Assembly (NCBI GenBank): GCA_963721975.1
Contig: CAVRLF010000004.1
Coordinates: forward strand, 3,033 to 67,032
Reading direction: 5' to 3'
Origin: an uncultured Alphaproteobacteria bacterium
Lineage (GTDB): Bacteria > Pseudomonadota > Alphaproteobacteria > Rhizobiales > Rhodomicrobiaceae
Length of the DNA: 64,000 nt
Under the pieces are notes generated by a model. The model worked only from the letters and a program-made list of their open reading frames with translations, was not told the DNA's origin and did not search any database. Positions 1 to 64,000 of this stretch are shown here, one piece after another. The position numbers were made by a program, and so were the translations under genes. How positions within the stretch are numbered: the stretch's first letter is position 1; every line of letters starts with the position of its first letter.

Positions 1-593
1 CGTCTCGACGTCATGGTCGGCGACGAGCGCGCGGGCGTTGTCGACGAGGACTTCTTCCGGCGCGCCGCCAAAGGTTAGAAAGGCGCTCTCAAGCCCCTCG
101 AACCAGCTTTCCCGCCGCTCATTGCGGAAAGCGCGCACATGCAGCCGCCGCGAATAGCCGAGCACAGCAACGAACAAGTATACCTTGATTGGCGCCGCCA
201 ATCTCAACCAGCCGCTCGCCGAAATCGATCTGCAGCTGCCGGCCCGAAGCCGTCTCGAAGCGAATGCTCGCCCGCGCCTCCGCCTCAAGCTCCTGCCGAT
301 AGCGCTCGACCGCGCGCTCCACCGTCCGCAAGCTCGCCGCAACGCCCTTCTAGCAGCTCCTGGCGCACCACATCGGCATTGCCGCGATGCCGCCGGAACC
401 GCTCCTTTAGCCAATCGCCGTGCTCGCCCAGAAGCTTCTCCCGTTTCGGGTTCTTGAAAGGCCGCCAGCCCCCGGCTTGCAAATACCGCCTCACCGTCGT
501 CCGGCTGACGCCAAACTCAGCCGCAATCCGCTTCGACCCCCATCCAGCTGCCTTGAGCCGCAGCATCGCCGCCCCCCCCTCAGGCTCAATCAT
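1..593 (-). pseudogene. istA: IS21 transposase IstA, N-terminal part, frameshifted twice
   Basis: GAGGAG RBS, then MIEPEGGAAMLRLKAAGWGSKRIAAEFGVSRTTVRRYL (HTH). Continues in a second frame (RTVERAV..RFETASGRQLQIDFGE) and a third (KVYLFVAVLGYSRRLHVRAF). Frame changes near 330 and 190. Confidence 0.85.
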
Positions 594-744
594 CTCCTCT
601 CCCCGCGGTTCTTCAGACCGCGGACGGACTACCAAGAGTTCTTCTGTCTGCTGTGTGATCGTCCATCAAAACCCCCTTCTTGCCGATGCCAAGGGGGTCA
701 GTTCCTCATGGCGTCAGGGGGTCAGTTTTCCATGTCGCCCGACA
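1..744 (-). mobile_element. IS21-family insertion sequence, one end (runs off window start)
   Basis: Minus strand begins TGTCGGGCGACA at 744. Two internal direct repeats (AGGGGGTCAGTT at 692-703 and 716-727) are typical of IS21 ends. istA-like coding follows. Confidence 0.85.
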
Positions 745-769
745 GGAGGGAGAGGGCTGGGGTGAGGGG
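745..769. repeat. Half of a REP-like CCCTCTCCC/GGGAGAGGG palindromic element abutting the IS21 end
   Basis: GGAGGGAGAGGGCTGGGGTGAGGGG matches the right arm of the elements at 10719-10817, 50330-50490 and 53802-53889. Confidence 0.65.
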
Positions 770-1091
770 CTGCGCAAAATAGAGGCTGGGCGCCACGGCG
801 TTTTTCTTGACCGACGGCGCCTTACGGCCCACCCGTTGGCGAGTCGCGCACGGCTCGCCGCCCGCTCGGATCGCGCCTAACCCTTTATGCTTAACAGACG
901 GGCGCAAGAGGCTTATTTCCGGCCAAAACGAACCCAATCGAACCTAATAAAGCCAATTCCAGCGCGAAAACTGCCCATTTTTGCCCTCGGTGGGGCGACC
1001 AGATGTCCGTTAATTATGTTTTTGTGGCGGAATTAATTATACGGCCCTTTTCGCGGGCGCCGCGGGGCTCGCAAGCCGTGAAACTCCGCGG

Positions 1092-1143
1092 CCTCATCCG
1101 GAGCCCGTCGAAGCCTCATTCTACGCTTGTCGAAGGATGGGGG
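1092..1143. repeat. Short palindromic intergenic repeat (CCTCATCC...CTTGTCGAAGGATGGGG type)
   Basis: CCTCATCC at the start pairs imperfectly with GGATGGGG at the end. Resembles common alphaproteobacterial REP-like elements. Confidence 0.35.
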
Positions 1144-1374
1144 CAGGCGTTCGCCGCGGCGCCGGCCGCGCCTAAAGCAGAAGCGCCGCCTTTTTTACCG
1201 ATCCCGGCTCGCGCTTCGCTTGGCCGGGAAATTCGTTGCTATAGAAAGGGTTGGTCAGGCTAACGACGCCCCCTTAACCTCTCGGTAAGGCGCTTCTTCT
1301 TAAGTTCCGCACCAACCTGGCGGTCGACCCCCATGACTGAAAATGCGCGGCGTCCTGCGGTATGCTCTATATAG

Positions 1375-1550
1375 GGCTGGCCGCTGGCAAAGAGGTCGTT
1401 TTGTCTATGGTGCGCGCAAGCCCGTTCTTAAGTTGGACCGGGGGCGCCTCGATTACCCCCAATGGAGCCAAGGAGCAGCAATGCTCTGGGAGCAGGTTTC
1501 TTAGGGTTCTTTTTCATGAGGTCCCCACGCTGGCGGCAGCCGAGGGAGAA
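1375..1550 (+). ncRNA. Candidate IS110 bridge RNA in the non-coding left end
   Basis: About 180 nt of non-coding sequence before the recombinase ATG, with several hairpins (1440-1460, 1473-1486, 1488-1525). TTCTTAGGG at 1498-1506 equals the reconstructed donor junction. Confidence 0.5.
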
Positions 1551-1554
1551 CGTA

Positions 1555-2826
1555 ATGGAAGTCATGCATGAGCGTGTCGCCGGGCTTGATGTTCACAAGG
1601 AGACGGTCGTTTGCTGTGTGCGCATCATTGCTGGCGGGAAGGTCTCGCGAGAATGCCGAACCTTCGAGACGACTACAACTGCTCTCGAAACTTTGCTGGC
1701 CTGGCTGACGCAGAGCGGATGCACGCATGTGGCGATGGAAGCCACCGGCGTCTATTGGAAGCCCGTGTGGAACATCTTGAACGATGGCAAGTTCGAGCTG
1801 ATTTTGGCCAATGCGGCGCATATCAAGAACGTGCCGGGCCGCAAGACGGATGTGAATGACGCTGCCTGGATCGCCGATCTGACGGCCTTCGGCCTAATCA
1901 ACGCGAGCTTTGTCCCGGACGAAGCGATCCAGGAGTTGCGCTCGCTGATGCGGGCGCGCAAGCAACTGGTCCGCGAGCAGACGCGGCATATCCAGCGGAT
2001 CCAGAAGACGCTCGAAGAAGCCAACATCAAGCTCGATTTCGTGATCAGCGCCATCATGGGCGTTTCCGGGCGGCGGATGATCGAAGCGATGATCGCAGGC
2101 GTGCGCAATCCCCACAAGCTGGCGCAATTGGCCGACCGGCGGATCAAGGCCTCGCCGAAAGCGCTCTACGACGCGCTGCACGGCCGGCTGACCGATCATC
2201 GCCGCTTCATATTGCGGCTTCACCTCGGCCAATACGACGCCTTGGCCTCTTCCATCGCGCAGATTGACGCCCAGACAGATGCGGCGAACGCCAGGATCAC
2301 TGAGGAGGCGGCCACGGGCCGCAGCTCCTTTCGCGACATGACCACGCTTTTGGACGCCATTCCCCGCATTGCGAGTTTGGCGGCGACCGCGATCCTTGCC
2401 GAGATCGGAACCGATATGGGCCGGTTTCCAACGGCTGGGCATCTCGTGTCCTGGGCTGGCTTGTGCCCTGGCCAGAACGAAAGCGCGGGCAAACGCAAAT
2501 CCTCGCGGCTTCGCAAGGGCGCCCCCTAGCTCAAGACGCTGCTCGTCCAATGCGCCTGGGCGGCGGCCAGGAAGAAGGATAGTTACTACAAGGCGCAATT
2601 CAATCGCCTCAAGGCCAGGCGCGGCCCCAAGACAGCGATCTGCGCGGTGGCCGCCTCGATGCTCACGGCGATTTACCACATGCTGAAAGATGGCGTCGAA
2701 CATCAGGATCTTGGGGGCGGCTATTTTGATCGACGCCCGGTCGAGGAAAAAGCCAACCGCCTGGTCGCTCAACTGGCCAAGCTCGGCTTCAGGGCCGAAC
2801 TTCAACCGCTAGCGGAGGCCGCTTGA
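1555..2826 (+). pseudogene. IS110-family recombinase/transposase with premature amber stop at 2527-2529
   Basis: RuvC-like DEDD motifs GLDVHK, MEATG and KTDVNDA, plus C-terminal NESAGK. GAP-TAG-LKTLLVQCAWAA continues in frame to TGA 2824-2826. Confidence 0.9.
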
Positions 2827-3322
2827 TGGCGCTCAAAAACCAGCGGCCGCGCCTGCTCCGGCTACCCGGCCGCGTTGCGGCCGGGTGAGTTTCTTCTTAG
2901 AGCTCACGACGAGCCGCGCGGGCGCGCTTTGAAGCGGGCGGTATTGCCGCCGCGCCTCTTGTGGCTGTGTCTACGCGCTGATGTCCACAGCCTCAGCTTC
3001 TCGTTCCGGTTGCCCGAAAGCGCGAAGCGGACAGCCGCGGCCGACTATGCGCGCCGACCTGAGCCAGCCGGATCAAACAGAGGCGTGCGCGGCTGGCGAA
3101 GGTGGAACTGGCGAAAACGTCATCAAGGCGCCACACCGCACGGGCTTAATCGAATAAGGCATGTAGACATGCCAGCGCTGCAAGACGCGAGCCCGCTCGG
3201 CGCCGTTGATCCGCCTGAGCCTGGACTGAAGATGACTGGCGGAAGATAGACTGTCTGCGCCGGTCACGAAGCCTTGTATGAAGATGCTGAACCACTTTGT
3301 CGTGCGGGGTCGTTGTTAGACT

Positions 3323-3541
3323 ATGTACCTGCATGATTGCCCGGGAGCTGTCCTTGACTACCTCGTTGAGAGCGAAAGCCTCGATTGGGTACTCGCCAGC
3401 CTCATAGAGATAGCCGAGCAGAAAGCCAAAAATCCGCAAGCGGACAAGGTTGCTGCGGCGCAATGGGGCCGGACCATTCATCGGCTTAACGGGTTGCGCG
3501 CGTGGTGCATGGAGTTCGGACCAGAGTCCGGCTGCCGATAG
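3323..3541 (+). CDS. Hypothetical 72-aa protein, paralogue of 3612-3824
   Basis: Conserved blocks with the downstream ORF (LVESESLD, ADKVAAAQW, WC..FGP.SGCR) support coding. Confidence 0.7.
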   Translation: MYLHDCPGAVLDYLVESESLDWVLASLIEIAEQKAKNPQADKVAAAQWGRTIHRLNGLRAWCMEFGPESGCR

Positions 3542-3611
3542 GATCGCTACTCTCCTCTGCAGCTGTTTCCTGTTTCGGGTTTATGCGTCGTCTTTTTGTG
3601 GGGGGTTTGTG

Positions 3612-3824
3612 ATGTATGACCGTCATAGAGATGTCCTCGAATGCCTCGTTGAGAATGAAAGCCTCGATGGGGTTCTCTACAGACTTATAAGAATAGCCGA
3701 GAAGAAGGCTCAATATCAGTACGCAGACAAGGTCTCGGCAGCTCAATGGAAGCGAACCGTTCGCCGGCTTGCCGAGGTTCGCAAATGGTGCGCTGCATTC
3801 GGCCCGGGGTCGGGGTGCCGGTAA
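3612..3824 (+). CDS. Hypothetical 70-aa protein, paralogue of 3323-3541
   Basis: MYDRHRDVLECLVENESLDGVLYRLIRIAEKKAQ..ADKVSAAQWKRTVRRL..WCAAFGPGSGCR. Confidence 0.7.
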   Translation: MYDRHRDVLECLVENESLDGVLYRLIRIAEKKAQYQYADKVSAAQWKRTVRRLAEVRKWCAAFGPGSGCR

Positions 3825-4131
3825 AGTCTGCTTCCGAACCTGCGCCGCCAGCATGAATAGGCTTCGAGAACTCAGACCGCGCCGCCTGCGCTTGAGCGGA
3901 TAAATATTAGCCTGAATAGTTCGAAGTGATCGGAAGGCGCTTGCTCCATCGCCTCGCTTGGGTAGGATGCGTGCAAAACGACACGAAAGCAGCCCTCTGG
4001 GTGGGCAGCTTTCCTACTTGAGGATCGATCGATCTTTCCGCCTTTAATCGCGTCAGACGAAAGGCGGGCTGATCCAGAGGCGCCGCGAGGCCGCAACCGG
4101 CCATGCGCCAGCAACGAGCGAGGTGAGGGCA

Positions 4132-5034
4132 ATGGCGGCTGTGCGCGGCGTGGGATTTTCGAGCGCTGTTCAGGAAGACATCTATTTCGACCGGCTGAGG
4201 GAGAACCTCGACCAGGCTGAGGAGTTCGGCGTCGATTTTGTTGAGTTGCCGCTGTTCATGATGGATTTGATCGCGGGCGGCCGTGTGCTGCAGCCCCAGA
4301 TGCATCGACTGCACGACGCGCTGAAGGCGCGGACCGTCGGATTCACTGCGCACGGCCCTATCGGCCTCAATTTTATGCAGCCGCCGGAGATCGCCGCGCG
4401 CCACCTGACGATCGCCAAGGCGGCCATCGAGGTCGCGGCGGAAATCGGCGCGCCGCATCTCGTTTTGCACACCGGCCGCACGATGGCGCAAACAGACGCG
4501 GAGATCGAAGACCTCTACGCCCGCCAGCGCGACGCCTTCGCCTCGCTCGGAGACATCGCGGCCAAGCATTCGATCGTCATCGCGATCGAGAATATTTTCC
4601 CGACCAGGCCCGGCGAACATGTGGCGCTGCCGTCGCGTCTTGCCCGCGAGATCGAGACGGTCAACCACAGACACGTGCGCGGTTGCCTCGATTTCTCGCA
4701 CGCGACTTTGACCTGCGCTGGCGCGGGCGTGGACTTCTTCGCCGACGCCAAGACGCTCGCCCGCGTCTCACGCCACTTGCATATTCACGATTCGTTCGGC
4801 GACCCGGCGCAGTTCTACACCTTCTCAAGGTCCGAGCGGCTCGCCTACGGGCTCGGCGATCTGCATCTGCCCATCGGCTGGGGCGCGATACAGTGGCCCG
4901 CCATCATGGCGGAGTTCACCTTCGAGCCGGACGCGATCTTCAACCTCGAACTACCCCTCCCATACTGGTTCGCGCTCGAAGACAGCGTTCGCGCCGTTAA
5001 GGAGATGGCCGATCTCTACCGGTCCCGCAGCTGA
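4132..5034 (+). CDS. Sugar phosphate isomerase/epimerase (AP endonuclease family 2 TIM barrel)
   Basis: Motifs LVLHTG, IAIEN, CLDFSHA and HLHIHD. Confidence 0.8.
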   Translation: MAAVRGVGFSSAVQEDIYFDRLRENLDQAEEFGVDFVELPLFMMDLIAGGRVLQPQMHRLHDALKARTVGFTAHGPIGLNFMQPPEIAARHLTIAKAAIEVAAEIGAPHLVLHTGRTMAQTDAEIEDLYARQRDAFASLGDIAAKHSIVIAIENIFPTRPGEHVALPSRLAREIETVNHRHVRGCLDFSHATLTCAGAGVDFFADAKTLARVSRHLHIHDSFGDPAQFYTFSRSERLAYGLGDLHLPIGWGAIQWPAIMAEFTFEPDAIFNLELPLPYWFALEDSVRAVKEMADLYRSRS

Positions 5035-5088
5035 GCTTCTGGATCTTAAAGCGGCGTTGTGCGAAAAGGCCGAAAGAACTCCGCGGCT

Positions 5089-6159
5089 TCATGCCTTGCG
5101 CATTCTGTCGAGCCAGTTGGGCTTATACGGCGCGCAGATGTCGTCGTTGCCCATGGCGTCTGCGAGGACCCGCTTCATATTTCTCGTAAAGCGGTCTGTG
5201 TTGATCCGCAAAACGCGGTCATGACCGCCTTCAGGAATGAGGGGTTCATAAGCGGCAAGCTCCGGTTCTCTGCGGCAACCCGACGGGCGGTTGTCCAGGA
5301 AAACGCGTAAGAGCCCCTCATGGGCGTGACCGAAATCCTCCTTGATCACGTCCGCCAAGGGGCCGATGGTGGTTGCGCTCAGCGCAAGCTCCTCAAATCC
5401 TACGCTCGTCGTGTCCCAACCTGCGCGGATCAGCAAGGTGCACGCCGTGCATGGCGTAAAGTCCTGCCTCGGCCGAGTGCTCGTCATCAGCCCAAGCTTG
5501 CAGTCTTTTGTATCCCTGTCCCCGTCCCCATGGTCGAGCATGATGACGCGCGCGCGATCGCGATCTCTCGTTTCCTGGCCGATATTTGTGCCCATGAGGA
5601 CGGCTGTCCTGCCGATCAGGATAACGGGACCTTCGAAATAGAACATGGGATCGTTGCCTCGCCGCGAATGGCGAATGAACGACATTCTGTGCATCAGGGT
5701 GGAGCCCTCGCGCCAGACACGCACGACTTCTCGCGCCGCATCGCCTGTATCGATCGAATCCAGGCTGTATCGGTAGGCGATGTGCACGCCGCAAAGCCAA
5801 TCTTCCACGGTCGAAACGAGCTGAGGGTAGTCAGGCGGCACGCGCACCGCGACGGCGCCGGCTCCGTAACGCTTGTCGTTGAAGTCTTTGAGCGAAGCGC
5901 TCGAAAACCATTCTCCACGCAACTCAGGAATGGCGACGCGATTGAAGAACTCGGCGAGCCTTTTGCTCGTATTGCTCGCTATGCGATGAGGTGTTCCGTT
6001 GAGGATGGCGAGCACGGTTCCTTGTGCTATCTTTGATTGCTCGGCGATAGATTTCGCTTTCGCGTTGTCGGTTGCGGGAAGGTGCAGCGCTGAGCCATAC
6101 TCATCGATCAAAGCGCGCAGAATTTGCGTTATCGGGGGATCATTCGGCCCGTGTAGCAT
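5089..6159 (-). CDS. Hypothetical 356-aa protein with XRE-like N-terminal helix-turn-helix
   Basis: Long ORF. IAEQSKIAQGTVLAILNG..ASNTSKRLAEFF resembles an XRE HTH. The C-terminal domain was not recognised. Confidence 0.6.
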   Translation of the reverse strand: MLHGPNDPPITQILRALIDEYGSALHLPATDNAKAKSIAEQSKIAQGTVLAILNGTPHRIASNTSKRLAEFFNRVAIPELRGEWFSSASLKDFNDKRYGAGAVAVRVPPDYPQLVSTVEDWLCGVHIAYRYSLDSIDTGDAAREVVRVWREGSTLMHRMSFIRHSRRGNDPMFYFEGPVILIGRTAVLMGTNIGQETRDRDRARVIMLDHGDGDRDTKDCKLGLMTSTRPRQDFTPCTACTLLIRAGWDTTSVGFEELALSATTIGPLADVIKEDFGHAHEGLLRVFLDNRPSGCRREPELAAYEPLIPEGGHDRVLRINTDRFTRNMKRVLADAMGNDDICAPYKPNWLDRMRKA

Positions 6160-6588
6160 TGCGTGTCCTCGCCCGAAGCGGCCGCAGCATTTCCCGCGCA
6201 GAGAGAGACGCCTGCCAAAAGCAGAAGATCCTGGCGCCGACTGCGGACGATCTCAACTTCAGCTTTGTTATAAATGTGACGTAGGGTTTATACATAATTG
6301 ATTCAATAGCGCTCCAAGAACAGCGCCACAGCGCGCTTCATGATGACGCGGCGCTGCTCCCTTTATGAAGCGCCCTTGCGAATAAGAGAGGCGAAAGACG
6401 CGCACGATATCGCAGCAGATTGCATCACGAGTACCTGTTGCTTCAGCGGGACCTGACAAATGCTTGCGCTCAGATCGCTACGTGGTTGTCGTTGCGAGCT
6501 GAACCACAACCGCGGATTATTATCGAAAGGCGCATCGGTTAACCCGGCCTCTCGAAACCGGCCCATGCGCCCCCCGCAGGAGGCTGCC

Positions 6589-6813
6589 ATGGAAAGCAAA
6601 GAAGGAAAGTCAGGAGAAGACCCGAAGTGTAATAAAACACCAGACGACTCGCAATCGCCTTACGCATCGCTAGAGCAACTCGCGACCGTCAACAAGCGCG
6701 TCGAACGCGCCGAACGCAACTTCTTTTGGGGCGGTTTGCTTGGCGCGCTGATCTGGAAGTTTCTGACCTGGGCCACCGATCATGTCGCCAGATCGAACTT
6801 GTTCTCGTTCTAA
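6589..6813 (+). CDS. Small single-pass membrane protein
   Basis: AGGAGG RBS. Hydrophobic stretch FFWGGLLGALIWKFLTWA. Confidence 0.55.
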   Translation: MESKEGKSGEDPKCNKTPDDSQSPYASLEQLATVNKRVERAERNFFWGGLLGALIWKFLTWATDHVARSNLFSF

Positions 6814-7058
6814 GCGAGGTTTGTTGGCTGCCTCGGGCTGTATGAAGGCTCCATCCCGGCGCCGAGTCAGCCGACAAGCCGAACGGCGGGCGCGCCGCCC
6901 GCTGTCCGCAGAGACGAAGGCGCCAATGTGACAGATCGCTTGTCGCGTTGATCTCGCGGCTGATGCTTGCCAAGAAGCTTCTGCAACTTGTCCGCCTGGA
7001 ACCGGCTCCGATTACGGACGGGTCGATTTGGATCAGCATGCCCGGCCGCGAGGCGGCG

Positions 7059-7979
7059 TCATGAAACCCGCGAAGGCGCGCGCATGATGACGCCCGCATG
7101 CTTCGCCTTGTGCTCGGGCTCGACATGGATGGTCACGCTCGCGCCGGACACAGCCTCCTGGAGAGCGTTCTCGACGTCGTCGCAGATATTGTGGGCCTCC
7201 GACACGGTCATGTCGGCCGGCACCACCAAATGGAACTGGATGAATGTGACGGGGCCTGCGGGCCGTGTTTGCAGGTCGTGGGCCTCGATAGCGCCCCCCG
7301 CAGCCTTGGCGATGGCGGCCCGAATGCGGGCGAGCGTCTCCTCATCCACGGCCTCGTCCATCAGCCCCCCGACGCTGTCTCTCACAAGCCCCCAGCCTGC
7401 GAAGAGGATGTAAACGCCGACGCAGGCGGCGATGATGGCGTCGAGTTGCAGCCAGCCTGTCAGGACGGCCGCTGTCACGCCGATCACGACGCCGGTCGAT
7501 GAGACGGCGTCAGACAAAACATGGCGGCCGTCGGCGTCGAGCGCCGGCGATTTCTCGCGGCGGCCGATGCGAATGAGCCGCCAACCCCACACCGCGTTGA
7601 TTACGGACGCCGTCACGTTGACTGCGATGCCGAGAGCGGGCGCGTCGAGTTCAACAGGCTGGAAGAAATGGATCGCTGCTTCCCGGAAGATGGCGATGGC
7701 CGCAACGATGATGAGCGCGCCTTCGAGCACGGCGGAGAAGTACTCGGCCTTATGGTGGCCGAAGGGGTGTTTGTCGTCGGGCGGCGTCGCGCTGACGCGA
7801 AGCGCGAACCAGGCCGCGCCCGCAACCGCAACGTTGATGATGCTTTCGAGCGCGTCGGATAAAAGCGCGACGGAGCCCGTGATCCAGTAGGCCACGGATT
7901 TGAGCGTGAGCACGACAAGCGCCCAGCCTAGGCTCTGGATCGCGTAACGGGCGATCTGCCGCTCGGAACTTTCGCTCAT
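7059..7979 (-). CDS. fieF: Cation diffusion facilitator family transporter (FieF-like)
   Basis: SVALLSDALES, HPFGHHKAEYF, DGRHVLSD, IHVEP. Confidence 0.85.
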   Translation of the reverse strand: MSESSERQIARYAIQSLGWALVVLTLKSVAYWITGSVALLSDALESIINVAVAGAAWFALRVSATPPDDKHPFGHHKAEYFSAVLEGALIIVAAIAIFREAAIHFFQPVELDAPALGIAVNVTASVINAVWGWRLIRIGRREKSPALDADGRHVLSDAVSSTGVVIGVTAAVLTGWLQLDAIIAACVGVYILFAGWGLVRDSVGGLMDEAVDEETLARIRAAIAKAAGGAIEAHDLQTRPAGPVTFIQFHLVVPADMTVSEAHNICDDVENALQEAVSGASVTIHVEPEHKAKHAGVIMRAPSRVS

Positions 7980-8208
7980 GTCTGACGCCCCAGTCGCCGT
8001 CCGCTACAAAGCAGGTTTCAGTTTGAAATGGCCCGTCTCGCCCCGTGGCGATGAACCATTCGCCTCGGACGCCGACAGGACTTTCCTCGGATAAGGCGTA
8101 TGCTCATTCGAGGAAAGTTCGCGCGAGCGTCGAGCGGGCGCCAATGTGCCTCAGGCTGTCCTAGCAAAAACGAGGCGCGCTGCAAAGAGCCGGCGAGGGA
8201 GCAAGCGA

Positions 8209-8376
8209 TCAATGGGAGCGGGCTCGGGTTGCCTTGGATCTCGGCGCGCGCAGCCGATCCCTGGCTTTTTCGATCGCCTCAGAATCGTCCTTGAGTTCGC
8301 GCAGGCGACCTTGAACGCTGGTGAGCTTTTCAAGCGCGGCCTCGACCTCGGCAATAACACTATCGATTTTGCTCAC
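8209..8376 (-). CDS. Putative 55-aa coiled-coil protein (GTG start)
   Basis: GAGGT upstream of GTG. MSKIDSVIAEVEAALEKLTSVQGRLRELKDDSEAIEKARDRLR shows heptad character. Below the ORF-track length cut-off. Confidence 0.45.
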   Translation of the reverse strand: MSKIDSVIAEVEAALEKLTSVQGRLRELKDDSEAIEKARDRLRAPRSKATRARSH

Positions 8377-8512
8377 AGCACGACCTCATTATTGTTGCTC
8401 TTGGAACATATCCTTTTCCTATCGGCGTTGGAAATCTCATTTAAGCGCAAGCTTAACCAGTACAACTTATCGAAAACGGGTAGCGAAATCTTGCCGGATG
8501 CGGCGCCCTTTC

Positions 8513-9373
8513 TCAACGAAAGACGACGGTGCGGTTTCCGTTCAAGAGAATGCGATGCTCGACGTGCCATTTCACGGCGCGCGACAGCACCACGCATTCC
8601 ACATCGCGGCCCATATTGATGAGATCGTCGGTTCCCATCGCATGGTCGACGCGCGCTACCTCCTGCTCGATGATCGGCCCTTCGTCGAGCACGGGCGTCA
8701 CATAATGCGCCGTGGCGCCGATCAACTTAACGCCGCGCGCGTGCGCCTGATGGTAGGGCTTTGCGCCCTTGAAGCTCGGCAGAAACGAGTGATGGATGTT
8801 GATGGCGCGGCCCGAGAGCCTCTGGCACAGCTCTTCCGACAGCACCTGCATGTAGCGGGCGAGCACGACGAGGTCGATGCGCTCGTCTTCGATCAACTCG
8901 GCAAGGCGATGCTCCTGCTTGTCCTTGGTTTCTGCCGCCATCGGCAGGTGATGGAACGGGATGTCGTGGCTCGCCGCGAGGCGGTAGAAGTCGCGGTGGT
9001 TCGACACGATGGCCGGGATCTCGATGGGCAGAGCGCCCACGCGATGGCGGTAGAGCAGATCGTTCAGGCAATGGCCGAATTTGGAGACCATGATGAGCAC
9101 GCGCATGCGCTCGGCGATCGGATGCAGGGCCGAGGTCATCTTGTACTTATCGATCACCGGCGCCAACATGGCGCGCGCATCGTGGTAATCGAGGTCCGGC
9201 GGCGCCGAGAACGACACGCGCATGAAGAAGCGGCCAGCCTTCATGTCCCCGAACTGGGCGCTGTCGGTGATGTTGCAGCCATGCTCCGCGAGCAGGCTCG
9301 CGATCGCGGCGACGATGCCGGGCTTGTCGGCGCAGGACAGGGTGACGACGAAGGCGGGCTTCCGATGCGGCAT
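8513..9373 (-). CDS. purU: Formyltetrahydrofolate deformylase
   Basis: ACT domain (CADKPGIVA), INIHHSFLPSFKGAKPYHQA, GVKLIGATAHYVT. Confidence 0.95.
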   Translation of the reverse strand: MPHRKPAFVVTLSCADKPGIVAAIASLLAEHGCNITDSAQFGDMKAGRFFMRVSFSAPPDLDYHDARAMLAPVIDKYKMTSALHPIAERMRVLIMVSKFGHCLNDLLYRHRVGALPIEIPAIVSNHRDFYRLAASHDIPFHHLPMAAETKDKQEHRLAELIEDERIDLVVLARYMQVLSEELCQRLSGRAINIHHSFLPSFKGAKPYHQAHARGVKLIGATAHYVTPVLDEGPIIEQEVARVDHAMGTDDLINMGRDVECVVLSRAVKWHVEHRILLNGNRTVVFR

Positions 9374-9518
9374 GCTGGGTTACTCTACAGGTCGGCCGGT
9401 TGGGGTGACCGCCCTTCATACCCTGTTCAGCGGGAAAGAGGAAGGCTGCGCGCCTCATGCCAGCCCGAAGCGTTCGGCTGATGCGGTCGTCGTCGGCGTC
9501 TGGACGACGTCCCTTGAA

Positions 9519-9558
9519 GGTTAAGAGAAGGTTGAGATTGGGTTTGTTTCGTAAAACA
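9519..9558 (-). repeat. Core copy of dispersed AT-rich repeat (TGTTTTACGAAACAAACCCAATCT...TTAACC)
   Basis: Reverse complement of the core at 13571-13611 and 44449-44488. Confidence 0.75.
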
Positions 9559-9800
9559 GGGAGCGGCCCGCTCCGAACTCGTCATCCAGGCCTTGCGAAG
9601 CGCGAGCAGCGCCGCGCCCTCGTCCATCACAAAGTGCTTAAATGTTTATGTGTCTGGATTTTGCCGCCCACGGAAGCGCAAGCTGACGGCGGTATTCGAA
9701 GGAGATGGCGTCTTTCGCAATCAACAATGGATCATAAAAAAATCGGTGTCCGGGATCGCCGCCCTGACGGCCATCCCGATGGAAGAAGGGTGACGATGCG

Positions 9801-10592
9801 ATGCGCGTTCTTTTGACGGGAGCGGCGGGCGAAATTGGATCGAGGCTCCGTCGCTTATTGCCGCCGCTCTACGAGCTGGCGCTAACCGACCTTGAGCCGC
9901 CATCCGATTTGCGCCCGGAAGAGACTTTCATCGCAGCCGATCTCGCCGACGCGGCCGCCATAGAGCGCGCCGCCGCGGGCGTCGATGGCATCCTGCATTT
10001 CGGCGGCCAGTCAACCGAGGCGCCCTTCGAGACGATCCTCCAGTCGAACATCGTCGGGACCTACAATCTTTTCGAGGCCGCGCGGAAAGTGAAGGCGCGT
10101 CGCATGGTGTTCGCGTCCACGAACCACGTGGTCGGTTTCTATCCGCGCTCTGAGATCATCGGTCCGCAGGCGCTCCCGCTGCCCGACACGCGCTACGGCG
10201 TCAGCAAGGCGTTCGGCGAAGCGCTCGGCGCGCTTTACGCGCACAAATACGGGCTTAGCGTTTTCTGCATCCGCATCGGCAACGTCTCTGACCGACCCGC
10301 CGACGAGCGGCGGCTCGCCATCTGGCTCAAGCCCGAAGACCTCGTGTCGCTCATCCGGATCGGCCTTGAGCGGGAAAGCCTTGGTTACGAGGTCGTTTAC
10401 GGAGCATCGGACAACGCGCGAAGCTTTTGGGACAATTCCCGCGCCGCCGAGCTCGGTTACAAGCCTGAAGGCCAATCCGAAGCATTTGCGGAAGCCGCGC
10501 TTGCCGCCCAGGCGCTCATCCCCGCGGACACAATCGGCGATCGCTTCCAGGGCGGCCCGTTCTGCTCGCAGGAGTTCGAGGAGCGATCCTGA
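9801..10592 (+). CDS. NAD-dependent epimerase/dehydratase (uronate dehydrogenase-like)
   Basis: TGAAGEIG, FASTNHVVGFY, YGVSKAFGE, YGASDN. Confidence 0.85.
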   Translation: MRVLLTGAAGEIGSRLRRLLPPLYELALTDLEPPSDLRPEETFIAADLADAAAIERAAAGVDGILHFGGQSTEAPFETILQSNIVGTYNLFEAARKVKARRMVFASTNHVVGFYPRSEIIGPQALPLPDTRYGVSKAFGEALGALYAHKYGLSVFCIRIGNVSDRPADERRLAIWLKPEDLVSLIRIGLERESLGYEVVYGASDNARSFWDNSRAAELGYKPEGQSEAFAEAALAAQALIPADTIGDRFQGGPFCSQEFEERS

Positions 10593-10718
10593 ACGTCTAG
10601 ACTGGCGGCTGCAACCTCACATCTTGGCGCGCCTTGACCAGTATGTCATCCACCGGGCGTTGCTGGCGCAGCGGAAGGAATTGGCGCGGCCCGCGCTACC
10701 TGTTCGAAAGGCGTGGCG

Positions 10719-10817
10719 CCCCCTTACACCAGCCCTCTCTCCCTGGGAGAGGGCGTCCGGTCGCAGCCGTCGCAACGGCGTTCCCTCTCCCAGAGGGAGA
10801 GGGACAGGGTGAGGGGG
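10719..10817. repeat. REP-like double-hairpin element (CCCTCTCCC..GGGAGAGGG)
   Basis: Two CCCTCTC(TC)CC/GGGAGAGGG hairpins with outer CCCCT..AGGGG arms, between convergent genes. Confidence 0.75.
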
Positions 10818-10836
10818 TACGGTGTTGTTTTCGCTC

Positions 10837-11046
10837 CTATTCCAGCCGCTTCAACACGCGCTTCTTCGCGGACGGAGCCTTGAGCCATGCTTTCGGCTTC
10901 GGCGCAGGGGCGGCGGCAGGAAACAACTCGACACGCAGTTCCCTGATGCTGACGCTGATTGAGCAGCTTCCCAGCGTCAGGACGGCGGCAAGCGCCGCGG
11001 CGATGCATCCGTTTTTGCGTGTCTTGAGTTTTGAAGGTGCGGTCAT
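10837..11046 (-). CDS. Putative small lipoprotein
   Basis: Basic N-terminus, hydrophobic core and lipobox-like LGSC. Confidence 0.45.
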   Translation of the reverse strand: MTAPSKLKTRKNGCIAAALAAVLTLGSCSISVSIRELRVELFPAAAPAPKPKAWLKAPSAKKRVLKRLE

Positions 11047-11261
11047 AAGGGCCTCCATCGGCTTGGCTGATGACCTCACGCTGGCGAACGGCAGCGCTTG
11101 ACCGCGACGGCAGATGGTGAGCAATCTCCCGTCCGCTGGCGGCAATAGCGTGACGCGGGCGTTGCCGTTAATCTGCCGTTGATTGACGCGCCTTTGACGT
11201 TGCTTTGCCGCCCCTATTTGCTGTTCTATCGCTTTTAGTTATTGCTTGGACAGATGCGCAC

Positions 11262-12218
11262 ATGGCGCTTGAAGACCGCCGCGAACCGATATTCGAGCTC
11301 GCTGAGAAATTTCAGTTCCTGAAGGAAAGCCCCATTGCGCGAGCATGTTGCGGGCACGCCGCGACTGAAAACGCGTTCTGCAAGAAACTTGTCATTCCTC
11401 GGAATACGATCCGGGGGAGCTTGGAGTTAAGTCGCCTGAGCGTCGCGCATCAGCTAAAACTTGCCAATAAATGTGGCTTCTCCCTGGATTGGCCCGAATG
11501 GAATGATCGGGCAGCGACCGGCAGCACCAAGCGTGAAAACCGGTGCGATACCTGTGAGAAGTTCATCAATAGGTATATTGCGGAACACCCCTCCGAGCAG
11601 AAGTCCGAGAGCCGCCCGCCGCTCGCGGAGCCGGTGCTCCTTAAGGAAGATCTGAGGGCAGATACGAACAGCATCCAAACTGAACTTGCCTCGCTATCGC
11701 TGTGGACGGGTCAATCAGAGCCTTCGCCGGGCGAAGCAAAGCTGGGGTTCAATATGAATTGCTACGAAGTTGTGACCGACGGCTTGACGACAGGCGTCAA
11801 GCGCGGGGTCTTGACGTTCCGCTGCGGCGACGGCCATACGACCGAAGTCAAAGATCGAACGGGTTATCCCGGCGGCATCGCGTTCAACGACGCCAAGTTT
11901 ACGCCGCTGAGCGTCAACAAGAATGAGCCGAGCTGGCTCGTGACTGCCACGGGCGCCGCCGCGATTGGCCTCATAGGAGATGCGCCACAGGATTTCATCC
12001 GCATCATGAATCTGATGCCGGGCGAAAGCGTCAGCGCTGACTTCATCGCCTGCGTCAGGGACATCGCGACCACTTTTGTACTGCCCGATGGGCAAAACCA
12101 AAGCGCAGCAAAGCAGAAGATCAAGAAGCGCCTGAGAGAGCTCAAGCTTTCGGGCGGCGAGGAAGGCATCGCGAAGTTGGCGGTCGCCGAGATCAGATTT
12201 GCTGCGCGGGACGATTGA
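11262..12218 (+). CDS. Hypothetical protein with possible N-terminal HTH (ORF open from 11205)
   Basis: Long ORF whose stop lies 1 nt before the next gene's ATG. FCKKLVIPRNTIRGSL..HQLKLANKCGF looks HTH-like. Confidence 0.6.
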   Translation: MALEDRREPIFELAEKFQFLKESPIARACCGHAATENAFCKKLVIPRNTIRGSLELSRLSVAHQLKLANKCGFSLDWPEWNDRAATGSTKRENRCDTCEKFINRYIAEHPSEQKSESRPPLAEPVLLKEDLRADTNSIQTELASLSLWTGQSEPSPGEAKLGFNMNCYEVVTDGLTTGVKRGVLTFRCGDGHTTEVKDRTGYPGGIAFNDAKFTPLSVNKNEPSWLVTATGAAAIGLIGDAPQDFIRIMNLMPGESVSADFIACVRDIATTFVLPDGQNQSAAKQKIKKRLRELKLSGGEEGIAKLAVAEIRFAARDD

Positions 12219-12219
12219 A

Positions 12220-13314
12220 ATGGATGCTTTGTTGCAGCCGGAATCGGATTTGGCAGTCCGCGAAAAACTGATCGATGAGGCCGCCACGGACAACTTCGTG
12301 GAACTGATCAGCATCGCGGGATTGGACCCGAAGAAGCACCTGCGCTTCGCCGATTGGTCTGGCGTCGATTTCGGCGGCAGCGATCTGCGCGGCTTCGATT
12401 TCACGGGCGCGCGACTTATCGCGTGCAATTTCTTGGGCGCGCGCATCGAGGGTGCGCGGTTTGATCAGGCGCTGATCGACGAGGTGCGGCCGGGCGCAAG
12501 GCTCGATCCCCGTCGCACAGATCTGCCAAAGGCCAGAGACTGGATCAGCTACGTGAACAGCTGGAAGAAGGCAGACAGGCCCGCGCCGGAGCATTTGCCG
12601 CCGGGTTCGGTGTTTCAGGATGCGCCGTTTGCGCCGGAGATGGTGGTTGTTCCGCCGGGCCGGTTCTGGATGGGATCGAAGGACCGTGAAGGTTTCAACT
12701 CCGAGCGCCCGCAGCATGAGGTGACGATTCCCCAGGCGTTAGCGGTTGGGCGATTCCCCGTGACGTTCTACGAATGGGAGGCTGCGCGCGCCGCAGGCGC
12801 CGTCGAACCTAAGCCGACGGGTCGTGAGAGCCACCCCGTAACACGTGTATCGTGGGATGAAGCTCAAACCTATGTGTCGTGGTTGTCCCGAGTTACGGAC
12901 AGACCCTACCGGCTTTTGAGCGAGGCAGAGTGGGAATACGCATGCCGGGCGGGGAGGGAGACAGCCTATTCGTTAGGCGACGCCCTCACCGAGACGCTAG
13001 CGCACCTTAGGAAAAATGGGCATCCAACTGTCGAGGTTGGCTTATTTCCTGCGAACGGTTTCGGCGTCTGCGACATGCACCAGAATGTCTGGGAGTGGTG
13101 CGAAGACCGCTGGAACAAGAGCTACAGAGCCAAACCTGAAGGAATAAGACTAACAGGGGAAGCATGGACAATCGGAGAGAGCCGCGTTTTGCGCGGCGGC
13201 CCCTGCGACGGAACTCCCCGCGTGGCACGCGCGGCGCGGCGCGGCATGGCTAGTAATAGCATACTGCTAAACGACGTCGGTTTTCGAGTGGCTAGGAGGC
13301 TTCTTGCCTCTTGA
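12220..13314 (+). CDS. Pentapeptide-repeat plus FGE-sulfatase (SUMF1/EgtB, CLec-fold) domain protein
   Basis: N-terminal ADWSG/VDFGG/SDLRG/FDFTG/ARLIA repeats. C-terminal PEMVVVPPGRFWMGS, YRLLSEAEWEYACRAG, DMHQNVWEWCED, RVLRGG...GFRVAR. Confidence 0.85.
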   Translation: MDALLQPESDLAVREKLIDEAATDNFVELISIAGLDPKKHLRFADWSGVDFGGSDLRGFDFTGARLIACNFLGARIEGARFDQALIDEVRPGARLDPRRTDLPKARDWISYVNSWKKADRPAPEHLPPGSVFQDAPFAPEMVVVPPGRFWMGSKDREGFNSERPQHEVTIPQALAVGRFPVTFYEWEAARAAGAVEPKPTGRESHPVTRVSWDEAQTYVSWLSRVTDRPYRLLSEAEWEYACRAGRETAYSLGDALTETLAHLRKNGHPTVEVGLFPANGFGVCDMHQNVWEWCEDRWNKSYRAKPEGIRLTGEAWTIGESRVLRGGPCDGTPRVARAARRGMASNSILLNDVGFRVARRLLAS

Positions 13315-13471
13315 AGCCTTACCTCGTGTTTTTTTGCCGGGGACGCAAAGTCTTGCTGTCTTTCAGACGGGCGCGCTCCTCTGCGATCAGCGCACAGCCG
13401 GCCTTGAACGCCGCCTCCCGCCCACCGATTTATGGGCAAGCGCTCGGCTCACGGCGGCGACGCTTCAACCT

Positions 13472-13611
13472 CGCATCAACGCTTCCAAACGCAATCCCAA
13501 ACGCAAGCCTTAAGATAAGGTGAACCCGTCGATTTTGAGCGCTTCAAATATAGATGCTTATATATAGACTTGTTTTACGAAACAAACCCAATCTTGACCC
13601 ATTATTAACCG
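13472..13611 (+). repeat. Long copy of dispersed ~140-bp intergenic repeat
   Basis: Colinear similarity with 44352-44488 (GCAATCC, CGCAAG, TTAAGAT, TGAGCGCTTC, TGTTTTAC, CCAATCTTG, TTAACC). Confidence 0.8.
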
Positions 13612-13918
13612 GCCGCCGGCGTTCCGCTTGACGCCGAAACGCTCCCGGTCAAAGCCAGCGCGTCGCGAATCCCGGATAACGTCCGTGGCGTTTCCGGGAA
13701 GACGCGAGCGGCTATTTCCAGCGTTCTAGATCGAGGCCGCCGCAACCTCGCAACCGCAGCGCGACTTGAACGGCGCCGTTTCCATCACAGATTCGTGGGG
13801 GAGTGTTCGGCTCGCGCTGCGTGCTCGCCGTTGCAACGCCCGGCTGCGCCTGTATGATCGCCCCTCGATTCGAGCCGCTCCCTTAGCGGGCGGCGGCGCC
13901 ATAGCGGAGCGATAAGCG

Positions 13919-16246
13919 ATGAAATCCATCGAACAGCGGATTGCGGATGAGCTTGGCGTGCGGGCGCAGCAGGTTCAGGCGGCGGTCGATCTTCTGGACG
14001 GCGGCTCGACGGTGCCGTTCATCGCGCGCTATCGCAAGGAAGTCACCGGCACGCTCGACGACGCGCAGCTTCGCACGCTGGAGGAACGGCTGCGCTATCT
14101 GCGCGAGCTGGAGGAGCGGCGCACGGCGATCCTCGACTCGATCCGCGAGCAGGGCAAGCTCACCGACGAGCTTGAGGCGCAGATCATGGCGGCGGATTCA
14201 AAGGCGCGGCTCGAAGACATCTATCTGCCCTATAAGCCGAAGCGGCGCACGAAGGCGCAGATCGCGAGGGAGGCGGGGCTTGAGCCGCTGGCGGATGCGC
14301 TGCTCAACGATCCGTCGAACATTCCGGACGCGCTGGCCGCGACGTTCATCGACGCCGAGAAGGGCGTGGCCGACGCGGGCGCCGCGCTGGAGGGCGCGCG
14401 CGCTATCCTGGTCGAGCGCTTCGGCGAGGACGCGGACCTCATCGGCAATTTACGCGAGGAGATGTGGGGCCGCGGCCGGATGGCGGCGAAGGCGAAGGAC
14501 GACAAGAAGGACACGCCCGAGGCCGCCAAATTCGCGGATTATTTCGACAAAACCGAGCCGTTCACCAAGATGCCTGCGCATCGTATTCTCGCGATGTTCC
14601 GTGGCGAGAAGGAGGGGTTTCTCGATCTGAATTTCGAGCCGGAAGATCCCGCGCAGGCGCCCGCCAGCGGCCCGAGCCTCTTCGAGGCCCGCATCGCGCG
14701 CAAGTTCAACATCGCCGACCGTGGCCGCCCCGCCGACAAATGGCTGAACGACACGGTGCGCTGGGCCTGGCGCACGCGCATCCAGGGACATCTGTCGGTC
14801 GACCTTCGCATGCGGCTTTGGCAAGCGGCGGAGGAAGAGGCCGTGCGGGTGTTTGCGAGCAATCTGCGCGATCTCCTGCTCGCCGCGCCCGCCGGAACGC
14901 GCGCCACCATGGGCCTCGATCCGGGATTCCGCACCGGCGTGAAGGTCGCTGTGGTGGACGCCACCGGCAAGGTCGCCGAAACGGCCACGATCTATCCGCA
15001 CGAGCCGAAGCGCCTTTGGGGGGAGTCGCTCTCCACCTTGGGCAGGCTGTGCATCCAGCATAAGGTCGAGCTGATCGCCATCGGCAATGGCACCGCTTCG
15101 CGTGAGACGGACAAGCTTGCCGCCGAGCTGGTCGCCGGGCTGGCGCAGCTCAAGATGACAAAGATTGTGGTGTCGGAAGCGGGCGCATCGGTCTATTCCG
15201 CCAGCGCCTACGCCAGCGCTGAGCTGCCCGGCCTCGACGTTTCTCTGCGTGGCGCGGTTTCCATCGCGCGCCGCCTGCAAGACCCGCTGGCCGAGCTTGT
15301 GAAGATCGACCCGAAATCCATCGGCGTCGGCCAGTATCAGCACGACGTGTCGGAATCACAGCTTTCGCGCTCGCTCGACGCGGTGGTGGAAGACTGCGTG
15401 AACGCGGTGGGCGTAGACCTGAACACGGCCTCGGCGCCGCTGCTCTCGCGCGTGTCCGGCATTAGCGAAAGCCTCGCCAAAAATATCGTCGCCTATCGCG
15501 ACTCCAAGGGCGCCTTCAAAAAGCGCAAGGAGCTTCAAGAGGTGCCGCGGCTTGGGCCGAAAGCCTTCGAGCAGGCGGCTGGCTTCCTGCGCATCCCAAA
15601 CGGCGACGACCCGCTCGACGCCTCGTCGGTTCATCCCGAAGCCTACCCGGTCGTGCGCAAGATCGTGGCGGCCGCCAAGACCGACATCAAGAAGCTGATC
15701 GGCAACGCGCCCGTGCTGCGCGGGCTGCAGCCGAAGGAGTTCGTGGACGAGACCTTCGGCCTGCCGACCGTGACCGACATTCTGCGCGAGCTGGAGAAGC
15801 CCGGCCGCGATCCCCGCCCCGCGTTCAAGACCGCGACCTTCCAGGAGGGCGTGGAGAAGATTTCCGACCTGAAGCCCGGCATGGTGCTGGAAGGCGTGGT
15901 GACAAATGTGGCCGCGTTCGGCGCTTTCGTGGACATCGGCGTGCACCAGGATGGGCTCGTGCATGTGTCCGCGCTGTCGAAGACCTTCGTGAAAGACCCG
16001 CGCGAGGTGGTGAAGCCCGGCGACGTCGTGCGCGTGAAGGTGATGGAGGTGGACCAGCCGAGGAAGCGCATCTCGCTCACCCTGCGGCTCGACGATGAGA
16101 TTGGCGCTGGCGACCGTCCGCAAGGCGGCGGAGCGAGGGCGCCGACGCCGAAAAAGATGAGCGCCGCGCCTCAGCGCAAACCCGAGGCCGCCGGCGGCGC
16201 TTTCGCCGACGCGTTTCGCAAGGCGGGGCTGACGGGGCAGAAATAA
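13919..16246 (+). CDS. tex: Tex family RNA-binding transcription accessory protein
   Basis: [33 protein letters not shown], HhH region and C-terminal S1 domain ([15 protein letters not shown]). Confidence 0.95.
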
Positions 16247-16433
16247 TCAAGACGGCTTTGGCGAGTTCATTTCGCAGGCGACGGCGGTAATCTTAGGTGT
16301 TATCTCAACCATAACGAGACATGCCACGCATATACATATTCCGGTTGAGCGTCGGTTTTTGAACATGGATCGGATGCCGAACACGCCTACTGCCCAGGCG
16401 CGGGCCAAGAAGTGATATGTAACGGAGACGGCG

Positions 16434-16842
16434 ATGCTTTTGGAATGGAATGAAAACCTGTCGGTTGGCGTGCCCAGCATCGATGAGCAGCACAAAGCGC
16501 TGTTAGGATTGCTCAATGAACTCTTCGACGCCACGCAGGCTGGGAGAGGGCAGGTCGTGTTGGGCAAGGTGCTTAAGGAGCTTGCCGACTACACAGTTTA
16601 TCATTTCCAGTATGAGGAGTCCCCTCTTCGCCCAGACGGGCTATAGCGCTGCTCCGGATCACATCAAAGAACATGACGAGTTGGTCAGACTGGTTCAAGC
16701 ACTGAGGCAGAAGTATGAGAACGGCGCCACCGAAATTCTGTCTGAAGAGCTTCTGAATTTCCTGAGAAGGTGGCTGTACACGCACATCATGGGCAGTGAC
16801 AAGAAATTCGGGCCGCACTTGGTCTCAATGGGAATAAAGTAA
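16434..16842 (+). pseudogene. Bacteriohemerythrin with a +1 frameshift near 16620 (possible sequencing error)
   Basis: W..LSVG..IDEQHK..HFQYEE in one frame, then LFAQTGY..HIKEH..WL..HI..SD in another. Extra C in TCCCCTC. Confidence 0.8.
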
Positions 16843-17100
16843 TTTGCGGCGGCCCTTTCTGGCGTCGATGGCCTGAGGGGCCTGGAGCGTGTGAAGAACG
16901 TGCGCCCTGAAACCGAAACATCCGCTAAAGAATTTGAAAGCAATCGACGCCGCTCAAACCATCTTCGCTGCTAGCGGCCTATCGCGCTCGTCGGCGGACA
17001 GACGAAATTTGAGGTATTGGAGAAGCCGGAAACGTTGCTTGGGCCAGTTGAAACGGAGGAACAGTTGGCCGGGGCAAGCCCGGCCATTTAGCGCACACAG

Positions 17101-17565
17101 CTACTGGCAGGTCCAGACATAGCCGATATCGGTCATCAGCCAGCACGAGCCCACGCCATACGGCCACCAGCGTCCGCCCCAATAGCGCCGTCCTGTTCCG
17201 TACCAGACGCCGCCGCCATAGCGTCCGCCGACGCGGGGACGGCCGGCGACAACTGCTCCGCCGTGATAGCGCCCTCCTCCGACAACTCTGCCGCCATGAA
17301 CCACGCCCCCTCTTGCGCCATGCACTGCGACCGCTCCGCCGCCGTGAGGGCCACGCACGGCGACGGCGCCGCCACGATGCCCCGCAGCCCCGTGAAAGCC
17401 TCCATGGCCGCCTCCACGAACGCCGCCGCGGACCAAAACCGCGTCGGATGTGGGGGCGATGGCGCTTCGGGCATCGGGTTTGATGTCGACCCCATATGCG
17501 AGATTGACGCCTGCGAGCACGAACATGGTGGCGGCGGCAAAAGATATTAAGTGAAATCTGGGCAT
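17101..17565 (-). CDS. Secreted glycine-rich protein
   Basis: Signal peptide, G/H/R-rich repeats and C-terminal WYG..RRYWGGRWWPYGVGSCW..YVWTCQ. Confidence 0.7.
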   Translation of the reverse strand: MPRFHLISFAAATMFVLAGVNLAYGVDIKPDARSAIAPTSDAVLVRGGVRGGGHGGFHGAAGHRGGAVAVRGPHGGGAVAVHGARGGVVHGGRVVGGGRYHGGAVVAGRPRVGGRYGGGVWYGTGRRYWGGRWWPYGVGSCWLMTDIGYVWTCQ

Positions 17566-17788
17566 GCCCGGTCTCCAAGGACTCCGTTGTAACCATTCAA
17601 AGTTTGACGCTTTCGGCGGTCAGAACCTTGATAACTATCAATATCACAACCGCGACCTGAACGGCCGGTGAATTGAGCCGTATGCTTAAGTTTGGTCGGC
17701 GCATGCGCAGCGCAGGTGTGGGCGCAGCCTCCGCCGTCTGGAAAAGCAAAGGGCGATGAGCGTATTTTATCCGGGTAAAATAACGCTC

Positions 17789-18376
17789 ATGATTTACGAG
17801 ACAACAAGCAATCTCGCATGCACTGCGTTCGACCGCGACCGCAGCATCGCGTCCGGCTCCTACGTGCGCGTTGCGCTTACCGTCAAAGAGCACGTGCGGG
17901 TTTACGCGGATGCGGCTGTCCTCATCTTCGACGATGCGACTGGCGAGCAGATTGATTTCGATTTGCGCGGGTCCGATGAAGACATTTCCGCCCGGATAGT
18001 GAAGCGTTTCCAATGTGCGCCCGCGGAAACCGGCCGCGCTCCGGGGCGTCCCAAATTGGGGGTCGTCGCCCGCGAGGTCACCCTCCTGCCCCGGCATTGG
18101 GAATGGCTCGCAGAACAGCCGGGCGGCGCGTCTGTGGCGCTGCGCAAGCTTGTCGAGGAGGCTCGACGCGTCGCCGACCCGAACAAGGCGCAGATGCATA
18201 AACTGCATCAGCGAGCGTACCGCTTTATGGCGGCAATCGCAGGCAATCGGCCAAACTTCGAGGAGGCCTCCCGGTCGCTGTTCGCCAACGATATGTCTCG
18301 CTTGAGCGAACTCATTTCGGACTGGCCTGCCGACATCCGTGATCACACCTTGCGGCTCTGCATGGAAGATGCGTAA
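17789..18376 (+). CDS. DUF2239 family protein
   Basis: LIFDDATGEQIDFDLRG, GRPKLGVVAREVTLLPRHWEWL, GGASVALRKLVE, FEEASRSLFA. Confidence 0.85.
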   Translation: MIYETTSNLACTAFDRDRSIASGSYVRVALTVKEHVRVYADAAVLIFDDATGEQIDFDLRGSDEDISARIVKRFQCAPAETGRAPGRPKLGVVAREVTLLPRHWEWLAEQPGGASVALRKLVEEARRVADPNKAQMHKLHQRAYRFMAAIAGNRPNFEEASRSLFANDMSRLSELISDWPADIRDHTLRLCMEDA

Positions 18377-18546
18377 AGCGCTCAACAAGCGAACCGATAG
18401 CCGCACTGGCTAGTGGAATGCCTGAAGGCTAGCGTTACTTGCCTCCGTAAGGGTGGGCAGATTGGCGGAAGATGATTGCTCAATGCAGCTTAGTTCGTTC
18501 ACAGCGTTGCCGACCCTCTGGGCTGCATTATAGTCAGGCACATTCC

Positions 18547-19506
18547 CTACACCGATCTCGCTAAAACTCCGCTAGTTTTCAGGATGGCGATTTGACTGTT
18601 CAGCGCTTTTCTAAGCTGTATTATGTTCCGATACCGAATGCACTTATGACCGCTGACATCGAATGGCAATTTTTCACCTTCCTTTGCAACTAGAATTGTG
18701 GGCTTTCCTTGAGCCCAAGCAAATCCGATTTCTAAAAAGACATTTGGGTTGTGATTGTTGAGGAGTGCAATGACGCCGTAACTTTCCGTTATCCTCCTTT
18801 TGATCTCTGTCACGATATCGCCCGTGAAAGTTTCGAGATCAAGTCTTTCACAGATATAGCCATTCGCCTTCGCTGCCTCGCAGAATCCTATGTAGAACTC
18901 GTCATCAAATTCGTCTGCAAATGGCATAGCTGTGAATAGGCGCGGCAGCTCTTCCGCGCGAGCACCGTAAGAGTCTTGCCCGAAAAATTGCTCCGCTCTG
19001 AACGGAATATTGCCGCTTAACGCTTTGAGAGCTTCTGATTGCTCTTTAAGAATATTCTTGAAAATCTCGCAGCGACTTTCGGAACGCTCTGCGATTGTGA
19101 TCAGTTCTAAGTTGCCTTTATCTATAGTCCATTCATCAACGATACCTGCTATCATCGATAAGAAAGACGGCTCTGGATCAAGTCCATATCCAGGGCCATG
19201 TATCGTGAGCCCGATATGGCGAATAGTTCGCTTATGCTGACGGGCTGTTTTTACAACTCTGGCGCCAAATTCTTGAATGCGCTCGTACCTAAACTCCCAA
19301 AGCGGTCCAACTCCCAAGAATAATACCTCCGGTGCCGCCAGACCCTTTCCCTCCACAAAACGTGCCTGCCCTGCCTCGACATGGCCAAAAAAGCCAATGG
19401 CTTTTGCCACAGCTGCATCGGCCCCGAAAAAACCGTCTGCATGTTTCACCGCGAGCAAGTCCGCAGACAGTCTGATAACGTCGGTGTTAGCTATATTTAT
19501 ATTCAT
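18547..19506 (-). CDS. Macro-like domain fused to nucleoside 2-deoxyribosyltransferase (NDT)/TIR-like domain
   Basis: N-terminus INIANTDVIRLSADLLAV..FFGADAAVAKAI and IGLTIHGPGYG resemble a Macro domain. C-terminus FTAMPF..NPNVFLEIGFAWAQGKPTILV..LPFDV..IRY is NDT-like. Visibly AT-rich. Confidence 0.65.
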   Translation of the reverse strand: MNINIANTDVIRLSADLLAVKHADGFFGADAAVAKAIGFFGHVEAGQARFVEGKGLAAPEVLFLGVGPLWEFRYERIQEFGARVVKTARQHKRTIRHIGLTIHGPGYGLDPEPSFLSMIAGIVDEWTIDKGNLELITIAERSESRCEIFKNILKEQSEALKALSGNIPFRAEQFFGQDSYGARAEELPRLFTAMPFADEFDDEFYIGFCEAAKANGYICERLDLETFTGDIVTEIKRRITESYGVIALLNNHNPNVFLEIGFAWAQGKPTILVAKEGEKLPFDVSGHKCIRYRNIIQLRKALNSQIAILKTSGVLARSV

Positions 19507-19659
19507 TTTTTTGCCGAGATAGTGTGCGACCGGATCAGTTCACTAATCAAAAAACTGTAATACGAAAAGGTATGTCTTAAAATTTTTAGATTTTAGGCAG
19601 CGGCGGATCGCGTCCGTCCGCAAGGGGCATTGGATCGATCTTCCCAATGTCCGATTTTC

Positions 19660-21720
19660 TCAAGCCGCGCGCTTGGCCGTCGTCTCCACGGGCGGGGCAG
19701 GCGGGGGAAGGTACGGTTTGAGCGCTTCGATGGTTTTTTCGAGCGCGCCCCCAAGCGTGCCGATGGCGGCCGCGGCCCGGCGCTTCATCTCAGCGGCTTC
19801 GGCCGGATTGTCGAACAGCGACTTCAGCGCAGCCGCCATGTCGTCCGCGCCGCCGACGAGCCGAAGCCCTTCGTAACGCTGCAGGGCGGCATAGGTTTCG
19901 GTGAAGTTGAAGGTGTGCGGGCCGCTAAGGATGCCGGAGCCGAGCTTGATCGCCTCGATGGGATTTTGCCCGCCATGGTGGACGAGCGATCCGCCGATGA
20001 AGGAAAGCGGCGCCAGCGAGTAGAAAAGGCCGAGTTCGCCAATCGTATCGGCAAGATAGATCTGGGTTTTTTCGCTGATAGGCTCGTGAGCGGAGCGTCG
20101 GGCTGCAGGCAGTCGCCGTTCGCCAAGAAGCGCCGCCATGCCTTGCCCGCGATCCGGATGGCGTGGCGCGATGACGGTCAGCAGCGAAGGCATGGCGCCG
20201 TGCAGCATCTCGTGGACGCGCGCGATCATCTCGTCTTCGCCGGGGTGGGTGCTCGCGGCCAGAAAAATGGGGCGGTCCCCAAGATTGCGCCGCAGTTCAT
20301 CGAGCGCCCGCGCGTCCACAGGCGGAGGCGGCGCATCATATTTCAGGTTGCCGGTGATGCTTGTCTTGCGGACGCCAAGGCCCGTGAGACGTTTTGCGAA
20401 GCGCCAGTTTTGCGCAAGAACCAGGTCGAACCGCGAGAACACCGGTTTTGCGAGGCTCGACAGGCTGGACCAGCGCTTATAAGAGCGCTGCGACATGCGC
20501 GCGTTCAAAAGCACGAGCGGCGCCCTGCCATCGCTCGCCTCGACAATCAGGTTCGGCCAGATTTCGGACTCCGTGAACAGGCCGAGGTCGGGCCGCCAAT
20601 GCTCGACGAAACGGCGGCAGAAGCGCGGGCTGTCGAGCGGCAGGAATTGATGGATCGCCCCCTCGGGGAGCCGGGCGGCTGCGATCTTCGCAGAGGTCAC
20701 GGTGACCGTCGTGAGCAGAAGGTTCAGCGAGGAATGGCGGCGCTTCAACTCGTGCATGAGGGGCAGGATCGAATTCGTCTCCCCGACGCTTGCCGCGTGA
20801 AACCAGAAAAGCCGGCCATCGGGTCTTGGCGCGCTCGCAAAACCGAGGCGCTCTGGCAGACGCTCAGGCGCCTCCTTTCCACGCGCCGCGCGCTTTCTGA
20901 GGATGGTCATGGCGGCAGGGCGCGCGAGCGCAGTGGCGCCGCGGTAAACTGAAAGCAGAGCGCCGGACGGGTGCTGCTTCGCGACCTTCGGCGCGGTCTT
21001 GTGATAGTCGCTGCCCGCGAGTTCGTAGGCGCGCGCCGTCGCCGCGTTCATGGCCGCTTCCACCTTTTGGCGGAACTCCTCCATCGTGCTTTCATCGGCG
21101 TCGCGCGGCACATGAATCGGCTCGCCAGCCGCCATCGCCAGATTGGAGAACGGCAGATTGATGGTGAAGCGACTCCAGGTCGGCAGCGTGATGAACCGGT
21201 TTGTCGCAATGGCGACGGGCACGATGGGCCGCCCGGACATCCGCGCGAGCGTGACAATCCCCATTCCCGCAACGCGCGCTGGCCCCGGCGGGACATCCGT
21301 CGTCATGGCGACCGTAACATTGGACTTGAGCAGCTTCAAAGCGGCGCGGAGCGCGCCTGCGCCGCCGCGGTCCTTGCCCGACTCGCCAGCCCCCGCGCCT
21401 CGGATCAGGCCCATGTCGAAATGCAAAAGCGCCCGGGCGATCATCTCGCCATCGGTATGCCTGGCGACCATGTTGTGCACCGGCACGGTCTTCGGCTTGA
21501 GCAGCGGCAGGAGCAGGAACTGGCCATGCCACATGGCCACGATCATCGGATTGAGTTTTTCGAAGAAGGAATCGGCGTCGGCGGGTTCGCGGATCATCGA
21601 GGAGGTGGCCTGCACCATGCGGATGTGGCGAGCCGCCAGCTTGCCTACCGCATCCAGAAAAAACTCCGATTGCTGCAGGCGGCGGCCCCAACCGCGTTTT
21701 TTTGGCGAAGGCATGTTCAT
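19660..21720 (-). CDS. waaA: DUF374 (acyltransferase-like) domain fused to Kdo transferase WaaA
   Basis: N-terminal AMWHGQ..DVPPGPARV..IVPVA (DUF374). C-terminal WFHAASVGE, ESEIWPNL, GNLKYD, ASTHPGE, APRHP, GGQNPIE. Confidence 0.85.
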   Translation of the reverse strand: MNMPSPKKRGWGRRLQQSEFFLDAVGKLAARHIRMVQATSSMIREPADADSFFEKLNPMIVAMWHGQFLLLPLLKPKTVPVHNMVARHTDGEMIARALLHFDMGLIRGAGAGESGKDRGGAGALRAALKLLKSNVTVAMTTDVPPGPARVAGMGIVTLARMSGRPIVPVAIATNRFITLPTWSRFTINLPFSNLAMAAGEPIHVPRDADESTMEEFRQKVEAAMNAATARAYELAGSDYHKTAPKVAKQHPSGALLSVYRGATALARPAAMTILRKRAARGKEAPERLPERLGFASAPRPDGRLFWFHAASVGETNSILPLMHELKRRHSSLNLLLTTVTVTSAKIAAARLPEGAIHQFLPLDSPRFCRRFVEHWRPDLGLFTESEIWPNLIVEASDGRAPLVLLNARMSQRSYKRWSSLSSLAKPVFSRFDLVLAQNWRFAKRLTGLGVRKTSITGNLKYDAPPPPVDARALDELRRNLGDRPIFLAASTHPGEDEMIARVHEMLHGAMPSLLTVIAPRHPDRGQGMAALLGERRLPAARRSAHEPISEKTQIYLADTIGELGLFYSLAPLSFIGGSLVHHGGQNPIEAIKLGSGILSGPHTFNFTETYAALQRYEGLRLVGGADDMAAALKSLFDNPAEAAEMKRRAAAAIGTLGGALEKTIEALKPYLPPPAPPVETTAKRAA

Positions 21721-21800
21721 CGAGCGCCGGTTCTTCTCACGTCACCACCAGAAGCGGACGCGAGCCGGTGAGCAATCGCGTCAGGTTGCGGTCTTGTCCT

Positions 21801-22607
21801 CTAGCGCCACAGGCGCCCGTCCAATGCATCACTCATACGCTCGGCTAAAATGTGATGCAATTTGGGGGCGGCGGCAACATATCCGGGAACTTTTGCGTCT
21901 ATCGAATTGAACTTGAGTGGAAATCCACAGGGATCTGTGACTATTCCCCCGGCCTCGGACACGAGAAGCGCGCCGGCGGCGACGTCCCACTCCCATTTTG
22001 GTTTTGGCGCGAAGGAGGCGTCCGCCTTGCCGGAGGCGACGAGCGCCAAGCGGTAGAGGATGGAATTGGCCACAACAGGCGTCACGGGCGGCCACGGACG
22101 CCGCCAGCGGTTGGGCTTCAAGAGCGACGCGGAAATGGTGAACCTCGCGCCGGCCAGAACGCTCTCGTCGCTGGCGTGCAGCCTGCGGCCGTTCATAAAC
22201 GCGCCCGCCCCCGCGCGGGCTTCGAAAACCTCTCTGCGCAAGGGATTGACCACGACGGCGAGAATTGGGGCGTGGTCCTCGATCAGGGCTATGGCGATGA
22301 CCCAATCGTCGAGGCCCTGGAGGAAGGCGCGGGTGCCGTCGATGGGATCGACAATCCAGACCCGCCTCGCGTCCAGGCGATGAGTGTGCTCGGCGCTTTC
22401 CTCCGAGAGCCAGCCGTAACCGGGACGCGCCTCCCTGAGCCTCGCCGCGAGCAGAGCGTCCACGGCGTGATCCGCTTCGGTCACCGCAGAGCCGTCGGGC
22501 TTTCGCTGCTTCTTGATCGATCGGCCCCAATAGCTCAGCGCGAGCTTTCCTGCCTCCTTGGCGGCGTCCCGTATAAGATCGTAATCCTGCCTGTCATTAT
22601 CTTTCAT
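21801..22607 (-). CDS. cysQ: 3'(2'),5'-bisphosphate nucleotidase / inositol monophosphatase family
   Basis: VTEAD, LSEE, WIVDPIDGT, WEWDVAAG. Confidence 0.8.
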   Translation of the reverse strand: MKDNDRQDYDLIRDAAKEAGKLALSYWGRSIKKQRKPDGSAVTEADHAVDALLAARLREARPGYGWLSEESAEHTHRLDARRVWIVDPIDGTRAFLQGLDDWVIAIALIEDHAPILAVVVNPLRREVFEARAGAGAFMNGRRLHASDESVLAGARFTISASLLKPNRWRRPWPPVTPVVANSILYRLALVASGKADASFAPKPKWEWDVAAGALLVSEAGGIVTDPCGFPLKFNSIDAKVPGYVAAAPKLHHILAERMSDALDGRLWR

Positions 22608-22619
22608 GCAAGCAAGATG

Positions 22620-23606
22620 TCAGTTGGTTGCGGACAGCACAACCGGGATGACGTCGATGACCAACGCAAAAAACACAATAGCCCCAAATCCGTGGTTGCT
22701 GCGGAAGCGATCGAGGCAGTTTTGCCCGTTGTTGATGTCGAGCGTTGCGATCTGCCAGACGAGGTGAGCGCCCGCAAGCGCCATCCCGGCGAAAAACAAC
22801 CAACCCGCCCCAACGAGCCATCCCGCGAAGGCGATGCCGCTCCAGGTCAGGCCATAAAACAGGCTCAACCAGCGGGGCGTCCGGTCGCCAAATTTCAGGG
22901 CCGTGGATTTGAGGCCGATCACCTCGTCGTCTTCCTTGTCCTGATGCGCGTAGATGGTGTCATACCCGATAGTCCAGGCGACCGCGGCCGCGTACAGAAT
23001 GACCGGCTCCACAGACAGGAAACCGAAAATGGCGGCCCAGCCCATGAGCGCGCCCCATGAGAAGGCGAGCCCGAGAAACGCCTGCGGCCAGAAGGTGACG
23101 CGCTTCATGAGCGGATAGATCAAGACGATGCCGACCGAAGCGAAGCCGAGGCAGATGGCGAACAGGTTGAACTGAAGAAGCACGCCGAGGCCCACAAAGC
23201 AGAGCCCGACGATGAGCGCCATCGCGGCCTTCACCGAGATTTGCCCGTTCGCCAGAGGTCGGGCTTGCGTTCGGGCTACCTTCGCATCGATATCACGGTC
23301 GAGAATATCGTTGTAAATACAGCCGGCGCTGCGCATCGCGAACGCGCCGATTGCGAAGACAAGGAGCAGGAAGGGGTTGGGAAAGATGTCGAGCGCTCGC
23401 GACGAAAGCGCCACGGACCACCAGCACGGCCAGAGCAGGAGCCAGACGCCGATGGGCCGGTCTGCTCGCATGAGCCTGAGCCAGGGCCTGAGCGGCGCCG
23501 GGGCGAAGCGGTCCACCCAGTTCTTGCGCGGAGCGTCGGGGATGGGGCTGGCGGCGGTTGCCGAGGTGTCGGGGGTGCTGTCTGCTTCTGGCGAAATAGC
23601 CGGCAT
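22620..23606 (-). CDS. ubiA: 4-hydroxybenzoate polyprenyltransferase
   Basis: RADRPIGVWLLLWP, NDILDRDIDAKVART..RPL, YDTIYAHQDKEDD. Confidence 0.92.
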   Translation of the reverse strand: MPAISPEADSTPDTSATAASPIPDAPRKNWVDRFAPAPLRPWLRLMRADRPIGVWLLLWPCWWSVALSSRALDIFPNPFLLLVFAIGAFAMRSAGCIYNDILDRDIDAKVARTQARPLANGQISVKAAMALIVGLCFVGLGVLLQFNLFAICLGFASVGIVLIYPLMKRVTFWPQAFLGLAFSWGALMGWAAIFGFLSVEPVILYAAAVAWTIGYDTIYAHQDKEDDEVIGLKSTALKFGDRTPRWLSLFYGLTWSGIAFAGWLVGAGWLFFAGMALAGAHLVWQIATLDINNGQNCLDRFRSNHGFGAIVFFALVIDVIPVVLSATN

Positions 23607-23714
23607 GTCTCGCTCGTTCGAACGTGGTTTTCCCGGGCCACGCGAATAGTGCAAATACTATGCTAAAATCTAGGGACTGTCCTATGTCATCACCACAAAA
23701 CCGCATTGCGCGCA

Positions 23715-24443
23715 ATGGCTGAACAAAGGCTGTTTGTCGCAAATCCTCTTGACGCCGCATCGGACATGACGCTTAGCGATGCGCAGACGCATTATCTTTT
23801 GCACGTGTTGAGACTTTCCGAGGGCGCGCGTCTTCTCGTTTTCGACGGCGCGAATGGAGAATGGCGCGCTGAAATCACGCATGCAAGAAAGAGTGGGTGC
23901 GCCATCCGGCTCATCGAGAAAGTCCGCGAGCAGACCGCCGCGCAGGACATCCATTATGCTTTCGCTCCCTTAAAACAAGGCAGGCTGGATTATATGGTGC
24001 AAAAGTCTGTCGAGATGGGCGCGTCCCTGCTGCAGCCGGTCCTGACCCAACACACGGCCGTATCCAGGCTCAACGTCGAGCGCATGAAGGCGAATGCAAT
24101 CGAGGCCGCCGAGCAGTGCGGGATTTTGACGCTCCCCGAAATCAAGGCTACGGTCAAACTTGAGGCTTTCCTCAAGGCTTGCGAAAAGGACCGAACCATT
24201 GTTTTTTGCGATGAGCGCGCCGAAACTTCGTCGCCGCTTGAGGCTTTGGAGAAACTGAAGGGTCGGAAGGTCACGGCGCTGATCGGCCCGGAGGGCGGTT
24301 TCTCGCTGAGCGAGCGTGAGGAGCTGCTTTCCAAAAGGTTTGTGTGCCCCATATCGCTTGGACCGAGGGTCATGCGCGCCGACACGGCGGCCGTGGCGGT
24401 CCTGGCGCTTCTGAATGCAGTCCTCGGGGATTGGCTATCATAA
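23715..24443 (+). CDS. rsmE: 16S rRNA m3U1498 methyltransferase
   Basis: HYLLHVLRL, KSVEMG, EAAEQC, IGPEGG, SLGPRVMRADTA. Confidence 0.92.
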   Translation: MAEQRLFVANPLDAASDMTLSDAQTHYLLHVLRLSEGARLLVFDGANGEWRAEITHARKSGCAIRLIEKVREQTAAQDIHYAFAPLKQGRLDYMVQKSVEMGASLLQPVLTQHTAVSRLNVERMKANAIEAAEQCGILTLPEIKATVKLEAFLKACEKDRTIVFCDERAETSSPLEALEKLKGRKVTALIGPEGGFSLSEREELLSKRFVCPISLGPRVMRADTAAVAVLALLNAVLGDWLS

Positions 24444-24512
24444 AAAGCTTACATTCTTGATAGACATTCAGCCTTTGCACACCCTGCAACTCAAGCGGCA
24501 AAAGATGGGATC

Positions 24513-25895
24513 ATGATGCTAGCCAGCGGCGACAAAACCAAAGCGCCTGTCATCCAAAGCCGCGACGAACTCGTGGCGCATATCGAGGACGGCGCCAAGC
24601 CGAAAGCTGAATGGCGGATCGGCACCGAGCACGAGAAGATTCCGTTTTATCGCGATAGCCTGCGGCCCGTTCCCTATGACGGCCCGGCGGGCATATCGGC
24701 GCTTCTCACCGGGCTTGCCGAACGCTTCGGCTGGCGGCCCATCTACGATCAGGACAAGGTGATCGCGCTGGAGGAGCCATCGAACGAACTTGGCGGCTCC
24801 ATCACGTTGGAACCCGGCGGGCAGTTCGAACTCTCGGGCGCCCCCTTGAAGACGGTCTTCCAGACCTGCGAGGAGGTGAGCCGCCATCTGCGCCAGGTGG
24901 GGGAGATCGCAGACCCGCTGGGGATGTCGTTCCTCGCCTTGGGCTTTTCGCCGTTGTGGACGGTGGCGGAGACGCCGCGCATGCCGAAAAGCCGCTACGC
25001 CATCATGACCGCCTACATGCCGAAGGTCGGCAAGCTCGGCCTCGACATGATGTACCGCACCGCCACCGTGCAGGTGAACCTAGACTTCGCGGGCGAGGCG
25101 GACATGGTGAAGAAGCTGCGCGTCTCGCTTGCGCTTCAGCCCATTGCCACGGCGCTGTTCGCTAACTCGCCCTTCACCGACGGCAAGCCGAACGGCTATC
25201 TCAGCTTTCGCAGCGCCATCTGGCTCGATACCGACAATGCGCGCGCCGGGATGCTGCCCTTCGCCTTCGAGGACGGGATGGGCTTCGAGCGCTATGTTGA
25301 CTATGCTCTCGATGTTCCGATGTACTTCGTGCGCCGCAACAAGAAATATATCGACACGGCGGGTGAGTCCTTCCGGGCCTTCCTCGAAGGCAAGCTGCCC
25401 CAGTTGCCGGGCGAGAAGCCGACCATCTCGGACTGGGCCGATCATCTGACAACGATTTTCCCGGAGGTACGGCTCAAGCGCTACCTTGAGATGCGCGGCG
25501 CCGACAGCGGACCCTGGCGCAGCCTTTGCGCCCTGCCGGCGCTGTGGGCTGGGCTTTTGTACGAACAGTCGAGCCTCGACGCCGCTTACGACCTCATCAA
25601 GGATTGGACGGCGGAAGAGCGTCAGAAGCTTCGCAACGACGTTCCACGGCTTGCTTTGCACACGCCATTCCGCGATGGGACCGTGCTCGATGTCGCACGC
25701 CCGATGCTGGACATCGCCACGGCGGGACTGAAGGCCCGAGGCCACAGCAACCTTTTCGATGACGAGACGGTATTCCTGAGGCCTCTCAGAGAGTTCGTGG
25801 AGCGCGGCCGATGCGCCGCCGACGATCTTCTCGCGCGCTATCACGGCGAGTGGGCCGGCGACGTGCGGCCCGTCTTCACCGAGAACGCTTACTAA
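24513..25895 (+). CDS. gshA: Glutamate--cysteine ligase (plant/alphaproteobacterial type)
   Basis: [50 protein letters not shown]. Confidence 0.93.
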
Positions 25896-25906
25896 GGCAG
25901 CCGGCG

Positions 25907-25928
25907 CGCCGCTTTCTGACAAGCGGCG
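25907..25928. terminator. Hairpin between convergent gshA and lysA
   Basis: Stem CGCCGCTT / AAGCGGCG with a 6-nt loop. No clear U-tract. Confidence 0.35.
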
Positions 25929-25998
25929 GCGGCGCCCGCGTGACCTTTGTCGCATCTATTCTGTAGCGCTTGGCTGCGCATGCTCCCGCTAGTCTAAA

Positions 25999-27267
25999 CT
26001 AAACAAGCCAGGGCGCGATGCTCTCGGTCTTCAGCATATCCTCGTAGGAGGGGCGCGGCCTGATCACGGCGTAGTTCGCGCCGGAGACGAGAACCTCGGG
26101 CGCGAGGCGACGCGTGTTGTAGGTCGAGGCCTGGACTGCGCCATAGGCGCCCGCCGTCATGATGGCGAAGAGATCGCCGGGGGCGGCTTCCGGCATGGCG
26201 CGGTCTTTTGCGATGAAATCGCCGGTTTCGCATACAGGGCCGACCACGTCGGCGCGCGCCATGCCCCCATTGCGGAGGGCTTCGCGAACGGGCCAGATGT
26301 CGTGATAGGCGTCGTAGAGCGTCGGCCGGACGAGATCGTTCATGCCGGCGTCGACGATGATGAAATGCTTCTCGCCGCCGCGCTTCGTGTAGATCACCTC
26401 CGTCACCAGGATGCCGGCGTTTCCGGCGATGACGCGGCCGGGCTCGAAGAGAAGCTTCGCATCGAGACGGTTCGCAAGAGCGATCACGATCTCCGCATAG
26501 TCGTTCGGCAGGGGCGGCTCCTGCAGGTCCCAGCGATAGGGTATGCCAAGGCCGCCGCCAAGGTTCACGAAGGAAATGACGTGCCCGTCCGACCTCAAGT
26601 CCGCCACGAGGCTCGCCAGCAGGGCGAAGGCGTTCCTGAAGGGCTCCATCTGCGTGATCTGGCTGCCGATGTGCATGTGAACGCCGCGCGCCTCGACGCC
26701 CGGCAGCGTGCGCGCCAGCGCGTAAAGAGCGCGCGCGTCCTTCCAATTCACGCCGAATTTGTGCTCCGACCTGCCCGTTGAGATCTTGGCGTGCGTCTTG
26801 GCGTCGACATCGGGATTGATGCGGAAGGCGATGCGCGCGCATGCGCCGCGGGCGATCGCCACTTCGCTCAAGGCGCGAAGCTCGGCCTCGGATTCCACGT
26901 TGAAGCCGAAAATCCCCGCATCAAGCGCGAAAGCCATTTCGGCGCGCGTCTTGCCGACGCCCGAGAACACAATCTTTTCAGGCGGCATGCCGGCCGCCAG
27001 CGCGCGATGGATTTCGCCCTCCGAGACCACATCCGCGCCCGAGCCGAGCCTCGCCAGGGTGCGAATGACGGAGAGATTGGAATTCGCCTTGATCGAGTAG
27101 CAGACGAGCGCGTCCCGCCCGGCGAAGGCTTCGGAAAACACGCCGTAGTGGCGTTCGATGGTCGCCGAGGAATAGCAATAGAACGGCGTGCCGACCTCGC
27201 GCGCGAGCGCATCGAGAGCGACATCTTCGGCATGCAGCATGCCGTTCCGGTAGGTGAAATGGTGCAT
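25999..27267 (-). CDS. lysA: Diaminopimelate decarboxylase
   Basis: YSIKAN, DVVSEGE, HMHIGSQ, NLGGGLG, EPGR, GPVCETGD. Confidence 0.95.
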   Translation of the reverse strand: MHHFTYRNGMLHAEDVALDALAREVGTPFYCYSSATIERHYGVFSEAFAGRDALVCYSIKANSNLSVIRTLARLGSGADVVSEGEIHRALAAGMPPEKIVFSGVGKTRAEMAFALDAGIFGFNVESEAELRALSEVAIARGACARIAFRINPDVDAKTHAKISTGRSEHKFGVNWKDARALYALARTLPGVEARGVHMHIGSQITQMEPFRNAFALLASLVADLRSDGHVISFVNLGGGLGIPYRWDLQEPPLPNDYAEIVIALANRLDAKLLFEPGRVIAGNAGILVTEVIYTKRGGEKHFIIVDAGMNDLVRPTLYDAYHDIWPVREALRNGGMARADVVGPVCETGDFIAKDRAMPEAAPGDLFAIMTAGAYGAVQASTYNTRRLAPEVLVSGANYAVIRPRPSYEDMLKTESIAPWLV

Positions 27268-27288
27268 CGAAGCAGAAGCCCGGTTGGT

Positions 27289-27465
27289 TTAGCGCAAAAG
27301 CGGATCCAGGACGAAGGGACGGCCCGGGTCTGCATTCTTTCCTGAGGCGTCCTTCGGAACATCTGCGGGCGGCAGCGGGCGTTGCACGTCGCTTTTCTTC
27401 CCGCATGCGGCAAGCGCGAGCGCAACGCCCGCAGCCAGAATAAAATTGCGCAATGTGCGAGTCAT
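27289..27465 (-). CDS. Small lipoprotein (LptM/LppL-like, between argH and lysA)
   Basis: Lipobox LAACGKK. Conserved position. C-terminal PFVLDPLL. Confidence 0.75.
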   Translation of the reverse strand: MTRTLRNFILAAGVALALAACGKKSDVQRPLPPADVPKDASGKNADPGRPFVLDPLLR

Positions 27466-27513
27466 CTTGTTTCCGTAATGACGCAATCGCCGGCGCGCCA
27501 ACCCATGCTGTCT

Positions 27514-28911
27514 TTACCCTGAGACCTTTTCCAACTCCAGCGACTTGAGCCAGATTTCCGCCGCGGCGCGCACATTTTGTGGCGCTGTGCCTCCGAAGCT
27601 TCGTCTGCTCTCGACGGATTTGTCGATATCCAGCACCTCGAAAATGGATGCGTCGATGCGCGGCTCGATCTTACGCATGGTTTCCAGAGGAACGTGGGCG
27701 AGATCAAGGCCGGCGTTCTCGGCCGCCTTCACGATGCGGCCCGTGACGTGGTGGGCTTCGCGGAAAGGAAGGCCGGCGCAACGAACGAGCCAGTCGGCAA
27801 GATCGGTTGCGGTCGAGAAGCCGAGCGCCGCCGCCGCGCGCATGGTTTCGGGGTTCGGCTCCATGTCGTCCACCATGCCCGTCATGGCGGCGAGGCCGAG
27901 CGAAAGCGCGTCGATGGCGAGGAAGGTTGCTTCCTTGTCCTCCTGCATGTCCTTCGAATAGGCGAGCGGGAGCCCCTTCATGACCATCAGCAGCGACATG
28001 AACGCGCCCGCAACGCGGCCGGCCTTGGCCCGGATCAGTTCGGCGGCGTCCGGATTGCGCTTCTGCGGCATGATGGACGAGCCGGTGGTGAAGCGGTCGC
28101 TCAAGGAGATGAAGCCGAAGCCTGCGGTGAACCAGATGACTATCTCTTCGGCGAGGCGCGACAGATGCGTGGCCGAGATCGCCGCCGCCGCCAGCGCTTC
28201 AAGGACGAAGTCACGCGAGGAGACCGCGTCGAGCGAGTTCGCCATCGGGCGGTCGAACCCGAGTTCCGCGGCCGTCATCGCCCGGTCGATGGGAAAGGAG
28301 GTCCCGGCGAGGGCTGCGGCGCCGAGCGGAGATTCGTTCACCCGTTTCCTTGCGTCGGCGAAGCGGCCACGGTCGCGCGCCAGCATCTCGACATAAGCGA
28401 GACAATGATGCCCGAAGCTGATGGGCTGCGCGGTTTGCAGATGGGTGAAGCCGGGCATGACGGTGTCCGCATGCGCGGCGGCCTTGCGGGCGAGCGCGCG
28501 TTGCAGGGCCGCGAGCTGACTGTCGAGATGGTCGATCGCGCCTCGGATATAGAGGCGGAAATCGGTCGCGACCTGATCGTTGCGCGACCGCGCCGTGTGA
28601 AGCTTGCCGGCGAGCGGGCCGATCAGCTCCTTGAGCCGCGCCTCCACCGCCATGTGAATGTCTTCATGCTCGCGTCGGAACTCGAAGCGGCCGAGCGCGA
28701 TCTCTTCGCGGACGGCATCGAGCCCGGTTATGATCGCTTCGGCTTCCTTGGGCGCGATGACCCCGCATGCGCCGAGCATTCTGGCGTGCGCCTGACTTGC
28801 GCGGATGTCTTCCGCGTAGAAACGCTTATCGAACGAAATGGAGGCGTTGATCTCCTCCATGATCTCGGCGGGCTTTGTCTCGAAGCGCCCGCCCCACATT
28901 TTATTGGCCAT
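27514..28911 (-). CDS. argH: Argininosuccinate lyase
   Basis: [37 protein letters not shown]. Confidence 0.96.
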
Positions 28912-29180
28912 CGTGTCATCGCCTGAGAGGCTTAAAGCGAAGCATTAGCGCGCCGTTTCGCAGTGCACAAGGGCGGCCTCCTTAGCATGATGTATGAGAG
29001 GCGCACGCTAGAGCATGCTTGCCGGCGCGAGCTTTCCCTCCCAAGTATCCGCTTTGCAGTCTTTGGACGCCTTGGCGGGCGCTTTGGCGCGCGGGAGGGA
29101 ACGTGCTAAGATGCAGCGCATTCAGTAAGAAAGGGCAAGTTGTACGCCAGACAGTCTGGCCATTCGTTAAGGAGAAACAG

Positions 29181-29468
29181 ATGGATACCTTCGTCGAAAA
29201 CACCAATGTCGCTGAAGAGGACAAACACATTCGTGTGACACCCACGGACCATGAAAAGCAGGTTGAGGTCGCTAAAACGGCAAGCGCTCCCCTTAACGAA
29301 GAAAATGCGACAATTTTGGAAGGGCAGGACGAAGGGCTGGAAGAGCAGATAAAAATCGTACGCCTGGAGCCGGCTGATCCGCTCGGGAGAAGAACCATCA
29401 ATCTCCCTACGAATGAGATGAAGGCTGGGTATGGTTATGCGTTCGCTAAGCGCGCAGCCAAGCGTTGA
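29181..29468 (+). CDS. Hypothetical acidic 95-aa protein overlapping the tlpA start
   Basis: Good AAGGAG RBS and protein-like composition. Overlaps the next ORF by 38 nt. Confidence 0.45.
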   Translation: MDTFVENTNVAEEDKHIRVTPTDHEKQVEVAKTASAPLNEENATILEGQDEGLEEQIKIVRLEPADPLGRRTINLPTNEMKAGYGYAFAKRAAKR

Positions 29469-30078
29469 GAAGGGCGGGGACCTGAACGGGAAAGAGGCGG
29501 AGCCGCCTCTTTTTATCAGTCGAGCCGCGAAATATGCGGCCATGGCGGCGCTTGCAGGGTTGACAGGCGTATTTGCAGGCGCGTTCTTCTCGGCTAAGCC
29601 CACAAAAGTCGAGGCGCTTCAAACGCCCCGCGGCCTTGTGCGCGTCGTCGATCCCCAAACCGTTCCCGACATCGCCTTCAACGACGCCAACGGCTGGGAG
29701 ACGCATCTATCGGATTGGCGCGGCCGGATTGTGCTTCTCAATCTCTGGGCCACATGGTGCGGCCCCTGCAAAACGGAACTCCCTTCGCTCGACAGGCTGC
29801 AAGCAAATCTTGGCGGGAAAAATTTTGCCGTGCTGGCTGTCAGCACGGACCGGGCTGGCCCAAAGGCGCCCGCGGACTATTTCGACAGAGAAGGCATCAA
29901 GCATTTACAGGTTTATAACGACAAGACTGGCGACGCGGCCATTCTGCTGCGCGCGGCGGGTCTGCCATTGAGCATTGTGCTGAATGAGAAGGGCCAGGAA
30001 ATCGCGCATCTTTTCGGTCCGGCGCGATGGGACAGCCCCGAACTTATCGAGAAGCTCAAGGCTTTCGCGGCTCACTGA
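29431..30078 (+). CDS. tlpA: TlpA-family thiol:disulfide oxidoreductase
   Basis: N-terminal TM anchor, LNLWATWCGPCKTELPSL, GLPLS. Divergent from argH as in other Hyphomicrobiales. Confidence 0.88.
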   Translation: MVMRSLSAQPSVEKGGDLNGKEAEPPLFISRAAKYAAMAALAGLTGVFAGAFFSAKPTKVEALQTPRGLVRVVDPQTVPDIAFNDANGWETHLSDWRGRIVLLNLWATWCGPCKTELPSLDRLQANLGGKNFAVLAVSTDRAGPKAPADYFDREGIKHLQVYNDKTGDAAILLRAAGLPLSIVLNEKGQEIAHLFGPARWDSPELIEKLKAFAAH

Positions 30079-30253
30079 GGCCTTTCCGGCTGTCGCTCCC
30101 TCACTCGCCCGCTCCGCGGCTGCGCTCTCATGGTGACAGACGGCGTTCCCTTCGATGCGGCCAAGGCGGCGGCATCCGGCATGGTGATTATTCATTCCGT
30201 CCTGGAACGGCCATAGTTTCACGCCTCTTAGCCCGAAAAAGGGAGTATAGAGA

Positions 30254-30898
30254 ATGTCCGACGAACTCGTGTTCTACACCAATCCCATGTCGCGCGGCCG
30301 CATCGCGCGCTGGATGCTGGAGGAGGTCGGCCAGCCGTACCGGACCGAAATCATCCAATTCGGACCGGCCATGAAGTCGCCCGAGTATCTGGCCATCAAC
30401 CCGATGGGCAAAGTGCCCGCGCTCCGTCATGGGAAGACCGTCGTCACCGAGACGGGCGCGATCTGCGCCTATCTCGCCGACGCCTTCCCACAGGCGGGAG
30501 TCGCCCCCGAGCCGGGAAGCCGGGAGCGCGGCGTCTATTACCGCTGGCTCTTTTTCGGCGCCGGCCCGGTGGACGGGGCGATCGTCAATAAGAGCCTTGG
30601 CTTCGAGCCGCCGGCTGAAAGGCAAGGAATGGTGGGGTATGGCTCGCTTGCATACGTCCTCGACACCTTGGAGAAAACGGTTTCGGCGTCCGACTATCTC
30701 GTTGGAAACAAGTTCTCCACGGCGGACCTGTACCTTGGGGCGCAACTCGGCTGGGGCATGATGTTCGGCGCGCTCGAAAAGCGTCCCGCTTTCGAGGCCT
30801 ATTGGAACAGGATCAAAGACCGGCCCGCAGCCGCCCGCGCGCGCGAAATCGACGACGCGCTGCTTCCCGCAAGCCCGCCGGCGGGCTCGACGCCTTAG
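30254..30898 (+). CDS. Glutathione S-transferase family protein
   Basis: YTNPMSRG, INPMGKVPAL, TETGAICAYLAD, FSTADLYL. Confidence 0.9.
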   Translation: MSDELVFYTNPMSRGRIARWMLEEVGQPYRTEIIQFGPAMKSPEYLAINPMGKVPALRHGKTVVTETGAICAYLADAFPQAGVAPEPGSRERGVYYRWLFFGAGPVDGAIVNKSLGFEPPAERQGMVGYGSLAYVLDTLEKTVSASDYLVGNKFSTADLYLGAQLGWGMMFGALEKRPAFEAYWNRIKDRPAAARAREIDDALLPASPPAGSTP

Positions 30899-31137
30899 CC
30901 GAGGCCCCGGATTTTTGCGCCGCGGCCGGGGGATCCGCTCCGCGTTTCCCATAAGCGCGCGCGTTGAAGGATGTCCACGCTTCGCCGGCGACCTCCATCG
31001 TATGCGGCGGTCTCCCGAAAAAGCGGCGAATGCGAAAATGACGCCGACCCAAAACAAAAAAATTGCAGTAATGTTTTCATAGGCAGAGGCCTTGGAAAAA
31101 TAGATAGGTTTGCGTTTCGTCGCCGGGCAAAAGTATC

Positions 31138-31911
31138 ATGAGCATATTCGACCTAACAGGCCGCGTCGCCGTCATTACCGGCTCCTCGCGCGGGATCGGC
31201 CGGGCCATCGCGCTTGAATGCGCGAACATGGGCGCGAGCGTCGTGGTGTCCTCGCGCAAGATCGGCGCCTGCAAAGACGTCGTTTCCGAGATCCGCGCGG
31301 CCGGCGGCCACGCGACGGCGGTCGCCTGCAATGTGGGTCACAAGCCCGATATCGAAGGCCTCGTCGCCCACGCTCTGCGCGAGTATGGCCGCATCGACAT
31401 CCTGATCCCGAACGCGGCCACCAACCCAGTTTACGGCCCGTCATCCGAAGTTTCCGACGAGGTCTGGAACAAGGTTCTCACCACGAACCTCACCGCGACG
31501 CACTGGCTGTGCCAACTCGTGCTTCCCGGCATGGCCGATCGCGGAGGCGGATCGGTCATCATGCTGTCCTCGGTCATCGCCGTCGCCGGAGCCGCCAATA
31601 TTGGCGTGTACGCCATATCGAAGGCGGCCGAAGCGCAGCTCGCGCGTAACCTCGCCGTGGAGTGGGGCGCGCGCGGCATCCGCGTCAACGCGATTGCGCC
31701 CGGCGTCATCAAGACCGACTTCGCCAGGGCGCTTCACGAAAATCCGAAAGCGGCGGCCCTGGCCGCGAACCTCACCTGCCTGAAGCGTCTCGGCGAACCG
31801 GCTGAGATCGCGGGCGTCGCCGCCTTCTTGGCATCGGACGCGGCGCGTTATATCACAGGCCAGACGATCCTCGTGGACGGCGGCGCTTCAATCTTCACTC
31901 CAATCGGATAA
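31138..31911 (+). CDS. SDR family oxidoreductase
   Basis: TGSSRGIG, YAISKAA, IRVNAIAPG, ITGQTILVDGG. Confidence 0.9.
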   Translation: MSIFDLTGRVAVITGSSRGIGRAIALECANMGASVVVSSRKIGACKDVVSEIRAAGGHATAVACNVGHKPDIEGLVAHALREYGRIDILIPNAATNPVYGPSSEVSDEVWNKVLTTNLTATHWLCQLVLPGMADRGGGSVIMLSSVIAVAGAANIGVYAISKAAEAQLARNLAVEWGARGIRVNAIAPGVIKTDFARALHENPKAAALAANLTCLKRLGEPAEIAGVAAFLASDAARYITGQTILVDGGASIFTPIG

Positions 31912-31918
31912 TCGTATC

Positions 31919-32966
31919 GTGGCTGAGCTCATCGACGTTCTTCCAAGTCATCGCTTCGACGAAAAGAAGCTCTGGCGCTTTTTGAAAAGTCGCCTGGAGG
32001 ACTTCGGCGTTCCGCCAACCATCAAGCAGTTCCAAGACGGCCAATCCAACCCGACCTATCTCATCGCCACGCCGATCCGGAAATATGTGCTGCGCAAGCA
32101 GCCGTCAGGAAAGCTCTCGCCGGACACGCACGCCATGGACCGGGAATTCCGCGTCCAGTCCGCGTTGAAGGGGACGCCGGTTCCGATTGTGCCGATGCAG
32201 CTTTTCTGCGATGACCCGTCTGTAATCGGGACGCCTTTCTACCTCATGGATTACATCCCAGGCCGCATTTTCGACAGGCCCGACCTTCCCGCCCTCAGCA
32301 ATTTACAGCGCAAAGCCGCCTACCGGGCTTTCGCAGAGACGCTCGCGGCCTTGCATGAGGTTGATTTCGCATCGCTGGGGCTTGGCGACTACGGTCGAAC
32401 GGAAGGCTACGCCGCGCGCCAGCTCAAGCGCTGGAGCGATCAATACGAGTTCCTCGAAGACGGGCCATATCGAGGCCATGGACAAGTTGATCGCGTGGCT
32501 CAAGGCGAGCGTTCCCTTCCGCGACGAAGCGGCGATCACGCATGGCGATTATCGCATGAACAACGTGATGTTCGAGCTGACAGAGCCGCACATCATCGCT
32601 GTGCTCGACTGGGAGCTTTCGACGCTCGGCCATCCGCTCGCCGATCTCGGCTATGTCTGCATGTCGTATCGGACGCCGGCGAGCGTGCCGTTCCTCGGCG
32701 GATTGCGCGGGCTCGATCTGGCGGCGCTCGGCATCCCGACGGAGCAGGAACTCGTCGGCATGTACTGCCACCGCGCAGGCCGCGAGAACGTTCCCGACCT
32801 TACCTTCTTTATCGCGCTGTCGTTCTTCCGCTTCGCCTCCATTGCGCAGGGCGTATACGCGCGCTCGCTGCAAGGCAACGCCGCCGACAAGCGCGCGCCG
32901 CTCGCCGAACAGGCCGCCATCGCGCTCGCACAGGAGGGCTGGCGCATCGCCGAGGCGGCGGGGTAA
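31919..32966 (+). pseudogene. APH/phosphotransferase family protein (ACAD10/11 N-terminal-like), +1 frameshift near 32450 (possible sequencing error)
   Basis: GQSNPTY..VLRKQP in frame 1, then HGDYRMNN, VLDWELSTLGHPLADLGY in frame 2. Extra T in GAGTTCCTCG. Confidence 0.85.
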
Positions 32967-33107
32967 GGCTGGTTGCCGCCTCTGCCGATTAGGCGGTCAA
33001 AGGCCGACTCCAGCCGTTCCAGAATTTCAAAACCGATGCGGGATAAGCTTGAGGACAGTGTGCCCGATAATTGGCGCCCGGCAAACGTCTTGGCGAAGTA
33101 CGGCAGT

Positions 33108-33488
33108 TTATTCCGTCCAACTCACGCAGCCGCTCGTTTCACAATTGCCCTGCACATGTCCGTTGTGGGCTCTAATCGACACATGCAAGAGCCCACGACA
33201 TGCAGGGCATTCGATGACCTCCGAGTGGGAGGAGCCGTGATGCTGTTCCCGCCAAGGTCGAATGCCAGCCTTGACCGTCATCACCAAGCGCAGGCGCTCC
33301 TCAACCGATTGCGTGTGGAGAGCAATTTCGTCGGCGGTCGGCGCCCTGAAACGATCACAAGAAAGGCGCTGTCCAGGTTTCTCGTTGACTTTGATGAAGC
33401 ACGGCAATTTCTGCATGCGGAGGTACTCCGTTCCACCGTTGAGCGCGGTGTAATCGATGCCCTCGTGGCAAGTATCGTGCTTCGCCAT
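33108..33488 (-). CDS. Cys-rich hypothetical protein, phage-like zinc-ribbon type
   Basis: IECPACRGLLHVSIRAHNGHVQGNCETSGCVSWTE (two Cys pairs) in an AT-richer islet. The phage link is from recall, not a search. Confidence 0.6.
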   Translation of the reverse strand: MAKHDTCHEGIDYTALNGGTEYLRMQKLPCFIKVNEKPGQRLSCDRFRAPTADEIALHTQSVEERLRLVMTVKAGIRPWREQHHGSSHSEVIECPACRGLLHVSIRAHNGHVQGNCETSGCVSWTE

Positions 33489-34005
33489 AGACCGAAAATG
33501 AACGCACCACTCCGGCGCGAATCCCCGATCTCTCTGGTTTTTGCTCACTTGAAGCCTTCTCCTCATTGTGCCGCTAAGGGATCAATCGGTATCGTTGCGG
33601 TAAAACGCTAAACCGGAAGGCGTATCAACCCCGGAGCCGTTGATGAGCGCATTGTTTGCGAACGGCGGGGTCATTCCGCCCATCACCTTACCCCTACTTT
33701 GGCTTGCCGCAATTTAAATTTATCGCCAGGATGGGGCTGCGCCTCGATCGCGCCTGGCTTGTCATCGCACCAAGGCGCAAAAATCCTTTTCCACATCAGT
33801 GCATATTGCCCAGGCGCCGCCACGTTCCGGCGCTAAGCTTTCGGATGGTGTGGACAAATGGGACCATGGCCAAGCCGTCTTGAAGCCGGAGGTCCAGTGA
33901 CGCGAGCGTCTATGAAGGCCGCAGCCGCGCACCGTAATGGGCGATGTCCTTGAAATGCCCTTCTTGTGCAGCTTTAATCGAAACTCACAAACGAAAAGCG
34001 ATGCG

Positions 34006-34185
34006 ATGAAAACATATCAAGAGTGCGTCAAGGAATGTGATGACAATATTCCCCATAAGACCGATGTTTATATGGGAGGCTTTCTTGATGCCATTGCTTT
34101 TGTATTTAATAAGAAACGAGCGCAGGTCATCAAGGACATAACTGTTTACAGGACGGAGCGCAACTTTGAGGAAGATGAAGCGTGA
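34006..34185 (+). CDS. Small hypothetical protein
   Basis: AT-rich ORF MKTYQECVKECDDNIPH..GFLDAIAFVFNK. Confidence 0.45.
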   Translation: MKTYQECVKECDDNIPHKTDVYMGGFLDAIAFVFNKKRAQVIKDITVYRTERNFEEDEA

Positions 34186-34254
34186 AAGCGCTTCCCTCGC
34201 CCATGTGTGTTAAATGTGCGTTCCTTTCCACGATAACTTTTTCAAACGGAGCAA

Positions 34255-34500
34255 GTGATGTCCGCGGATATCGATAAAATCGAAGCGACTATGCGCCAGC
34301 ATTGGGAAATACCAAGCGATTTAAGTTCCGCCAAGCTGCATGAACATGCCGGCAGGCTCCAGGTTTTGATCGGGCAAAAATACTCTCATGAAAACCTGAA
34401 ATACCAGCTTCGCTTGCTTCAGACGAACAAACTGGGCCAAGACTTTAATGATCAGGCCTGCGATCAGCTTGCCGCCGATCTTCTGAAACTCGCCAAATAG
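34255..34500 (+). CDS. Small hypothetical protein
   Basis: GGAG RBS and helical composition. Confidence 0.55.
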   Translation: MMSADIDKIEATMRQHWEIPSDLSSAKLHEHAGRLQVLIGQKYSHENLKYQLRLLQTNKLGQDFNDQACDQLAADLLKLAK

Positions 34501-34994
34501 GGCCTTGCGCACGCCCGCGCTCTTGCGTCCACCTGTCATTCGATGAAGGGGATCGCCCCCACCAGCCTGAGACAGGGCCTTTTTGATATCACACTGGAGA
34601 GCCTCTCTACGCGGCCGGTGAGCGCTGCGGAGCTTGGCTATCCTCGTCCATAGCGCTTTTGTCAGCGTCGTCTCCGTTAACCTCGGCAAGACGCTTTTCG
34701 TGGGGTTCGAGCGCAGGCGACGCGGGACGCACATGCAAGCCGATCCGAAATGGCCGCCTTGCGCACCGTGCATGCAAAATGCCGTTCCAATTACGAGTTC
34801 GTACAGCTAGAGCCAACCTTGACCGCCTCATATTTGAGCGTTGAGCGCGGCTTGCTGGCGCTTCATAGCGTATAGGCGCGTTGCTGCTGCAATTCGGCAA
34901 CTGGGCGGTGAAAGATTCCGTTTAACTCTGCAGCGGGCGTCTTGCTCACCCTACTTTCGTAGGGAATAGTGGGCGCCTGCTGGGAGAACGTGGA

Positions 34995-36260
34995 ATGCGG
35001 GGGTTAGGTTTCGTCCTTAAAGCCGTGCTCGCGGTGAGCACCATGCTTGCTCTATTCGCCATCGTCGGAGGCCTGGACTGGCTGGTCGAGCAGAAAATGC
35101 TGAGCGACGAGCAGGCCGAGGCTTCGGCCGCGGCGACGCCGGGCGTCGCGGCTCTTGAGCCTGCGGTTCAAGCGCCTCCCGTCCTCTCTGCGCCGCCGTC
35201 CCAGCCAAGCCTTGCTCAAGCCGCAGCGCTTCCGTCCGCCGACGCGGTTACAGGCGGCGGCATCGCCCCCTTTAATCAGACGCTGGAGGATATCGGCGCA
35301 GACGCTCAGTCGGGGCAGGACATGATCCGCTTCGCCGCCGCCACGCCGCAAATTCCCGCGCTCACGCTCGGGCACATCCCGGCGCTCGTCGCCAAGTTCG
35401 CGCCGGCCAAGGTTCTGTTCGGCGCCGTGAATGCGCCGTCGAGAATGGCGGCGCGCTCTATCGGCTTCTATTCGAGAGGCTGCCTCGCGGGCGCCAGGCC
35501 TCTGCCCGTGAACGGGTCCGCGTGGCAGGCCATGCGCCTTTCCCGAAACCGCATATGGGGCCATCCGTCGCTTGTGCGCTACATCCAGCGCTTCGCCAGG
35601 GACGCCAAGGCCAAGGACGGCTGGCCGGGCCTTCTTATCGGCGACATGTCCATGCCGCGCGGCGGTCCGATGCCTTTCGGCCATGCAAGCCATCAGGTCG
35701 GCCTCGATGTCGATATCTGGTACAGGCCCATGCCCGACCGGATGTTCTCCGCCGAGGAGCGCGAAAGCACGCCCATGGAGACCTTTCTCCTCGATCCAGC
35801 CCACGTCAATCCGCAGATGTGGACGCCCGACAATGCGCGACTCCTGCGCCGGGCCGTCTCCTACCCGGAGGTGGCGCGCGTGTTCGTGAACCCCGCGATC
35901 AAGAAGTGGCTCTGCGACAATGAGAAGGAAGACCGCGCGTTTCTTCGGAAGATCTCGCCTATCATGGGCCATGACGAGCATTTCCATGTGCGTCTCGTCT
36001 GTCCCGCCGACAATCGGAGCTGCCGCAACCAGCCTATGCTGGCCACCGACGAAGGCTGCGGCAAGGGCCTCGACGCCTGGGTCGCCAAACTCTCAAAGGC
36101 GGCGTTGGCGCCCGTCCCCGTGGCGGCGCCTGCGCCCTCGCCGAAAGCCGGGACAACACCATTGCGAGCAACGAGGGGAAAACGCTCCCTCACCTTGGCG
36201 CAACTTCCGCCGGATTGCCGGACCGTTTTACAGGCTCCTTCGATGTCGGCGGCGCGGTGA
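34995..36260 (+). CDS. mepA: Penicillin-insensitive murein endopeptidase with long N-terminal linker
   Basis: GFYSRGCLAGA, RLSRNRIWGHP, SHQVGLDVDIW, HDEHFHVRL.C. Confidence 0.9.
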   Translation: MRGLGFVLKAVLAVSTMLALFAIVGGLDWLVEQKMLSDEQAEASAAATPGVAALEPAVQAPPVLSAPPSQPSLAQAAALPSADAVTGGGIAPFNQTLEDIGADAQSGQDMIRFAAATPQIPALTLGHIPALVAKFAPAKVLFGAVNAPSRMAARSIGFYSRGCLAGARPLPVNGSAWQAMRLSRNRIWGHPSLVRYIQRFARDAKAKDGWPGLLIGDMSMPRGGPMPFGHASHQVGLDVDIWYRPMPDRMFSAEERESTPMETFLLDPAHVNPQMWTPDNARLLRRAVSYPEVARVFVNPAIKKWLCDNEKEDRAFLRKISPIMGHDEHFHVRLVCPADNRSCRNQPMLATDEGCGKGLDAWVAKLSKAALAPVPVAAPAPSPKAGTTPLRATRGKRSLTLAQLPPDCRTVLQAPSMSAAR

Positions 36261-36351
36261 TAAAGTTTTTGGCTTACTCAGAGGCTGGGCGGCTTGAGAG
36301 CGTGCGGCGACGTGGGCGCCAACTTGCCTCGGGCTGTACGAGTCCGCGCCA

Positions 36352-36789
36352 TCATTTCATCACGGCCTTGAGCCTCTCCGCGTGGCTTGCGATAAGAGCG
36401 GTGTCCCCCATGACGCCTGCGGGCCGAAGTGGCATGCCCTCGCGGCGGGGGATCACGTGGACATGCAGGTGAAACACGACCTGTCCGCCCGCAGGCTCGG
36501 AGAATTGCATGACCGTTATGCCGTCGGCGCCGAAAGCCTCCTTGGCCGCTACGGCCACTCTTTGCGTCATGTGGATGAGCGGAGCGAGAACGCTCTGGGG
36601 CGCGTCGAGAATGTTGCGAACGGGCGCCTTGGGGACCACGAGCGTGTGGCCATCCGAGCGCGGCATGATGTCCATGAAAACGAAGGTGTCCGCATCTTCG
36701 CACACAAAGTGACAGGGCGCCTCCCTGCGCAGAATTTTCGCGAAAATGTTGTTCGGGTCGTAGGCTGGCGCAGTCATGGCGATCTCCAT
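36352..36789 (-). CDS. HIT family protein
   Basis: NIFAKILRRE, GHTLVVPK, GQVVFHLHVHVIPR. Confidence 0.92.
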   Translation of the reverse strand: MEIAMTAPAYDPNNIFAKILRREAPCHFVCEDADTFVFMDIMPRSDGHTLVVPKAPVRNILDAPQSVLAPLIHMTQRVAVAAKEAFGADGITVMQFSEPAGGQVVFHLHVHVIPRREGMPLRPAGVMGDTALIASHAERLKAVMK

Positions 36790-37093
36790 CCGCTTTGAGG
36801 TCGCGCTGTTTTGCCCTTACTCGCGAGCGCCGGTCAAGCGCAGGAGGCAAACGAGTGAAGGCGGCGCACGCATAACGCCCGCCGCCTCTTTGGACAGCAT
36901 ATGTTGTGGGGCAATATGCTGCTCTCAGGACAACGCCCTTGGCTGCTGCTTATTCCCGAACTCTCCTCTGTTTTCGAAGGAATCATGCAAAAAATATTTA
37001 ACTGAAGCATCACGCGAGCGCGCAGCCGAAGCAAGCTCAAAAAGATAAACAGTTGTGCCGGCGCGCATTCGAACAAAAGCTTTAATATATCGT

Positions 37094-38128
37094 TTACGAA
37101 TGTTGCAGGGCATGGCGAAGGCGCGATAGTTCTTCTTCGCCTTTCGCCAGTCCGAAGCGCATAACGCTTCGATCCTGAAAGGGCCGGGTCAACACGCCTT
37201 GCGATGCAAGGCGGCGGAAAATCTCGTTCGCAGCCGTAGTAGCGGCCAGCGTGAACAGCGCCGCGCCGCCCAGGATACGAAGCCCGGCGTTCTCAAGCAC
37301 GGCGTTGAGCGCGTTCGCAGCCTCGTTCAACCTCGTCCGCTGGGACAAGGCCCAGTCCACGTTGGCGAGCGCAGCGTCCCCAAACGCCAGCGCCTGAGCG
37401 CAAATCGGCTCAGCGCCCAGCGCCGACCTGAGCCGCCCGGCGATCGGATGCGACGTGATCGCAAAGCCGAGCCCGATGCCTGCGCCGCCATAAAACTCGC
37501 CGAGCGACCGAAGGACGACCGTGTAGTCGAGGCGGCCCACTTCGGGGAGAAGCGAGTGCGCCGGATCGGCGTCGGCGAAGGTCTCATCGACAATCAGCAG
37601 CCCGTCGCGGCGCTTGAGCGGCGGCAAAGCCGCGGCGAGATCGCCATGCGGAACGACGCGGCCATCGACATGGCTCGGATTGACCACGATAAGGATGGCC
37701 GCCTTGCCGAGGTGATCCAGCGACTCGATGGTCGATACCGAATGCCCCGCCGCCTCCCAGGCCGCGGCATGGCCCGCGTGTCCCGGCGCGAGGACGGCGA
37801 CGCGCTTCGGCTCGCGGAAAAGCCAGGGCAGGATGCTCAAGCCGGCAGTCACGCCCGGCAGGGGGACAGCGTCGGCGACACCGGGCGCGCGATAAGCCTT
37901 CTTCGCCGCCGCGGTCAGTCGTTGCAAGGCCGCCGCGTCAGGATGGCGGCGCAACTCGCTGGCGGATGGGGCCGGAAAAGGACAACTCCACGGGCTGATG
38001 GCGGTCGAAAGGTCGATCCACGGCTGCGGCGCACCCGGATAAACCTCCCGCGCAACATCGAGGCGGCCGCCTCGCTCATAGAAACGCGGGTCAATTTCGT
38101 ACGCCAATGCGCCTGCCTTACCGAACAT
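37094..38128 (-). CDS. cobD: Threonine-phosphate decarboxylase (cobalamin pathway, CobD/CobC-type)
   Basis: IDLSTAISP, VVNPS..DG, VDETFAD, LRSLGEFYGGAGIGLGF. The expected PLP lysine position reads E. Confidence 0.7.
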   Translation of the reverse strand: MFGKAGALAYEIDPRFYERGGRLDVAREVYPGAPQPWIDLSTAISPWSCPFPAPSASELRRHPDAAALQRLTAAAKKAYRAPGVADAVPLPGVTAGLSILPWLFREPKRVAVLAPGHAGHAAAWEAAGHSVSTIESLDHLGKAAILIVVNPSHVDGRVVPHGDLAAALPPLKRRDGLLIVDETFADADPAHSLLPEVGRLDYTVVLRSLGEFYGGAGIGLGFAITSHPIAGRLRSALGAEPICAQALAFGDAALANVDWALSQRTRLNEAANALNAVLENAGLRILGGAALFTLAATTAANEIFRRLASQGVLTRPFQDRSVMRFGLAKGEEELSRLRHALQHS

Positions 38129-38252
38129 TTCCGCCTTAGCCTCCGAAAGACGTTAGCGTCGCGCATTCATCATAGGGCGCTGCCCCCTCTGGCGCTATGC
38201 TGCAACTTGCGACCACTTGGTCCCTGTGCTGGGATCTTAAGAGGCGCTTTCT

Positions 38253-38621
38253 TTACCCCTCGCAGGCGAAAGCGCCGGGCTGGCGGCCATACTCGCGCGA
38301 CCCTGCGTAGTGGTTGAAGTTGTCCTTATCGATCCACACCACCGAGCCTTTGCAATGGGCTTTCGCCTCGGCCTCGCTGCCAAACCGGCCGCGCTTCGAC
38401 TTCGCCTCTGCACCAGCGGATTTCGAGGGCTGATCGCCGTCCTGGTTTTTCTTCTTTGAATGCTTCTTCGCCTTTTCCTTCGGCGCCGCATCCGATGAAG
38501 CGGAACTGGCGGCCGGCGGAGCTGCGTTTTGCGCTGTCTGAGCCATGGCTATTGAACTTGCAAAGATCATAACGCATGCGACCCCGAAAATCCTGGAGCG
38601 CAGCATTGTTTCTTCAGTCAT
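38253..38621 (-). CDS. Secreted hypothetical protein
   Basis: Signal peptide, low-complexity linker and C-terminal F.SEAEAKAHC..VVWI..YG..GAFAC. Confidence 0.65.
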   Translation of the reverse strand: MTEETMLRSRIFGVACVMIFASSIAMAQTAQNAAPPAASSASSDAAPKEKAKKHSKKKNQDGDQPSKSAGAEAKSKRGRFGSEAEAKAHCKGSVVWIDKDNFNHYAGSREYGRQPGAFACEG

Positions 38622-38844
38622 GAGGAGGACCCTCCGAGCAATTTTTCCGAATTTCTTACAACGTGGATATAAATCCACAAATCTGGGTAAAATCTTGATG
38701 CTGAACGCTTTCCGCCGGTGTTTTTTCAACCGCCGGTAGGTCGCCGATTGAGAGCCTGGCAGAGACCCATCTTGCGCGCTCTGCTATAGTCCCGCAAAAA
38801 GATTTAGGATGGTGGCCAGCCAATGCGCCGCCCGGAGCCGTGGA

Positions 38845-40062
38845 ATGACTGAGACAGCCGAAAAGAAAGCGCGCGATGCGGCCTTCTTCGATTGGGCCGA
38901 TCCTTTTTTGCTGCACGAGCAGCTGAGCCACGAAGAGCGTCTGATCGCGGAGACCGCGCATTCCTTCGCTGAAGACCGGCTGCGGCCCCGTGTGGTGGAA
39001 GCCTACGCGCATGAAAAGACGGATCGCTCCATTTTCAACGAAATGGGCGAACTCGGGCTTCTCGGCCTCACCCTGCCGCCTGACTATGGCGGCGCGGGCG
39101 CGTCTTATGTCGCCTACGGTCTTGTGGCCCGCGAAATCGAGCGCGTCGATTCCGGCTACCGCAGTATGATGAGCGTGCAATCCTCGCTCGTCATGTATCC
39201 CATCTACGCTTACGGAAATGACGAGCAGCGCGCGAAATATTTGCGGAAGCTCTCGACCGGCGAGTATGTCGGCTGCTTCGGCTTGACTGAGCCCGATGCA
39301 GGGTCGGACCCCGGCGCAATGGCGACGGTCGCTGAGCCCATCAACGGCGGCGGCTACAGGCTCAGCGGCTCGAAGACATGGATCTCGAACTCGCCCATCG
39401 CCGATGTTTTCATCGTCTGGGCCAAATCGCGTGCGCATCAGAATAAGGTTCGCGGTTTCGTCCTGGAGAAGGGGATGCGCGGACTTTCAGCCCCCAAGAT
39501 CGAGGGCAAGCTTTCCTTGCGCGCCTCCGTCACCGGCCAGATCGTCATGGAGGGCGTCGAGGCGCCTGAAAGCGCTCTCCTTGAGGGCGCGTCGGGCTTG
39601 CAGGCCGCGTTCAACTGCCTCAACCGCGCGCGCTTTGGCATCGCGTGGGGCGTCATGGGCGCGGCGGAGGATTGCCTGCACCGGGCGCGGCAGTATGCGC
39701 TCGACCGCAAGCAGTTCGGCCGTCCGCTGGCGGCGACGCAGCTCGTGCAGAAGAAGCTTGCCGACATGCAGACGGAGATCGCGCTCGGCCTTCAGGCGGC
39801 GCTGCGCATAGGCCGCCTCTTCGACGAAGGCAAGGCCGCGCCGGAAATGATGTCGCTCGTCAAGCGCAACAATTGCGGCAAGGCGCTCGATATTGCGCGC
39901 GCCGCCCGCGACATCCACGGCGGCAACGGCATTTCCGGCGAGTATCACGTGATGCGCCACGCGCAGAACCTCGAAACCGTCAACACCTATGAAGGCGCCC
40001 ACGACGTGCATGCGCTCATTCTCGGCCGCGCGCTGACCGGCATCCAGGCGTTTTCGGCTTAA
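38845..40062 (+). CDS. gcdH: Acyl-CoA dehydrogenase (glutaryl-CoA dehydrogenase-like)
   Basis: [56 protein letters not shown]. Confidence 0.85.
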
Positions 40063-40363
40063 GCGGGTGTTCGCGACTTGACCAACGAATGGACGGCGGA
40101 AGTGAGCCTCCTCACTTTCTGTCGGAGAGGCCGCAAGCTGACTAAACGGCACTAGATACTTACTTAGCTCGGTGCGCCCGCTTTAAGATCGCTTTGCGGA
40201 CGACCATGAAAACCCCTCAAGTATCCTCGGCGCCGAAGATGTGCTGCGCGGGCGGTCTGCCCGGTCGCCAGAAGCGGACTATCCCTTCGAAGGAGACCTC
40301 CAGCCAGCAGCCGACGTTCCCTATGTCAAAACCTTGCCTTGTCAACGTCCGGAGTCTCAGGCG

Positions 40364-41374
40364 CTATTTTGCTGAAACGGGCTCAGGAAACTTCCAGCTT
40401 CCGTCGAGGATCTCGGACCTGGGCCGGTACAGACGCGCGATATAGTTCCAGCCCGGCATGATCCTGAGATGATTGGGCGCGGCGGGATCCCCGCCGAAGT
40501 GAACGGTCGTCGTGCCGTCGGCGTTCTTTTTCGCGGTCAGGTTGTTGACCGAGATGGCGTTGGCGGGCGGCTCGAAAAAGCCGTCCTTGTTGTAGACGGT
40601 GATCGACCAGAAAGCGTCCACCGGCACGTCCTTGACCGTCAGCGTGTAGGGCGTGACGCCGTCATTGTCTTTCACCACGGCGTTGACATAGAGCGCGTCC
40701 TTCTCCCTGTTGCCGGCGAAACCGGCGGCCGTGCCGATGAAATGGGCGACCGGATCGACCTCGCTCACGTCGCCGAACATGCCGCGGCTGCCGGAGACAT
40801 AGGGCGTCATGGTCAGGATCGCCGCGCGCAAGCCGTTCAGCTGGTCCTGATCCCAATCAGGGACCTCGAATTTTCCAGGATTGTCCTGAATGACCTTGAT
40901 GCCGTCCTGCGCCTTCTTCAATTCAGCGATGTCGGCGGGATCGTTCGGATCGACCAGGGTGCGGAAGCCGACCTGAACATACCGGGTACCCATTTTATCC
41001 TGGGTGAGGGTGTAGGTTCCCGGTTCGTAGGCGACGAGCTTGATGTAATGATCCTCGTTGATCACAACCATGGACTGGAAGCGCTGCCCCGTGTCGGGCT
41101 TGACGATGGTCACGGGGGTCGAGAGATCGAAAACCGCCATGCTATAGGGCGTATCCCGGTTCATGCGGATGATGATCTGCTTATCGATCGCCGGCGGCCC
41201 CGGTTCGTTGCAGAACTTGCCGAAGCACCCCGCGTCGGCCTTGGCCTTGAAATAGTGGTCGGTTTCCGCGCGGACGAAATTGTCCACCGTCACCCGCTCG
41301 GCGGCGGATGCTAGCCCCGAATTGAATAAAATCGCGGCGACCAGAAGCGATGCCCGTAAGACCCCCATCAACAA
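40364..41374 (-). CDS. DUF1254/DUF1214 domain periplasmic protein
   Basis: NFVRAETD, RMNRDTPYS, VPVDAFWSITVYN, PGWNYIARLYRP. Confidence 0.85.
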   Translation of the reverse strand: MLMGVLRASLLVAAILFNSGLASAAERVTVDNFVRAETDHYFKAKADAGCFGKFCNEPGPPAIDKQIIIRMNRDTPYSMAVFDLSTPVTIVKPDTGQRFQSMVVINEDHYIKLVAYEPGTYTLTQDKMGTRYVQVGFRTLVDPNDPADIAELKKAQDGIKVIQDNPGKFEVPDWDQDQLNGLRAAILTMTPYVSGSRGMFGDVSEVDPVAHFIGTAAGFAGNREKDALYVNAVVKDNDGVTPYTLTVKDVPVDAFWSITVYNKDGFFEPPANAISVNNLTAKKNADGTTTVHFGGDPAAPNHLRIMPGWNYIARLYRPRSEILDGSWKFPEPVSAK

Positions 41375-41404
41375 TCTCCCTCATACCTGAAAACACGAGC
41401 CGCC

Positions 41405-42280
41405 CTATTGCTTGGACGTCCGCACAATGAATTCCGACATCAGTCGTATCAGAGCGGGGCCGCGCTCATTGAGCATGTTGTGTCCGCACCCCGGTAGACC
41501 TACGAGCCAGGTATTCGGCCTTGATTTGGCTATGCTGAGAGCGCTTTCCGGCACTGCGACACGATCAAGCAGGCACGTCATGACCAGCATCGGGGCTGTG
41601 CCGCCCTCGGCCCACTCCGCCTTCGGAGTGGCGTCGGAGGCTTTCACCTGAGCCGCAGCCAGGGCGGGATGTTCGCCCTCCGCCGCGTCGAGCGCCGCGA
41701 AATGCTCGTTTCCGGGCGCGTACATAAGTTGGCCTTGAAGGTTTAGCCACTCATCCTTCGGCGTTTTGGGATCAACGTAGCGCTTGTAGAGAGCTATGGT
41801 CTCTGCGTCGGGCATGATGTCTCCGCCGGCGCCGATCAGGATCACGCTGAGAACGCGGTCGGGCCTGTCATGGGAGGCCGCGCGAACAACGCGATTTCCA
41901 TAGGTCTTTCCGGCCAAATGAATCTTCTGCGCCCCGAGAGCGTCGGCCACGCGCCACAAATCATTGGCGTAGTCGTGAAGAGAGAGTCCGTCGATCGCTC
42001 CAGTGCTGGCTCCGAGCGTCCGGTAGTTGTAAGTGACCACGCGGATTCCCAAGGCGGCGACGCCTGCGGCGAGGTCGTTCAATTGCGACGCCGGGCGGCC
42101 GTTTCCCGCGGCCATGATCAGAGTTTCGGCGCCGTTTCCAAACACAAACGCTTCGATGTCGCTTCCGTCTGATTTGACAAGCAATCTTGCCCCTTCGCTG
42201 GCGGCGTGGAGTGGGACGATTGCGAGGAAGAGAGCGGACACTATCCCGAGGCTGGCGGAAATGGCGTTTCGGAAATCCAT
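41405..42280 (-). CDS. Secreted alpha/beta hydrolase fold protein
   Basis: Signal peptide, YNYRTLGAS and GHNM. The nucleophile elbow reads GKTYG rather than GxSxG. Confidence 0.7.
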   Translation of the reverse strand: MDFRNAISASLGIVSALFLAIVPLHAASEGARLLVKSDGSDIEAFVFGNGAETLIMAAGNGRPASQLNDLAAGVAALGIRVVTYNYRTLGASTGAIDGLSLHDYANDLWRVADALGAQKIHLAGKTYGNRVVRAASHDRPDRVLSVILIGAGGDIMPDAETIALYKRYVDPKTPKDEWLNLQGQLMYAPGNEHFAALDAAEGEHPALAAAQVKASDATPKAEWAEGGTAPMLVMTCLLDRVAVPESALSIAKSRPNTWLVGLPGCGHNMLNERGPALIRLMSEFIVRTSKQ

Positions 42281-43217
42281 AGTTCCTCTGATTTTGTGCC
42301 GTTAAGGTTATGCCTGGAACGTGAAACGGCATCCTATTGATGACTTTAAACTACGATAAATCTAGGCAGAAGTCACCAACCGGGCATTTTGGCGGAGGGA
42401 AGGAAACTTTTTCCCAGTCATGCCGACCTACATGCCCGGGGACACATTGCTCAAGCAGGTGTGACAACCGCCGGCTGTGAAAGACGCAAGCAGCAATTAG
42501 CGCGGAGTGAGTGCTGTCGAGGGAACAACTCGGCCTTTTCGCCGAGATAGGCGAGGACCGGTTAGGGTGAAGGGCGGGAGTGTCTCGTCGTTTTTGGAGA
42601 AGACTGCAGTTGGATCCGAAAGCCGCCATGCCGAGCATGGCTTCGCGAGAAAGCCGCCACGGCAGCTCCCGACCCATAGGTCGCATGCGGCAATGCCGGC
42701 GACCCCGGCCATGCAGCCCGGTTCGCCGCCGGCCCTGCGGATCGGAGCCCGCCGCGGGACGCTTCTTCGAGGCCGCACATCTCGGCCAAGCGCGCTCAGC
42801 ATTTCTTTTCCTTTTGCGCCTATACAATCTTAAGTAGAGTTTTTGTTGTGCGAGCGTTCTCATGTCGGGGCTCTCCATTCCGCCGGGCGCTGTTGCGGCC
42901 GGCATCATCGCCAGCGTGTGCGCCGCTGAAACAAGCGCCGCCGCTGTCACCGATCCTTCCGCCACAAGTCGAACGCAGCTCGAAGGAACCCCGCCCCTCG
43001 CACAGCTTTCTTGGTTGAGCCAACGGTTTGAGCCCCTCTCCCGGCCGCTTCGCGGCTGTGGGCGCATAAGGTGGCAAGCTTGCCAAGTTGAGCTTGCGCT
43101 GGAGAGGGACGCGGTGAGGGGGCAAACCTTTAGGCAAGCCCGTAAAGCTTTCTTCGTTCATCACCGACGCTGCCGACCCGTGGGATATGAAACGGTCCAG
43201 TCCTCAAGCGAGGTCTC

Positions 43218-44330
43218 ATGCCATTCATCATGAAGCACTTTTGGGGATCGTCGCTGATCGCGGCTTTGGCGTTCGTCTCCTTCGGATTTTGTTATTCCGC
43301 TTTGGAGCGAAGCTCAGTGGAAGAGCAGATGGAGAGCGAGTTGCGCTCCGTGGCGCAAGCCCAGGCGCAGCGGCTAAGCGCGAATCTTTCGAGTTTGTGG
43401 CGCATCGTCGAGATGATCGCGGACGAGGCGTCCGCGCACCCGGACGCCCTGCAGCAGACGCTCATCGACGCCCGCCGCTTTAACCCCGCGTTGACCTTGC
43501 TCGGCTTGGCGAAAGTCGATGGAACGGTGACCGCAGCCACTGACGGCGAGGAGACGAGCGTCGCCCAGGCGCCCTGGTTCGCGAGCGCCGTAAGAAGTCC
43601 GATTGTGAGGGCGGCGTCTCCCGAGGCGGGGTCTTATTCCGCCACCCTTGTGCTGGCCAAACCCGTGCGCACGAAGGAAGGCCAAACGGTCGCCGTGCTC
43701 TTCGCGCTTGCGCCGCTGAACGATCTTGTCGCGTCCAGTGCGGGCGGCTGGCAAGGCGAAAGCATCCTCGCCGCCAATGACGGCCATCGTCTCATCGGAT
43801 GGGAGAACGCAGCGCCTTCAGCCGCGAGCGCCTCTTCAGCGAGGGCCCGCGACCGTGGCGAATGGCTCGCCGCGACGGCCCAGGCGACGTCAGGCGGCGC
43901 CTTTCCCGACACAGGCTGGTCCCTGACGGTCGCGCGCTCGAAAACGGAGGTCGATCGGCGTCTGGCCCCGATGCTGTGGAAGCTCTGGGCCGGATGTTTC
44001 GCCATGGCCTGCTTCACCCTGATCGCGGTCGCCGCGTGGACCGCGTGGCTTGCCGCGCCCCTGAAAGAGCTTGCCCTGTTCGCCGCAGCCGCCTCCAATG
44101 GAAGGCTGGTCAACCCCATTCGTGAAAGCCGTTTCCGTGAGGCGGCGGTGCTCTCCAGCGCGCTTGTCAAGCTTTGCACGAGCCTCAGAAGAATGAACGC
44201 GCCGCATACATTCCGTATCGTCGCCACCGAGGCGGAGGTCGATGGCGAGCGCGACCTCATCTTCGACGACCTCGTGCTTCACATCAATGCGCTCATGGAC
44301 GAGGAATGCCAGATGCCGGTCGAACTATGA
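43218..44330 (+). CDS. Membrane protein with Cache-like periplasmic domain and HAMP-like segment, no recognisable output domain
   Basis: TM1, then LVLAKPVRTKEGQTVAVL and TGWSLTVAR, then TM2, then APLKELA.. Confidence 0.65.
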   Translation: MPFIMKHFWGSSLIAALAFVSFGFCYSALERSSVEEQMESELRSVAQAQAQRLSANLSSLWRIVEMIADEASAHPDALQQTLIDARRFNPALTLLGLAKVDGTVTAATDGEETSVAQAPWFASAVRSPIVRAASPEAGSYSATLVLAKPVRTKEGQTVAVLFALAPLNDLVASSAGGWQGESILAANDGHRLIGWENAAPSAASASSARARDRGEWLAATAQATSGGAFPDTGWSLTVARSKTEVDRRLAPMLWKLWAGCFAMACFTLIAVAAWTAWLAAPLKELALFAAAASNGRLVNPIRESRFREAAVLSSALVKLCTSLRRMNAPHTFRIVATEAEVDGERDLIFDDLVLHINALMDEECQMPVEL

Positions 44331-44351
44331 GCTGCGGCCCTTGTGGGAGCG

Positions 44352-44488
44352 CCGCATCCGCTTCTGAACGCAATCCTGAGCGCAAGGCTTAAGATCGATT
44401 TGTCAATTCTGAGCGCTTCGAATAAGTGCTTGGATAGTTTAATAGGCCTGTTTTACCAAACGAAACCAATCTTGGTTCTCTGTTAACC
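44352..44488 (+). repeat. Long copy of dispersed ~140-bp intergenic repeat
   Basis: Colinear with 13472-13611. Confidence 0.8.
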
Positions 44489-44601
44489 AGCGGCTGGCGC
44501 CGAAGCGCACGCCGTGCGCGTGCGGCTTGCGCGTCCGGCGGCGATCATCCGCCTCCATTTGAACGCGGATTGCGACGGCCGCTTTCACCGACCAAGTCGG
44601 G

Positions 44602-45063
44602 TTAGCGCCCGGCAGGAGACCAATTGGGAGGCGCCAGTTCGAAGCCCTCGAATTGGAATGCGGGCGCTACGACGCAACTCACAAGGGTCCAGGCGCCCAA
44701 ACTCGATGCAGCCTGCCAGGCGTGGGTCGGAACGATGCCCTGAAATGTCTCGCCCTGACCTGCGTCGGCGCCGAGCCTGACGGATGTTCTGTTTCCCTCC
44801 GCTTCTTGAATTTCGAGGAGGAGCGGAGCGCCGGCCAGCCAAATCCAGATTTCGGCGGCGTCCACGCGGTGCCAATGCGAGCGCTCGCCCAACGCAAGAA
44901 GAAACAGGATCGAGCTTGCTGCACCTCTGCCGCCCTTTGCCGGCGCATCGCGCCATAGCTCGCGATAGTGTCCGCCTTCCGGATGAGGCTTGAGGTCGAG
45001 AGCAGAGCGGACCTGCGGCGCCGTAAGCGAAGCGTCTCGAAAATCCGGAAGCTTATGAGACAT
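44602..45063 (-). CDS. Cupin domain protein (DUF985/Cupin_5)
   Basis: LKPHPEGGHYRE, SHWHRVDAAEIW, VSCVVAPAFQFEGFEL. Confidence 0.9.
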   Translation of the reverse strand: MSHKLPDFRDASLTAPQVRSALDLKPHPEGGHYRELWRDAPAKGGRGAASSILFLLALGERSHWHRVDAAEIWIWLAGAPLLLEIQEAEGNRTSVRLGADAGQGETFQGIVPTHAWQAASSLGAWTLVSCVVAPAFQFEGFELAPPNWSPAGR

Positions 45064-45101
45064 GGCGGCGCTCCGAGACCATGGACCAGGCGGCGCCTCA
45101 A

Positions 45102-46028
45102 TTAGCTCGCGATGCGGATGCGGGGCGCGTCGTCTTCATCGTCGGCGCACTGGCGCTTCAGCGTCTCACGGAACGGGCTCGCGGGATACGTGCCCAGGAT
45201 AATCAGCTCCGCCGTGTGGAACTCTAGCTCTTCCAGCGCCAGCCGCAAAGGCCGGTCGCTTGGGTGGCCCTCAACATCGGCGTAGAACATGGTGGCGTTG
45301 AAGCTGCCTTCGAGCTGGTAGGACTCGAGCTTCGTCATGTTCACGCCGTTGGTCGCGAAGCCGCCCAGCGCTTTGTACAGCGCCGCCGGAATGTTGCGCA
45401 CGCGGAAAATGAAAGTGGTCAGCACCGGGCCGTTGCCCGCGGGCGGCGCCTCGGCCTCGTTGGCGAGCACAAGAAAGCGCGTGGTGTTGTGCGCCGCGTC
45501 CTCGATGCCGCTTTTCAGGATGTGAAGGCCGTAAATCTCCGCGGCGAGCTTGGAGGCGATCGCCGCTTTCGTGAGGTCGCCTTCCTCCGCGACCATCCGC
45601 GCCGACCCCGCGGTGTCCGCCTCGGGGACGGGCTTCAAGCCGAGCGTCTGCAGCGCGCCGCGGCATTGGCCGAGCGCCTGCGTATGGCTATGCACGGTCT
45701 TCAGCGTCGATAGATCGGCGCCGGGGAGCGCCATGAGCTGATGGTGGATGCGCTCGAAATGTTCGCCCACGACGTGAACGCCGGAGTTCGGCAAAAGGTG
45801 GTGGACGTCGGCGACGCGGCCCGCCACCGAATTCTCGACCGGAATGAGGCCATAGCGCACCGCGCCGCTTTTCACCGCCGAAATGGCGTCCTCGAACGTG
45901 GCGCACGCCACGGGCTCAAGCCGCTTGTCGAAATTGATGCAAGCGATGTGGGAATTGGCGCCGGGCTCGCCCTGGTAGGAGACGCTCGCGGGCGTTGTGT
46001 CCGATGATCCGTTCGATGCGAATGCCAT
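45102..46028 (-). CDS. pheA: Prephenate dehydratase
   Basis: YQGEPGANS, IPVENSVAG, NTTRF, GVNMTKLESY. Confidence 0.92.
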   Translation of the reverse strand: MAFASNGSSDTTPASVSYQGEPGANSHIACINFDKRLEPVACATFEDAISAVKSGAVRYGLIPVENSVAGRVADVHHLLPNSGVHVVGEHFERIHHQLMALPGADLSTLKTVHSHTQALGQCRGALQTLGLKPVPEADTAGSARMVAEEGDLTKAAIASKLAAEIYGLHILKSGIEDAAHNTTRFLVLANEAEAPPAGNGPVLTTFIFRVRNIPAALYKALGGFATNGVNMTKLESYQLEGSFNATMFYADVEGHPSDRPLRLALEELEFHTAELIILGTYPASPFRETLKRQCADDEDDAPRIRIAS

Positions 46029-46073
46029 TGTATACCTTAAGCTCGCCGACTTGAGGGCAAGGAAATTCTGCGC

Positions 46074-46829
46074 TCACCTTGCGAGTATGGCGCGCGCTTT
46101 TGCAAGATCGGCTTCGGTGTCTACTCCCAAAGGCACGGTGTCAACCACGGAAATGTGTATGCGCATGCCGGCTTCCAACGCGCGAAGCTGCTCCAGGCGT
46201 TCGCGCTTTTCGAGCGGTGACGGCGGCAGCGCCACAAAGCGGGCGAGAGCTTGGCGGCGATAGGCGTAGACGCCGATATGGTGATAATAGGGGCCTTCGC
46301 CATGTGGCGCGGACGCGCGCGTGAAATAGAGCGCGTTCATCAGCCCGCCCCGCAAAGGCGAGGCGATGGCCTTGACGACATTCGGGTCGTCTATCTCGGC
46401 CAGGTCTTTGATGACGGCGGCGAGCGTGCCGATGTCCGCGCCCTGGTTAAGCGCAGCGAGACAGCGGGCGAGGAGGCGCGGCTCAAGGGTCGGGAGATCG
46501 CCCTGGAGATTGATCACGGCGTCGAATTTCTTCTCCGGGTCGATGCGGCGGAGCGCTTCGTAAACGCGGTCGGAGCCGCTCATGTGCTCGCGCTCGCTCA
46601 CGATTCCCTGCCCGCCGTGCTCGCTCACCACATTTATAATTTCTGCCGAGTCCGCGACCACGAAGACAGGCCCCGCGTTCGCTTCCATCGCGCGCCGCCA
46701 AACCTGAGCGATCATCGGCGCGCCCCCCACATCAAGGAGCGGCTTCCTCGGCAGGCGGGTCGATCCGAGCCGCGCCGGGATGATTACGATTGGGTTAGAT
46801 GATCCGTTCGACGGGAACAAATTGGCCAC
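46074..46829 (-). CDS. kdsB: 3-deoxy-manno-octulosonate cytidylyltransferase
   Basis: [45 protein letters not shown]. Confidence 0.93.
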
Positions 46830-46942
46830 CTGAAAGCTCTTAGGATTTATCCACGGATTCTCCGTACGCTGCTTGCAGTCCCTAAAACTTTGAGCCCATC
46901 AAGGCGCTGGCGTGGCGGCGTCACTATGACACAAGAGCAACC

Positions 46943-47503
46943 ATGAATTCCTTCACCACTAACAAAATTGCAGGCGGGGTGCTGTCGAGCCTCCTCGTGC
47001 TGGTCGGCGTTCACACGGCCATTCAGCTTTTTTATCCGAAGGGCACGGCGAACTTGTCGAAAGGCCACATTGTCGTGGCTCCAGAGGCTGCGCCTCCCGC
47101 GGCGACAACACCCGTCGCTGCGAAGCCGGAAGAGAAAGAGCCGCCCGTCGAGAGTTTTTTGGCGAGCGCGAACGCCGAGGCCGGCAAGAAGGACGCCAAG
47201 GTCTGCGGCGCGTGTCATAACTTCGAGAAGGGAGCTGGAGCAAAAGTGGGCCCGGACCTCTACGGGGTCGTGGACCGCAACGTCGCCAGCATGCCGGGCT
47301 TTTCCTATTCGAGCGCTTTGCAACAGCACAAAGCCGACAAGTGGACGTTTCAGAACCTGTATGAGTGGATCAAAAACCCGAAAGCCTTCATCGCTGGCAA
47401 CAACATGGGGTTCGCAGGCATAAAGAACCCTCAAGAACGGGCGGACATCATCGCTTTTCTCAACAAGGACAGCGATCAGCCCGTGCCTCTTCCGCAGAAA
47501 TAG
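46943..47503 (+). CDS. Membrane-anchored cytochrome c (CycM/c2-like)
   Basis: N-terminal TM, CGACH heme motif, GPDLYGVV, MGFAGI. Confidence 0.9.
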   Translation: MNSFTTNKIAGGVLSSLLVLVGVHTAIQLFYPKGTANLSKGHIVVAPEAAPPAATTPVAAKPEEKEPPVESFLASANAEAGKKDAKVCGACHNFEKGAGAKVGPDLYGVVDRNVASMPGFSYSSALQQHKADKWTFQNLYEWIKNPKAFIAGNNMGFAGIKNPQERADIIAFLNKDSDQPVPLPQK

Positions 47504-47716
47504 CAGCGTCTCACTTGGAAAGTCCAGTCCGCACGCACCGGCCCAGGATTTAAACGAATCCTGCGTGAATCTTATACTCGGCATAGCCAAGTTTATTTTT
47601 TTAGCTTAAGCTCTCCCTTCTGCGACCTCCGATCGGGGCGTGGATCTCAAAAAAAGTAGGCTGGCTGAAACGGCCAGGAAACAAAAACCGACGCCCGCGT
47701 CGGTATGGGGAGTGGA

Positions 47717-48301
47717 ATGAAAATAGCTTATTTTTTCGGGTCGGCGCTTGCCGCATTGATTGTGCTTGTCGGCATGAGAGGCGTGATCGATAAAGTTTAT
47801 CCCAAAGGCGATGAGAACTCGGACAGAGGCGGGCAGATCCAGGTGACCGCGGTTCCGGTGGTGCATGCGATCGCGCGCAAGCTGGAACAACAAGCCCTCT
47901 TGACGCCCGTCAGCAGGCAACTCGAAAAACCTGACGCTCCGCTCGGCGCCCTGTTGGCGAAAGCGGACCCCGAAGCCGGGCAGGAGACAGCCAAGCTCTG
48001 CGCCATCTGCCATACCTGGAACAAGGGCGGCGGAACCAGAGTCGGCCCGAACCTCTACGGCGTCATCGGACGCGACATCGCCAGAGACCCTGGCTTCTCC
48101 TATTCGCCGGCCTTGCAGCAGAAAGGCGGCCGCTGGTCCTTCAACGAACTCTACGAATGGATTGGCGATCCTAGCGAGATCGCGCCGGGCAACAACATGG
48201 CCAAGATGGGTTTCGCCGGCTTGAGGGACCCGCAACAGCGGGCGGACGTCATCGCCTTCCTCGCCAAGCAGAGCGATAACCCGGCGACGCTTCCAAGATG
48301 A
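47717..48301 (+). CDS. Second membrane-anchored cytochrome c paralogue
   Basis: N-terminal TM, CAICH, GPNLYGVI, MGFAGL. Confidence 0.88.
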   Translation: MKIAYFFGSALAALIVLVGMRGVIDKVYPKGDENSDRGGQIQVTAVPVVHAIARKLEQQALLTPVSRQLEKPDAPLGALLAKADPEAGQETAKLCAICHTWNKGGGTRVGPNLYGVIGRDIARDPGFSYSPALQQKGGRWSFNELYEWIGDPSEIAPGNNMAKMGFAGLRDPQQRADVIAFLAKQSDNPATLPR

Positions 48302-48411
48302 GGCAGCGACGACCCATCCGTTAACAGAACATTGTGAGCATGAAGGATCTTTAAGTGGATCGGTGGTTTATAGGACATTAAGGTCCAGCCAACTGAAACG
48401 CCATTCCCTTC

Positions 48412-50292
48412 ATGCTCATGTCTGTTCAAAAGCGGATTGCCTTCGTCCTCCTCCTGGCGCTCGTCGCGGCGACGCCGGCTCTCGCCGATCAGGAAAAGCA
48501 TCATGCGCTTTCCCTGGTGCGGCCGCCTAAATATCCGGCCGACTTCAAGCATTTCGATGCGGTCAACCCGAATGCGCCCAAGGGCGGGACGGTCAAGCTT
48601 TCGTCGCCCGCCCAGTACGACAATTTGAACCCGGCTGTCTTTCGAGGCGCCCTTGCGGCCGGGCTTGCGAGCGGGTTCGCGCTGATTTTCGATCCGCTCA
48701 TGATCCCTTCGCGAGAGGAAGGCTCGACGCATTATTGCCTTCTGTGCGAGTGGGTGAGCTATCCGCCGGACTATAGCTCCGTCACCTTTAAGCTGCGCGA
48801 AGGCGCGCGATGGCACGACGGCAAGCCCATCACCGTCGAAGACGTGATCTGGAGCATGAACACTGTGAAGGGCAAGGACTCGAATACGGGCCTGCCCTAC
48901 GATCCGATGCACGCCCAGTATTACAAGAATGTAGTGAAGGGCGAGAAGACGGGTGAGCGGGAGGTGACGTTCACCTTCGATGTAGCCGGGAACAGGGAAC
49001 TGCCGATGATCGTCGGCGAGCTGAATGTTTGGCCGAAGCATTGGTGGGAAGGCAAGGACGCGTCGGGCAAGCAGCGCGACGTGACCAGAACGACGATGGA
49101 GCCGCCGCTTGGCTCGGGACCCTACAAAATCAAAGCGACCCGACCAGGCGAATGGATCGCGTTTGAGCGCGCGCCCGATTATTGGGGCAAGGACCTCCCC
49201 GTCAGGATCGGCGAAAGCAACTTCGATACGATCGAGTTTCAGTATTACGGCGACCAAAGCGTGTCGATGGAGGCCTTCAAGGCGGGCCAGTACGATTACA
49301 GAAGAGAGCCGAGCGCCAAGACATGGGCCACCGCGTATGCTTTCCCGGCTCTGGCCGACGGGCGGGTGGTGAAGCGCGGGGATATCGTTCTCGAAACGCC
49401 GAAGCCCACGCAAGGCTTCGCCTTCAATTTGCGCCGGCCGAAATTCCAGGATCCTCGTGTACGCCGCGCCTTCAACCTCGCCTTCGATTTCGAATGGGCG
49501 AATAAGAATCTCTTCTTTGGCCAATACGCGCGCACATCGAGCTTTTTCGAGGGGCAGGAGTTAGCCGCGAAGGGCCTGCCGTCGCCCGAGGAGTTGGCGC
49601 TGCTTGAGCCGCTCCGCGATAAAATTCCGCCTGAGGTCTTCACCCAGGAATACGAGAACCCGGTCAACGCGACGGAAGCTGATTTCCGCACGCATCTTCG
49701 TGAGGCGGCGCGCCTCTTGCGGGAGGCGGGTTACATCGTGGTCAACAACCAGCTGCAGAACAGCGCCGGCGAGCCGCTGACCGTCGAGTTTCTTATCGAC
49801 CAGGAGGCGTTTCAGCGCGTGATCCTGCCCTATGTCGAGAACCTGAAGAGGCTCGGCATCGCCGCTGTCGTTCGCCAGATTGACTCCACCGAGCAAAAGC
49901 GGCGCGAGGACACGTTCGATTTCGATATCGTCGTGGGCGTCTTTCCCGAGTCCGACTCGCCCGGAAATGAGCAGCGCGATTTCTGGACGAGCGCTGCAGC
50001 GGAAGAGCCCGGCGCCCGGAACATCATGGGCATCAAGAACCCGGCCGTCGATGAACTCGTGAACAAGATCATCTTTGCGCCGAACCGCGATGCCCTTGTC
50101 ACGGCCTGCCGCGCCTTGGACCGTGTGCTGCTGTGGAACTTTTATATCGTTCCCAACTGGCATTCCGCGAATGAGCGTATCGCCTATTGGAACAAGTTCG
50201 GCGCCCCGAACCCCATGCCGACACAGACGGTCGGCTTTCCCGACGTTTGGTGGTATGACGCGGCTCTCGCCGAGAAGAATGGTCTGAAATGA
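48412..50292 (+). CDS. yejA: ABC transporter peptide-binding protein (YejA-like)
   Basis: FKHFDAVNPNAPKGG, PPLGSGPY, FQDPRVRRAF, SPGNEQRDFW. Confidence 0.9.
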   Translation: MLMSVQKRIAFVLLLALVAATPALADQEKHHALSLVRPPKYPADFKHFDAVNPNAPKGGTVKLSSPAQYDNLNPAVFRGALAAGLASGFALIFDPLMIPSREEGSTHYCLLCEWVSYPPDYSSVTFKLREGARWHDGKPITVEDVIWSMNTVKGKDSNTGLPYDPMHAQYYKNVVKGEKTGEREVTFTFDVAGNRELPMIVGELNVWPKHWWEGKDASGKQRDVTRTTMEPPLGSGPYKIKATRPGEWIAFERAPDYWGKDLPVRIGESNFDTIEFQYYGDQSVSMEAFKAGQYDYRREPSAKTWATAYAFPALADGRVVKRGDIVLETPKPTQGFAFNLRRPKFQDPRVRRAFNLAFDFEWANKNLFFGQYARTSSFFEGQELAAKGLPSPEELALLEPLRDKIPPEVFTQEYENPVNATEADFRTHLREAARLLREAGYIVVNNQLQNSAGEPLTVEFLIDQEAFQRVILPYVENLKRLGIAAVVRQIDSTEQKRREDTFDFDIVVGVFPESDSPGNEQRDFWTSAAAEEPGARNIMGIKNPAVDELVNKIIFAPNRDALVTACRALDRVLLWNFYIVPNWHSANERIAYWNKFGAPNPMPTQTVGFPDVWWYDAALAEKNGLK

Positions 50293-50329
50293 GACAGGGC
50301 AAAGTGCGCGAGGCGCTCGGAGGGCGCAA

Positions 50330-50490
50330 CCCCTCATCCTGTCCCTCTCCCAGCAAACACGCCTTGGCGTGCTTGCCTTCAAATGATGCCGTACCCGCAA
50401 GCGGGTACGGCTGGAGAGGGAACGACGTTGCAACGGCCGCGCCGGAACTCCCTCTCCCATGGGAAGAGGGTTGGGGTGAGGGGCGCCCTC
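50330..50490. repeat. REP-like composite palindromic element between the two yejA copies
   Basis: CCCCTCATCC..CCCTCTCCC, CACGCC/GGCGTG hairpin, and CCCTCTCCCATGGGAAGAGGGTTGGGGTGAGGGG. Confidence 0.75.
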
Positions 50491-50503
50491 CCTCGACCAA
50501 TGC

Positions 50504-52337
50504 TTGACGGCGGTTTGGCGTCGATTATTCCTCGGGCTTCTCTTCGCTTTGGCTGGCGCGCTGCTCGCCACACAGGCCGACGCCTCGGAACGCCGTCACG
50601 GTCTTTCGGCGTTCGGCGAGCTGAAATATCCAGCCGATTTCAAGAATTTCGACTATGTGAACCCGGACGCGCCCAAGGGCGGCCGTCTGGCGACTATGCC
50701 GAGGAGTTCAATCAACACCTTCAACCATTTTAACGACTTCATCCTGCGCGGCGACCCGGCGGAGGGGGTCGGCTTCCTCTTCGAACTCGCTGATGGCGCG
50801 CGCTCAGGACGAGCCCGACGCGGTTTACGGGCTCATCGCGGAGTCCGCCGAGGTGGCGGACGACAAGATGTCTGTGACCTTCTATCTGAGACCGGAGGCC
50901 CGTTTCCGCGACGGGACGCCGGTGACGGCGTCGGATGTCGTATTTACGCTCGAAACGCTGAAACAGAAGGGCCATCCGCGCTATCAGATGGCTTTGCGCG
51001 ATGTGGCGAGCGCGGCGGCGATCGCCCCGCACACAGTCAAGTATCAGTTCAAGGGCGAAAACCTCCGCGACCTGCCGACGCTTGTCGCGACGTTGCCGGT
51101 GTTCTCGAAGGCGTATTATACCGCGAACGACTTCCTGAAAGAGAGCCTGGAGCCGCCGCTCGGCTCCGGCCCTTACGAGGTCGGCGATTTTCGCCAGGGA
51201 ACCTTCGTCACCTACAAGCGCCGCAAGGACTACTGGGCGGCGAACCTGCCGGTCAATCGCGGACGGTACAATTTCGATGAAATCCGCTTCGAGTATTACC
51301 GCGACCGGGCCGTCGGGCTGGAGGCGTTCAAGGCCAAGGCTTACGATCTGCGCGAGGAGTTCACGTCGAAAAGCTGGGCGACGGAATACGACTTTCCAGC
51401 GGAGCGCTCCGGGCAGGTCGTCAAGCTGACGCTGCCGGATGGCCGTCCTTCGGGAGCGCAGGGCTTTTTCCTGAATACGCGCCGCGAAGTGCTCAGCGAT
51501 CCTCGCGTGCGGAAAGCGCTCGACTACGGTTTCGATTTCGAGTGGACGAACAAGTCGTTGTTCTATGGTCTCTATACGCGCACCGCGAGCTATTTCGAGA
51601 ACTCGGATTTGAAAGCGCAAGGCGCGCCTAGCCCGGAAGAGCTTGCGCTCCTGGAGCCGTTCCGCGACAAGGTGCCGGCCGAGGTCTTCGGCGAGGCTTA
51701 CACGCCGCCTATCACGGACGGGTCAGGCCGCTATCGCCCGAGCGTGCGGGCGGCGTCGCAGCTTCTGGATGAGGCGGGATGGCGTCTGCAGGACGGCGTT
51801 CGCAAGAACGCCAAGGGCGAGCCTCTGGTTATCGAGTTTCTGATCGACGATCCTGTGACCGAGCGTATCGTCGGACCATATGCCGGGAAACTCTCGGATC
51901 TCGGGATCAAGGCCTCGCTTCGGCGCGTCGATGCGGCGGAAGAGCAGGAGCGGCTGAGACGTTACGAATACGATGTAGCCCAGCAACGTTTTTCTCTTTC
52001 GCCGACACCGGGACCGGAGGTGCGAGCCTATTGGAGCAGCGAAGCCGGCAAAGAGGACGGAAGCTATAACCTGTCCGGAATCGCGGACCCGGTCGTCGAT
52101 GCGCTCATCGATAAGATCCTGAACGCGAAGAACCGCGAAGAGCTGAAGACGGCATCCCGCGCCATCGACCGCGTGCTGCGCGCCGGGCATTACTGGGTGC
52201 CGCAATGGTATAAGCCGGTCCATCACATCGCGATGTGGGACAAGTACTCTCGCCCCGCGGCGCCGGCGGTCTATGACGACGGCGTCCTCGATACATGGTG
52301 GTACGACGCGAACAAGGCGGCGAAGCTGGGCGGTTGA
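50504..52337 (+). pseudogene. yejA: Second YejA-like peptide-binding protein, +1 frameshift near 50785 (possible sequencing error)
   Basis: Signal peptide and FDYVNPDAPKGG in frame 1, then LMARAQDEPDAVYGLIA onward in frame 2. Extra A in GAACTCG. Confidence 0.85.
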
Positions 52338-52389
52338 TGCGTTATGCAGATTTTGCCGCGCTCCCCAACACGCTCGCGGCCCCGCTGTT

Positions 52390-52438
52390 CAGACACGGGA
52401 CCGTAATGCGCGCCTCCACTTGTAAGGTCCCGTGTCTG
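52390..52438. repeat. 13-bp perfect inverted repeat (REP-like)
   Basis: CAGACACGGGACC (52390-52402) / GGTCCCGTGTCTG (52426-52438). Confidence 0.7.
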
Positions 52439-52662
52439 CGTAGCGTCATTTCGCACCGCAACGCGCACGGGACGACGCGGCGGATAACATTTCCGATGTG
52501 TAACTGGCTTTCGCGCCATCATCGCTTAAGTCTGTCCTCATCCGGCGGCCTTCGCGGGGCCGGATTTCAGATATTTACCATAATCGGAGGCTCGCCTGAC
52601 GGCGGCCACAAAACCGCAGATGTTGTTCCTTAAGCGAGTGCGCTCTAGCGAAACCGAGAGAC

Positions 52663-53769
52663 ATGACCGCGTATATCATCCGACGCCTGGCCCTGATGAT
52701 CCCGACGCTGTTTGGCATCATGCTGATCAGCTTCATGATCATCCAGTTCGCGCCGGGCGGCCCTGTTGAACGCATCATCGCGCAGCTCAATGGCACGAAT
52801 GTCGATGCAACCTCGCGCATTGGCGGCTCGACGACGGGCGACTTCTCGCGCGTAACGCAGCCTGGGCGCAATTCGGGCGTCGGCTCACGCTATCGCGGCG
52901 CGCGCGGGCTTGACCCGGAGCTCATCAAGAGCCTCGAAAAACAGTTCGGCTTCGATAAGCCCCCCGTCGAGCGCTTCTTCCTGATGATGAAGAACTATCT
53001 GACCTTCAATTTCGGCCAGAGTTATTTCCGCGATGTCAGCGTGCTGCAGCTCATCAAGGAGAAGCTGCCGGTATCGGTCTCGCTCGGCCTCTGGCTGACC
53101 CTCCTCACCTACACGATTTCCGTGCCGCTTGGCGTGCGCAAGGCCGTGATGGACGGCTCGAAGTTCGACATCTGGACAAGCACGGTCATCATTATCGGAT
53201 ACGCCATCCCGAGCTTCCTGTTCGCGATTTTCCTGATCGTGATCTTTGCAGGCGGCTCGTTCCTAGATTGGTTCCCCTTGCGAGGACTCGTCTCGGATAA
53301 TTTCGATAAGCTGAGCTGGCCGGACAAAATCGTGGACTATTTTTGGCATCTGGCGCTGCCCGTCGCCGCGATGGTGATTTCATCGCTCGCGACGGTCACC
53401 TTTCTAACGAAAAACTGCTTCCTCGACGAAATCCGTAAACAGTATGTCATGACGGCGCGCGCCAAGGGTTTGAGCGAGCGCCGCGTTCTCTACGGGCACG
53501 TCTTCCGCAACGCCATGCTGCTGGTGATTTCGGGCTTCCCGGCAGCTTTCATCGGCGCCTTCTTCACGAACGCGCTCCTGATCGAGACGATCTTCTCGCT
53601 CGACGGTTTGGGCCGCCTGTCCTTCGAATCCGTACTGAACCGCGATTACGCCGTGGTGTTCGCTACGCTCTACATCTTCTCGGCCATGGGCCTTTTGCTC
53701 AATCTTATGTCGGACCTCATTTACACATGGGTCGATCCGCGCATCGATTTCGAGACAAGAGAGGTCTGA
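52663..53769 (+). CDS. yejB: ABC permease YejB
   Basis: [21 protein letters not shown]-like [29 protein letters not shown]. Confidence 0.93.
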
Positions 53770-53801
53770 GGATGGCGCTGAACGCTTATAGGATCAAAGG
53801 C

Positions 53802-53889
53802 TGCCCTCCTTACCTTGCGGGAGAGGGAACGCCGTTGCAACGCCTTCTGCCTAACTCCCTCCCCTGTGGTGAGAGGGTTGGGGTGAGGG
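53802..53889. repeat. REP-like element between yejB and yejE
   Basis: GGGAGAGGGAACGCCGTTGCAACG..CTCCCTCCCC..GAGAGGGTTGGGGTGAGGG, similar to 50330-50490. Confidence 0.7.
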
Positions 53890-53960
53890 AGTGCAAGCCA
53901 GGAGGCGCGGCAGTCGCTCGAAACAACGCCTTCCTCTATTGCGTGCTGGAGGTCTGACGG

Positions 53961-55091
53961 ATGGACGCGAGAGTCGAAAGAACCACAGCTCCCGGCGAGG
54001 TTCTCGACCGGGCTGTTACGCCGCTCCCGGATCGCGGCTGGTTCGAGCTTTCGCCGCTCAACAAGCGGCGGTTGCGCGCGTTCAAGGCCAACAGGCGCGG
54101 CTATTACAGCTTCATCCTCTTCACGGCGCTCTTTTTCATCACGCTGGCGGCGGAATTCATCGCGAACGACAAGCCGTTCCTCGTGAAATATGACGGCGCG
54201 TATTACACGCCGATCTTTAAGATGTACACCGAGAGGCAATTCGGCGGCGAATTCGAGACCGAAGCCGATTATCGCGATCCCGAGGTGCAGCGCCTGATCC
54301 ACGAGAAGGGCGGCTGGATGGTGTGGCCCCTCATCCCCTACAGCTACCGAACCATCAAGCTTGACCTGCCCGTGCCCGCGCCCGCACCGCCCTCGCTGGA
54401 CAATTGGCTCGGGACCGACGACCAGGGCCGCGACGTGGTTGCGCGCGTGATTTACGGGTTTCGTATTTCGGTGCTTTTCGGTTTGATCCTGACCTTTTTC
54501 TCCGCGCTGATCGGCGTAACGGCCGGCGCCGTGCAAGGCTTTTTCGGCGGCTGGACCGATCTTATTTTTCAGCGCTTCATTGAAATCTTAAGATCGCTGC
54601 CGGAACTCTACCTGCTTCTGATCCTGTCCGCCATGATCTCGCCGAGCTTCTGGCTGCTGTTGGCCATCCTGCTTTTCTTCGAATGGACCGCGTTTGTCGG
54701 GCCGGTGCGCGCCGAATTTCTGCGTGGCCGCAATTTCGAATATGTGCGTGCCGCGCGCGCTCTTGGGCTTTCCAATACGCAGATCATGTTCAAGCACCTC
54801 CTGCCGAATGCAATGGTCGCGACAGTAACGTTCGCACCCTTCATCCTGAGCGGCGCCATAACCGCGCTGACAGCGCTCGACTATCTGGGCTTCGGCCTGC
54901 CGCCGGGCTCGCCGTCGCTCGGCGAACTCCTCCAGCAGGGCAAGCAGAACCTGCAGGCGCCATGGTTGGGGCTGACAGCGTTCTTTGTCATCGCGCTCAT
55001 GCTGAGCCTCTTGGTTTTCGTCGGCGAGGCGGTTCGCGACGCGCTCGATCCGCGAAAGACCATGGCCGCTCCTCAAGTTGTTGTGGGCTGA
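53961..55091 (+). CDS. yejE: ABC permease YejE
   Basis: FKANRRGYYS, LGTDDQGRDV, LPPGSPSLGELL, DALDPRK. Confidence 0.93.
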   Translation: MDARVERTTAPGEVLDRAVTPLPDRGWFELSPLNKRRLRAFKANRRGYYSFILFTALFFITLAAEFIANDKPFLVKYDGAYYTPIFKMYTERQFGGEFETEADYRDPEVQRLIHEKGGWMVWPLIPYSYRTIKLDLPVPAPAPPSLDNWLGTDDQGRDVVARVIYGFRISVLFGLILTFFSALIGVTAGAVQGFFGGWTDLIFQRFIEILRSLPELYLLLILSAMISPSFWLLLAILLFFEWTAFVGPVRAEFLRGRNFEYVRAARALGLSNTQIMFKHLLPNAMVATVTFAPFILSGAITALTALDYLGFGLPPGSPSLGELLQQGKQNLQAPWLGLTAFFVIALMLSLLVFVGEAVRDALDPRKTMAAPQVVVG

Positions 55092-55095
55092 TCGC

Positions 55096-56742
55096 ATGAT
55101 GGAAGCACTTCAAACGCAATCGCCGCCGCTGATCGAAGTCCGCGATCTCAGCGTCAGATTCGCAAGCGCGGAGCCGGGCGTTTACGCCGCGCGCAACGTA
55201 TCCTTCGACATCAGGAAAGGCGAAACCGTCGCTCTTGTGGGCGAATCCGGCTCAGGGAAAACCGTGTGCGCGCTGTCGATCATGCGTCTCTTGCCCTATC
55301 CGTCCGCGTCCCATCCCAGCGGCGAAATCCTCTTTGAGGGGAAGGATCTGCTTCATGTGAAGGAATCCGAAATCCGGCGCGTGCGCGGCAACCGGATCTC
55401 GATCATCTTCCAGGAGCCGATGACATCGCTGAACCCGCTTCACACGGTCGAGAAGCAGGTCAGCGAAGTTTTGAAGATCCACCACGGCATGTCGAACTCG
55501 GCCGCCCGCAAGCGCACGCTGGAGCTTCTGACCAAGGTCGGCATCCGCGATCCGGAGACGAGGCTTTCCGCCTATCCGCACCAGCTCTCAGGCGGACAGC
55601 GCCAGCGCGTCATGATCGCTATGGCGCTCGCGAACGAGCCCGATCTCCTCATCGCCGACGAACCCACAACCGCGCTCGACGTGACCATCCAGGCGCAAAT
55701 CCTCGATCTCCTGAAAGACCTTCAGCGCGAACTCGGCATGGCCCTTCTTCTCATCACGCACGACCTCGGCATCGTGCGCAAGATGGCCGACCGCACCTGC
55801 GTCATGAAGGATGGCGAGATCGTGGAGCGGGGGCCGGCGGAGGAAATCTTCGCGGCTCCAAAACACCCCTATACGAAGCGGCTTCTGGAAGCGGAGCCCA
55901 AGGGGCAGCGCGCCCGGATGGACGAAACCGCGCCGGTCGTCCTCGAAGCAGGCAACCTGAAAGTCTGGTTCCCGATCAGGCAGGGCATGCTGCGCAAAAC
56001 CGTGGATCACATCAAGGCGGTCGACGGCGTGTCCTTCAAGCTCAGAAGCGGCCAGACGCTCGGCATCGTCGGCGAATCCGGCTCCGGCAAGACGACGCTC
56101 GGCCTCGCGATCCTTCGCCTCATCTCAAGCGACGGGCCGATCGCCTATGTGGGCAAGCGCATCGACGGACTCAGATCGAACGAGATGCGGCCGCTCCGCA
56201 AGGAAATGCAGGTTGTCTTCCAGGATCCTTACGGCTCGCTCAGCCCGAGGTTGTCGGTCGGCCAGATCATCGAGGAAGGCCTTCTGATCCAGAGCGCGGA
56301 CCTTTCCCGCGCCGACCGCCGCGAGCGGGTCTCCGCCTCGCTTGCCGAAGTGGGGTTGAAGCCCGAGTGGCAGGACCGCTATCCGCACGAATTCTCCGGC
56401 GGCCAACGCCAGCGCATCGCCATCGCGCGGGCGATAATCCTGCAACCGCATTTCCTCATGCTCGACGAACCGACAAGCGCGCTCGACGTTTCTGTGCAGG
56501 CGCAGATCGTCGACCTCCTGCGCGACCTGCAACAGAAGCGCGGTCTCGCCTATCTCTTCATCAGCCACGACCTCAAGGTCATGCGCGCGCTCGCCAGCTA
56601 TGTAATCGTGATGCGCAACGGCAAAGCCGTCGAGGAAGGGCCGACCGCCGAGATCTTCGAAAATCCGCAAACGGATTATACGAAGGCGCTCATCGCCGCC
56701 GCCCTCGACCACCGGACGCTCGCGGCGCCGCAAGCCGCCTGA
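55096..56742 (+). CDS. yejF: Double ABC ATPase YejF
   Basis: Two Walker A motifs (GESGSGKT), two [16 protein letters not shown] signatures, DEPT. Confidence 0.92.
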
Positions 56743-57097
56743 ACCCCCGCCATCTGGCGAAATGGGTTGACGATCGGCCGAGTGGATCGATGAGGGAGCC
56801 GCAGTTGGCTCCGTTTGCGCAGTTGTCGCCGTGTGAAAACTTTGACAATTCCGGCGGTGCTTTCGCACACAATGCCAGCTTGGCTGCACAACCTCTCGAA
56901 TAAAAACCTGACAAGTCTGATTTCAGCGAGATGCATGGTCATGGCTTCGATATTGACAGTCGGCAGCGCCAAGGCGGCGCCGACGCCCCGGGCCAGGCAG
57001 ACCGCGTCGGCTAGCGATGTCGAATGAGCTAGCGCTGCGAGTGCTGACGGCGGCGGCAGGGGGGAGACTATTGGCGGCGCCCCTTCGCTTTCAAAAT

Positions 57098-57111
57098 TTG
57101 ATAACGATCAA
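57098..57111. promoter_or_regulatory. FNR/FixK-type binding box upstream of the hydrogenase operon
   Basis: Perfect TTGAT-AACG-ATCAA, 45-60 nt upstream of the maturation protease start. Confidence 0.8.
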
Positions 57112-57155
57112 AAAACATCTCATTTATTATAATACGAATATTAGCATATGGTGAT

Positions 57156-57638
57156 TTGTCGGCGGCGAAAATGATTCTCGTGCTGGGCATCGGCAACCGG
57201 CTTCGAAGCGACGATGGCGCAGGCGCCGCCGTAATCGATAAACTCGCACATGATCCCGCCCTGCATTCCCGCGCGATATTCCAGGATGGCGGCGTCATTG
57301 GTCTGGCTCTGCTCCCAGCAATCGAGGATGCATCCGGCTTCATCGCCATCGACGCGGCCCAACTCGACGCGACGCCCGGAACGGTCCGCGTTTTCGAAGG
57401 CGAAGCGATGGACGCGAAGCTCGCCGGCGGCAAACGCACCGCTCACGAAGTCTCTGTCTTGAGCCTGCTTTCCGCCGTCGCCCTGTCGGGAACCCTCCCC
57501 AGGCGACGTGCTCTGGTCGCCATCCAGCCCGCCACGATCGGATGGGGCGCAAGCCTGTCGCCCGCAGTCGCCGCCGCACTCCCCGCGGCTTGCGAAGCCG
57601 TTTCCGCTCTTCTTGCTTCGTGGGAGGCAGAGCCATGA
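57156..57638 (+). CDS. hupD: Hydrogenase maturation protease (HupD/HynD family)
   Basis: VLGIGNRLRSDDGAG, DGGVIGL, IDAA, TAHEV, IQP. Confidence 0.88.
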   Translation: MSAAKMILVLGIGNRLRSDDGAGAAVIDKLAHDPALHSRAIFQDGGVIGLALLPAIEDASGFIAIDAAQLDATPGTVRVFEGEAMDAKLAGGKRTAHEVSVLSLLSAVALSGTLPRRRALVAIQPATIGWGASLSPAVAAALPAACEAVSALLASWEAEP

Positions 57639-57682
57639 CGGCGGTTCAGCACAATGCCAAGCAAAATTTGCCGGACGCGCAT

Positions 57683-57785
57683 CGTCGTCGTCCCGGAAAG
57701 GCAAAGCCTTATCCGGGAGCGCCACATATCGAAGCGCCTATCTTTTTTGCGATCCCGGCAAGCGCGTCGTTTGGCCGGGATGGCG
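57683..57785. repeat. RIME/REP-like palindromic element inside the hydrogenase operon
   Basis: GTCGTCCCGGAAAGGCAAAGCCTTATCCGGGA ... GATCCCGGCAAGCG..GCCGGGATGGCG hairpins. Confidence 0.55.
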
Positions 57786-57852
57786 ATGCGTTGGCGAAAT
57801 CTACACCTTGCGCTCAAGGAGTGCGGAGCGCCAACAAACGAGGAGTTTCGCA

Positions 57853-59034
57853 ATGCCAGACAGCCGAACACTCGGTGAGCTCTTGATCGAGCGTGGCGTC
57901 TCGCGGCGCGCGCTCCTGAAATACTCGACCTATCTTGCGATGCTGCTGGCGCTGCCGCCGGGATCCGCCGACGCCATGGCGGAGGGGCTGGCCAAGGCGC
58001 GGCGGCAAGCCGTGATCTGGCTCTCCTTCCAGGAATGCACGGGCTGCACCGAGTCGCTCACGCGCGCCTTCAGCCCCACGCTCGAAGACCTAATCTTCAA
58101 TTTCATCTCGCTCGATTACCACCATACCTTGATGGCCGCGTCGGGCGAGGCGGCTGAAAATGCGCGCCTTCAGTCCATGGCGGAGAACAAGGGCAAATAC
58201 ATCCTCGTCGTGGACGGCTCTGTGCCGACGAAGCACGGCGGCGCCTATTCCACCATCGCGGGCCGCAGCAATCTGCAAACGCTGCAAGAAACCGCGAAGG
58301 ATGCGTTCGCCATCATCTCGGTTGGAACCTGCGCGGCGTTCGGCGGGCTTCCGCAGGCGGCGCCCAATCCAACCGGCGCGGTCGCGATTTCGGAGATCGT
58401 GAAAGACAAGCCCATCGTCAACATCCCAGGCTGCCCACCGCTTCCGGAAGCCATGACGGGCACCGTGGCGCATCTCTTGTCCTTTGGGAAGCTGCCGGAA
58501 CTCGACGCGCTGAACCGGCCCAAGGCCTTTTTCGGCGAGACCATCCACGACCGCTGCTACCGCCGGCCCTTCTATCAGCGCGGGCTATTCGCGAAGAGTT
58601 TCGACGACGAGGGCGCGCGCAAAGGCTGGTGCCTCTACGAGCTGGGGTGCAAAGGACCGATCGCCTACAACGCTTGCGCCATTCTCAAATGGAATGCTGG
58701 CGCTTCGTTCCCGATTCAGTCGGGCCATGGCTGCCTTGGCTGCTCCGAACCCAATTTCTGGGACAAGGGCGGCTTTTATCGTCCGCTGCCCGCTCCGGTC
58801 GCGAGCATAGGCGGCTCTTCGGCGGCGGCTGCCGCGGGAGGCGCTCTGCTTGGCGCAGGCGCGGCGGCGCTCGCTCGCGAGCAGCAGAAAGCCTGCAAGC
58901 CGGCGCCCTCAGGCAGTGCAGAGCCCGTTAGCGCAGGTGCCTCGCCCCCAAGCAGCAAAGAGCCCGCCAGCGCAAACGGCTCGCACTCATCCAGCCCGGA
59001 TGGCGGCGGCGCAAACAAGCCAGAGGAGGCTTGA
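57853..59034 (+). CDS. hynS: [NiFe]-hydrogenase small subunit (Tat-exported)
   Basis: SRRALLK Tat motif, ECTGCTES, GTCAAFGG, PGCPP, IHDRCYRR, GCKGP, CLGCSE. Confidence 0.93.
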   Translation: MPDSRTLGELLIERGVSRRALLKYSTYLAMLLALPPGSADAMAEGLAKARRQAVIWLSFQECTGCTESLTRAFSPTLEDLIFNFISLDYHHTLMAASGEAAENARLQSMAENKGKYILVVDGSVPTKHGGAYSTIAGRSNLQTLQETAKDAFAIISVGTCAAFGGLPQAAPNPTGAVAISEIVKDKPIVNIPGCPPLPEAMTGTVAHLLSFGKLPELDALNRPKAFFGETIHDRCYRRPFYQRGLFAKSFDDEGARKGWCLYELGCKGPIAYNACAILKWNAGASFPIQSGHGCLGCSEPNFWDKGGFYRPLPAPVASIGGSSAAAAAGGALLGAGAAALAREQQKACKPAPSGSAEPVSAGASPPSSKEPASANGSHSSSPDGGGANKPEEA

Positions 59035-59037
59035 GCC

Positions 59038-59697
59038 ATGGACCTTCTTGAGTTTTCACGTGGGCCGGCGCTTCAGGTCTCGCTTGCGATTTTCGTATTC
59101 GGCGTGAGTTGGCGGCTGGTTGGCCTTTTCCTGCTGCCGTTGCGCGTGGATCATTCGGCGCCGCGCAAAGGCGCGCCATCGGCGTGGATGTCCGTGCTGC
59201 TCGCCAATGTGCGCAAGCAATGGCCGCACAAGACCTTCATCCGCGCCTCCGTCTTTCAATTCGTCAACGGCTATGTGTTCCATGTGGGCCTTGCGATCGT
59301 GGCGTTCCTGTATGTGCCGCATATTCTCTTCATCAAGAGCTTGTTCGGCGTGAGTTGGCCTGGCCTGCCGTCGAACCTCGTCACTGCGGTTGGCGCGATC
59401 ACGGCCTTCTCGATCGTTGCAGGACTCGTGCACCGGCTGACCAACCCCGTGCTGCAGCTCATCTCGCGGACCGACGACTACATAAGCTGGCTGCTGACGC
59501 TGCTTCCGGTGCTGACGGGCCTCCTCGCTGTCATCCAGATTGGCGCGCGTTATGAAACGCTGCTCGCGCTCCACATCCTCAGCGTCTGCGTGTTCCTGAT
59601 CTGGTTTCCGTTCGGCAAGCTCATGCACGCCTTCCTGTTCTTCTTCGCCAGAGGCGCCACGGGCATCCGGTTCAAACACAGGGGGGCCGATCTATGA
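59038..59697 (+). CDS. isp1: Isp1-type membrane cytochrome b (NarI-like)
   Basis: Multiple TM helices, YVFHVG, LALHILS, FPFGKLMH. Lies between S and L genes. Confidence 0.8.
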   Translation: MDLLEFSRGPALQVSLAIFVFGVSWRLVGLFLLPLRVDHSAPRKGAPSAWMSVLLANVRKQWPHKTFIRASVFQFVNGYVFHVGLAIVAFLYVPHILFIKSLFGVSWPGLPSNLVTAVGAITAFSIVAGLVHRLTNPVLQLISRTDDYISWLLTLLPVLTGLLAVIQIGARYETLLALHILSVCVFLIWFPFGKLMHAFLFFFARGATGIRFKHRGADL

Positions 59698-61004
59698 CCG
59701 CGCGTGTCACCGCTTCGGGCGTTTCCGTTGAGATTCAAGGCGATCTGCCCGAGAAGGAACGCCTCTCCCGAGCCATGCAGACCTTCCTGCAAGAGTTCGG
59801 CGCCACGGCTGCGATGCACATGGAAGCTTGCGTGCGCTGCGGCGTCTGCGCCCATGCCTGCCACTTCTACATCAGCACGCAGGACCCGAAATATACGCCG
59901 GTCCATAAGCTCAGGCCCTTCGAGCAGGCCTATCACCGGCATTTCGGGCCGTTCGCGCCGCTCTACCGGTTCTTCGGCATCGCGCCCAGCGTGACGATCG
60001 AAGAGCTGGAGGAATGGCAGCAGCTTCTCTACGATTCCTGCAACATGTGCGGGCGCTGCACGCTGGCTTGCCCAATGGGCATCGACATCGCCGAGCTTGT
60101 GAAAGAGGCGCGGCACGGCATGTATGCCGCCGGCCTCGTTCCCGACCGGCTGGAGCTGATGGACCGCACCACCAAGAAATGGGGCAGTCCGGCAACGCCG
60201 GCGGAAGACTTCGCCGATATCCTCAACGACGCGGCCGAGGAGCATGGCGTCAAGATCAATGTCGATCTGCCGAAGGCCGATATCCTCGTCACCGTGGCGC
60301 CCGCCGAGCTGACCGAGCACACCAAGGCGCTCGCCGATATCGCCAGGATCCTGAACCGGATGCGCGTCAGCTGGACCTACAGCTCCAAGGGCTTCGAAGC
60401 CTCGAACATCGGCTTCATCAACGGCGACGTCGAACTGCAGGAGAAGATGACGCGGCAGATCATCTACACCGCCATCGAGATCGGCGCGCACACGCTGCTT
60501 TTGCCGGAATGCGGCCATGCCTATGGCGCGGCACGCTGGGAGGCTCCGCGCTGGTATGGCTATCAGCCGCCCGTGCGCATCATTCACATGATGGAGTTTT
60601 TGGCGGAATCCCTCGCCGTCGGCGCCATCAAGGTGAAGAAAATCGGCTCCACGGCCGCGTTCCACGACCCCTGCCAGGTTATTCGCAGAGGCGGGCTGAA
60701 AGAACAGCCGCGCGATGTGCTCCGCGCGCTGGGCTTCAAAATCAAGGAGTTGGCGGATCATGGCCCGCTCGCCTTTTGCTGTGGAGGCGGCGGCGGCGTG
60801 GTCTCCTGCACGCGCGCCGACCCGTTGCGCAACCGGGCTTTCGAGATCAAGAAACGGCAGGTTGAGGATGCGGGCGCGGCGCATTTCGTGACGGGCTGCG
60901 GGCAATGCCGGATCACGCTCGCCAAGGGTGCTGCTCATTTCAAATGGGACAAACACGTCGAGAGCCTGCTCGAACTCATGGCTGACAATCTGGAGGGTGA
61001 ATAA
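59694..61004 (+). CDS. isp2: Isp2-type HdrD-like Fe-S protein
   Basis: CVRCGVCAHAC and CNMCGRCTLACP ferredoxin motifs, ECGH, HDPCQ, CCGGGGG (CCG domains). Confidence 0.85.
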   Translation: MTARVTASGVSVEIQGDLPEKERLSRAMQTFLQEFGATAAMHMEACVRCGVCAHACHFYISTQDPKYTPVHKLRPFEQAYHRHFGPFAPLYRFFGIAPSVTIEELEEWQQLLYDSCNMCGRCTLACPMGIDIAELVKEARHGMYAAGLVPDRLELMDRTTKKWGSPATPAEDFADILNDAAEEHGVKINVDLPKADILVTVAPAELTEHTKALADIARILNRMRVSWTYSSKGFEASNIGFINGDVELQEKMTRQIIYTAIEIGAHTLLLPECGHAYGAARWEAPRWYGYQPPVRIIHMMEFLAESLAVGAIKVKKIGSTAAFHDPCQVIRRGGLKEQPRDVLRALGFKIKELADHGPLAFCCGGGGGVVSCTRADPLRNRAFEIKKRQVEDAGAAHFVTGCGQCRITLAKGAAHFKWDKHVESLLELMADNLEGE

Positions 61005-62752
61005 TGTCGAACCGCGTCGTAGTCGACCCCATCACCCGCATCGAGGGGCATCTGCGCATCGAGGCCGAGACCGACGACTCCGGTCGTATCAAAGCTGCGT
61101 ATAGCTCGGGCACCATGGTGCGCGGCCTCGAACTGATCCTCAAGGGCCGAGACCCGCGAGACGCCTGGGTCTTCGCCCAGCGCATCTGCGGCGTCTGCAC
61201 GCTGGTCCACGGCCTCGCCTCGGTCCGCGCGGTGGAGAATGCGCTGAACTACACCATCCCCGCCAATGCTGAGCTCATCCGCAATCTCATGACCGGCGCC
61301 CAATATGTGCATGATCACGTGATGCACTTCTATCACCTGCATGCGCTTGACTGGGTGGACGTAATTTCCGCGCTCAAGGCCGATCCCAAGGAAACCTCGG
61401 ACCTTGCGCAATCGATCTCGGCTTACGCCAAATCGAGCCCCGGCTATTTCGCGGATGCGAAGAAGAAGCTCAAGAGCTTCGTGGATGCGGGCCAGCTTGG
61501 CATTTTCGCGGGCGGCTATTGGGGGCACCCGGGCTACAAGCTGCCGCCGGAGGCCAATCTGATCGCGGTGGCGCACTATCTGGATGCGCTGTCCTGGCAG
61601 CGGGAGGTGGCGAAGCTGCACGCCATTTTCGGCGGCAAGAATCCGCATCCGAACTTGCTCGTGGGCGGCATGCCGACCCCCATCAGCATCGATCCAGGTG
61701 GGGAGAGCGGCGGAGCGGCGTCGACAGCGCTCAACATCGCGGGCTTGCAGGAGGTGCGCGCTATCATCCAGTCGATGCAAGCCTTCGTTGACCAGGTTTA
61801 TCTGCCCGACACGCTCGCAATCGCCAGCTCCTACAAGGACTGGTTCAAGCGAGGGGAGGGTGTGGGAAATTTCCTGTGCTTCGGCGACATGCCGACGCGG
61901 GGCAGCGATGGCAAGCTGAGCTCGTTCTTCCCAGCCGGGGCGATCCTGAACCGCGATCTCAGCAAGATCGAGCCCATCGACCTGAACGACCCGCAGCAGA
62001 TTCAGGAATTCGCCGCGCATTCCTGGTACGCCTATGCGGGCGGCAAGACCACCGGCCTGCACCCTTACGACGGCGAGACCTCGTTCGACTTTACCGGCCC
62101 GCAGCCGCCCTTCGAGCAGCTTAATGTCGCGGAGAGCTATTCCTGGCTGAAAGCGCCCCGCTGGCGCGGCAAGGTCATGGAGGTCGGCCCGCTGGCGCGC
62201 ATGCTCATGCTTTACGCCACCGGCCACGAGCCAACCAAAGCGCTCACCGCCTCGGTGCTCGAACAACTGGATCTGCCGCTGAAGGCGATGTTCTCCACGA
62301 TGGGGCGCACGGCGGCTCGCACCATCGAGACCAAGATCGTGGCAGACCAGATGCAACATTGGCTCGACGCGCTTACGGCCAACATCAAGGCTGGCGATCT
62401 CGCCGTACACAACCCGGCGCTTTGGGAGCCGTCGACCTGGCCCAGACAGGCGAAAGGCGTGGCCTTCATGGAGGCGCCGCGCGGGGCGCTCGCCCACTGG
62501 ATCGTGATCGAGGACGGGACAATCGCGAACTATCAGGCCGTCGTGCCCAGCACATGGAACGCCGGGCCGCGCGATGCGGCGGGCCAGCCCGGCCCCTATG
62601 AGGCTGCCCTGATGGACCGCCATGCCTTGCACGATCCGAAACAGCCGCTCGAAATCCAGCGCACCATCCACAGCTTCGATCCGTGCATCGCCTGCGCCGT
62701 GCATGTGCTCGATCCAAACGGTGAGGGTTTATCAAGCATCGAAGTGACTTGA
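61004..62752 (+). CDS. hynL: [NiFe]-hydrogenase large subunit
   Basis: DPITRIEGH, L1 RICGVCTLVH, L2 FDPCIACAVH, plus a cleavable C-terminal extension. Confidence 0.95.
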   Translation: MSNRVVVDPITRIEGHLRIEAETDDSGRIKAAYSSGTMVRGLELILKGRDPRDAWVFAQRICGVCTLVHGLASVRAVENALNYTIPANAELIRNLMTGAQYVHDHVMHFYHLHALDWVDVISALKADPKETSDLAQSISAYAKSSPGYFADAKKKLKSFVDAGQLGIFAGGYWGHPGYKLPPEANLIAVAHYLDALSWQREVAKLHAIFGGKNPHPNLLVGGMPTPISIDPGGESGGAASTALNIAGLQEVRAIIQSMQAFVDQVYLPDTLAIASSYKDWFKRGEGVGNFLCFGDMPTRGSDGKLSSFFPAGAILNRDLSKIEPIDLNDPQQIQEFAAHSWYAYAGGKTTGLHPYDGETSFDFTGPQPPFEQLNVAESYSWLKAPRWRGKVMEVGPLARMLMLYATGHEPTKALTASVLEQLDLPLKAMFSTMGRTAARTIETKIVADQMQHWLDALTANIKAGDLAVHNPALWEPSTWPRQAKGVAFMEAPRGALAHWIVIEDGTIANYQAVVPSTWNAGPRDAAGQPGPYEAALMDRHALHDPKQPLEIQRTIHSFDPCIACAVHVLDPNGEGLSSIEVT

Positions 62753-63030
62753 CAACTCGGCAGCATCCGCGGACACAGCAATGCGCACATCGCTTCGGCT
62801 AAGCTCGACTTTGTAAATTTCAGACGGCGAGGCAAAGTGCGGTGAGCCGTTGCAAGACAGCGGCTAGAATTTCTACGCTATCGCGACTTCGGACATCCGC
62901 AAAAACAAGGGAATCGGTTCGCCCTTACCGGCGCCGCGGCGTTGAGGCTGAGGCGTGTTGGATCCGTGACGGCGGCTTTGCGCGGCCTCCGCTCGGGCAA
63001 GCGATGCGACAGCAGTCAGCGCCCTGCCAG

Positions 63031-63064
63031 GGTTAAAAAAGGGCTGAGATTGGTTTTGTTTCGT
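63031..63064 (-). repeat. Truncated copy of the dispersed AT-rich repeat core, ending at the intron 5' splice site
   Basis: GGTTAA..GAGATTGGTTTTGTTTCGT matches 9519-9552. Confidence 0.75.
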
Positions 63065-63253
63065 GTGCGCCGGGCGACCGGGAAGGAGTAGGTGGTCCAC
63101 TGCGATGAAGGATTAGCAACCCACATCGGCCCCGAGCCGTGCGGAGGTATCCGCGAGGATATCTGCGAAGCGTCGGCAGGGGATCGCATAGGCCAGCCAT
63201 TGAGCCGCGAAATCGGCCTTCTTCTGGGCGCCGACGTCGTTCTACTGACGGAG
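63065..63253 (+). ncRNA. Group II intron, 5' part of domain I (interrupted by IS21)
   Basis: Starts GTGCG. Contains CCACATCGGCCCCGAGCCGTGCG..GAAGCGTCGGCAGGGG..AGGCCAGCCATTGAGCCGCGAAA, which I recall as typical of one bacterial group II intron class. No RT gene or domain V in the window. Confidence 0.7.

Positions 63254-64000
<747 letters not shown>

What the first reader, a model, noticed from the sequence alone, without database searches (positions are those of the whole stretch)
1375..1550. Candidate bridge RNA with visible donor- and target-matching segments
Seen: the ~180-nt non-coding left end has hairpins (GGGGG/CCCCC 1440-1460; GAGCA-GCAA-TGCTC 1473-1486; GGGA/TCCC 1488-1525). TTCTTAGGG (1498-1506) is identical to the reconstructed donor junction across the core. 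CAGCC (1537-1541) is complementary to the first post-core donor bases GGCTG. ATGCTCT (1481-1487) is identical to the left target flank (1362-1368). Established: IS110 bridge RNAs carry separate target- and donor-binding loops. Inference: this is the bridge RNA of a TAG-core subfamily, a possible programmable recombinase guide. The matches are short and the loop assignments are tentative.
Basis: partly seen in the sequence, partly recalled or inferred. Interest (0 to 1): 0.75.

Follow-up and report, generated by a model that had tools for sequence, protein, structure and literature searches.

The report
Bridge RNA of a defective IS110 element

Summary
Window 1305-2900 is a 1596-bp IS110-family insertion sequence. 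Its DEDD recombinase gene (1555-2826) carries an amber codon at 2527-2529, where homologues have Trp.

The left end is at 1305, not 1375, and the core is the dinucleotide AG, not TAG. Four identical copies in one MAG and 74 homologous loci fix these ends.

The 250-nt left end holds a conserved RNA at about 1380-1537. In 52 homologues, 95.8% of cells are paired and 24 of 35 pairs show compensatory changes.

Two segments covary with the junctions:
- 1426-1432 (UCUUA+AG) equals the left target flank plus core.
- 1498-1504 (UUCUU+AG) equals the right IS end plus core.

A short right-target guide lies at 1403-1406. No guide for the left IS end was found.

The CAGCC and ATGCTCT matches and two hairpins do not.

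Compared with IS621, the long guides sit on the 3' strands of the loops. This is a bridge RNA, a new member of a known kind.

The parts
1303..1304 (+). Core dinucleotide AG at the left junction (left target flank ...GCGCTTCTTCTTA | AG | TTCCGC = IS left end)
   Evidence: The junction is fixed by four identical IS copies with different flanks (L010-L013) and by 74 aligned homologues that all read AG at this column.
1305..2900 (+). IS110-family insertion sequence, 1596 bp including the right core copy; the only full copy in this genome
   Evidence: Pfam PF01548 and PF02371 on the encoded protein.
1305..1379 (+). Terminal part of the left end: right-donor bases TTCCGCACC, a GC-rich hairpin region, a conserved (A)TGAAA(A/C) motif, and a -10-like CTATAT at 1367-1372 just upstream of the RNA's first helix
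   Evidence: Conserved in homologues and in three left-end remnants in the same genome. The promoter role is inferred only; no sigma-70 consensus was found.
1380..1537 (+). Structured core of the bridge RNA, bounded by closing helix P1 (1380-1388 with 1529-1537)
   Evidence: RNAalifold and pair counts on 52 homologues: 95.8% paired, 24 of 35 pairs compensatory, 0 of 500 shuffles as good, slid controls 35-48% paired. Covariance model R1 hits only here and at the C3 paralogue in the whole genome.
1394..1439 (+). Target-binding domain: helix P2 (1394-1397 with 1436-1439) encloses an internal loop around hairpin P2a (1408-1413 with 1420-1424)
   Evidence: P2 is 100% paired with GG-UC/GA-CC changing to GA-UC/GA-UC and GG-UU/AA-CC. 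P2a is 98.8% paired with 3 compensatory pairs.
1403..1407 (+). Candidate right target guide on the 5' strand of the loop: C1405-U1406 complement the core AG and U1404 pairs with the first right-flank base (A2901). In this copy only 3 bp form.
   Evidence: Watson-Crick matches to right-flank positions +1..+5: 103 against 75.1 +/- 6.2 in permutations. Contiguous run from the core: 58 against 26.3 +/- 5.8 (53 insertions). Distant homologues show 4-7 bp in the same register (L096 UCCUGCU/AGCAGGA, L098 GGGG/CCCC, L099 CCAUU/AATGG, L101 UGCUC/GAGCA; my reading of the sequences).
1426..1434 (+). Left target guide UCUUA (1426-1430) + core AG (1431-1432) + UU (1433-1434). It has the same sequence as left flank + core + the first two IS bases, so it would pair with the bottom strand.
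   Evidence: Identity to left-flank positions -5..-1 is 0.81-0.98, MI up to 1.85 bits (n=63), z 6.8-13.9 against permuted targets. Position 1434 matches the second IS base in 93%. The 10-mer TTCTTAAGTT occurs only at 1297-1306 and 1425-1434. The guide predicts the left boundary in 8 distant homologues.
1441..1526 (+). Donor-binding domain: long-range helix P3 (1441-1444 and 1446-1450 with 1518-1522 and 1523-1526) encloses a conserved 5' strand (1451-1466), a 2-bp helix (1467-1468 with 1492-1493), hairpin P4 (1472-1477 with 1482-1487) and the guide-bearing 3' strand
   Evidence: P3 has 8 of 9 pairs with compensatory changes; P4 has 5 of 6.
1498..1505 (+). Left donor guide UUCUU (1498-1502) + core AG (1503-1504). 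Position 1505 tends to equal the first right-flank base.
   Evidence: Identity to the last five bases of the IS right end is 0.95-1.0, MI up to 1.44 bits (n=55). Position 1505 equals the first right-flank base in 58% against 32% expected, z 5.6. The guide predicts the right IS end in distant homologues.
1555..2826 (+). IS110-family DEDD recombinase gene (423 codons), inactivated by an amber codon at 2527-2529 where homologues have Trp
   Evidence: Pfam PF01548 (6.7e-34) and PF02371 (2.1e-22). W325 is nearly invariant in 19 aligned homologues. More than 8000 homologues found, best 91% identical.
2863..2900 (+). Right end: GC-rich hairpin 2863-2887 followed by GTTTCTTCTT (2889-2898, the left-donor bases) and core AG (2899-2900). 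It looks like an intrinsic terminator.
   Evidence: Terminator scan. The motif GTTTCTT-NNN-AG is conserved at the right end of homologues.

Best explanation
Window 1305-2900 is an IS110-family insertion sequence of the long-recombinase subgroup (423 aa, about 45-49% identical to Streptomyces homologues). Its 250-nt left end encodes a bridge RNA at about 1380-1537.

The RNA folds into two guide-bearing internal loops held together by one closing helix. In the first loop, the 3' strand (UCUUA-AG-UU, 1426-1434) has the sequence of left target flank + core + the first IS bases. [quoted passage not shown] The 5' strand (..UCU, 1404-1406) complements the core plus the first right-flank base on the top strand. 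In the second loop, the 3' strand (UUCUU-AG, 1498-1504) has the sequence of the IS right end + core.

By analogy with IS621, the recombinase-RNA complex would bring the circularised IS (right end-AG-left end) and a target (...TCTTA-AG-A...) together and exchange strands at the AG core.

Shown here: the element ends, the conserved structure, and the covariation of both long guides with target and donor. Inferred: transcription, recombinase binding and the chemistry.

This copy is non-autonomous because its recombinase has a nonsense mutation. It sits in a short motif repeated in this genus (TTAACC-N17-C(G/T)(C/T)TAAG).
For: Ends: four identical copies with different flanks and 74 homologues aligned at AG|TT..CACC and GTTTCTT-NNN-AG|.

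Structure: 95.8% paired, 24 of 35 pairs compensatory, 0 of 500 shuffles as good, slid controls at most 48% paired. The single-sequence MFE recovers the same helices.

Guides: left target guide identity 0.81-0.98 with MI up to 1.85 bits; left donor guide identity 0.95-1.0; z up to 13.9 against permuted targets; right target guide permutation test.

Out-of-sample: model R1 finds the RNA directly upstream of the recombinase gene in 8 distant homologues from Beta-proteobacteria, Alicyclobacillus and Streptomyces. Their predicted guides locate their IS ends.

Genome-wide, R1 hits only the two IS110 copies of this lineage.

Protein: PF01548 + PF02371.

Mechanistic frame: PMC11208160 and PMC11208158.
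Against: No sigma-70 consensus promoter was found.

No guide for the IS left end (right donor guide) could be found by covariation or complementarity scans.

The single-sequence folding energy is not better than shuffles (z -0.17).

Rfam has no matching family.

The right target guide pairs only 3 bp with this copy's own right flank.

The recombinase gene is broken, so the RNA here may be a relic.
Confidence: 0.87

Rival explanations
1. One reading: the IS begins at 1375 with a TAG core; 1481-1487 binds the left target flank; 1498-1506 spans the donor junction; 1537-1541 binds the first IS bases.
For: TAG occurs at 1372-1374 and 2898-2900, and the quoted short matches exist.
Against: Homology with the C3 paralogue, three remnants and 74 homologues runs through 1375 and starts at 1305. 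Copies L010-L013 diverge exactly at AG|TTTTTCACC. ATGCTCT is at chance frequency and lies in a covarying hairpin. The base before AG varies in both target and donor.
Confidence: 0.02
2. The conserved left-end structure is only a cis-acting leader or protein-binding region (transposase mRNA 5' UTR, translational control, end recognition). The matches to the junctions reflect sequence repetition at IS ends, not RNA guiding.
For: No terminator separates the RNA from the recombinase gene. A Shine-Dalgarno sequence follows helix P1 directly, so the region is probably co-transcribed as a leader. No independent promoter was found.
Against: The left-target-guide segment covaries with flanking host DNA, which differs between lineages and is not part of the element. 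A leader has no reason to track target sequence. The same arrangement is experimentally shown to guide recombination in IS621, ISEc21 and ISPpu10. Co-transcription followed by processing is what was proposed for seekRNAs.
Confidence: 0.06
3. The RNA gene is intact in sequence, but the element is a dead relic. The RNA is not made or has no partner, so the locus has no present function.
For: Amber codon in the recombinase. This is a single copy in the genome. The only related intact recombinase (C3, 63% identity) has different guides. The region holds other IS debris.
Against: All helices and guide segments match the family consensus (160.9 bits). Only one nonsense change is seen, so inactivation is recent. 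This rival concerns activity, not identity, and is compatible with the main explanation.
Confidence: 0.5

Closest known systems
IS621 bridge RNA (IS110 group; Durrant et al. 2024, PMC11208160; Hiraizumi et al. 2024, PMC11208158)
   Same: It is encoded in the long left end upstream of a DEDD recombinase. It has two internal loops, one matching the target and one the donor. A core dinucleotide is included in the guides. Two further bases after the core match the partner DNA, like the handshake guides. The donor guide is more conserved than the target guide.
   Different: The core is AG, not CT. The long guides that pair with the bottom strand sit on the 3' strand of each loop; in IS621 they sit on the 5' strand. 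The left guides are only 5(-6) nt plus core. Both loops are enclosed by one closing helix. No right donor guide was detected. The recombinase is 423 aa against 326 aa.
seekRNAs of IS1111-type elements and of the IS110-type ISEc21 (Siddiquee et al. 2024, PMC11187229)
   Same: Short segments match both strands of the target. In IS1111-type seekRNAs the top-strand complement lies 5' of the bottom-strand match, which is the order seen here. The RNA is probably co-transcribed with the recombinase mRNA.
   Different: IS1111-type RNAs lie downstream of the recombinase gene, and those elements have subterminal inverted repeats. Here the RNA is upstream and no such repeats were seen. ISEc21, also with an upstream RNA, has the opposite segment order.
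ISPpu10 bridge RNA (bioRxiv 10.64898/2026.03.19.712850)
   Same: A family member whose guide strand polarity is reported to depart from the IS621 definitions. Its target is a repeated intergenic element. A terminator-like context lies at the insertion junction.
   Different: ISPpu10's RNA is encoded in the right end and its core is CT. A structural gate in the target has not been tested here.

Membership tests
IS110-family insertion sequence (IS110 group) | DEDD (RuvC-like) N-terminal domain plus the Transposase_20 C-terminal domain | tested here: met
   PF01548 at 6.7e-34 and PF02371 at 2.1e-22. The gene is interrupted by an amber codon at 2527-2529.
IS110-family insertion sequence (IS110 group) | Long non-coding left end, short right end, no terminal inverted repeats, and insertion without target duplication beyond a shared core | tested here: met
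   The left end is 250 nt and the right end 74 nt. Only AG is shared at both junctions. No subterminal inverted repeat was seen by eye; this was not tested formally.
Bridge RNA / seekRNA | Conserved structured RNA in the non-coding end with two guide-bearing internal loops | tested here: met
   Six helices, 95.8% paired, 24 of 35 pairs compensatory. The model hits upstream of the recombinase gene in distant homologues.
Bridge RNA / seekRNA | A loop segment covaries with the target left flank plus core | tested here: met
   Positions 1426-1432: identity 0.81-0.98, MI up to 1.85 bits, z up to 13.9. Out-of-sample prediction of left boundaries.
Bridge RNA / seekRNA | A loop segment covaries with the donor (IS right end plus core) | tested here: met
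   Positions 1498-1504: identity 0.95-1.0, MI up to 1.44 bits. Out-of-sample prediction.
Bridge RNA / seekRNA | A segment complementary to the top strand of core plus right target flank | tested here: met
   The 3' end of 1398-1407. Permutation test: 103 against 75 +/- 6 matches and a run of 58 against 26 +/- 6; 4-7 bp in distant homologues. The pairing is short and imperfect in natural sites, only 3 bp in this copy.
Bridge RNA / seekRNA | A segment complementary to the top strand of core plus the IS left end (right donor guide) | tested here: not met
   No column covaries with IS bases +3..+5 above background (MI at most 0.54). The complementarity scan gave only the quasi-palindromic AGUU. 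IS bases +1 and +2 are nearly invariant, so a very short guide cannot be excluded.
Bridge RNA / seekRNA | The RNA is transcribed, binds the recombinase and is required for recombination | not testable with these tools
There is no biochemical assay.
IS621-type architecture specifically | [quoted passage not shown] | tested here: not met
   Both left guides lie on the 3' strands, after hairpins P2a and P4. The right target guide candidate is on the 5' strand. The core is AG, compared with the description in PMC11208160.

The most novel reading that the evidence does not exclude
The long-recombinase 'IS110 proper' subgroup (about 400-455 aa; found here in Alpha- and Beta-proteobacteria, Acidobacteriota, Planctomycetota, Alicyclobacillus and Streptomyces) may use one distinct bridge-RNA architecture. 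It is encoded in the left end but is the mirror image of IS621. The long guides with their handshake bases lie on the 3' strands. Short top-strand guides lie on the 5' strand. The core is AG, the reverse complement of CT. A single closing helix encloses both loops, and there is no RNA guide for the IS left end. This would imply that the polarity of strand exchange relative to the element is inverted, and that one donor half-site is read by protein or not at all.
Probability: 0.35. Interest if true: 0.55.

Novelty: new member of a known kind. Interest (0 to 1): 0.35.

Why it matters
Bridge RNAs are the guides of programmable DNA recombinases, so each well-defined family adds a candidate tool and a test of how general the IS621 rules are. 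This locus gives correct ends, a covariation-backed secondary structure and guide assignments. The family spans several phyla and has thousands of homologues.

Within the IS110 group, the guide order and core polarity are not fixed. This copy itself is broken and adds no new mechanism. The value is mainly in correcting the annotation and in a family-level model (R1) that predicts IS ends from the RNA.

Tried and rejected
- Rfam scan of window 1-6000 and of four uninterrupted copies of the target motif: no hit at E<=1.
- Sigma-70 promoter scan: nothing. An earlier idea that (A)TGAAA(A/C) is a -35 box was dropped because its spacing to the -10-like element varies from 5 to about 25 nt among homologues.
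- Right donor guide: MI against IS bases +1..+10 and a register-free complementarity scan gave only the trivial AGUU quasi-palindrome. By-eye candidates were rejected: G(U/C)UCC near 1521-1526 belongs to helix P3, and AAUGGA (1461-1466) shows no covariation.
- A handshake reading of 1464-1466 against the last left-flank bases worked only in the REP-targeting clade, and the link of 1522 with the last left-flank base fits its P3 pairing.
- The first column-wise test for a right target guide failed because of a one-base register shift between clades. It succeeded once the register was anchored on the CU before helix P2a.
- Orthologous empty site: none in 30 relatives; only the repeated motif matched.
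- An EcfG-type promoter reading of the target motif was rejected because the spacing is 19 nt instead of 16-17 (own count output).
- A hairpin in the target upstream of the left flank is not conserved among motif copies.

Full report
**What is at the locus.** Window 1555-2826 (+) encodes a 423-codon IS110-family recombinase. It matches Pfam PF01548 (DEDD_Tnp_IS110, 6.7e-34) and PF02371 (2.1e-22). An amber codon at 2527-2529 interrupts it. Aligned homologues have a nearly invariant Trp at that position, so this is a TGG-to-TAG nonsense change.

More than 8000 homologues exist, the best 91% identical. The window's genome holds one full copy and one 63%-identical paralogue at C3:17444-18670(-). 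It also holds several end remnants.

**True ends of the element.** Three lines of evidence contradict this.

- BLAST of the left region against the genome finds remnants whose homology runs from about 1300 to 1384. It crosses 1375 without a break.
- The C3 paralogue is alignable from AG|TTCAACACC onward.
- Four identical copies in one MAG (L010-L013) have unrelated flanks. They diverge exactly at ...CCTAAG|TTTTTCACC on the left and GTTTCTTCTTAG| on the right.

In 74 homologous loci the left junction always reads N-AG|T(T)...CACC. The right end reads GTTTCTT-NNN-AG|. The base before AG varies in both target and donor, so the core is the dinucleotide AG.

In the window:
- The IS spans 1305-2900 (1596 bp).
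- The left junction is GCGCTTCTTCTTA-AG-TTCCGC.
- The right junction is GTTTCTTCTT-AG-AGCTCAC.

An earlier scan note (e1-5236021) reconstructs a palindromic empty site around a TAG core. It rests on the same wrong boundary.

**Conserved RNA structure.** I aligned 52 distinct left ends that correspond to 1374-1546 (A5). RNAalifold and explicit pair counting give six helices:

| Helix | Window positions |
|---|---|
| P1 | 1380-1388 with 1529-1537 |
| P2 | 1394-1397 with 1436-1439 |
| P2a | 1408-1413 with 1420-1424 |
| P3 | 1441-1444 and 1446-1450 with 1518-1526 |
| 2-bp helix | 1467-1468 with 1492-1493 |
| P4 | 1472-1477 with 1482-1487 |

Overall, 95.8% of cells are paired and 24 of 35 pairs show compensatory changes. 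None of 500 shuffles reaches these values, and slid controls are 35-48% paired.

GGGGG/CCCCC is 71.7% paired and GGGA/UCCC 56.3% paired, with almost no compensatory change. Only the GAGCA/UGCUC hairpin (P4) holds. The single-sequence MFE recovers the same helices, but its energy is not unusual for this GC-rich sequence (z -0.17). The support therefore comes from comparison, not from thermodynamics.

**Guide segments.** I compared every left-end column with junction positions and tested against permuted targets.

- Positions 1426-1430 equal left-flank positions -5..-1. Identity is 0.81-0.98, MI is 0.85-1.85 bits and z is 6.8-13.9. AG follows at 1431-1432.
- Positions 1498-1502 equal the last five bases of the IS right end. 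Identity is 0.95-1.0 and MI reaches 1.44 bits. AG follows at 1503-1504.
- Position 1434 equals the second IS base in 93% of sequences.
- Position 1505 equals the first right-flank base in 58%, against 32% expected (z 5.6).

The bases after each core therefore match the partner DNA. This resembles the handshake guides of IS621 (PMC11208158).

In the window itself, TTCTTAAGTT occurs only at the left junction (1297-1306) and at 1425-1434. Chance expectation is 0.02.

A right target guide sits at the 3' end of the loop's 5' strand (1398-1407). C1405-U1406 complement the core. Across 53 independent insertions:
- Complementarity to right-flank positions +1..+5 is 103 matches, against 75.1 +/- 6.2 in permutations.
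- The contiguous run from the core is 58, against 26.3 +/- 5.8.

I found no right donor guide.

**Out-of-sample test.** Covariance model R1 was built from A5. In the whole genome it hits only the window copy (160.9 bits) and the C3 paralogue (148.6 bits), each directly upstream of a recombinase gene. It hits none of 150 other genomes of the same order.

In eight distant homologues (45-56% amino-acid identity) it finds the RNA just upstream of the recombinase gene, at 113 to 20 bits. These come from Cupriavidus, Variovorax, Burkholderia, Caballeronia, Alicyclobacillus and Streptomyces plasmids.

Their predicted left target guide + AG reappears 60-116 nt upstream, at the left boundary. Their left donor guide + AG reappears at the right end. 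Reading the sequences printed:
- Their right target guides pair 4-7 bp with the right flank.
- The 2-3 bases after the left-target-guide core track the first IS bases (TTG, TGG, CG, AC, ACT).

**Mechanism.** By analogy with IS621, the recombinase-RNA complex would bring together two DNAs and exchange strands at AG:
- the circular IS junction, GTTTCTTCTT-AG-TTCCGC;
- a target, ...TCTTA-AG-A....

Shown here:
- the element ends;
- the structure;
- the covariation of both long guides, and the statistical support for the short right target guide.

Inferred:
- transcription;
- recombinase binding;
- the chemistry.

No terminator separates the RNA from the recombinase gene, so co-transcription and processing are likely, as proposed for seekRNAs. 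The right-end hairpin plus U-tract (2863-2898) looks like the terminator of the recombinase mRNA.

[quoted passage not shown] Here the order is the opposite and the core is AG, the reverse complement of CT. Viewed from the other DNA strand, the RNA is an IS621-like layout, handshake bases included. The long and short guides are exchanged.

Siddiquee et al. report the order 'top-strand complement first' for IS1111-type seekRNAs, which lie downstream of the gene. They report the reverse order for the IS110-type ISEc21. A 2026 preprint reports non-canonical strand polarity for ISPpu10. Durrant et al. modelled hundreds of IS110 RNAs with diverse structures.

I therefore file this as a new member of a known kind. 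The mirror-image architecture of the long-recombinase subgroup is the most novel reading that the evidence does not exclude.

**Target.** The left flank belongs to a motif, TTAACC-N17-C(G/T)(C/T)TAAG(AT). It has at least six copies in this genome and up to 24 matches per genome in the same genus. It is also the insertion site of L011-L013 in another MAG. Rfam does not recognise it and its nature is unresolved.

**Limits.**
- The permutation tests ignore relatedness between sequences.
- The right donor guide remains unidentified.
- Figures of the cited papers could not be inspected, so prior description of this exact architecture cannot be excluded.

Noticed in passing
window 1268-1304; also G000 C14:246973-247003, C11:~87240-87310, C14:~178070-178140, C20:~16690-16760, C4 minus strand (index 153699 on the reverse complement), C19:~650389: The IS sits in a conserved ~35-nt motif, TTAACC-N17-C(G/T)(C/T)TAAG(AT). 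It is repeated at least 6 times in this genome and gives up to 24 matches per genome in the same genus. The same motif is the insertion site of three IS copies in an unrelated MAG (L011-L013). Rfam has no hit and its function is unknown (promoter-like or terminator-like?).
   Followed up: partly
window 1200-1229 and more than 60 other places in the genome: The REP-like repeat GATCCCGGCTCGCGCTTCGCTTGGCCGGGA (an inverted-repeat hairpin) is scattered over all contigs.
   Followed up: no
G000 C19:311260-311344(-), C4:136718-136797(+), C19:~558857(+): Solo remnants of the first ~85 nt of related IS110 left ends (hairpin, TGAAAA motif, -10-like box) occur without a recombinase gene. The C4:136718 copy is preceded by GTTTCTCTTTA, which looks like a degenerate right end-left end junction.
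   Followed up: partly
G000 C19:624482-625032(-) and C19:22356-22468(+): Right-end remnants of related IS110 copies. The first includes the last 117 codons of the recombinase at 85% identity.
   Followed up: no
window 1-640, minus strand: Degenerate fragment of a transposase with an N-terminal helix-turn-helix (..LRLKAAGWGSKRIAAEFGVSRTTVRRYLQ..), broken by stops and frameshifts. It looks IS21/IstA-like by eye, so the region is an IS graveyard.
   Followed up: no
window 3323-3541 and 3450-3824 (+): Two adjacent paralogous small ORFs share ..ESLD.VL..LI.IAE.KA....ADKV.AAQW.RT..RL...R.WC..FGP.SGCR. Their function is unknown.
   Followed up: no
L050 (right flank equals its own left end), L078, L097 (RNA model hits at 521-693 and 2009-2181): Head-to-tail tandem copies of homologous IS elements occur. 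They are either directly abutted (right end-AG-left end) or separated by a 12-nt target-like spacer. This fits insertion next to an existing copy, because target and donor left halves resemble each other.
   Followed up: partly
L021-L032, L036-L040, L068, L074, L076: A clade of homologues inserts into the alphaproteobacterial REP sequence CGTCATTGCG-AG-(C/G)GAAGCG... Their left target guide reads UUGCG-AG or UCGCG-AG accordingly.
   Followed up: partly

Follow-up and report, generated by a model that had tools for sequence, protein, structure and literature searches.

A short asymmetric core shared by unrelated intergenic repeats of a Rhodomicrobium-like genome and its possible role as protein-recognition cargo

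What is the AT-rich sequence that recurs between the genes of this 64-kb stretch of DNA (hereafter the window), and is it a mobile element, an RNA or a site that a protein reads? The initial annotation described two ~140-bp colinear copies (13472-13611 and 44352-44488, both +), two inverted cores and one partial copy, and all five are present at the positions given. Positions below are those of the window, and coordinates on contig C4 are given for nhmmer matches. Copy 1 is full-length and lies on the + strand at 13470..13620 (flank cluster 1, ~150 nt; nhmmer match C4:16502-16652, E 2.6e-35), between two + strand genes. Its 24-nt core, TGTTTTACGAAACAAACCCAATCT, was located at 13571-13594 (+) by sequence reading and pattern scan, with an AT-rich flank at ~13546-13569 and TTAACC at 13606-13611 on the same strand. 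Copy 2 (44359..44605, + strand, cluster 1a; nhmmer match C4:47391-47530, and alignment) occupies a convergent spacer, and the pattern scan placed its 24-nt core, TGTTTTACCAAACGAAACCAATCT, at 44449-44472 (+) and TTAACC at 44483-44488. Both copies end in TGTTTTAC(G/C)AAAC(A/G)AA(C/A)CCAATCT-N10-TTAACC; they share 71% identity across 156 nt and differ in core haplotype.

The two inverted cores sit in scaffolds that differ from that of the two ~140-bp copies. The copy at 9519-9558 (- strand; core at 9535-9558 and CTTAACC at 9519-9525, by pattern scan) has a complete core in a singleton context. An imperfect inverted repeat of 10 bp, CTGGACGACG...CGTCATCCAG, flanks it on both sides, and the divergent spacer in which it lies is a synteny breakpoint relative to congeners. 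The second inverted core, at 63031-63064, is likewise confirmed; it belongs to a member of a 64-copy family of ~430-nt repeats (flank cluster 0), represented here by its 3' half in element orientation (62900..63064, - strand). This core ends after ...ATTGGTTTTGTTTCGT and is cut at 63064 (...GTTTCGT) by the 5' end of a group II intron. The intron, inside the core, starts with GTGCG at 63065 and occupies 63065..64000 on the + strand and on past the window end (Rfam RF02005, 96.6 bits); an insertion sequence of 2664 nt interrupts it near 63254. The partial copy at 924-939 (+ strand) is a relic found by sequence reading: the 16-mer CAAAACGAACCCAATC matches the 3' two-thirds of the core exactly, the TTTTAC part is missing, and the site is not among the nhmmer matches.

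An anchored pattern scan of the 5.84-Mb genome with the core consensus C..TTTTAC.AAAC(G/A)A(A/T)(C/A)CCAAT.T found 192 copies (106 + 86 matches), while the reversed-pattern control gave 0. Within the window, the 19-nt core pattern with at most two mismatches occurred 3 times, against 0.00 in 100 shuffles. Chance is therefore excluded for the core. The iterated nhmmer search with the core family that had been proposed as a check returned 193 matches genome-wide, and the expectation of many copies outside the window was thus borne out. With gene positions taken from a home-made codon-usage gene caller that covered 77% of the genome, 186 of the 192 cores lie between predicted genes and 6 inside them; the copies are AT-rich in a genome of 60% GC, as the initial annotation had held. 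The core has an information content of ~2 bits per position across 24 nt. Four positions within it are much more variable than the adjacent scaffold, and a plain model of protein contact and drift leaves them partly unexplained. The copies are single, with near-random spacing (CV 0.89) and nearest neighbours at least 1.4 kb apart. We found no description of the repeat in the searchable literature and no Rfam match, in line with the earlier failure to name a family; the core-bearing repeat is a real family and apparently a previously undescribed one.

Clustering of the flanks gave families of 64, 41, 23 and 8 copies and ~57 singletons in unique contexts. What had been described as a single repeat family is instead a module common to several unrelated scaffolds. 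Homology common to all flank families extends only from -13 to +29 around the core, and this constant module of ~42 nt consists of the asymmetric 24-nt core C..TTTTAC.AAAC.A..CCAAT.T, AT-rich sequence 5' of it and, 11 or 15 nt 3' of it, a T(T/A)AA(C/G) box. The two first-described copies belong to the 41-copy family, whose repeats are really ~300-380 nt long, so that their sites stand but the ~140-bp element size does not; homology of copy 2 to 11 sister copies passes 44488, via GCGGCTGGCG...CATCCGC..GCGGAT...CCGACC, to ~44605 in the alignment. The same core haplotypes were found in every flank family, and in the 64-copy family they reassort with an indel 60 nt away. Comparison of the copies suggests that the core is cargo carried within other repeats, both in this genome and in the congener G010. 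One paralogous copy of the 64-copy element is without the inner ~330-nt core-bearing segment, which has GCCGC on both sides in full copies; this single "empty site" could instead be a deletion between the 5-nt repeats.

Of 18 congeners, 8 carry the core family and 10, complete genomes among them, have no copy; 12 other families of the order gave 0-1 matches, and the core family is absent outside the genus. G008 carries ~100 core copies, almost all TTTGCAAAACGAACCCAAT, and G010 carries ~94, almost all TTTGCCAAACGAACCCAAT, among them near-identical copies of 200-300 nt. The two species thus have their own single-base core variants, A in G008 and C in G010, and this uniformity may reflect bursts or concerted evolution. 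No core was found within 1.5 kb of the orthologues of murB, tex and window-45102 (all three loci checked) in 5-8 congeners, which carry ~12-107 cores each. None of the relatives compared exceeds 95% identity, and the congeners are too divergent for aligning orthologous empty sites. In G010, the core lies within a repeat bounded by a 17-nt inverted repeat, GAGCGTGTGAAAAAATC, with 28 + 29 occurrences and at least 16 pairs 289-366 nt apart; this frame is also found with an unrelated interior.

The lineage-specific positions and the burst in one sister genome agree only loosely with the initial proposal of a non-autonomous mobile element, but the TIRs, termini and partner transposase that such an element might show are missing here. 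Inverted matches of each copy's own flanks had a median of 8.5, versus 9.0 in the other-locus and direct controls (n=192), and neither side of the copies in this genome has sharp termini. For this genome, the data thus do not demonstrate transposition of the classical cut-and-paste or copy-and-paste kind. BLAST of the elements and their flanks against the genome returned non-coding copies and no related autonomous IS. The Correia elements of Neisseria are cargo-carrying MITEs, non-coding, with internal protein-binding or promoter-like cargo. The core-bearing repeats resemble Correia-type MITEs in being non-coding, 100-450 nt long and present in dozens to hundreds of copies with internal cargo and, in G010 only, in having a recently amplified 17-nt inverted-repeat frame around the core. 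In contrast, the repeats of this genome have no TIRs, defined ends, clear target-site duplication or related autonomous IS, and identical cargo occurs in several unrelated frames.

In the BIME/REP sequences of enterobacteria and pseudomonads, a short conserved unit recurs hundreds of times outside genes; it is combined with other motifs into mosaics, enriched at gene 3' ends, uniform within species and different between species (PMC3116915, PMC3337134), and REP serve as insertion targets for other mobile elements (PMC1525189). The core family is likewise short, extragenic, mosaic, enriched at gene 3' ends, species-homogeneous and a mobile-element target. Its high copy number and the Y1_Tnp (PF01797) matches in this genome (G000; 10) and in G008 (15) would also suit a REP/REPIN family mobilised by a RAYT (Y1 HUH transposase). 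We nevertheless consider that origin extremely improbable. The core is asymmetric and not a REP-type imperfect palindrome of 20-40 nt; DNA folding z-scores of the window copies were -1.6 to +1.2, which upholds the description "not strongly palindromic". The copies are single, with no close inverted core pairs of the REPIN type. The phyletic pattern contradicts a link to Y1, since G010 has 94 cores and 0 Y1_Tnp matches and G014, G015, G017 and G018 have Y1_Tnp matches and 0 cores, and no Y1 gene of G000 lies within 3 kb of any core.

The intron at 63065 is one of three that inserted independently into exactly the same phosphodiester bond (intron strand, ...TTTNGT^AAAA). The sites, all after ...TTTNGT, are C4:66097 (window 63064|63065), C10:376609 and C10:13070-13810; the last retains both halves of a cluster-1 copy, with RF01999 and RF00029 matches between them. 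At least two intron lineages are involved, and one of the introns is ORF-less with both junctions intact. These insertions show that RmInt1-like group II introns use the core as a homing site, because it is a safe, multi-copy one. RmInt1 in ISRm2011-2 is a class D group II intron with multi-copy homing sites. In both cases an intron lineage homes to one exact base of a repeated, dispensable sequence, which is a 24-nt intergenic repeat core here but an IS transposase gene there. The introns might also be at the origin of the repeat, if the core were kept uniform as a homing site and invasion and loss or RT-mediated conversion homogenised or diversified it. The shared insertion bond would fit this, as would the location of the four hypervariable positions at -3, -8, -10 and -11 from the insertion point, within the expected IBS1/IBS2 region and all no more than 11 nt 5' of it. 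Yet just 3 of the 192 copies are occupied, sister intron copies at C8, C3 and C10:5982 have another target, GGGTCGCGAGCGG^CGCGATC, and the conserved module spans -40 to +30, far past any exon-binding footprint. Furthermore, bacterial group II intron retrohoming does not carry exon sequence to new loci, and therefore introns cannot create the repeat. We thus judge an intron-centred origin very unlikely.

We do not think that the core acts as an RNA. Searched against Rfam, the window showed no repeat match at the gathering score, and 15 copies had none at E<=1. No conserved fold was found: alifold was empty for singletons, the covariation term of the 64-copy family was -0.28, and the sole recurrent pairing in window copies is an A/T hairpin of 4-6 bp, TGTTT-tacg-AAACA. 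Neither 140-bp copy has a promoter-like sigma-70 site (TTGACA-N16-18-TATAAT), and no terminator was found in the window copies. Co-directional spacers showed no core orientation bias (48 vs 54), nor is there a strand bias of the copies. The ncRNA motif that the initial annotation had offered finds no support, given this lack of consensus structure, promoter or terminator consensus and orientation relative to genes, together with the near absence of covariation.

A related proposal is a portable promoter or small-RNA gene family, in which an AT-rich block would be the promoter and the core the transcript 5' end (seed) or a shared 5' leader. In most contexts, an AT-rich block with TA-rich hexamers adjoins the core on its 5' side; the core strand itself is rich in C, poor in G, unstructured and seed-like, and 13 of the 23 copies of the 23-copy family have a co-oriented gene downstream. 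However, these downstream genes are mutually unrelated, the 64-copy family has GC-rich sequence in place of the AT-rich block, and across the genome just 70 of 187 copies (37%) have a co-oriented gene downstream. The skew between spacer types (chi2 33.7, p 5e-8) also points elsewhere: convergent spacers are enriched in cores (63 vs 36.8 expected), while promoter-rich divergent spacers are depleted 2.3-fold (21 vs 47.9 expected). With the missing structure, sigma-70 consensus, terminator and Rfam match, these counts make the promoter or small-RNA proposal quite improbable.

The same placement bears on a host cis-acting site under selection, such as a regulon operator (e.g. for CtrA), a nucleoid, gyrase or condensin loading site, or a species "self" tag akin to DNA uptake sequences; species-specific dialects would then reflect co-evolution with a reader protein. 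The near-invariance of the core across unrelated contexts, the single-base dialects, the single dispersal of the copies and a convergent-spacer preference like that of REP/gyrase sites and terminator-embedded uptake sequences all argue for such a site. So does a conserved TTAAC half-site near the core, but the half-site stands alone. No full CtrA box (TTAA-N7-TTAAC) was present at the core in ~100 core-bearing loci (323 loci fetched); the box occurred in 3 core-bearing loci, 2 of them the same place, and always away from the core. Since 10 of 18 congeners are without a copy, the site cannot be essential, and its positions are not kept at orthologous loci. DNA uptake sequences number thousands of copies, also in genes, throughout a species group. 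The core resembles those of Neisseria (DUS) and Pasteurellaceae (USS) as an asymmetric conserved word with an AT-rich flank and single-base dialects, often between convergent genes; unlike them, it has 10- to 20-fold fewer copies (~100-190), is absent from most congeners, lies within predicted genes in 6 of 192 cases and is not known to be tied to a transformation system. It also avoids divergent promoter regions. We therefore regard a selected host site as unlikely.

We see about an even chance that these intergenic, non-coding repeats form a non-autonomous mosaic family restricted to the genus, REP/BIME- or MITE-like, with the core as protein-recognition cargo. Unrelated repeat scaffolds would have picked up the ~42-nt module as internal cargo, and the composite elements would multiply in lineage-specific bursts and then decay through truncation, with short tracts exchanged among copies. 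Copies would persist mostly between convergent genes, next to gene 3' ends, because they do least harm there. A sequence-specific protein would read the core as double-stranded DNA, which would explain its near-invariance despite scaffold turnover; this reader may be a host factor or a mobilising enzyme, and binding would aid spread or retention of the carrier. For the core itself, the "protein-binding or recombination site" of the initial annotation is our best inference.

The core could alternatively be the site, in cis, at which an unrecognised and sequence-specific system acts on DNA (such as a nicking, recombination or RNA-guided enzyme), and cutting there would lead to copy-to-copy repair. 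We hold this to be a long shot. Flank "homing" between cores would explain why the scaffolds are mosaic, why inverted repeats and fixed ends are lacking and why core haplotypes reassort with nearby markers; it would also explain why four core positions are hypervariable and why a single haplotype became fixed throughout a species. If true, this mode of repeat propagation would be distinct from REP/RAYT and TIR transposition.

In Rhodomicrobium MAGs, the repeat accounts for breaks in synteny and for gaps in assemblies, and intron-based genome tools for this genus could use the core as a defined target with many copies. As a rule, dispersed repeats of bacteria either form palindromes (REP, ERIC, RPE) or end in inverted repeats (MITEs); the present family is neither palindromic nor, in this genome, TIR-bounded. 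In each species, ~100 copies keep the asymmetric 24-nt word letter for letter, while the sequences that carry it are replaced. If nothing reads the core, the family would be a clean natural case in which non-autonomous elements evolve in concert and capture cargo. If a protein does read it, the repeat would mark a genome-wide system in this budding, photosynthetic lineage of alphaproteobacteria.

Our analysis revealed that the AT-rich intergenic repeat family is real, abundant and apparently undescribed; no match to it was found in the literature. The sequence of all five sites in the window was read, and the description in the initial annotation held to the base. The copies at 13472-13611 and 44352-44488 (both + strand) have ordered blocks in common and a common end, TGTTTTAC(G/C)AAAC(A/G)AA(C/A)CCAATCT-N10-TTAACC. 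At 9519-9558 and 63031-63064 the core is present as its complement, the latter stopping where a group II intron starts (GTGCG at 63065), and a 16-mer relic of the core lies at 924-939. A scan of the window with the 19-nt pattern TTTRCNAAACRAWMCCAAT, allowing up to 2 mismatches, gave 3 matches, compared with 0.00 in 100 shuffles. The prediction of many copies genome-wide was confirmed by iterated nhmmer on the whole genome (5.84 Mb, 21 contigs, 60% GC; the window spans C4:3033-67032), which returned 193 copies, 192 of them anchorable on the core, the 24-nt asymmetric word C..TTTTAC.AAAC.A..CCAAT.T. The Tex-like protein of the window is 88% identical to its Rhodomicrobium udaipurense counterpart.

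The family is modular in build. Clustering of the flanks after masking of the core defined a ~430-nt element of 64 copies, one of them at window 62900-63064; a family of 41 copies with a true length of ~300-380 nt, to which both 140-bp copies belong; and two smaller families of 23 and 8 copies. Approximately 57 copies, 9519-9558 among them, have unique contexts. With each context weighted once, information content was ~2 bits per position across the core, and lower between -40 and -15, where the sequence is AT-rich, and in a T(T/A)AA(C/G) box that follows CCAAT by 11 or 15 nt. Homology across families was confined to -13 to +29; therefore, on these alignments, the unit repeated everywhere is a module of ~42 nt, and the remainder is scaffold.

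Copies of the repeat occupy lineage-specific positions. Among 18 congeners searched with the core pattern (≤1 mismatch), G008 gave 107 matches, G010 93, G012 77, G001 45, G009 19, G013 14, G006 13 and G016 12, compared with 192 in this genome; the ten others, complete genomes among them, gave none. Twelve other families of the order gave 0-1 matches each, and the reversed-pattern control gave 0 in every genome. Beyond the genus, the 19-mer mostly matched once per genome, close to what chance predicts for 596 Gb. In Bryobacterales MAGs, ~12 exact 19-nt matches (L182, L188, L201, L216, L232, L235, L237, L239, L244, L246 and L248), two of them 113 nt apart on one contig, exceed the single chance matches of other phyla.

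Copy positions are not inherited: no core was found within 1.5 kb of the orthologues of murB, tex and window 45102-46028 in 5-8 congeners, and the spacers that hold the window copies coincide with synteny breaks. Orthologous empty sites could not be aligned, because the congeners compared have diverged too far in their intergenic DNA. From two metagenome DNA runs, no joints and nothing but short contigs of relatives were recovered. In G013, G003 and G001, murB and ddl are adjacent; in this genome (C3:175780-176140) they are separated by DNA bearing a core and a gene, the N-terminus of which we take to resemble family III CoA-transferases (formyl-CoA transferase-like). Bursts have occurred in sister genomes. 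The cores of G008 are almost all TTTGCAAAACGAACCCAAT and those of G010 almost all TTTGCCAAACGAACCCAAT; many G010 copies are near-identical across 200-300 nt, which indicates a recent burst.

Within this genome, the copies lie between genes and favor gene 3' ends. A codon-usage caller trained on this genome, which predicted 5044 genes with 77% coverage, placed 186 of the 192 copies in intergenic DNA. Relative to an expectation based on intergenic base pairs, copies were in excess in convergent spacers (63 observed vs 36.8 expected), depleted in divergent spacers (21 vs 47.9) and close to expectation in co-directional spacers (102 vs 101.2), giving chi2 33.7, p 5e-8. Core orientation inside co-directional spacers was 48 vs 54. 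Copies are single and spaced nearly at random (median 21.7 kb, CV 0.89, minimum 1.4 kb). In a test for replichore bias, GC skew was uninformative for this draft assembly (833 vs 827 genes), and no orientation bias was detected. Such placement is typical of repeats that are tolerated or selfish, REPs and MITEs for example, and unlike that of promoters or operators. In a ~2.6-kb tandem duplication at C4:474700-477650, a core is followed by a hairpin that is apparently the convergent gene's terminator, an example of how the core typically lies just past a terminator.

Two further repeats occur in the window. A ~100-nt palindromic REP-like repeat at 10720-10816 matches both strands, with dozens of copies per congener searched, and is separate from the AT-rich family and much more widespread. 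The 45 nt at 9563-9607 (cgaactcgtcatccaggccttgcgaagcgcgagc...), which adjoin the inverted core, match at least 30 places at 87% in G006 and few elsewhere, and form another lineage-specific repeat module.

The core is used as a target by group II introns, which split three copies at one bond (+ strand TTTT^AC; intron strand ...TTTNGT^AAAA). The first, at window 63064/63065, holds an intron matching Rfam RF02005 (96.6 bits), itself split from window 63254 onward by a 2664-nt IS (C4:66286-68949). This IS has ~17 genome copies at 99.6-99.9% identity and an ORF of ~508 aa, the first 182 residues of which have no Pfam match. The second split copy is at C10:376609. The third, at C10:13070-13810 (locus L316, C10:12850-13950), contains an ORF-less intron of ~760 nt (RF01999, 105.6 bits; RF00029, 47 bits); both exon junctions and both halves of the 41-copy family element are intact, and joining the flanks restores the core. 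Another group II intron 3' end, at C17:497330-497433 (L091; RF00029, 37.5 bits, just below the gathering score), lies ~85 nt upstream of a copy of the same family, and its target is not the core.

Four variable core positions, at -3, -8, -10 and -11 relative to the intron insertion point, form a few linked haplotypes (CGAA 39, GATC 29, AGAC 28, GAAC 27, CAAA 16 and others), with position 1 strongly associated with position 4. Identical haplotypes were found across all flank families. Variability within the 64-copy family is highest at these four columns, adjoining scaffold columns are 90-100% identical, and the haplotypes reassort with an indel of 12 nt that lies 60 nt away. Short-tract exchange between copies is the simplest candidate explanation of these haplotypes.

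The core also appears within different carriers. In G010 the 17-nt inverted repeat GAGCGTGTGAAAAAATC (28 + 29 occurrences) delimits a frame in which the core lies. The frame has two alternative interiors, one core-bearing (at least 16 pairs, with a spacing of 289-366 nt) and the other unrelated and core-less (at least 3 pairs, with a spacing of 154-188 nt), and its outer arms consist of ATTCCCGC...GCGGGAAT modules (loci L318-L323). This frame is specific to G010, the inverted repeat was absent from G012, and no empty palindromic target was found for the carrier. Among the paralogues of the 64-copy element in this genome, one is missing the inner core-bearing segment of ~330 nt, which is flanked on both sides by GCCGC in full copies.

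Two arrangements of the core were rejected because inverted matches were not in excess: a position at the apex of a long hairpin specific to each locus, and a position between inverted repeats. Inverted termini were not seen in this genome (inverted-match score 8.5 vs 9.0 in controls). The signature of retro- or rolling-circle movement, in which the 3' end is fixed and the 5' end varies, was likewise rejected, both sides being ragged.

As far as sequence can tell, the element would be neither an RNA nor a standard promoter. Consistent with the initial annotation, no known Rfam family was matched: the window at gathering score and 15 representative copies at E≤1 yielded only introns and a tRNA. 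The element had also been called not strongly palindromic, and this holds because window copies fold no better than shuffled sequence (z -1.6 to +1.2). RNAalifold on 65 singleton and small-family copies found no structure on either strand; for the 64-copy family, 20 copies gave a covariation term of -0.28 kcal/mol, and 3/55 pairs had any double change. Among RNA sequencing runs, none was found to contain the locus or the 64-copy element. Neither 140-bp copy contains sigma-70-like or terminator-like sites, and no full CtrA box occurs at the cores. A leader of one gene family was ruled out, since genes downstream of the 23-copy family, the most promoter-like, are mutually unrelated. A small adjoining ORF was also rejected: no ORF was consistent, and GCCCATGGC, which recurs there, is a small palindrome rather than a start codon.

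In their distribution across spacers, the copies resemble REPs and MITEs. In contrast to MITEs, the copies in this genome have no inverted termini and their ends are ragged; unlike in REP/RAYT systems, Y1/RAYT transposases do not track the repeat, being absent from G010 and present in four repeat-free genomes. Both protein binding to the core and the way in which copies are made are inferred. We read the family as a REP/BIME- or MITE-like mosaic, in which the conserved module is a candidate protein-recognition cargo.

What the first reader, a model, noticed from the sequence alone, without database searches (positions are those of the whole stretch)
18547..19506. AT-rich single gene fusing a Macro-like domain to an NDT/TIR-like domain: candidate defence or nucleotide-signalling protein
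Seen: a visibly AT-rich ORF inserted between DUF2239 and waaA. The N-terminal half follows the Macro pattern (I.I...D......D......F.G...A.A.AI; IGLTIHGPGYG). The C-terminal half has F.AMPF..NPNVFLEIG.A.A.GKP.I..LPFD..IRY with a candidate catalytic Glu. Established: Macro domains bind ADP-ribose derivatives (e.g. type II Thoeris ThsA), and NDT-like/TIR domains cleave N-glycosidic bonds in conflict systems. Inference: a one-protein sensor-effector acting on NAD/ADPR-type nucleotides, possibly anti-phage. I do not recognise this fusion as a named system.
Basis: partly seen in the sequence, partly recalled or inferred. Interest (0 to 1): 0.62.

Follow-up and report, generated by a model that had tools for sequence, protein, structure and literature searches.

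The report
Solo Macro plus NDT-like glycosidase gene
A foreign-looking single gene encodes an unnamed but widespread two-domain protein, an ADP-ribose-binding-type Macro fold joined to a nucleotide/NAD-cleaving-type domain; elsewhere this pair is repeatedly fused to bacterial immune domains, so it is most likely an uncharacterised immune effector, but that role is untested.

Summary
Window 18547-19506 (minus strand) is a real 319-aa gene. Its GC is 47% against 62% in the flanks (GC3 47% against 78% in waaA). It lies between DUF2239 and a DUF374-WaaA gene.

A confident AF2 model (pLDDT 91) shows two domains:
- An N-terminal Macro fold (matches to YmdB, MacroD2 and trypanosome macrodomains).
- A C-terminal domain closest to the NDT-superfamily N-glycosidases MilB, BcmB, NDT and DNPH1, with TIR NADases next. 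Glu259 is kept in 248 of 251 homologues.

The family is large (300 clusters at E<=1e-30), spans many phyla, and is unnamed. It is usually lower in GC than its flanks and is rare within the genus (2 of 25 genomes).

No partner gene is conserved. However, 25 of 256 homologues fuse the module to extra domains, mostly immune-type: TIR (11, recurrently), DUF4062, CHAT and EAD7/EAD11. Carrier genomes are rich in TIR genes (27 here).

Best reading (confidence about 0.5): an ADPR-ligand-gated or recruited N-glycosidase effector. It combines the sensor type of type II Thoeris with the effector type of type VIII Thoeris, in a solo gene. It is a new variant of a known kind, and its function is untested.

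The parts
18547..19506 (-). Complete gene, 319 aa plus stop: Macro-NDT-like two-domain protein
   Evidence: ORF list. 379 full-length homologues. AF2 model pLDDT 91.3, pTM 0.89.
19027..19506 (-). N-terminal divergent Macro domain (aa 1-160)
   Evidence: Foldseek hits to T. cruzi/T. brucei macrodomains, E. coli YmdB, human MacroD2 and macroH2A1.1, E 1e-7 to 1e-5, TM(target) 0.5-0.75. hhalign to the genome's own canonical Macro protein aligns the GD..AD and GVGP blocks (probability 33%, E 4.6e-4). No Pfam Macro hit.
19177..19200 (-). H103-G-P-G-Y-G-L-D110: Gly-rich loop at the position of the Macro diphosphate-binding loop 2 (canonical 'STGIYGYP')
   Evidence: H103 242/251, G104 250/251, G108 248/251, D110 251/251. 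Equivalence to loop 2 is inferred from motif order and the structural match, not from a superposition.
18952..19026 (-). Variable, low-confidence linker (aa 161-185)
   Evidence: pLDDT 57-61 in this stretch. Length and sequence vary in alignment A1.
18550..18951 (-). C-terminal NDT-superfamily / TIR-like N-glycosidase domain (aa 186-319)
   Evidence: Domain model pLDDT 89.6. Foldseek: MilB 4ohb E 5.6e-6 with TMq 0.76, CtNDT 8qc0, BcmB 4jen, DNPH1, then SARM1/SPARTA/SpbK TIR domains. Profile against PDB sequences: BcmB/MilB/BlsM E 0.013-0.085 on the Glu motif. All 78 family C-termini hit PF05014 weakly and 41 hit PF10137. PADLOC PDLC00733 'Effector TIR' E 1.3e-10.
18730..18732 (-). Codon GAA for Glu259, the candidate catalytic nucleophile/general base in 'NPNVFLEIG'
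   Evidence: E in 248/251 homologues. Aligned with the Glu of 'H(I/V)EIGWA' in BcmB/MilB.
18934..18936 (-). Codon TTC for Phe191 in 'RLFTAMPF' (strand 1), at the position where NDT/DNPH1 carry the Tyr that confers 2'-deoxy specificity
   Evidence: F in 243/251. A weak HMM alignment places it on BcmB 'RVFLAAPF'. The Tyr versus Phe/Ala rule is from PMC11204291. Equivalence is inferred, not superposed.
19507..19659 (-). AT-rich 153-bp upstream intergenic region between the waaA stop and the gene start
   Evidence: Sequence. Homology to relatives ends at about 19659-19711, at the waaA stop. No sigma-70-like site was found on the minus strand by the simple scan.

Best explanation
The gene encodes a soluble cytoplasmic member of a large, unnamed, horizontally mobile family in which a divergent Macro domain is joined to an NDT-superfamily (MilB/BcmB-like, TIR-related) N-glycosidase domain. 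The most likely reading is that the pair works as an immune or conflict effector module.

Shown: the two folds, strong conservation of both pockets, and the invariant Glu.

Inferred mechanism: the Macro pocket binds an ADP-ribose-derived ligand. This could be a signal made by TIR enzymes, of which this genome has about 30, or ADPR released when NAD+ is consumed during infection. Binding switches on the C-terminal domain, probably through oligomerisation as in TIR and NDT enzymes. Using Glu259, that domain then cleaves the N-glycosidic bond of NAD+ or of a ribonucleotide. The Phe at the Tyr position argues for a 2'-OH substrate. The result would be depletion of an essential nucleotide and arrest of the infected cell. 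In the window the gene is a solo, recently acquired copy with no dedicated partner.
For: Folds.

Both domains are under strong purifying selection, with many invariant polar residues.

Module fusions: 25 of 256 two-domain homologues carry extra domains. Eleven have an N-terminal TIR_2 domain from at least 3 sequence clusters, and the state needs 10 changes on the module tree. Others carry DUF4062 (a TIR-like NADase), CHAT, EAD11 and EAD7. EADs and CHAT mark effectors of NTPase-centred conflict systems (PMC7159879).

Gene neighbourhood: a ThsB_TIR gene lies directly upstream and a TIR_2 gene downstream in a Hyphomicrobium MAG. A TIR_2 gene follows P0264.

Precedents: the type II Thoeris Macro domain senses His-ADPR. 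The type VIII Thoeris effector ThsI is a CMP-hydrolase-type domain activated by cADPR.

Accessory and HGT signature: the gene is in 2 of 25 genus genomes, is low in GC here and in 48 of 75 loci, and lies at a synteny breakpoint.

TIR-rich hosts: the own genome has 27 TIR_2 matches and G019 has 20, which rank 1st and 3rd of 25 in the genus. 44 of 49 other carriers have TIR_2 genes, median 7, against 3 of 14 control genomes.
Against: No conserved partner and no visible defence-island enrichment. The largest neighbour family is shared by 5 of 80 loci. ThsB_TIR appears in 1 of 73 upstream genes. PADLOC hits among 150 immediate neighbours are few and partly generic. Many copies sit among housekeeping genes such as the PDH operon, mutS and sbcB.

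Five carrier genomes have no TIR_2 gene.

The Macro domain lacks the canonical NAAN/GGG loop 1 and does not hit Pfam Macro, so ADPR binding is not assured.

No full-length relative is found in phage or plasmid collections, and none has been tested. Ligand, substrate and phenotype are all inferred.
Confidence: 0.5

Rival explanations
1. Signal-clearing or ADPR-destroying enzyme rather than a killer. The Macro domain captures an ADPR-derived molecule (cADPR isomers, His-ADPR or free ADPR) as a substrate, and the NDT-like domain cleaves an N-glycosidic bond within it. This would either reset TIR signalling and limit autoimmunity in TIR-rich genomes, or remove the ADPR that phages need to rebuild NAD+.
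For: Solo copies have housekeeping-type neighbours and no partner, as expected for a trans-acting regulator. Carriers are TIR-rich. The confident inter-domain packing (pTM 0.89) is compatible with a composite site. DrHyd-superfamily ARCs do act on the N1-glycosidic bond of cADPR (PMC9503650). Phages rebuild NAD+ from ADPR and nicotinamide (10.64898/2026.01.28.702374, abstract).
Against: Fusion to EAD7/EAD11 and CHAT is typical of effectors, not of signal sinks (PMC7159879). No known host-encoded Thoeris signal hydrolase has this architecture. Five carriers lack TIR_2 genes. I could not inspect model coordinates to see whether the two pockets face each other.
Confidence: 0.2
2. Constitutive or recruitment-activated bipartite NADase/nucleotidase in which the Macro domain is not a second-messenger sensor. 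It would be a substrate- or product-binding (or second catalytic) domain holding the ADP-ribose part of NAD+. Activation would come from oligomerisation or from binding a phage protein, as in single-gene TIR-like systems.
For: EAD- and CHAT-fused forms imply activation by protein recruitment rather than by a diffusible ligand. The single-gene TIR-like NADase Swarozyc is activated by the phage portal. The Macro domain has more invariant polar residues (K21, D30, Y74, H103, D110, E140, R145) than simple binding would need.
Against: There is no separate protein-sensing domain in the 319-aa solo form. The recurrent TIR fusions are more simply explained by signal-sensor coupling.
Confidence: 0.15
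3. Ordinary nucleotide-salvage or detoxification enzyme unrelated to conflict, for example a hydrolase of a modified NMP or ADP-ribosylated nucleotide, like MilB/BcmB/DNPH1 with an added Macro domain.
For: The closest structural relatives, MilB, BcmB and DNPH1, are metabolic enzymes. Neighbours are mostly housekeeping genes. Several Hyphomicrobiales carry the gene inside the PDH cluster.
Against: Patchy distribution (2 of 25 genus genomes). Consistently foreign GC, even in the PDH-locus copies (42-43% against 63-66%). Recurrent fusion to TIR, DUF4062, CHAT and EAD domains. No conserved metabolic operon.
Confidence: 0.1
4. This particular copy is an inert passenger: a recently transferred gene that is not expressed or has no function in this host.
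For: No sigma-70-like promoter on its strand by the simple scan and a weak ribosome-binding context. Strongly deviant codon composition. Neighbouring accessory genes include a frameshifted hemerythrin.
Against: The reading frame is intact and all family-invariant residues are present. Read-through from waaA, on the same strand 153 bp upstream, is possible. The promoter scan covers only one consensus type.
Confidence: 0.05

Closest known systems
Type VIII Thoeris effector ThsI (CMP-hydrolase-type domain + TPR; activated by canonical cADPR; Yirmiya et al. 2025, bioRxiv 10.64898/2025.12.03.692087)
   Same: The effector domain is of the MilB/BcmB 'CMP hydrolase' (NDT-superfamily) type, the best structural match of the window protein's C-terminal domain. 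It is presumed to be a ligand-gated manipulator of the nucleotide pool.
   Different: ThsI uses a TPR domain, not a Macro. It is encoded in an operon with a ThsB TIR gene. The window gene has no adjacent TIR and no TPR. I did not compare sequences directly with ThsI.
Type II Thoeris effector (ThsA/ThsC: transmembrane helices + Macro domain sensing His-ADPR; PMC11204291; 10.1101/2024.01.03.573942)
   Same: A Macro domain serves as the presumed receptor for an ADPR-derived TIR product. One family member lies directly downstream of a ThsB_TIR gene.
   Different: There are no transmembrane segments (maximum 19-aa Kyte-Doolittle mean 1.11). The output is an enzymatic NDT-like domain rather than a membrane pore. 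There is no conserved TIR partner. PADLOC Thoeris models do not hit the protein.
MilB / BcmB CMP N-glycosidases, and NDT / DNPH1 (Pfam PF05014, clan Nribosyltransf)
   Same: Same fold and the same Glu-bearing motif ('EIG.A...GKP'). Phe rather than Tyr on strand 1, as in MilB/BcmB.
   Different: Sequence similarity is below the Pfam gathering threshold (20 against 28.8 bits). It has an extra N-terminal Macro domain, no biosynthetic gene cluster context, and a mobile, patchy distribution.
Swarozyc / DUF4062 (NIR) single-gene TIR-like NADases (bioRxiv 10.64898/2026.05.01.722283; 10.64898/2026.09.04.749371)
   Same: A single-gene system built on a TIR/NDT-related N-glycosidase with a conserved Glu plus an auxiliary domain. 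Broad, patchy, HGT-type distribution. One homologue fuses DUF4062 to the Macro-NDT module.
   Different: The window protein does not match PF13271. Its auxiliary domain is a Macro, not a portal-binding helical domain. About half of DUF4062 genes neighbour defence genes, whereas solo Macro-NDT genes do not visibly do so.
Type I Thoeris ThsA (SIR2 + SLOG)
   Same: Same logic: one chain with an ADPR-derivative sensor domain and an NAD+-consuming domain.
   Different: Both domains differ: Macro in place of SLOG, and NDT-like in place of SIR2. There is no operonic ThsB.

Membership tests
Macro domain superfamily | Three-layer alpha/beta/alpha Macro fold | tested here: met
   Foldseek of the AF2 model (pLDDT 91): macrodomains of T. 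cruzi/T. brucei, YmdB, MacroD2 and macroH2A1.1, E 1e-7 to 1e-5, TM(target) up to 0.75.
Macro domain superfamily | Match to Pfam Macro (PF01661) or a related sequence model | tested here: not met
   No Macro-clan hit for the window protein at E<=10. hhalign to a canonical Macro protein from the same genome gives only 33% probability, E 4.6e-4. One homologue weakly hits Peptidase_M17_N, another Macro-like fold.
Macro domain superfamily | Canonical ligand motifs: Asp contacting adenine, NAAN/GGG loop 1, G-x-[YF]-G loop 2 | tested here: inconclusive
   D16 ('AD' block) and the 'GVGP' and 'HGPGYGLD' blocks are conserved. Loop 1 is replaced by 'LKHADGF(F/Y)GAD' without the Asn or the GGG. ADPR binding itself is not testable with these tools.
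Nucleoside 2-deoxyribosyltransferase superfamily (PF05014; MilB/BcmB/DNPH1) | Rossmannoid NDT fold | tested here: met
   Foldseek of the C-terminal model: MilB E 5.6e-6 (TMq 0.76), CtNDT, BcmB, DNPH1.
Nucleoside 2-deoxyribosyltransferase superfamily (PF05014; MilB/BcmB/DNPH1) | Pfam gathering threshold | tested here: not met
   20-21 bits against a cut-off of 28.8, although all 78 family C-termini give a weak hit (best 1.8e-6).
Nucleoside 2-deoxyribosyltransferase superfamily (PF05014; MilB/BcmB/DNPH1) | Catalytic Glu in the 'E-x-G-x-A' motif | tested here: met
   E259 is kept in 248/251 and aligns to the Glu motif of BcmB/MilB.
Classical NDT / DNPH1 (2'-deoxy-specific) | Tyr on strand 1 hydrogen-bonded to the catalytic Glu | tested here: not met
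   Phe191 (243/251) in 'LF.AMPF', as in BcmB 'VFLAAPF'. The rule is from PMC11204291. Positional equivalence is inferred from the alignment.
TIR domain (Pfam TIR, TIR_2, ThsB_TIR, CAP12-PCTIR_TIR) | Significant match to a TIR model | tested here: inconclusive
   PADLOC PDLC00733 'Effector TIR' E 1.3e-10 over 66 residues. PF10137 only E 0.061 for the window protein, weak hits in 41/78 relatives. TIR structures rank below NDT-type enzymes in Foldseek.
Thoeris (any type) | Operon with a ThsB TIR-domain signal producer | tested here: not met
   The window neighbours are DUF2239 and DUF374-WaaA. In the family, ThsB_TIR is upstream in 1 of 73 loci. TIR genes exist elsewhere in the genome, and some homologues fuse a TIR in the same chain.
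Type II Thoeris effector | Transmembrane helices attached to the Macro domain | tested here: not met
   Maximum 19-residue hydropathy is 1.11. The whole chain is modelled as two globular alpha/beta domains.
Type VIII Thoeris effector ThsI | CMP-hydrolase-type domain plus TPR domain | tested here: not met
   A CMP-hydrolase-like fold is present, but there is no TPR. The sensor position is occupied by a Macro domain.
Swarozyc / DUF4062 | PF13271 domain | tested here: not met
   No PF13271 hit in the window protein. It is present only as an added N-terminal domain in homologue P0153.
Anti-phage defence gene (generic) | Enrichment next to known defence genes | tested here: inconclusive
   Only immediate neighbours could be scanned: few PADLOC hits among 150 and no conserved neighbour. 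No matched background was computed. Phage protection is not testable here.

The most novel reading that the evidence does not exclude
Solo Macro-NDT proteins are shared, trans-acting nodes of TIR immunity. Without a dedicated partner, they would listen to (or destroy) the ADP-ribose-derived products of the dozens of unrelated TIR proteins in genomes such as this one. This would work either as one common N-glycosidase executioner for many sensors, or as an ADPR/cADPR-cleaving enzyme that resets signalling and denies phages the ADPR they need to rebuild NAD+. The recurrent TIR-Macro-NDT fusions would then be single-chain versions of a new Thoeris-like pathway.
Probability: 0.15. Interest if true: 0.8.

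Novelty: new variant of a known kind. Interest (0 to 1): 0.55.

Why it matters
If the reading is right, this is a large uncharacterised branch of NAD+/ADP-ribose-centred bacterial immunity. The family has at least 300 clusters at 50% identity and occurs in Alphaproteobacteria, Acidobacteriota, Actinomycetota, Bacteroidota, Planctomycetota, Cyanobacteria, Chloroflexota and others.

It pairs a known sensor type (Macro) with a recently recognised effector type (CMP-hydrolase/NDT-like) in one small soluble protein. It mostly occurs without an operonic TIR. That raises a testable question: can ADPR-type immune signals act in trans across systems, or does the module sense ADPR itself?

The protein is small, confidently modelled, and has an obvious catalytic-dead mutant (E259). 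Its ligand, substrate and phage phenotype are therefore directly testable. If instead it is a metabolic enzyme, it would still define a new Macro-linked N-glycosidase activity.

Tried and rejected
1. Conserved partner gene. BLASTP clustering of 874 neighbour ORFs from 80 loci gave at most 5 loci per cluster. Pfam tallies of upstream and downstream neighbours showed nothing recurrent. The two-gene-system reading is rejected for the solo form.

2. Clean empty site in relatives. DUF2239 is itself accessory, and homology to six same-genus genomes stops exactly at the waaA stop codon. Only a synteny breakpoint can be stated. No integrase, tRNA or flanking repeats were found.

3. A lipoyl/PDH link, by analogy with the SirTM-Macro-GcvH-L system. 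Several Hyphomicrobiales carry the gene between PDH E2 and lpdA, and P0114 has an N-terminal lipoyl-type domain. However, those copies are strongly low in GC, P0114 lies next to mutS and not PDH, and both PDH-context genomes that were searched lack TIR_2. I treat this as an insertion hotspot and a rare fusion, not a functional link.

4. Phage or plasmid carriage. Only distant C-terminal-domain matches were found.

5. Sequence-only identification. phmmer against PDB gave only chance-level hits and NCBIfam gave none.

6. Promoter. No sigma-70-like site on the gene's strand.

7. Contexts of the EAD- and CHAT-fused members. The contigs were too short to show partner NTPases.

It was repeated with 49.
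Full report
**What is there.** Window 18547-19506 holds a 319-aa ORF on the minus strand. Its GC content is 47.3% against 62% in the 5-kb flanks. GC3 is 47%, against 78% for the adjacent waaA and 71% for DUF2239. The left neighbour (17756-18376, +) is DUF2239. The right neighbour (19660-21720, -) is a DUF374 + Kdo-transferase fusion on the same strand, 153 bp upstream.

**Domain identity.**
- Sequence libraries say little. Pfam gives only a sub-threshold PF05014 (NDT) hit at residues 237-279 (E 8e-4, 20 bits against a cut-off of 28.8). PADLOC gives a partial match to a CBASS-type 'Effector TIR' model (E 1.3e-10). NCBIfam gives nothing, and phmmer against PDB only chance-level hits.
- With a 48-sequence alignment, AlphaFold2 gives a confident model (pLDDT 91.3, pTM 0.89). 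It has two alpha/beta domains joined by a low-confidence linker at about residues 161-185.
- Foldseek on the whole model is dominated by macrodomains: T. cruzi/T. brucei macrodomains, E. coli YmdB, human MacroD2 and macroH2A1.1, plus the Macro-like N-domain of leucine aminopeptidases. E-values are 1e-7 to 1e-5 and TM on the target is up to 0.75.
- A separate model of residues 185-319 (pLDDT 89.6) matches MilB (E 5.6e-6, TMq 0.76), a cyanobacterial NDT, BcmB and DNPH1. TIR NADase domains of SARM1, SPARTA, SpbK and TIR-STING come next.
- A profile of 78 C-terminal domains finds BcmB, MilB and BlsM in PDB sequences (E 0.013-0.085). The alignment falls exactly on 'NPNVyLEvGyAwg..kP' against 'H(I/V)EIGWA..GKP', the motif that carries the Glu.
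- All 78 domains weakly hit PF05014 and 41 hit the CAP12/Pycsar TIR model.
- At sequence level the Macro assignment is weak. hhalign to the genome's own canonical Macro protein gives 33% probability, E 4.6e-4. It does align the 'GD...AD' and 'GVGP' blocks with the canonical 'GDIT..ADAIVNAAN' and 'HAVGP'. Canonical loop 1 (NAAN...GGG) is replaced by 'LKHADGF(F/Y)GAD'.

**Conservation.**
- Across 251 two-domain homologues at 30-62% identity, both halves keep many polar or glycine positions almost without exception.
- In the Macro half: D16 238, K21 245, Y74 249, H103 242, G104 250, G108 248, D110 251.
- In the NDT-like half: F191 243, D202 245, E220 244, N255 249, E259 248, F282 249, D283 245, Y292 246.
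- Both domains are therefore functional parts, and Glu259 is the obvious catalytic candidate.
- Phe191 sits where NDT and DNPH1 have the Tyr that hydrogen-bonds the catalytic Glu and confers 2'-deoxy specificity. TIR NADases have Phe or Ala there (PMC11204291), and BcmB has 'VFLAAPF'. I infer a 2'-hydroxyl substrate such as NAD+, an NMP or an ADPR derivative. This rests on a weak alignment, not a superposition.
- The protein has no transmembrane segment.

**The family and its distribution.**
- The 5.8-billion-protein search returns 379 hits, nearly all full length and all labelled 'hypothetical'.
- The exhaustive search of cluster representatives gives 300 clusters at E<=1e-30 and 1771 at E<=1e-10.
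- In one-genome-per-species contigs, 112 loci were found. They come from Alphaproteobacteria, Acidobacteriota, Actinomycetota, Bacteroidota, Planctomycetota, Cyanobacteria, Chloroflexota, Nitrospirota and others, mostly MAGs.
- Within the window's genus only 2 of 25 genomes have the gene.
- Homology to six same-genus genomes stops exactly at the waaA stop codon, and DUF2239 is itself accessory. The gene therefore lies at a synteny breakpoint in a variable patch. No integrase, tRNA or flanking repeats were found.
- Low GC relative to the flanks is a family trait. The mean difference is -6.3 points. The gene is more than 3 points below its flanks in 48 of 75 loci and more than 3 points above in only 3.
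- No full-length relative occurs in the phage or plasmid collections.

- There is no conserved neighbour. BLASTP clustering of 874 ORFs within 6 kb in 80 loci gives at most 5 loci per cluster.
- Pfam tallies of 73 upstream and 77 downstream genes show only scattered, mostly housekeeping families. ThsB_TIR occurs once.
- A PADLOC scan of these 150 neighbours finds few hits, and several of them (SbcB, UvrD, dGTPase) may be housekeeping paralogues.
- At the resolution I could afford, solo copies are not visibly in defence islands.
- This weakens the defence reading. It does not settle it, because only immediate neighbours were scanned and no background was computed.

**Evidence that the module belongs to conflict systems.**
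- 25 of 256 two-domain homologues carry additional domains.
- Eleven have an N-terminal TIR_2 domain. These fall into at least three sequence clusters, and the state needs 10 changes on a FastTree of the module (deep nodes are unsupported, so this is only qualitative).
- Others carry DUF4062 (recently shown to be a TIR-like NADase), CHAT, EAD11, EAD7, a C-terminal HD domain, a weak astacin-like match, or a second NDT-like domain.
- P0264 has an N-terminus that looks vWA-like by eye ('DQSGS'), with no Pfam support.
- Effector-associated domains and CHAT mark effectors of NTPase-centred conflict systems, where DrHyd (NDT-like), TIR and Macro domains are listed among the effector and signalling parts (PMC7159879; PMC9503650).
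- In a Hyphomicrobium MAG the gene lies directly downstream of a ThsB_TIR gene, with another TIR_2 gene beyond it. The P0264 gene is followed by a TIR_2 gene.
- The window's genome has 27 TIR_2 matches at E<=1e-5 (32 at E<=0.01), the most in its genus (range 0-21). The only other carrier in the genus has 20 at 68% completeness.
- 44 of 49 carrier genomes from other lineages have TIR_2 genes, median 7, against 3 of 14 reference genomes.

**Comparison with what is known.**
- Type II Thoeris uses a Macro domain to sense His-ADPR, with a membrane effector.
- Type VIII Thoeris uses ThsI, a CMP-hydrolase-type domain plus TPR, activated by canonical cADPR.
- Type I uses SLOG + SIR2.
- Swarozyc is a single-gene DUF4062 TIR-like NADase.
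- The window protein combines the sensor type of type II with the effector type of type VIII. It has neither a TPR, nor transmembrane helices, nor an operonic TIR, so it is not a member of any of these systems (see the membership table).
- No paper in the library names a Macro-NDT, Macro-DrHyd or Macro-TIR fusion. The Thoeris survey deliberately excluded standalone TIR proteins.
- Earlier notes of this scan describe the same family in other genomes and reach a similar reading. I treat them as leads. The domain calls, fusions and lack of a partner were re-derived here.

**Mechanism and confidence.**
- Best reading (0.5): an ADPR-ligand-gated or recruited N-glycosidase effector that depletes NAD+ or a ribonucleotide.
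- Rival (0.2): an enzyme that cleaves ADPR-derived signals or ADPR itself.
- Rival (0.15): a bipartite NADase in which the Macro domain binds substrate or product rather than a messenger.
- Rival (0.1): a metabolic N-glycosidase.
- Rival (0.05): an inert passenger copy.
- Shown: the folds, the conservation, the fusions, the mobility and the lack of a partner.
- Inferred: the ligand, the substrate, the activation mechanism and the phenotype.

**Verdict.** This is a new variant of a known kind of system, ready for experiment and moderately interesting.

Noticed in passing
window 16434-16842 (+): A hemerythrin gene is split into two overlapping ORFs (16434-16646 and 16516-16842). They hit the N- and C-terminal halves of PF01814, so this is a frameshift (pseudogene or assembly error). 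In relative G012 the two halves lie in one frame (L117 6337-6735).
   Followed up: partly
window 17101-17565 (-): A 154-aa Gly/His/Arg/Val-rich protein with a hydrophobic N-terminus and no Pfam match. It lies in the same variable, lower-GC patch (about 16250-19650) between tex and waaA.
   Followed up: no
window 19660-21720 (-): WaaA (Kdo transferase) is fused to an N-terminal DUF374 domain in one 686-aa protein. The full-length form is conserved at 70-88% identity across the genus.
   Followed up: partly
own genome, 27-32 places (e.g. G000:C10:358533, C6:19435, C4:387419, C4:164032): The genome carries about 30 TIR_2-domain genes, many in proteins of 500-1200 aa. This is the highest count in its genus (range 0-21).
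   Followed up: partly
L130 (G000:C3:212000-231500): A conflict-type island. It holds a 433-aa protein with an N-terminal NDT-like domain next to a UvrD helicase (itself split into two ORFs), an LTXXQ protein, a caspase (Peptidase_C14), two TIR-TPR proteins (1157 and 813 aa) and a CHASE2 protein.
   Followed up: partly
L011, L038 (E2 upstream); L012, L018, L038 (lpdA downstream): In several Hyphomicrobiales the family gene is inserted in the pyruvate dehydrogenase cluster between E2 and lpdA. It is strongly low in GC there (42-43% against 63-66%), which suggests a recurrent or inherited insertion site.
   Followed up: partly
P0114 (locus L123 3821-5137), P0134 (L124): A homologue carries an N-terminal biotin/lipoyl-type domain fused to the Macro-NDT module. 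It is encoded next to mutS, not in a PDH operon. Its nearest relative, P0134, has a 75-aa N-terminal extension and lies between mutS fragments and glnD.
   Followed up: partly
phage records H2-H10 (e.g. Staphylococcus phage P630 33264-33482): The C-terminal domain alone has distant matches (44% identity over 73 aa) to 'hypothetical' genes of temperate Staphylococcus and Streptococcus phages. These are possibly the small phage TIR-like genes mentioned in PMC9503650.
   Followed up: no
L063 and L064 (one Enterobacterales MAG, two contigs): Two copies of the family gene in one MAG have the same neighbours: a 475-aa upstream gene and an sbcB-type exonuclease downstream. This is either a duplicated region or an assembly redundancy.
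   Followed up: no

Follow-up and report, generated by a model that had tools for sequence, protein, structure and literature searches.

A decayed group II intron at the 27-nt core of a dispersed repeat, within a nest of mobile elements in a Rhodomicrobiaceae genome

The window analysed here is the whole 64,000-nucleotide stretch, which corresponds to positions 3033-67032 of contig C4 in a 5.84-Mb, 21-contig genome with 60% G+C. Near its 3' end lies a 582-amino-acid ORF that, from its C-terminal motif, we take to be the large subunit of a [NiFe] hydrogenase. In the spacer downstream of this ORF, a copy of a dispersed repeat is followed directly by the first bases of a group II intron, which is in turn broken off by an insertion sequence running past the end of the window (Table 1).

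Table 1. Features of the window discussed in the text (window coordinates)
Feature	Position	Strand	Evidence or remark
Context ORF, 582 aa, ends ...HSFDPCIACAVH	61004..62752	+	ORF list; repeat in spacer downstream
Left half of ~590-bp MITE-like element, from terminal repeat GGACATCCGCAAAAAC at 62891 to intron site	62891..63064	+	nhmmer
Left part of core (GAGATTGGTTTTGTTTCGT), the 5' exon; IBS1 TTTCGT at 63059-63064	63046..63064	+	
Uninterrupted stand-alone core copy (empty site)	9534..9560	+	
Uninterrupted stand-alone core copy	13569..13595	-	
More diverged core copy	44447..44473	-	3 mismatches in 19-mer
First 188 nt of group II intron (5' GTGCG, 5' part of domain I)	63065..63252	+	RF02005, 96.6 bits; aligns to full-length homologues from nucleotide 1
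GCGAAA, earlier EBS1 candidate; not EBS1	63207..63212	+	family-invariant; GCG in helix GCCGCG/CGCGGU
Predicted EBS2 AUCGGCCU, internal loop	63212..63219	+	complementary to AGGYCGA(U) in relatives' exons (L011, L005, L006; L067), none in window exon
True EBS1 UCUACU, last six bases of hairpin loop GUUCUACU, stem CGUC/GACG	63241..63246	+	covariation
GACGGA, 6-bp target duplication of IS21-family insertion	63247..63252	+	second copy beyond window, C4:68950-68955
IS21-family element interrupting the intron; left end 63253, istA from 63453, ~2.7 kb further past window	63253..64000	+	IstB_IS21, E = 7e-63

The AT-richer stretch upstream ends in ...GGGTTAAAAAAGGGCTGAGATTGGTTTTGTTTCGT at position 63064 and GTGCGCCGGG begins at 63065; that is, the intron start GTGCG stands immediately 3' of ...GAGATTGGTTTTGTTTCGT. 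Rfam model RF02005 (group-II-D1D4-6, gathering score 49) matched the window at 63092-63325 (E = 5.7e-26). The last third of this match is spurious, as it aligns to IS21-family sequence. Only model positions 1 to about 165 represent real intron in the window, and the continuation lies 2.7 kb downstream. Position 63065 is the first base in common with 13 homologues and carries the expected 5' GUGYG boundary. With the IS21-family element left out, the intron picks up again at C4:68950 and runs colinear with homologues of 1.9 kb, among them a 1913-nt sister intron on contigs C8, C3 and C10 of the same genome (86% identity, BLAST). The reverse transcriptase of domain IV (RVT_1) was detected in two overlapping frames (profile positions 1-92 and 100-205, E = 2.7e-10 and 5.6e-18), and Pfam found no HNH or En domain in the intron-encoded protein. 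A candidate domain V (GAGCCGGAUGCCUUAAUUGGGCCCGUCCGGAUC, C4:70638-70670) is kept in eight homologues; its fold, drawn by eye, has a 2-nt bulge, and a search with RF00029 at E <= 0.1 was negative there. We conclude that a group II intron of the Rfam family D1D4-6 begins here, 63065-63252 being its 5' end. A previous sequence-only reading of the window had assigned the GTGCG start to such an intron and had placed the insertion precisely within a copy of a dispersed repeat. The Rfam score and the split RVT_1 confirm the former, and the junction 63064/63065, which falls inside a conserved 27-nt core, confirms the latter.

Three lesions mark the window copy. The IS21-family element interrupts domain I, 6 nt past the EBS1 loop (see below). 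Its assignment follows from the order of its genes, IstA and then the IstB ATPase, and from the 6-bp duplication; the 508-aa ORF upstream of istB gave only a weak match to a Mu-transposase C-terminal domain. By BLAST, the genome has more than 17 copies whose left ends are identical in the 167-169 bases compared. The second lesion is a frameshift in the reverse transcriptase, at a point where the frame is continuous in the homologue L080 and part of a single open frame of 513 aa in the metagenomic relative L118. The third is an IS110-family element in domain VI. Relatives of the intron end ...CCCGCGTTCCTACCGCGAT↓, followed by various exons (arrows mark junctions here and below), and at the same place the window copy reads ...CCCGCGTTCCT↓TGTACGTTGCAATCC, the latter forming the left terminus of the IS110-family element. 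This insertion breaks domain VI 8 nt short of the 3' splice site; those final 8 nt are found on contig C6, and the window copy lacks an intact domain VI with a branch A 7-8 nt before that site.

A second IS21-like element (L001 6327-8472, C4:71326-73471; left end TGTCAAGCGACATCC; copies on C10, C3, C20 and at the start of C4) has in turn split the IS110-family element, at position 620-623 of the latter, whose 3' half lies on C6. Past the second IS21-like element, C4 carries unrelated O-antigen and glycosyltransferase-like genes, a layout that points to either an assembly join or a rearrangement mediated by IS elements. Continuity between C4 and C6 found no support: upstream of the IS110 3' half, C6 has another REP-like repeat and not the second IS21-like element, and the genes downstream are unrelated to hydrogenase. 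This second dispersed repeat (about 100-130 bp, arms GGGAGAGGG...CCCTCTCCC) is unrelated to the core. It adjoins the displaced 3' half at C6:339262-339500 and is present in more than 100 other places, for example at about 50330-50460 of the window (C4:53362-53490).

The intron site lies at the centre of a 27-nt core, (G/A)AGATTGGKTTYGTTTYGY↓AAAACAGG (also noted as (G/A)AGATTGGKTTYGTTTYGYAAAACAGG), which is much better conserved than the repeats that bear it. The pattern ATTGGKWTYGTTTBGYAAAA had 168 exact matches in the genome (versus none in a reversed control). It was present in 19 of the 39 genomes of the genus, with 106 copies in G008, 80 in G010 and 55 in G023. Within the window, the 19-mer GAGATTGGKTTTGTTTCGT occurred four times at up to 3 mismatches, and not at all in 100 shuffles. 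The uninterrupted copy that the sequence-only reading had given as 9519-9558 does read GGTTAAGAGAAGGTTGAGATTGGGTTTGTTTCGT↓AAAACAGG. No Rfam match to the core was obtained, even at E <= 10, and neither a sigma-70-like promoter nor an intrinsic terminator was found at two core copies checked. The core often has GGTTAA-N8-9 before it and CCTATAT...ATAAGCA after it, and contains a small palindrome, TGTTT-N4-AAACA.

Upstream of the intron, the repeat takes the form of a MITE-like element of about 590 bp, with the left end (C)TAAGGACAGGCGCAAAAAC and the right end ...TTATTTATGCGGATGTCCTAA. Using nhmmer, a profile of 16 full copies aligned with its positions 47-249 to window 62872-63064 (E = 2e-57) and recovered 126 pieces in the genome, 17 of them full-length; the 45 bases preceding the intron occurred 56 times at E <= 1e-3. 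Full-length copies have imperfect terminal inverted repeats (left GGACAGGCGCAAAAAC versus GGACATCCGCATAAAT for the reverse complement of the right end) and 3-bp TWA target-site duplications, which match as TAA/TAA or TTA/TTA at C17:279647, C6:89423, C19:389827, C11:138214 and C12:71019 and are imperfect at other copies. A search of this genome for left-end-only and right-end-only profile matches within 4 kb of each other, as an autonomous partner would give, returned none. Among 132 fuzzy core matches, 54 lay within MITE-like copies and 78 stood alone, the latter in several short repeat families with unrelated flanks that are alike only in about 27 bases. The dispersed repeat is real, then, but it is not the single family first supposed: it is largely a MITE-like transposable element plus several short families with only the core in common.

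We then considered how the intron recognizes its exon. GCGAAA, mostly in the loop of a local hairpin GCCG-CGAAAT-CGGC, had previously been put forward as a candidate EBS1. These letters do occupy 63207-63212, but an alignment of 12 homologues from the genus and of L067, from a Hyphomicrobiaceae MAG, over their first 330 nt speaks against that role. GCGAAA is unchanged in all aligned homologues despite their differing exons, and instead of the local hairpin the Rfam consensus pairs GCCGCG (63204-63209) with a distant CGCGGU beyond the IS, which puts GCG into a conserved helix. A hairpin loop 30 nt downstream (GU plus 6 nt) varies along with the exon. Its sequence is UCUCUU where the exon ends in AAGAGA, ACCGCU with AGCGGU, UCUGCAA with UUGCAGA, UCAAAAG with CUUUUGA and ACGAAA with UUUCGU. 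Comparing this loop with exon positions -6 to -1 in 11 homologues, 92.4% of the cells were paired versus 58% in shuffles, and none of 500 shuffles scored as high. Five of the six pairs were changed on both sides, and pairing fell sharply when the partners were slid along each other. This covariation places the true EBS1 of the window copy at 63241-63246. The internal loop right after GCGAAAU acts as EBS2, AUCGGCCU pairing with AGGYCGAU.

Against its own exon, ...GATTGGTTTTG↓TTTCGT, the window copy forms 2 of 6 pairs through EBS1 and none through EBS2. It is non-cognate, since UCUACU pairs with only two of the six exon bases. A cognate site for its loops (...GGCCGAU..AGUAGA↓, i.e. ...AGGCCGAU..AGUAGA↓) was not found in the genus, and the regular-expression matches in the genome were unremarkable; L086 and L087, the sole matches in the genus to RGTRGR↓GTGCGCCGGG, proved not to be introns. 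The window copy is a dead, non-cognate relic in a nest of four mobile elements. The proposal that this very intron homes to the repeat fails on its non-cognate loops and its three lesions.

The same junction, ...TTYGTTTYSY↓GTGCG, was found at five firm sites of the genome: C4:66096 (the window copy), C19:500085, C5:78757, C10:376621 and C3:122347. An eight-base trace at C14:131641 is a doubtful sixth. Apart from the window copy, these core junctions hold short 5' intron fragments only. Loss of the 3' end that leaves 5' fragments is described as the usual decay of RmInt1-like introns (PMC4181065). The variable flanks of the five junctions (-90 to -28) are only 45-66% alike and come from at least four different repeat families, so we take the junctions for separate insertions and not for copies of one. 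As none of the core-resident copies in this genome keeps a cognate EBS1, it is from the geometry of the junctions alone that homing within it is read. A possible remnant of such an EBS1 in the C5 fragment (GU-GCAA) was rejected on alignment, GCAAGG being ORF sequence brought there by an internal deletion.

A cognate intron was found in metagenomes. Scanning for the left part of the core followed by GTGCG returned 84 contigs, seven of which continue as this intron; their intron 5' ends are identical and start at the same nucleotide of the core, and at least five different flanks stand upstream of them. One of them, L118 (Ga0187777_10020070), contains the whole intron with an intact, open reverse transcriptase (513 aa) and scores 180.7 bits with RF02005, against 96.6 bits for the window copy and the gathering score of 49. 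Its EBS1 loop GUACGAAA (ACGAAA) pairs with its exon UUUUGU at 6 of 6 positions, one of them a wobble, and is perfectly complementary to the consensus UUUCGU, whereas the window copy does not show this complementarity to the last 5-7 exon bases. L118 carries ACGAAA in the downstream loop in addition to the invariant GCGAAA. A second, diverged group II intron lies in domain VI of L118, which makes 2300-4242 a twintron (RF02005 130.6 bits; RF00029 at 4165-4240); it sits in roughly the same region as the IS110-family element in other copies. The contig ends before the 3' exon, and no 3' junction of the metagenomic lineage is readable. The sole true homologue from the scan of genome contigs, L067, has EBS1 ACGAAA at ...CCCGTTTCGT↓, outside the core.

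These alignments show a core-adapted lineage within the intron family, its adaptation lying in the downstream hairpin loop. In this form the idea of an intron family homing to a multicopy repeat holds up well, for a branch with EBS1 ACGAAA, through the five genome junctions and the seven metagenome contigs.

On the 3' side, a core-resident intron is expected to end CTACCGCGAT↓AAAAYAGG. The earlier expectation that AAAACA resumes past the intron does not hold in place, where the IS110-family element directly follows the intron body, but displaced or decayed junctions on C6 and C19 do reach the right half of the repeat. On C6, the junction reads ...GGTATCT↓ACCGCGAT↓AAAAAAGCCCATAAGTAAGCAT, the last part being the right half of a short repeat family: the IS110 right end is followed by the last eight bases of the intron and then by AAAAAAGCCCATAAGTAAGCATACAAG (compare AAAACAGCcccgccATAAGTAAGCATATAAGTA in the short repeat family). 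On C19, 1.6 kb separate the left half of the MITE-like element from its right half (profile positions 263-384) downstream, with the intron 5' fragment and a piece of the IS110 3' end in between. BLAST found no right half of the repeat within 9 kb of the junctions; the one on C19 was later detected by profile search. The left flank of the window copy belongs to the long MITE form, the displaced one on the 3' side (C6) to the short repeat form; the two flanks may come from separate insertions that recombination brought together.

The IS110-family element is 1539 bp long in G052, with a CT core at both junctions, a DEDD transposase and no terminal inverted repeats. The complete G052 copy matches PF01548 and PF02371 (Transposase_20, C-domain) and the fragment in the genome of the window matches PF01548, which places the element in the IS110 family. 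We located it at C4:70704-71325 (L001 5705-6326) and C6:339261-338349, and in other genomes at G000:C17:420831, on G052:C17 (L036) and on G021:C283 (L088). Its site is always 8 nt before the 3' splice site of the intron (...GTTCCT↓TGTACG... ...GGTATCT↓ACCGCGAT). Four right junctions from three genomes have different 3' exons, and it is therefore apparently the intron itself that the element targets. At the left end of the element are found GCGGTAG, the complement of the target CTACCGC, and ACGGTATC, identical to its own right end. Such short matches would fit a bridge RNA, here a candidate only. In its DEDD transposase, the lack of inverted repeats, the CT at both junctions and a repeated, sequence-specific target, the element is like the IS621-type IS110 elements, which are guided by bridge RNA; it differs from them in its target, domain VI of a group II intron (...GTTCCT↓ACCGCGAT). 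We know of no described case of an IS110-family insertion targeted to this domain. A parasitism on three levels is conceivable, in which the core (about 40-170 copies, in one clade of a Rhizobiales genus) would be used by the ACGAAA intron lineage and this in turn by the IS110-family element at domain VI; we offer this as a tentative picture, somewhat short of an even chance.

The explanation that we favour (probability roughly 0.7) is that an intron sub-lineage homes to the core by EBS-IBS pairing and that the window copy is a dead descendant of it with exchanged loops. The sub-lineage retrohomes into the core by ordinary EBS-IBS pairing, its EBS1 being the sequence ACGAAA in the homologue of the hairpin loop 63239-63246. 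Environmental relatives still carry it intact and apparently recently active, and at least five remnants of it are left in this genome. The window copy was disabled by the IS21-family element, the frameshift in the reverse transcriptase and the IS110-family element, and a later rearrangement moved its 3' end elsewhere. Its present EBS2 and EBS1 (AUCGGCCU and UCUACU) belong to another type of target and would have been acquired after insertion, most likely by gene conversion or recombination with a paralogous intron; this last step alone is inferred. The intron sequence itself is consistent with such an exchange. Over intron positions 121-180, identity of the window copy to the G008 introns is 97% and to L118 77%, whereas in many other 60-nt windows the value for L118 is 90-95%; unique states in common with L118, the G008 introns and the C8 type are scattered along the intron in a reticulate pattern. 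A mosaic test in 100-nt windows gave no signal and no clean breakpoint, the cassette effect being seen only in 60-nt windows with L118 as reference.

The main alternative to loop conversion is a graft: the window intron would have entered its own cognate site elsewhere, and its body would later have been recombined onto an old 5' remnant resident in the core. Such remnants are plentiful, and the first 117 nt of the window copy have derived states in common with the one on C19. The EBS loops of G008 type, the heavy rearrangement of the region (with the IS110-family halves on C4 and C6) and the differing types of the left and right repeat flanks all agree with a graft. However, the displaced 3' end on C6 also sits in a core-type repeat, which is unexpected for a foreign intron. 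In addition, 3' of the EBS loops the window copy has unique states in common with the core-homing L118 at positions 193, 195 and 1747-1857, and the cognate site that such an intron would have come from was not found in the genus. We consider a graft unlikely. A single ancestral insertion, with the intron-bearing repeat then multiplied by transposition or duplication of the repeat, is much less probable still. The MITE-like element has ends and target duplications and could carry cargo, and the window and C19 copies, with their common derived states, both bear the IS110-family element. But intron-bearing copies are found in at least four repeat families that are alike only in the 27-nt core, their flanks as divergent as stated above, and the metagenomic copies are identical introns in different flanks. 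The presence of the IS110-family element in both copies is explained by its own targeting, since it is also found in intron copies outside any repeat. Homing of the window intron by means of GCGAAA (63207-63212) as EBS1 against TTTCGT, as first proposed, has the least to commend it and is scarcely credible. Allowing G-U wobbles, GCGAAA(U) can pair with (G)TTTCGT, and this is possible for five of the six exon variants at the junctions. Yet 13 homologues with entirely different exons all have the identical motif; it is part of the Rfam consensus with its GCG in a helix, and is accompanied by the covarying loop 30 nt downstream, in which the cognate metagenomic intron has its ACGAAA besides the invariant GCGAAA. 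Moreover, G008 and G010, with 106 and 80 cores, respectively, have GCGAAA introns, but the intron 5' ends recovered there lie outside the core and no firm core junction was found.

Bacterial group II introns persist by way of harmless repeated sites, those known being insertion sequences, terminators and attC sites. For class C (IIC) introns, including the attC-targeting subgroup, a short motif in many intergenic copies is such a landing site; what these introns recognise is a stem-loop together with a very short IBS1, and they lack an EBS2. The family studied here differs from them: its EBS1 is 6 nt long and covaries with the exon, it also has an EBS2 loop, and no hairpin precedes its insertion point. 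Its closer likeness is to RmInt1, RmInt2 and Sr.md.I1 of Sinorhizobium (class D, IIB3). Like theirs, its intron-encoded protein has no endonuclease domain; targeting is guided by EBS sequences (EBS1, EBS2 and EBS3 in the RmInt1 group), and target specificity diverges through changes in the EBS loops. The RmInt1 group homes into multicopy mobile DNA of Rhizobiales, RmInt2 into the inverted repeats of an IS; the target here is not an IS but the 27-nt core of a MITE-like element and of short intergenic repeats. The same set of properties is described for RmInt1-type introns: the missing endonuclease domain, EBS guidance, multicopy mobile targets, retargeting through the loops and decay of the 3' end (PMC4615759, PMC4181065). 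The C-terminal motif of class D is LX3AX3PXLF[V/A]HW (PMC4615759), and it was not seen in the C-terminus of our intron-encoded protein, ...LAEDFLPKPKILHPWPAVRFAATHPR (...PKILHPWPxVRFAAxHPR). Because this motif is absent, we left the intron out of class D; its organisation is like that of the RmInt1 group, its class being judged by the En domain and the C-terminal motif alone.

A literature search found nothing that joins group II intron retrohoming with miniature inverted-repeat elements, and to our knowledge there is no earlier case of a conserved core, common to a MITE-like element and to short intergenic repeats, serving as an intron target. It would be a new kind of landing site, short, strongly conserved and present in a MITE-like element as well as in several intergenic repeat families. 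The material also forms a natural series for intron extinction and retargeting: an intact, cognate metagenomic intron, five decayed remnants and one nearly full copy with exchanged exon-binding loops. Two questions are raised by it. One is the role of the 27-nt core, given its roughly 170 copies and its conservation above that of its surroundings. The other concerns an IS110-family recombinase naturally aimed at the domain VI of an intron, which is of relevance to programmable bridge-RNA recombinases; if the targeting is true and the left end encodes a bridge RNA reading ...GTTCCT↓ACCGCGAT, the pair would be a naturally occurring example of a mobile element that is programmed to inactivate another one.

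In this genome, the intron now active is probably the 1913-nt sister intron. It is present in three full-length copies that are 99.8-99.9% identical (C8:119752, C3:110543 and C10:5982, the latter two on the minus strand), at sites of the form GGGTCG(C/G)(G/A)AGCGG(T/C)↓C, with the matching EBS1 ACCGCU. In G018, a family member was found twice (loci L007 and L013) after TATATTTAACGG(N3-4)TTTTGA↓, with the matching EBS1 UCAAAAG; these sites may represent a further repeated target, this one in another species.
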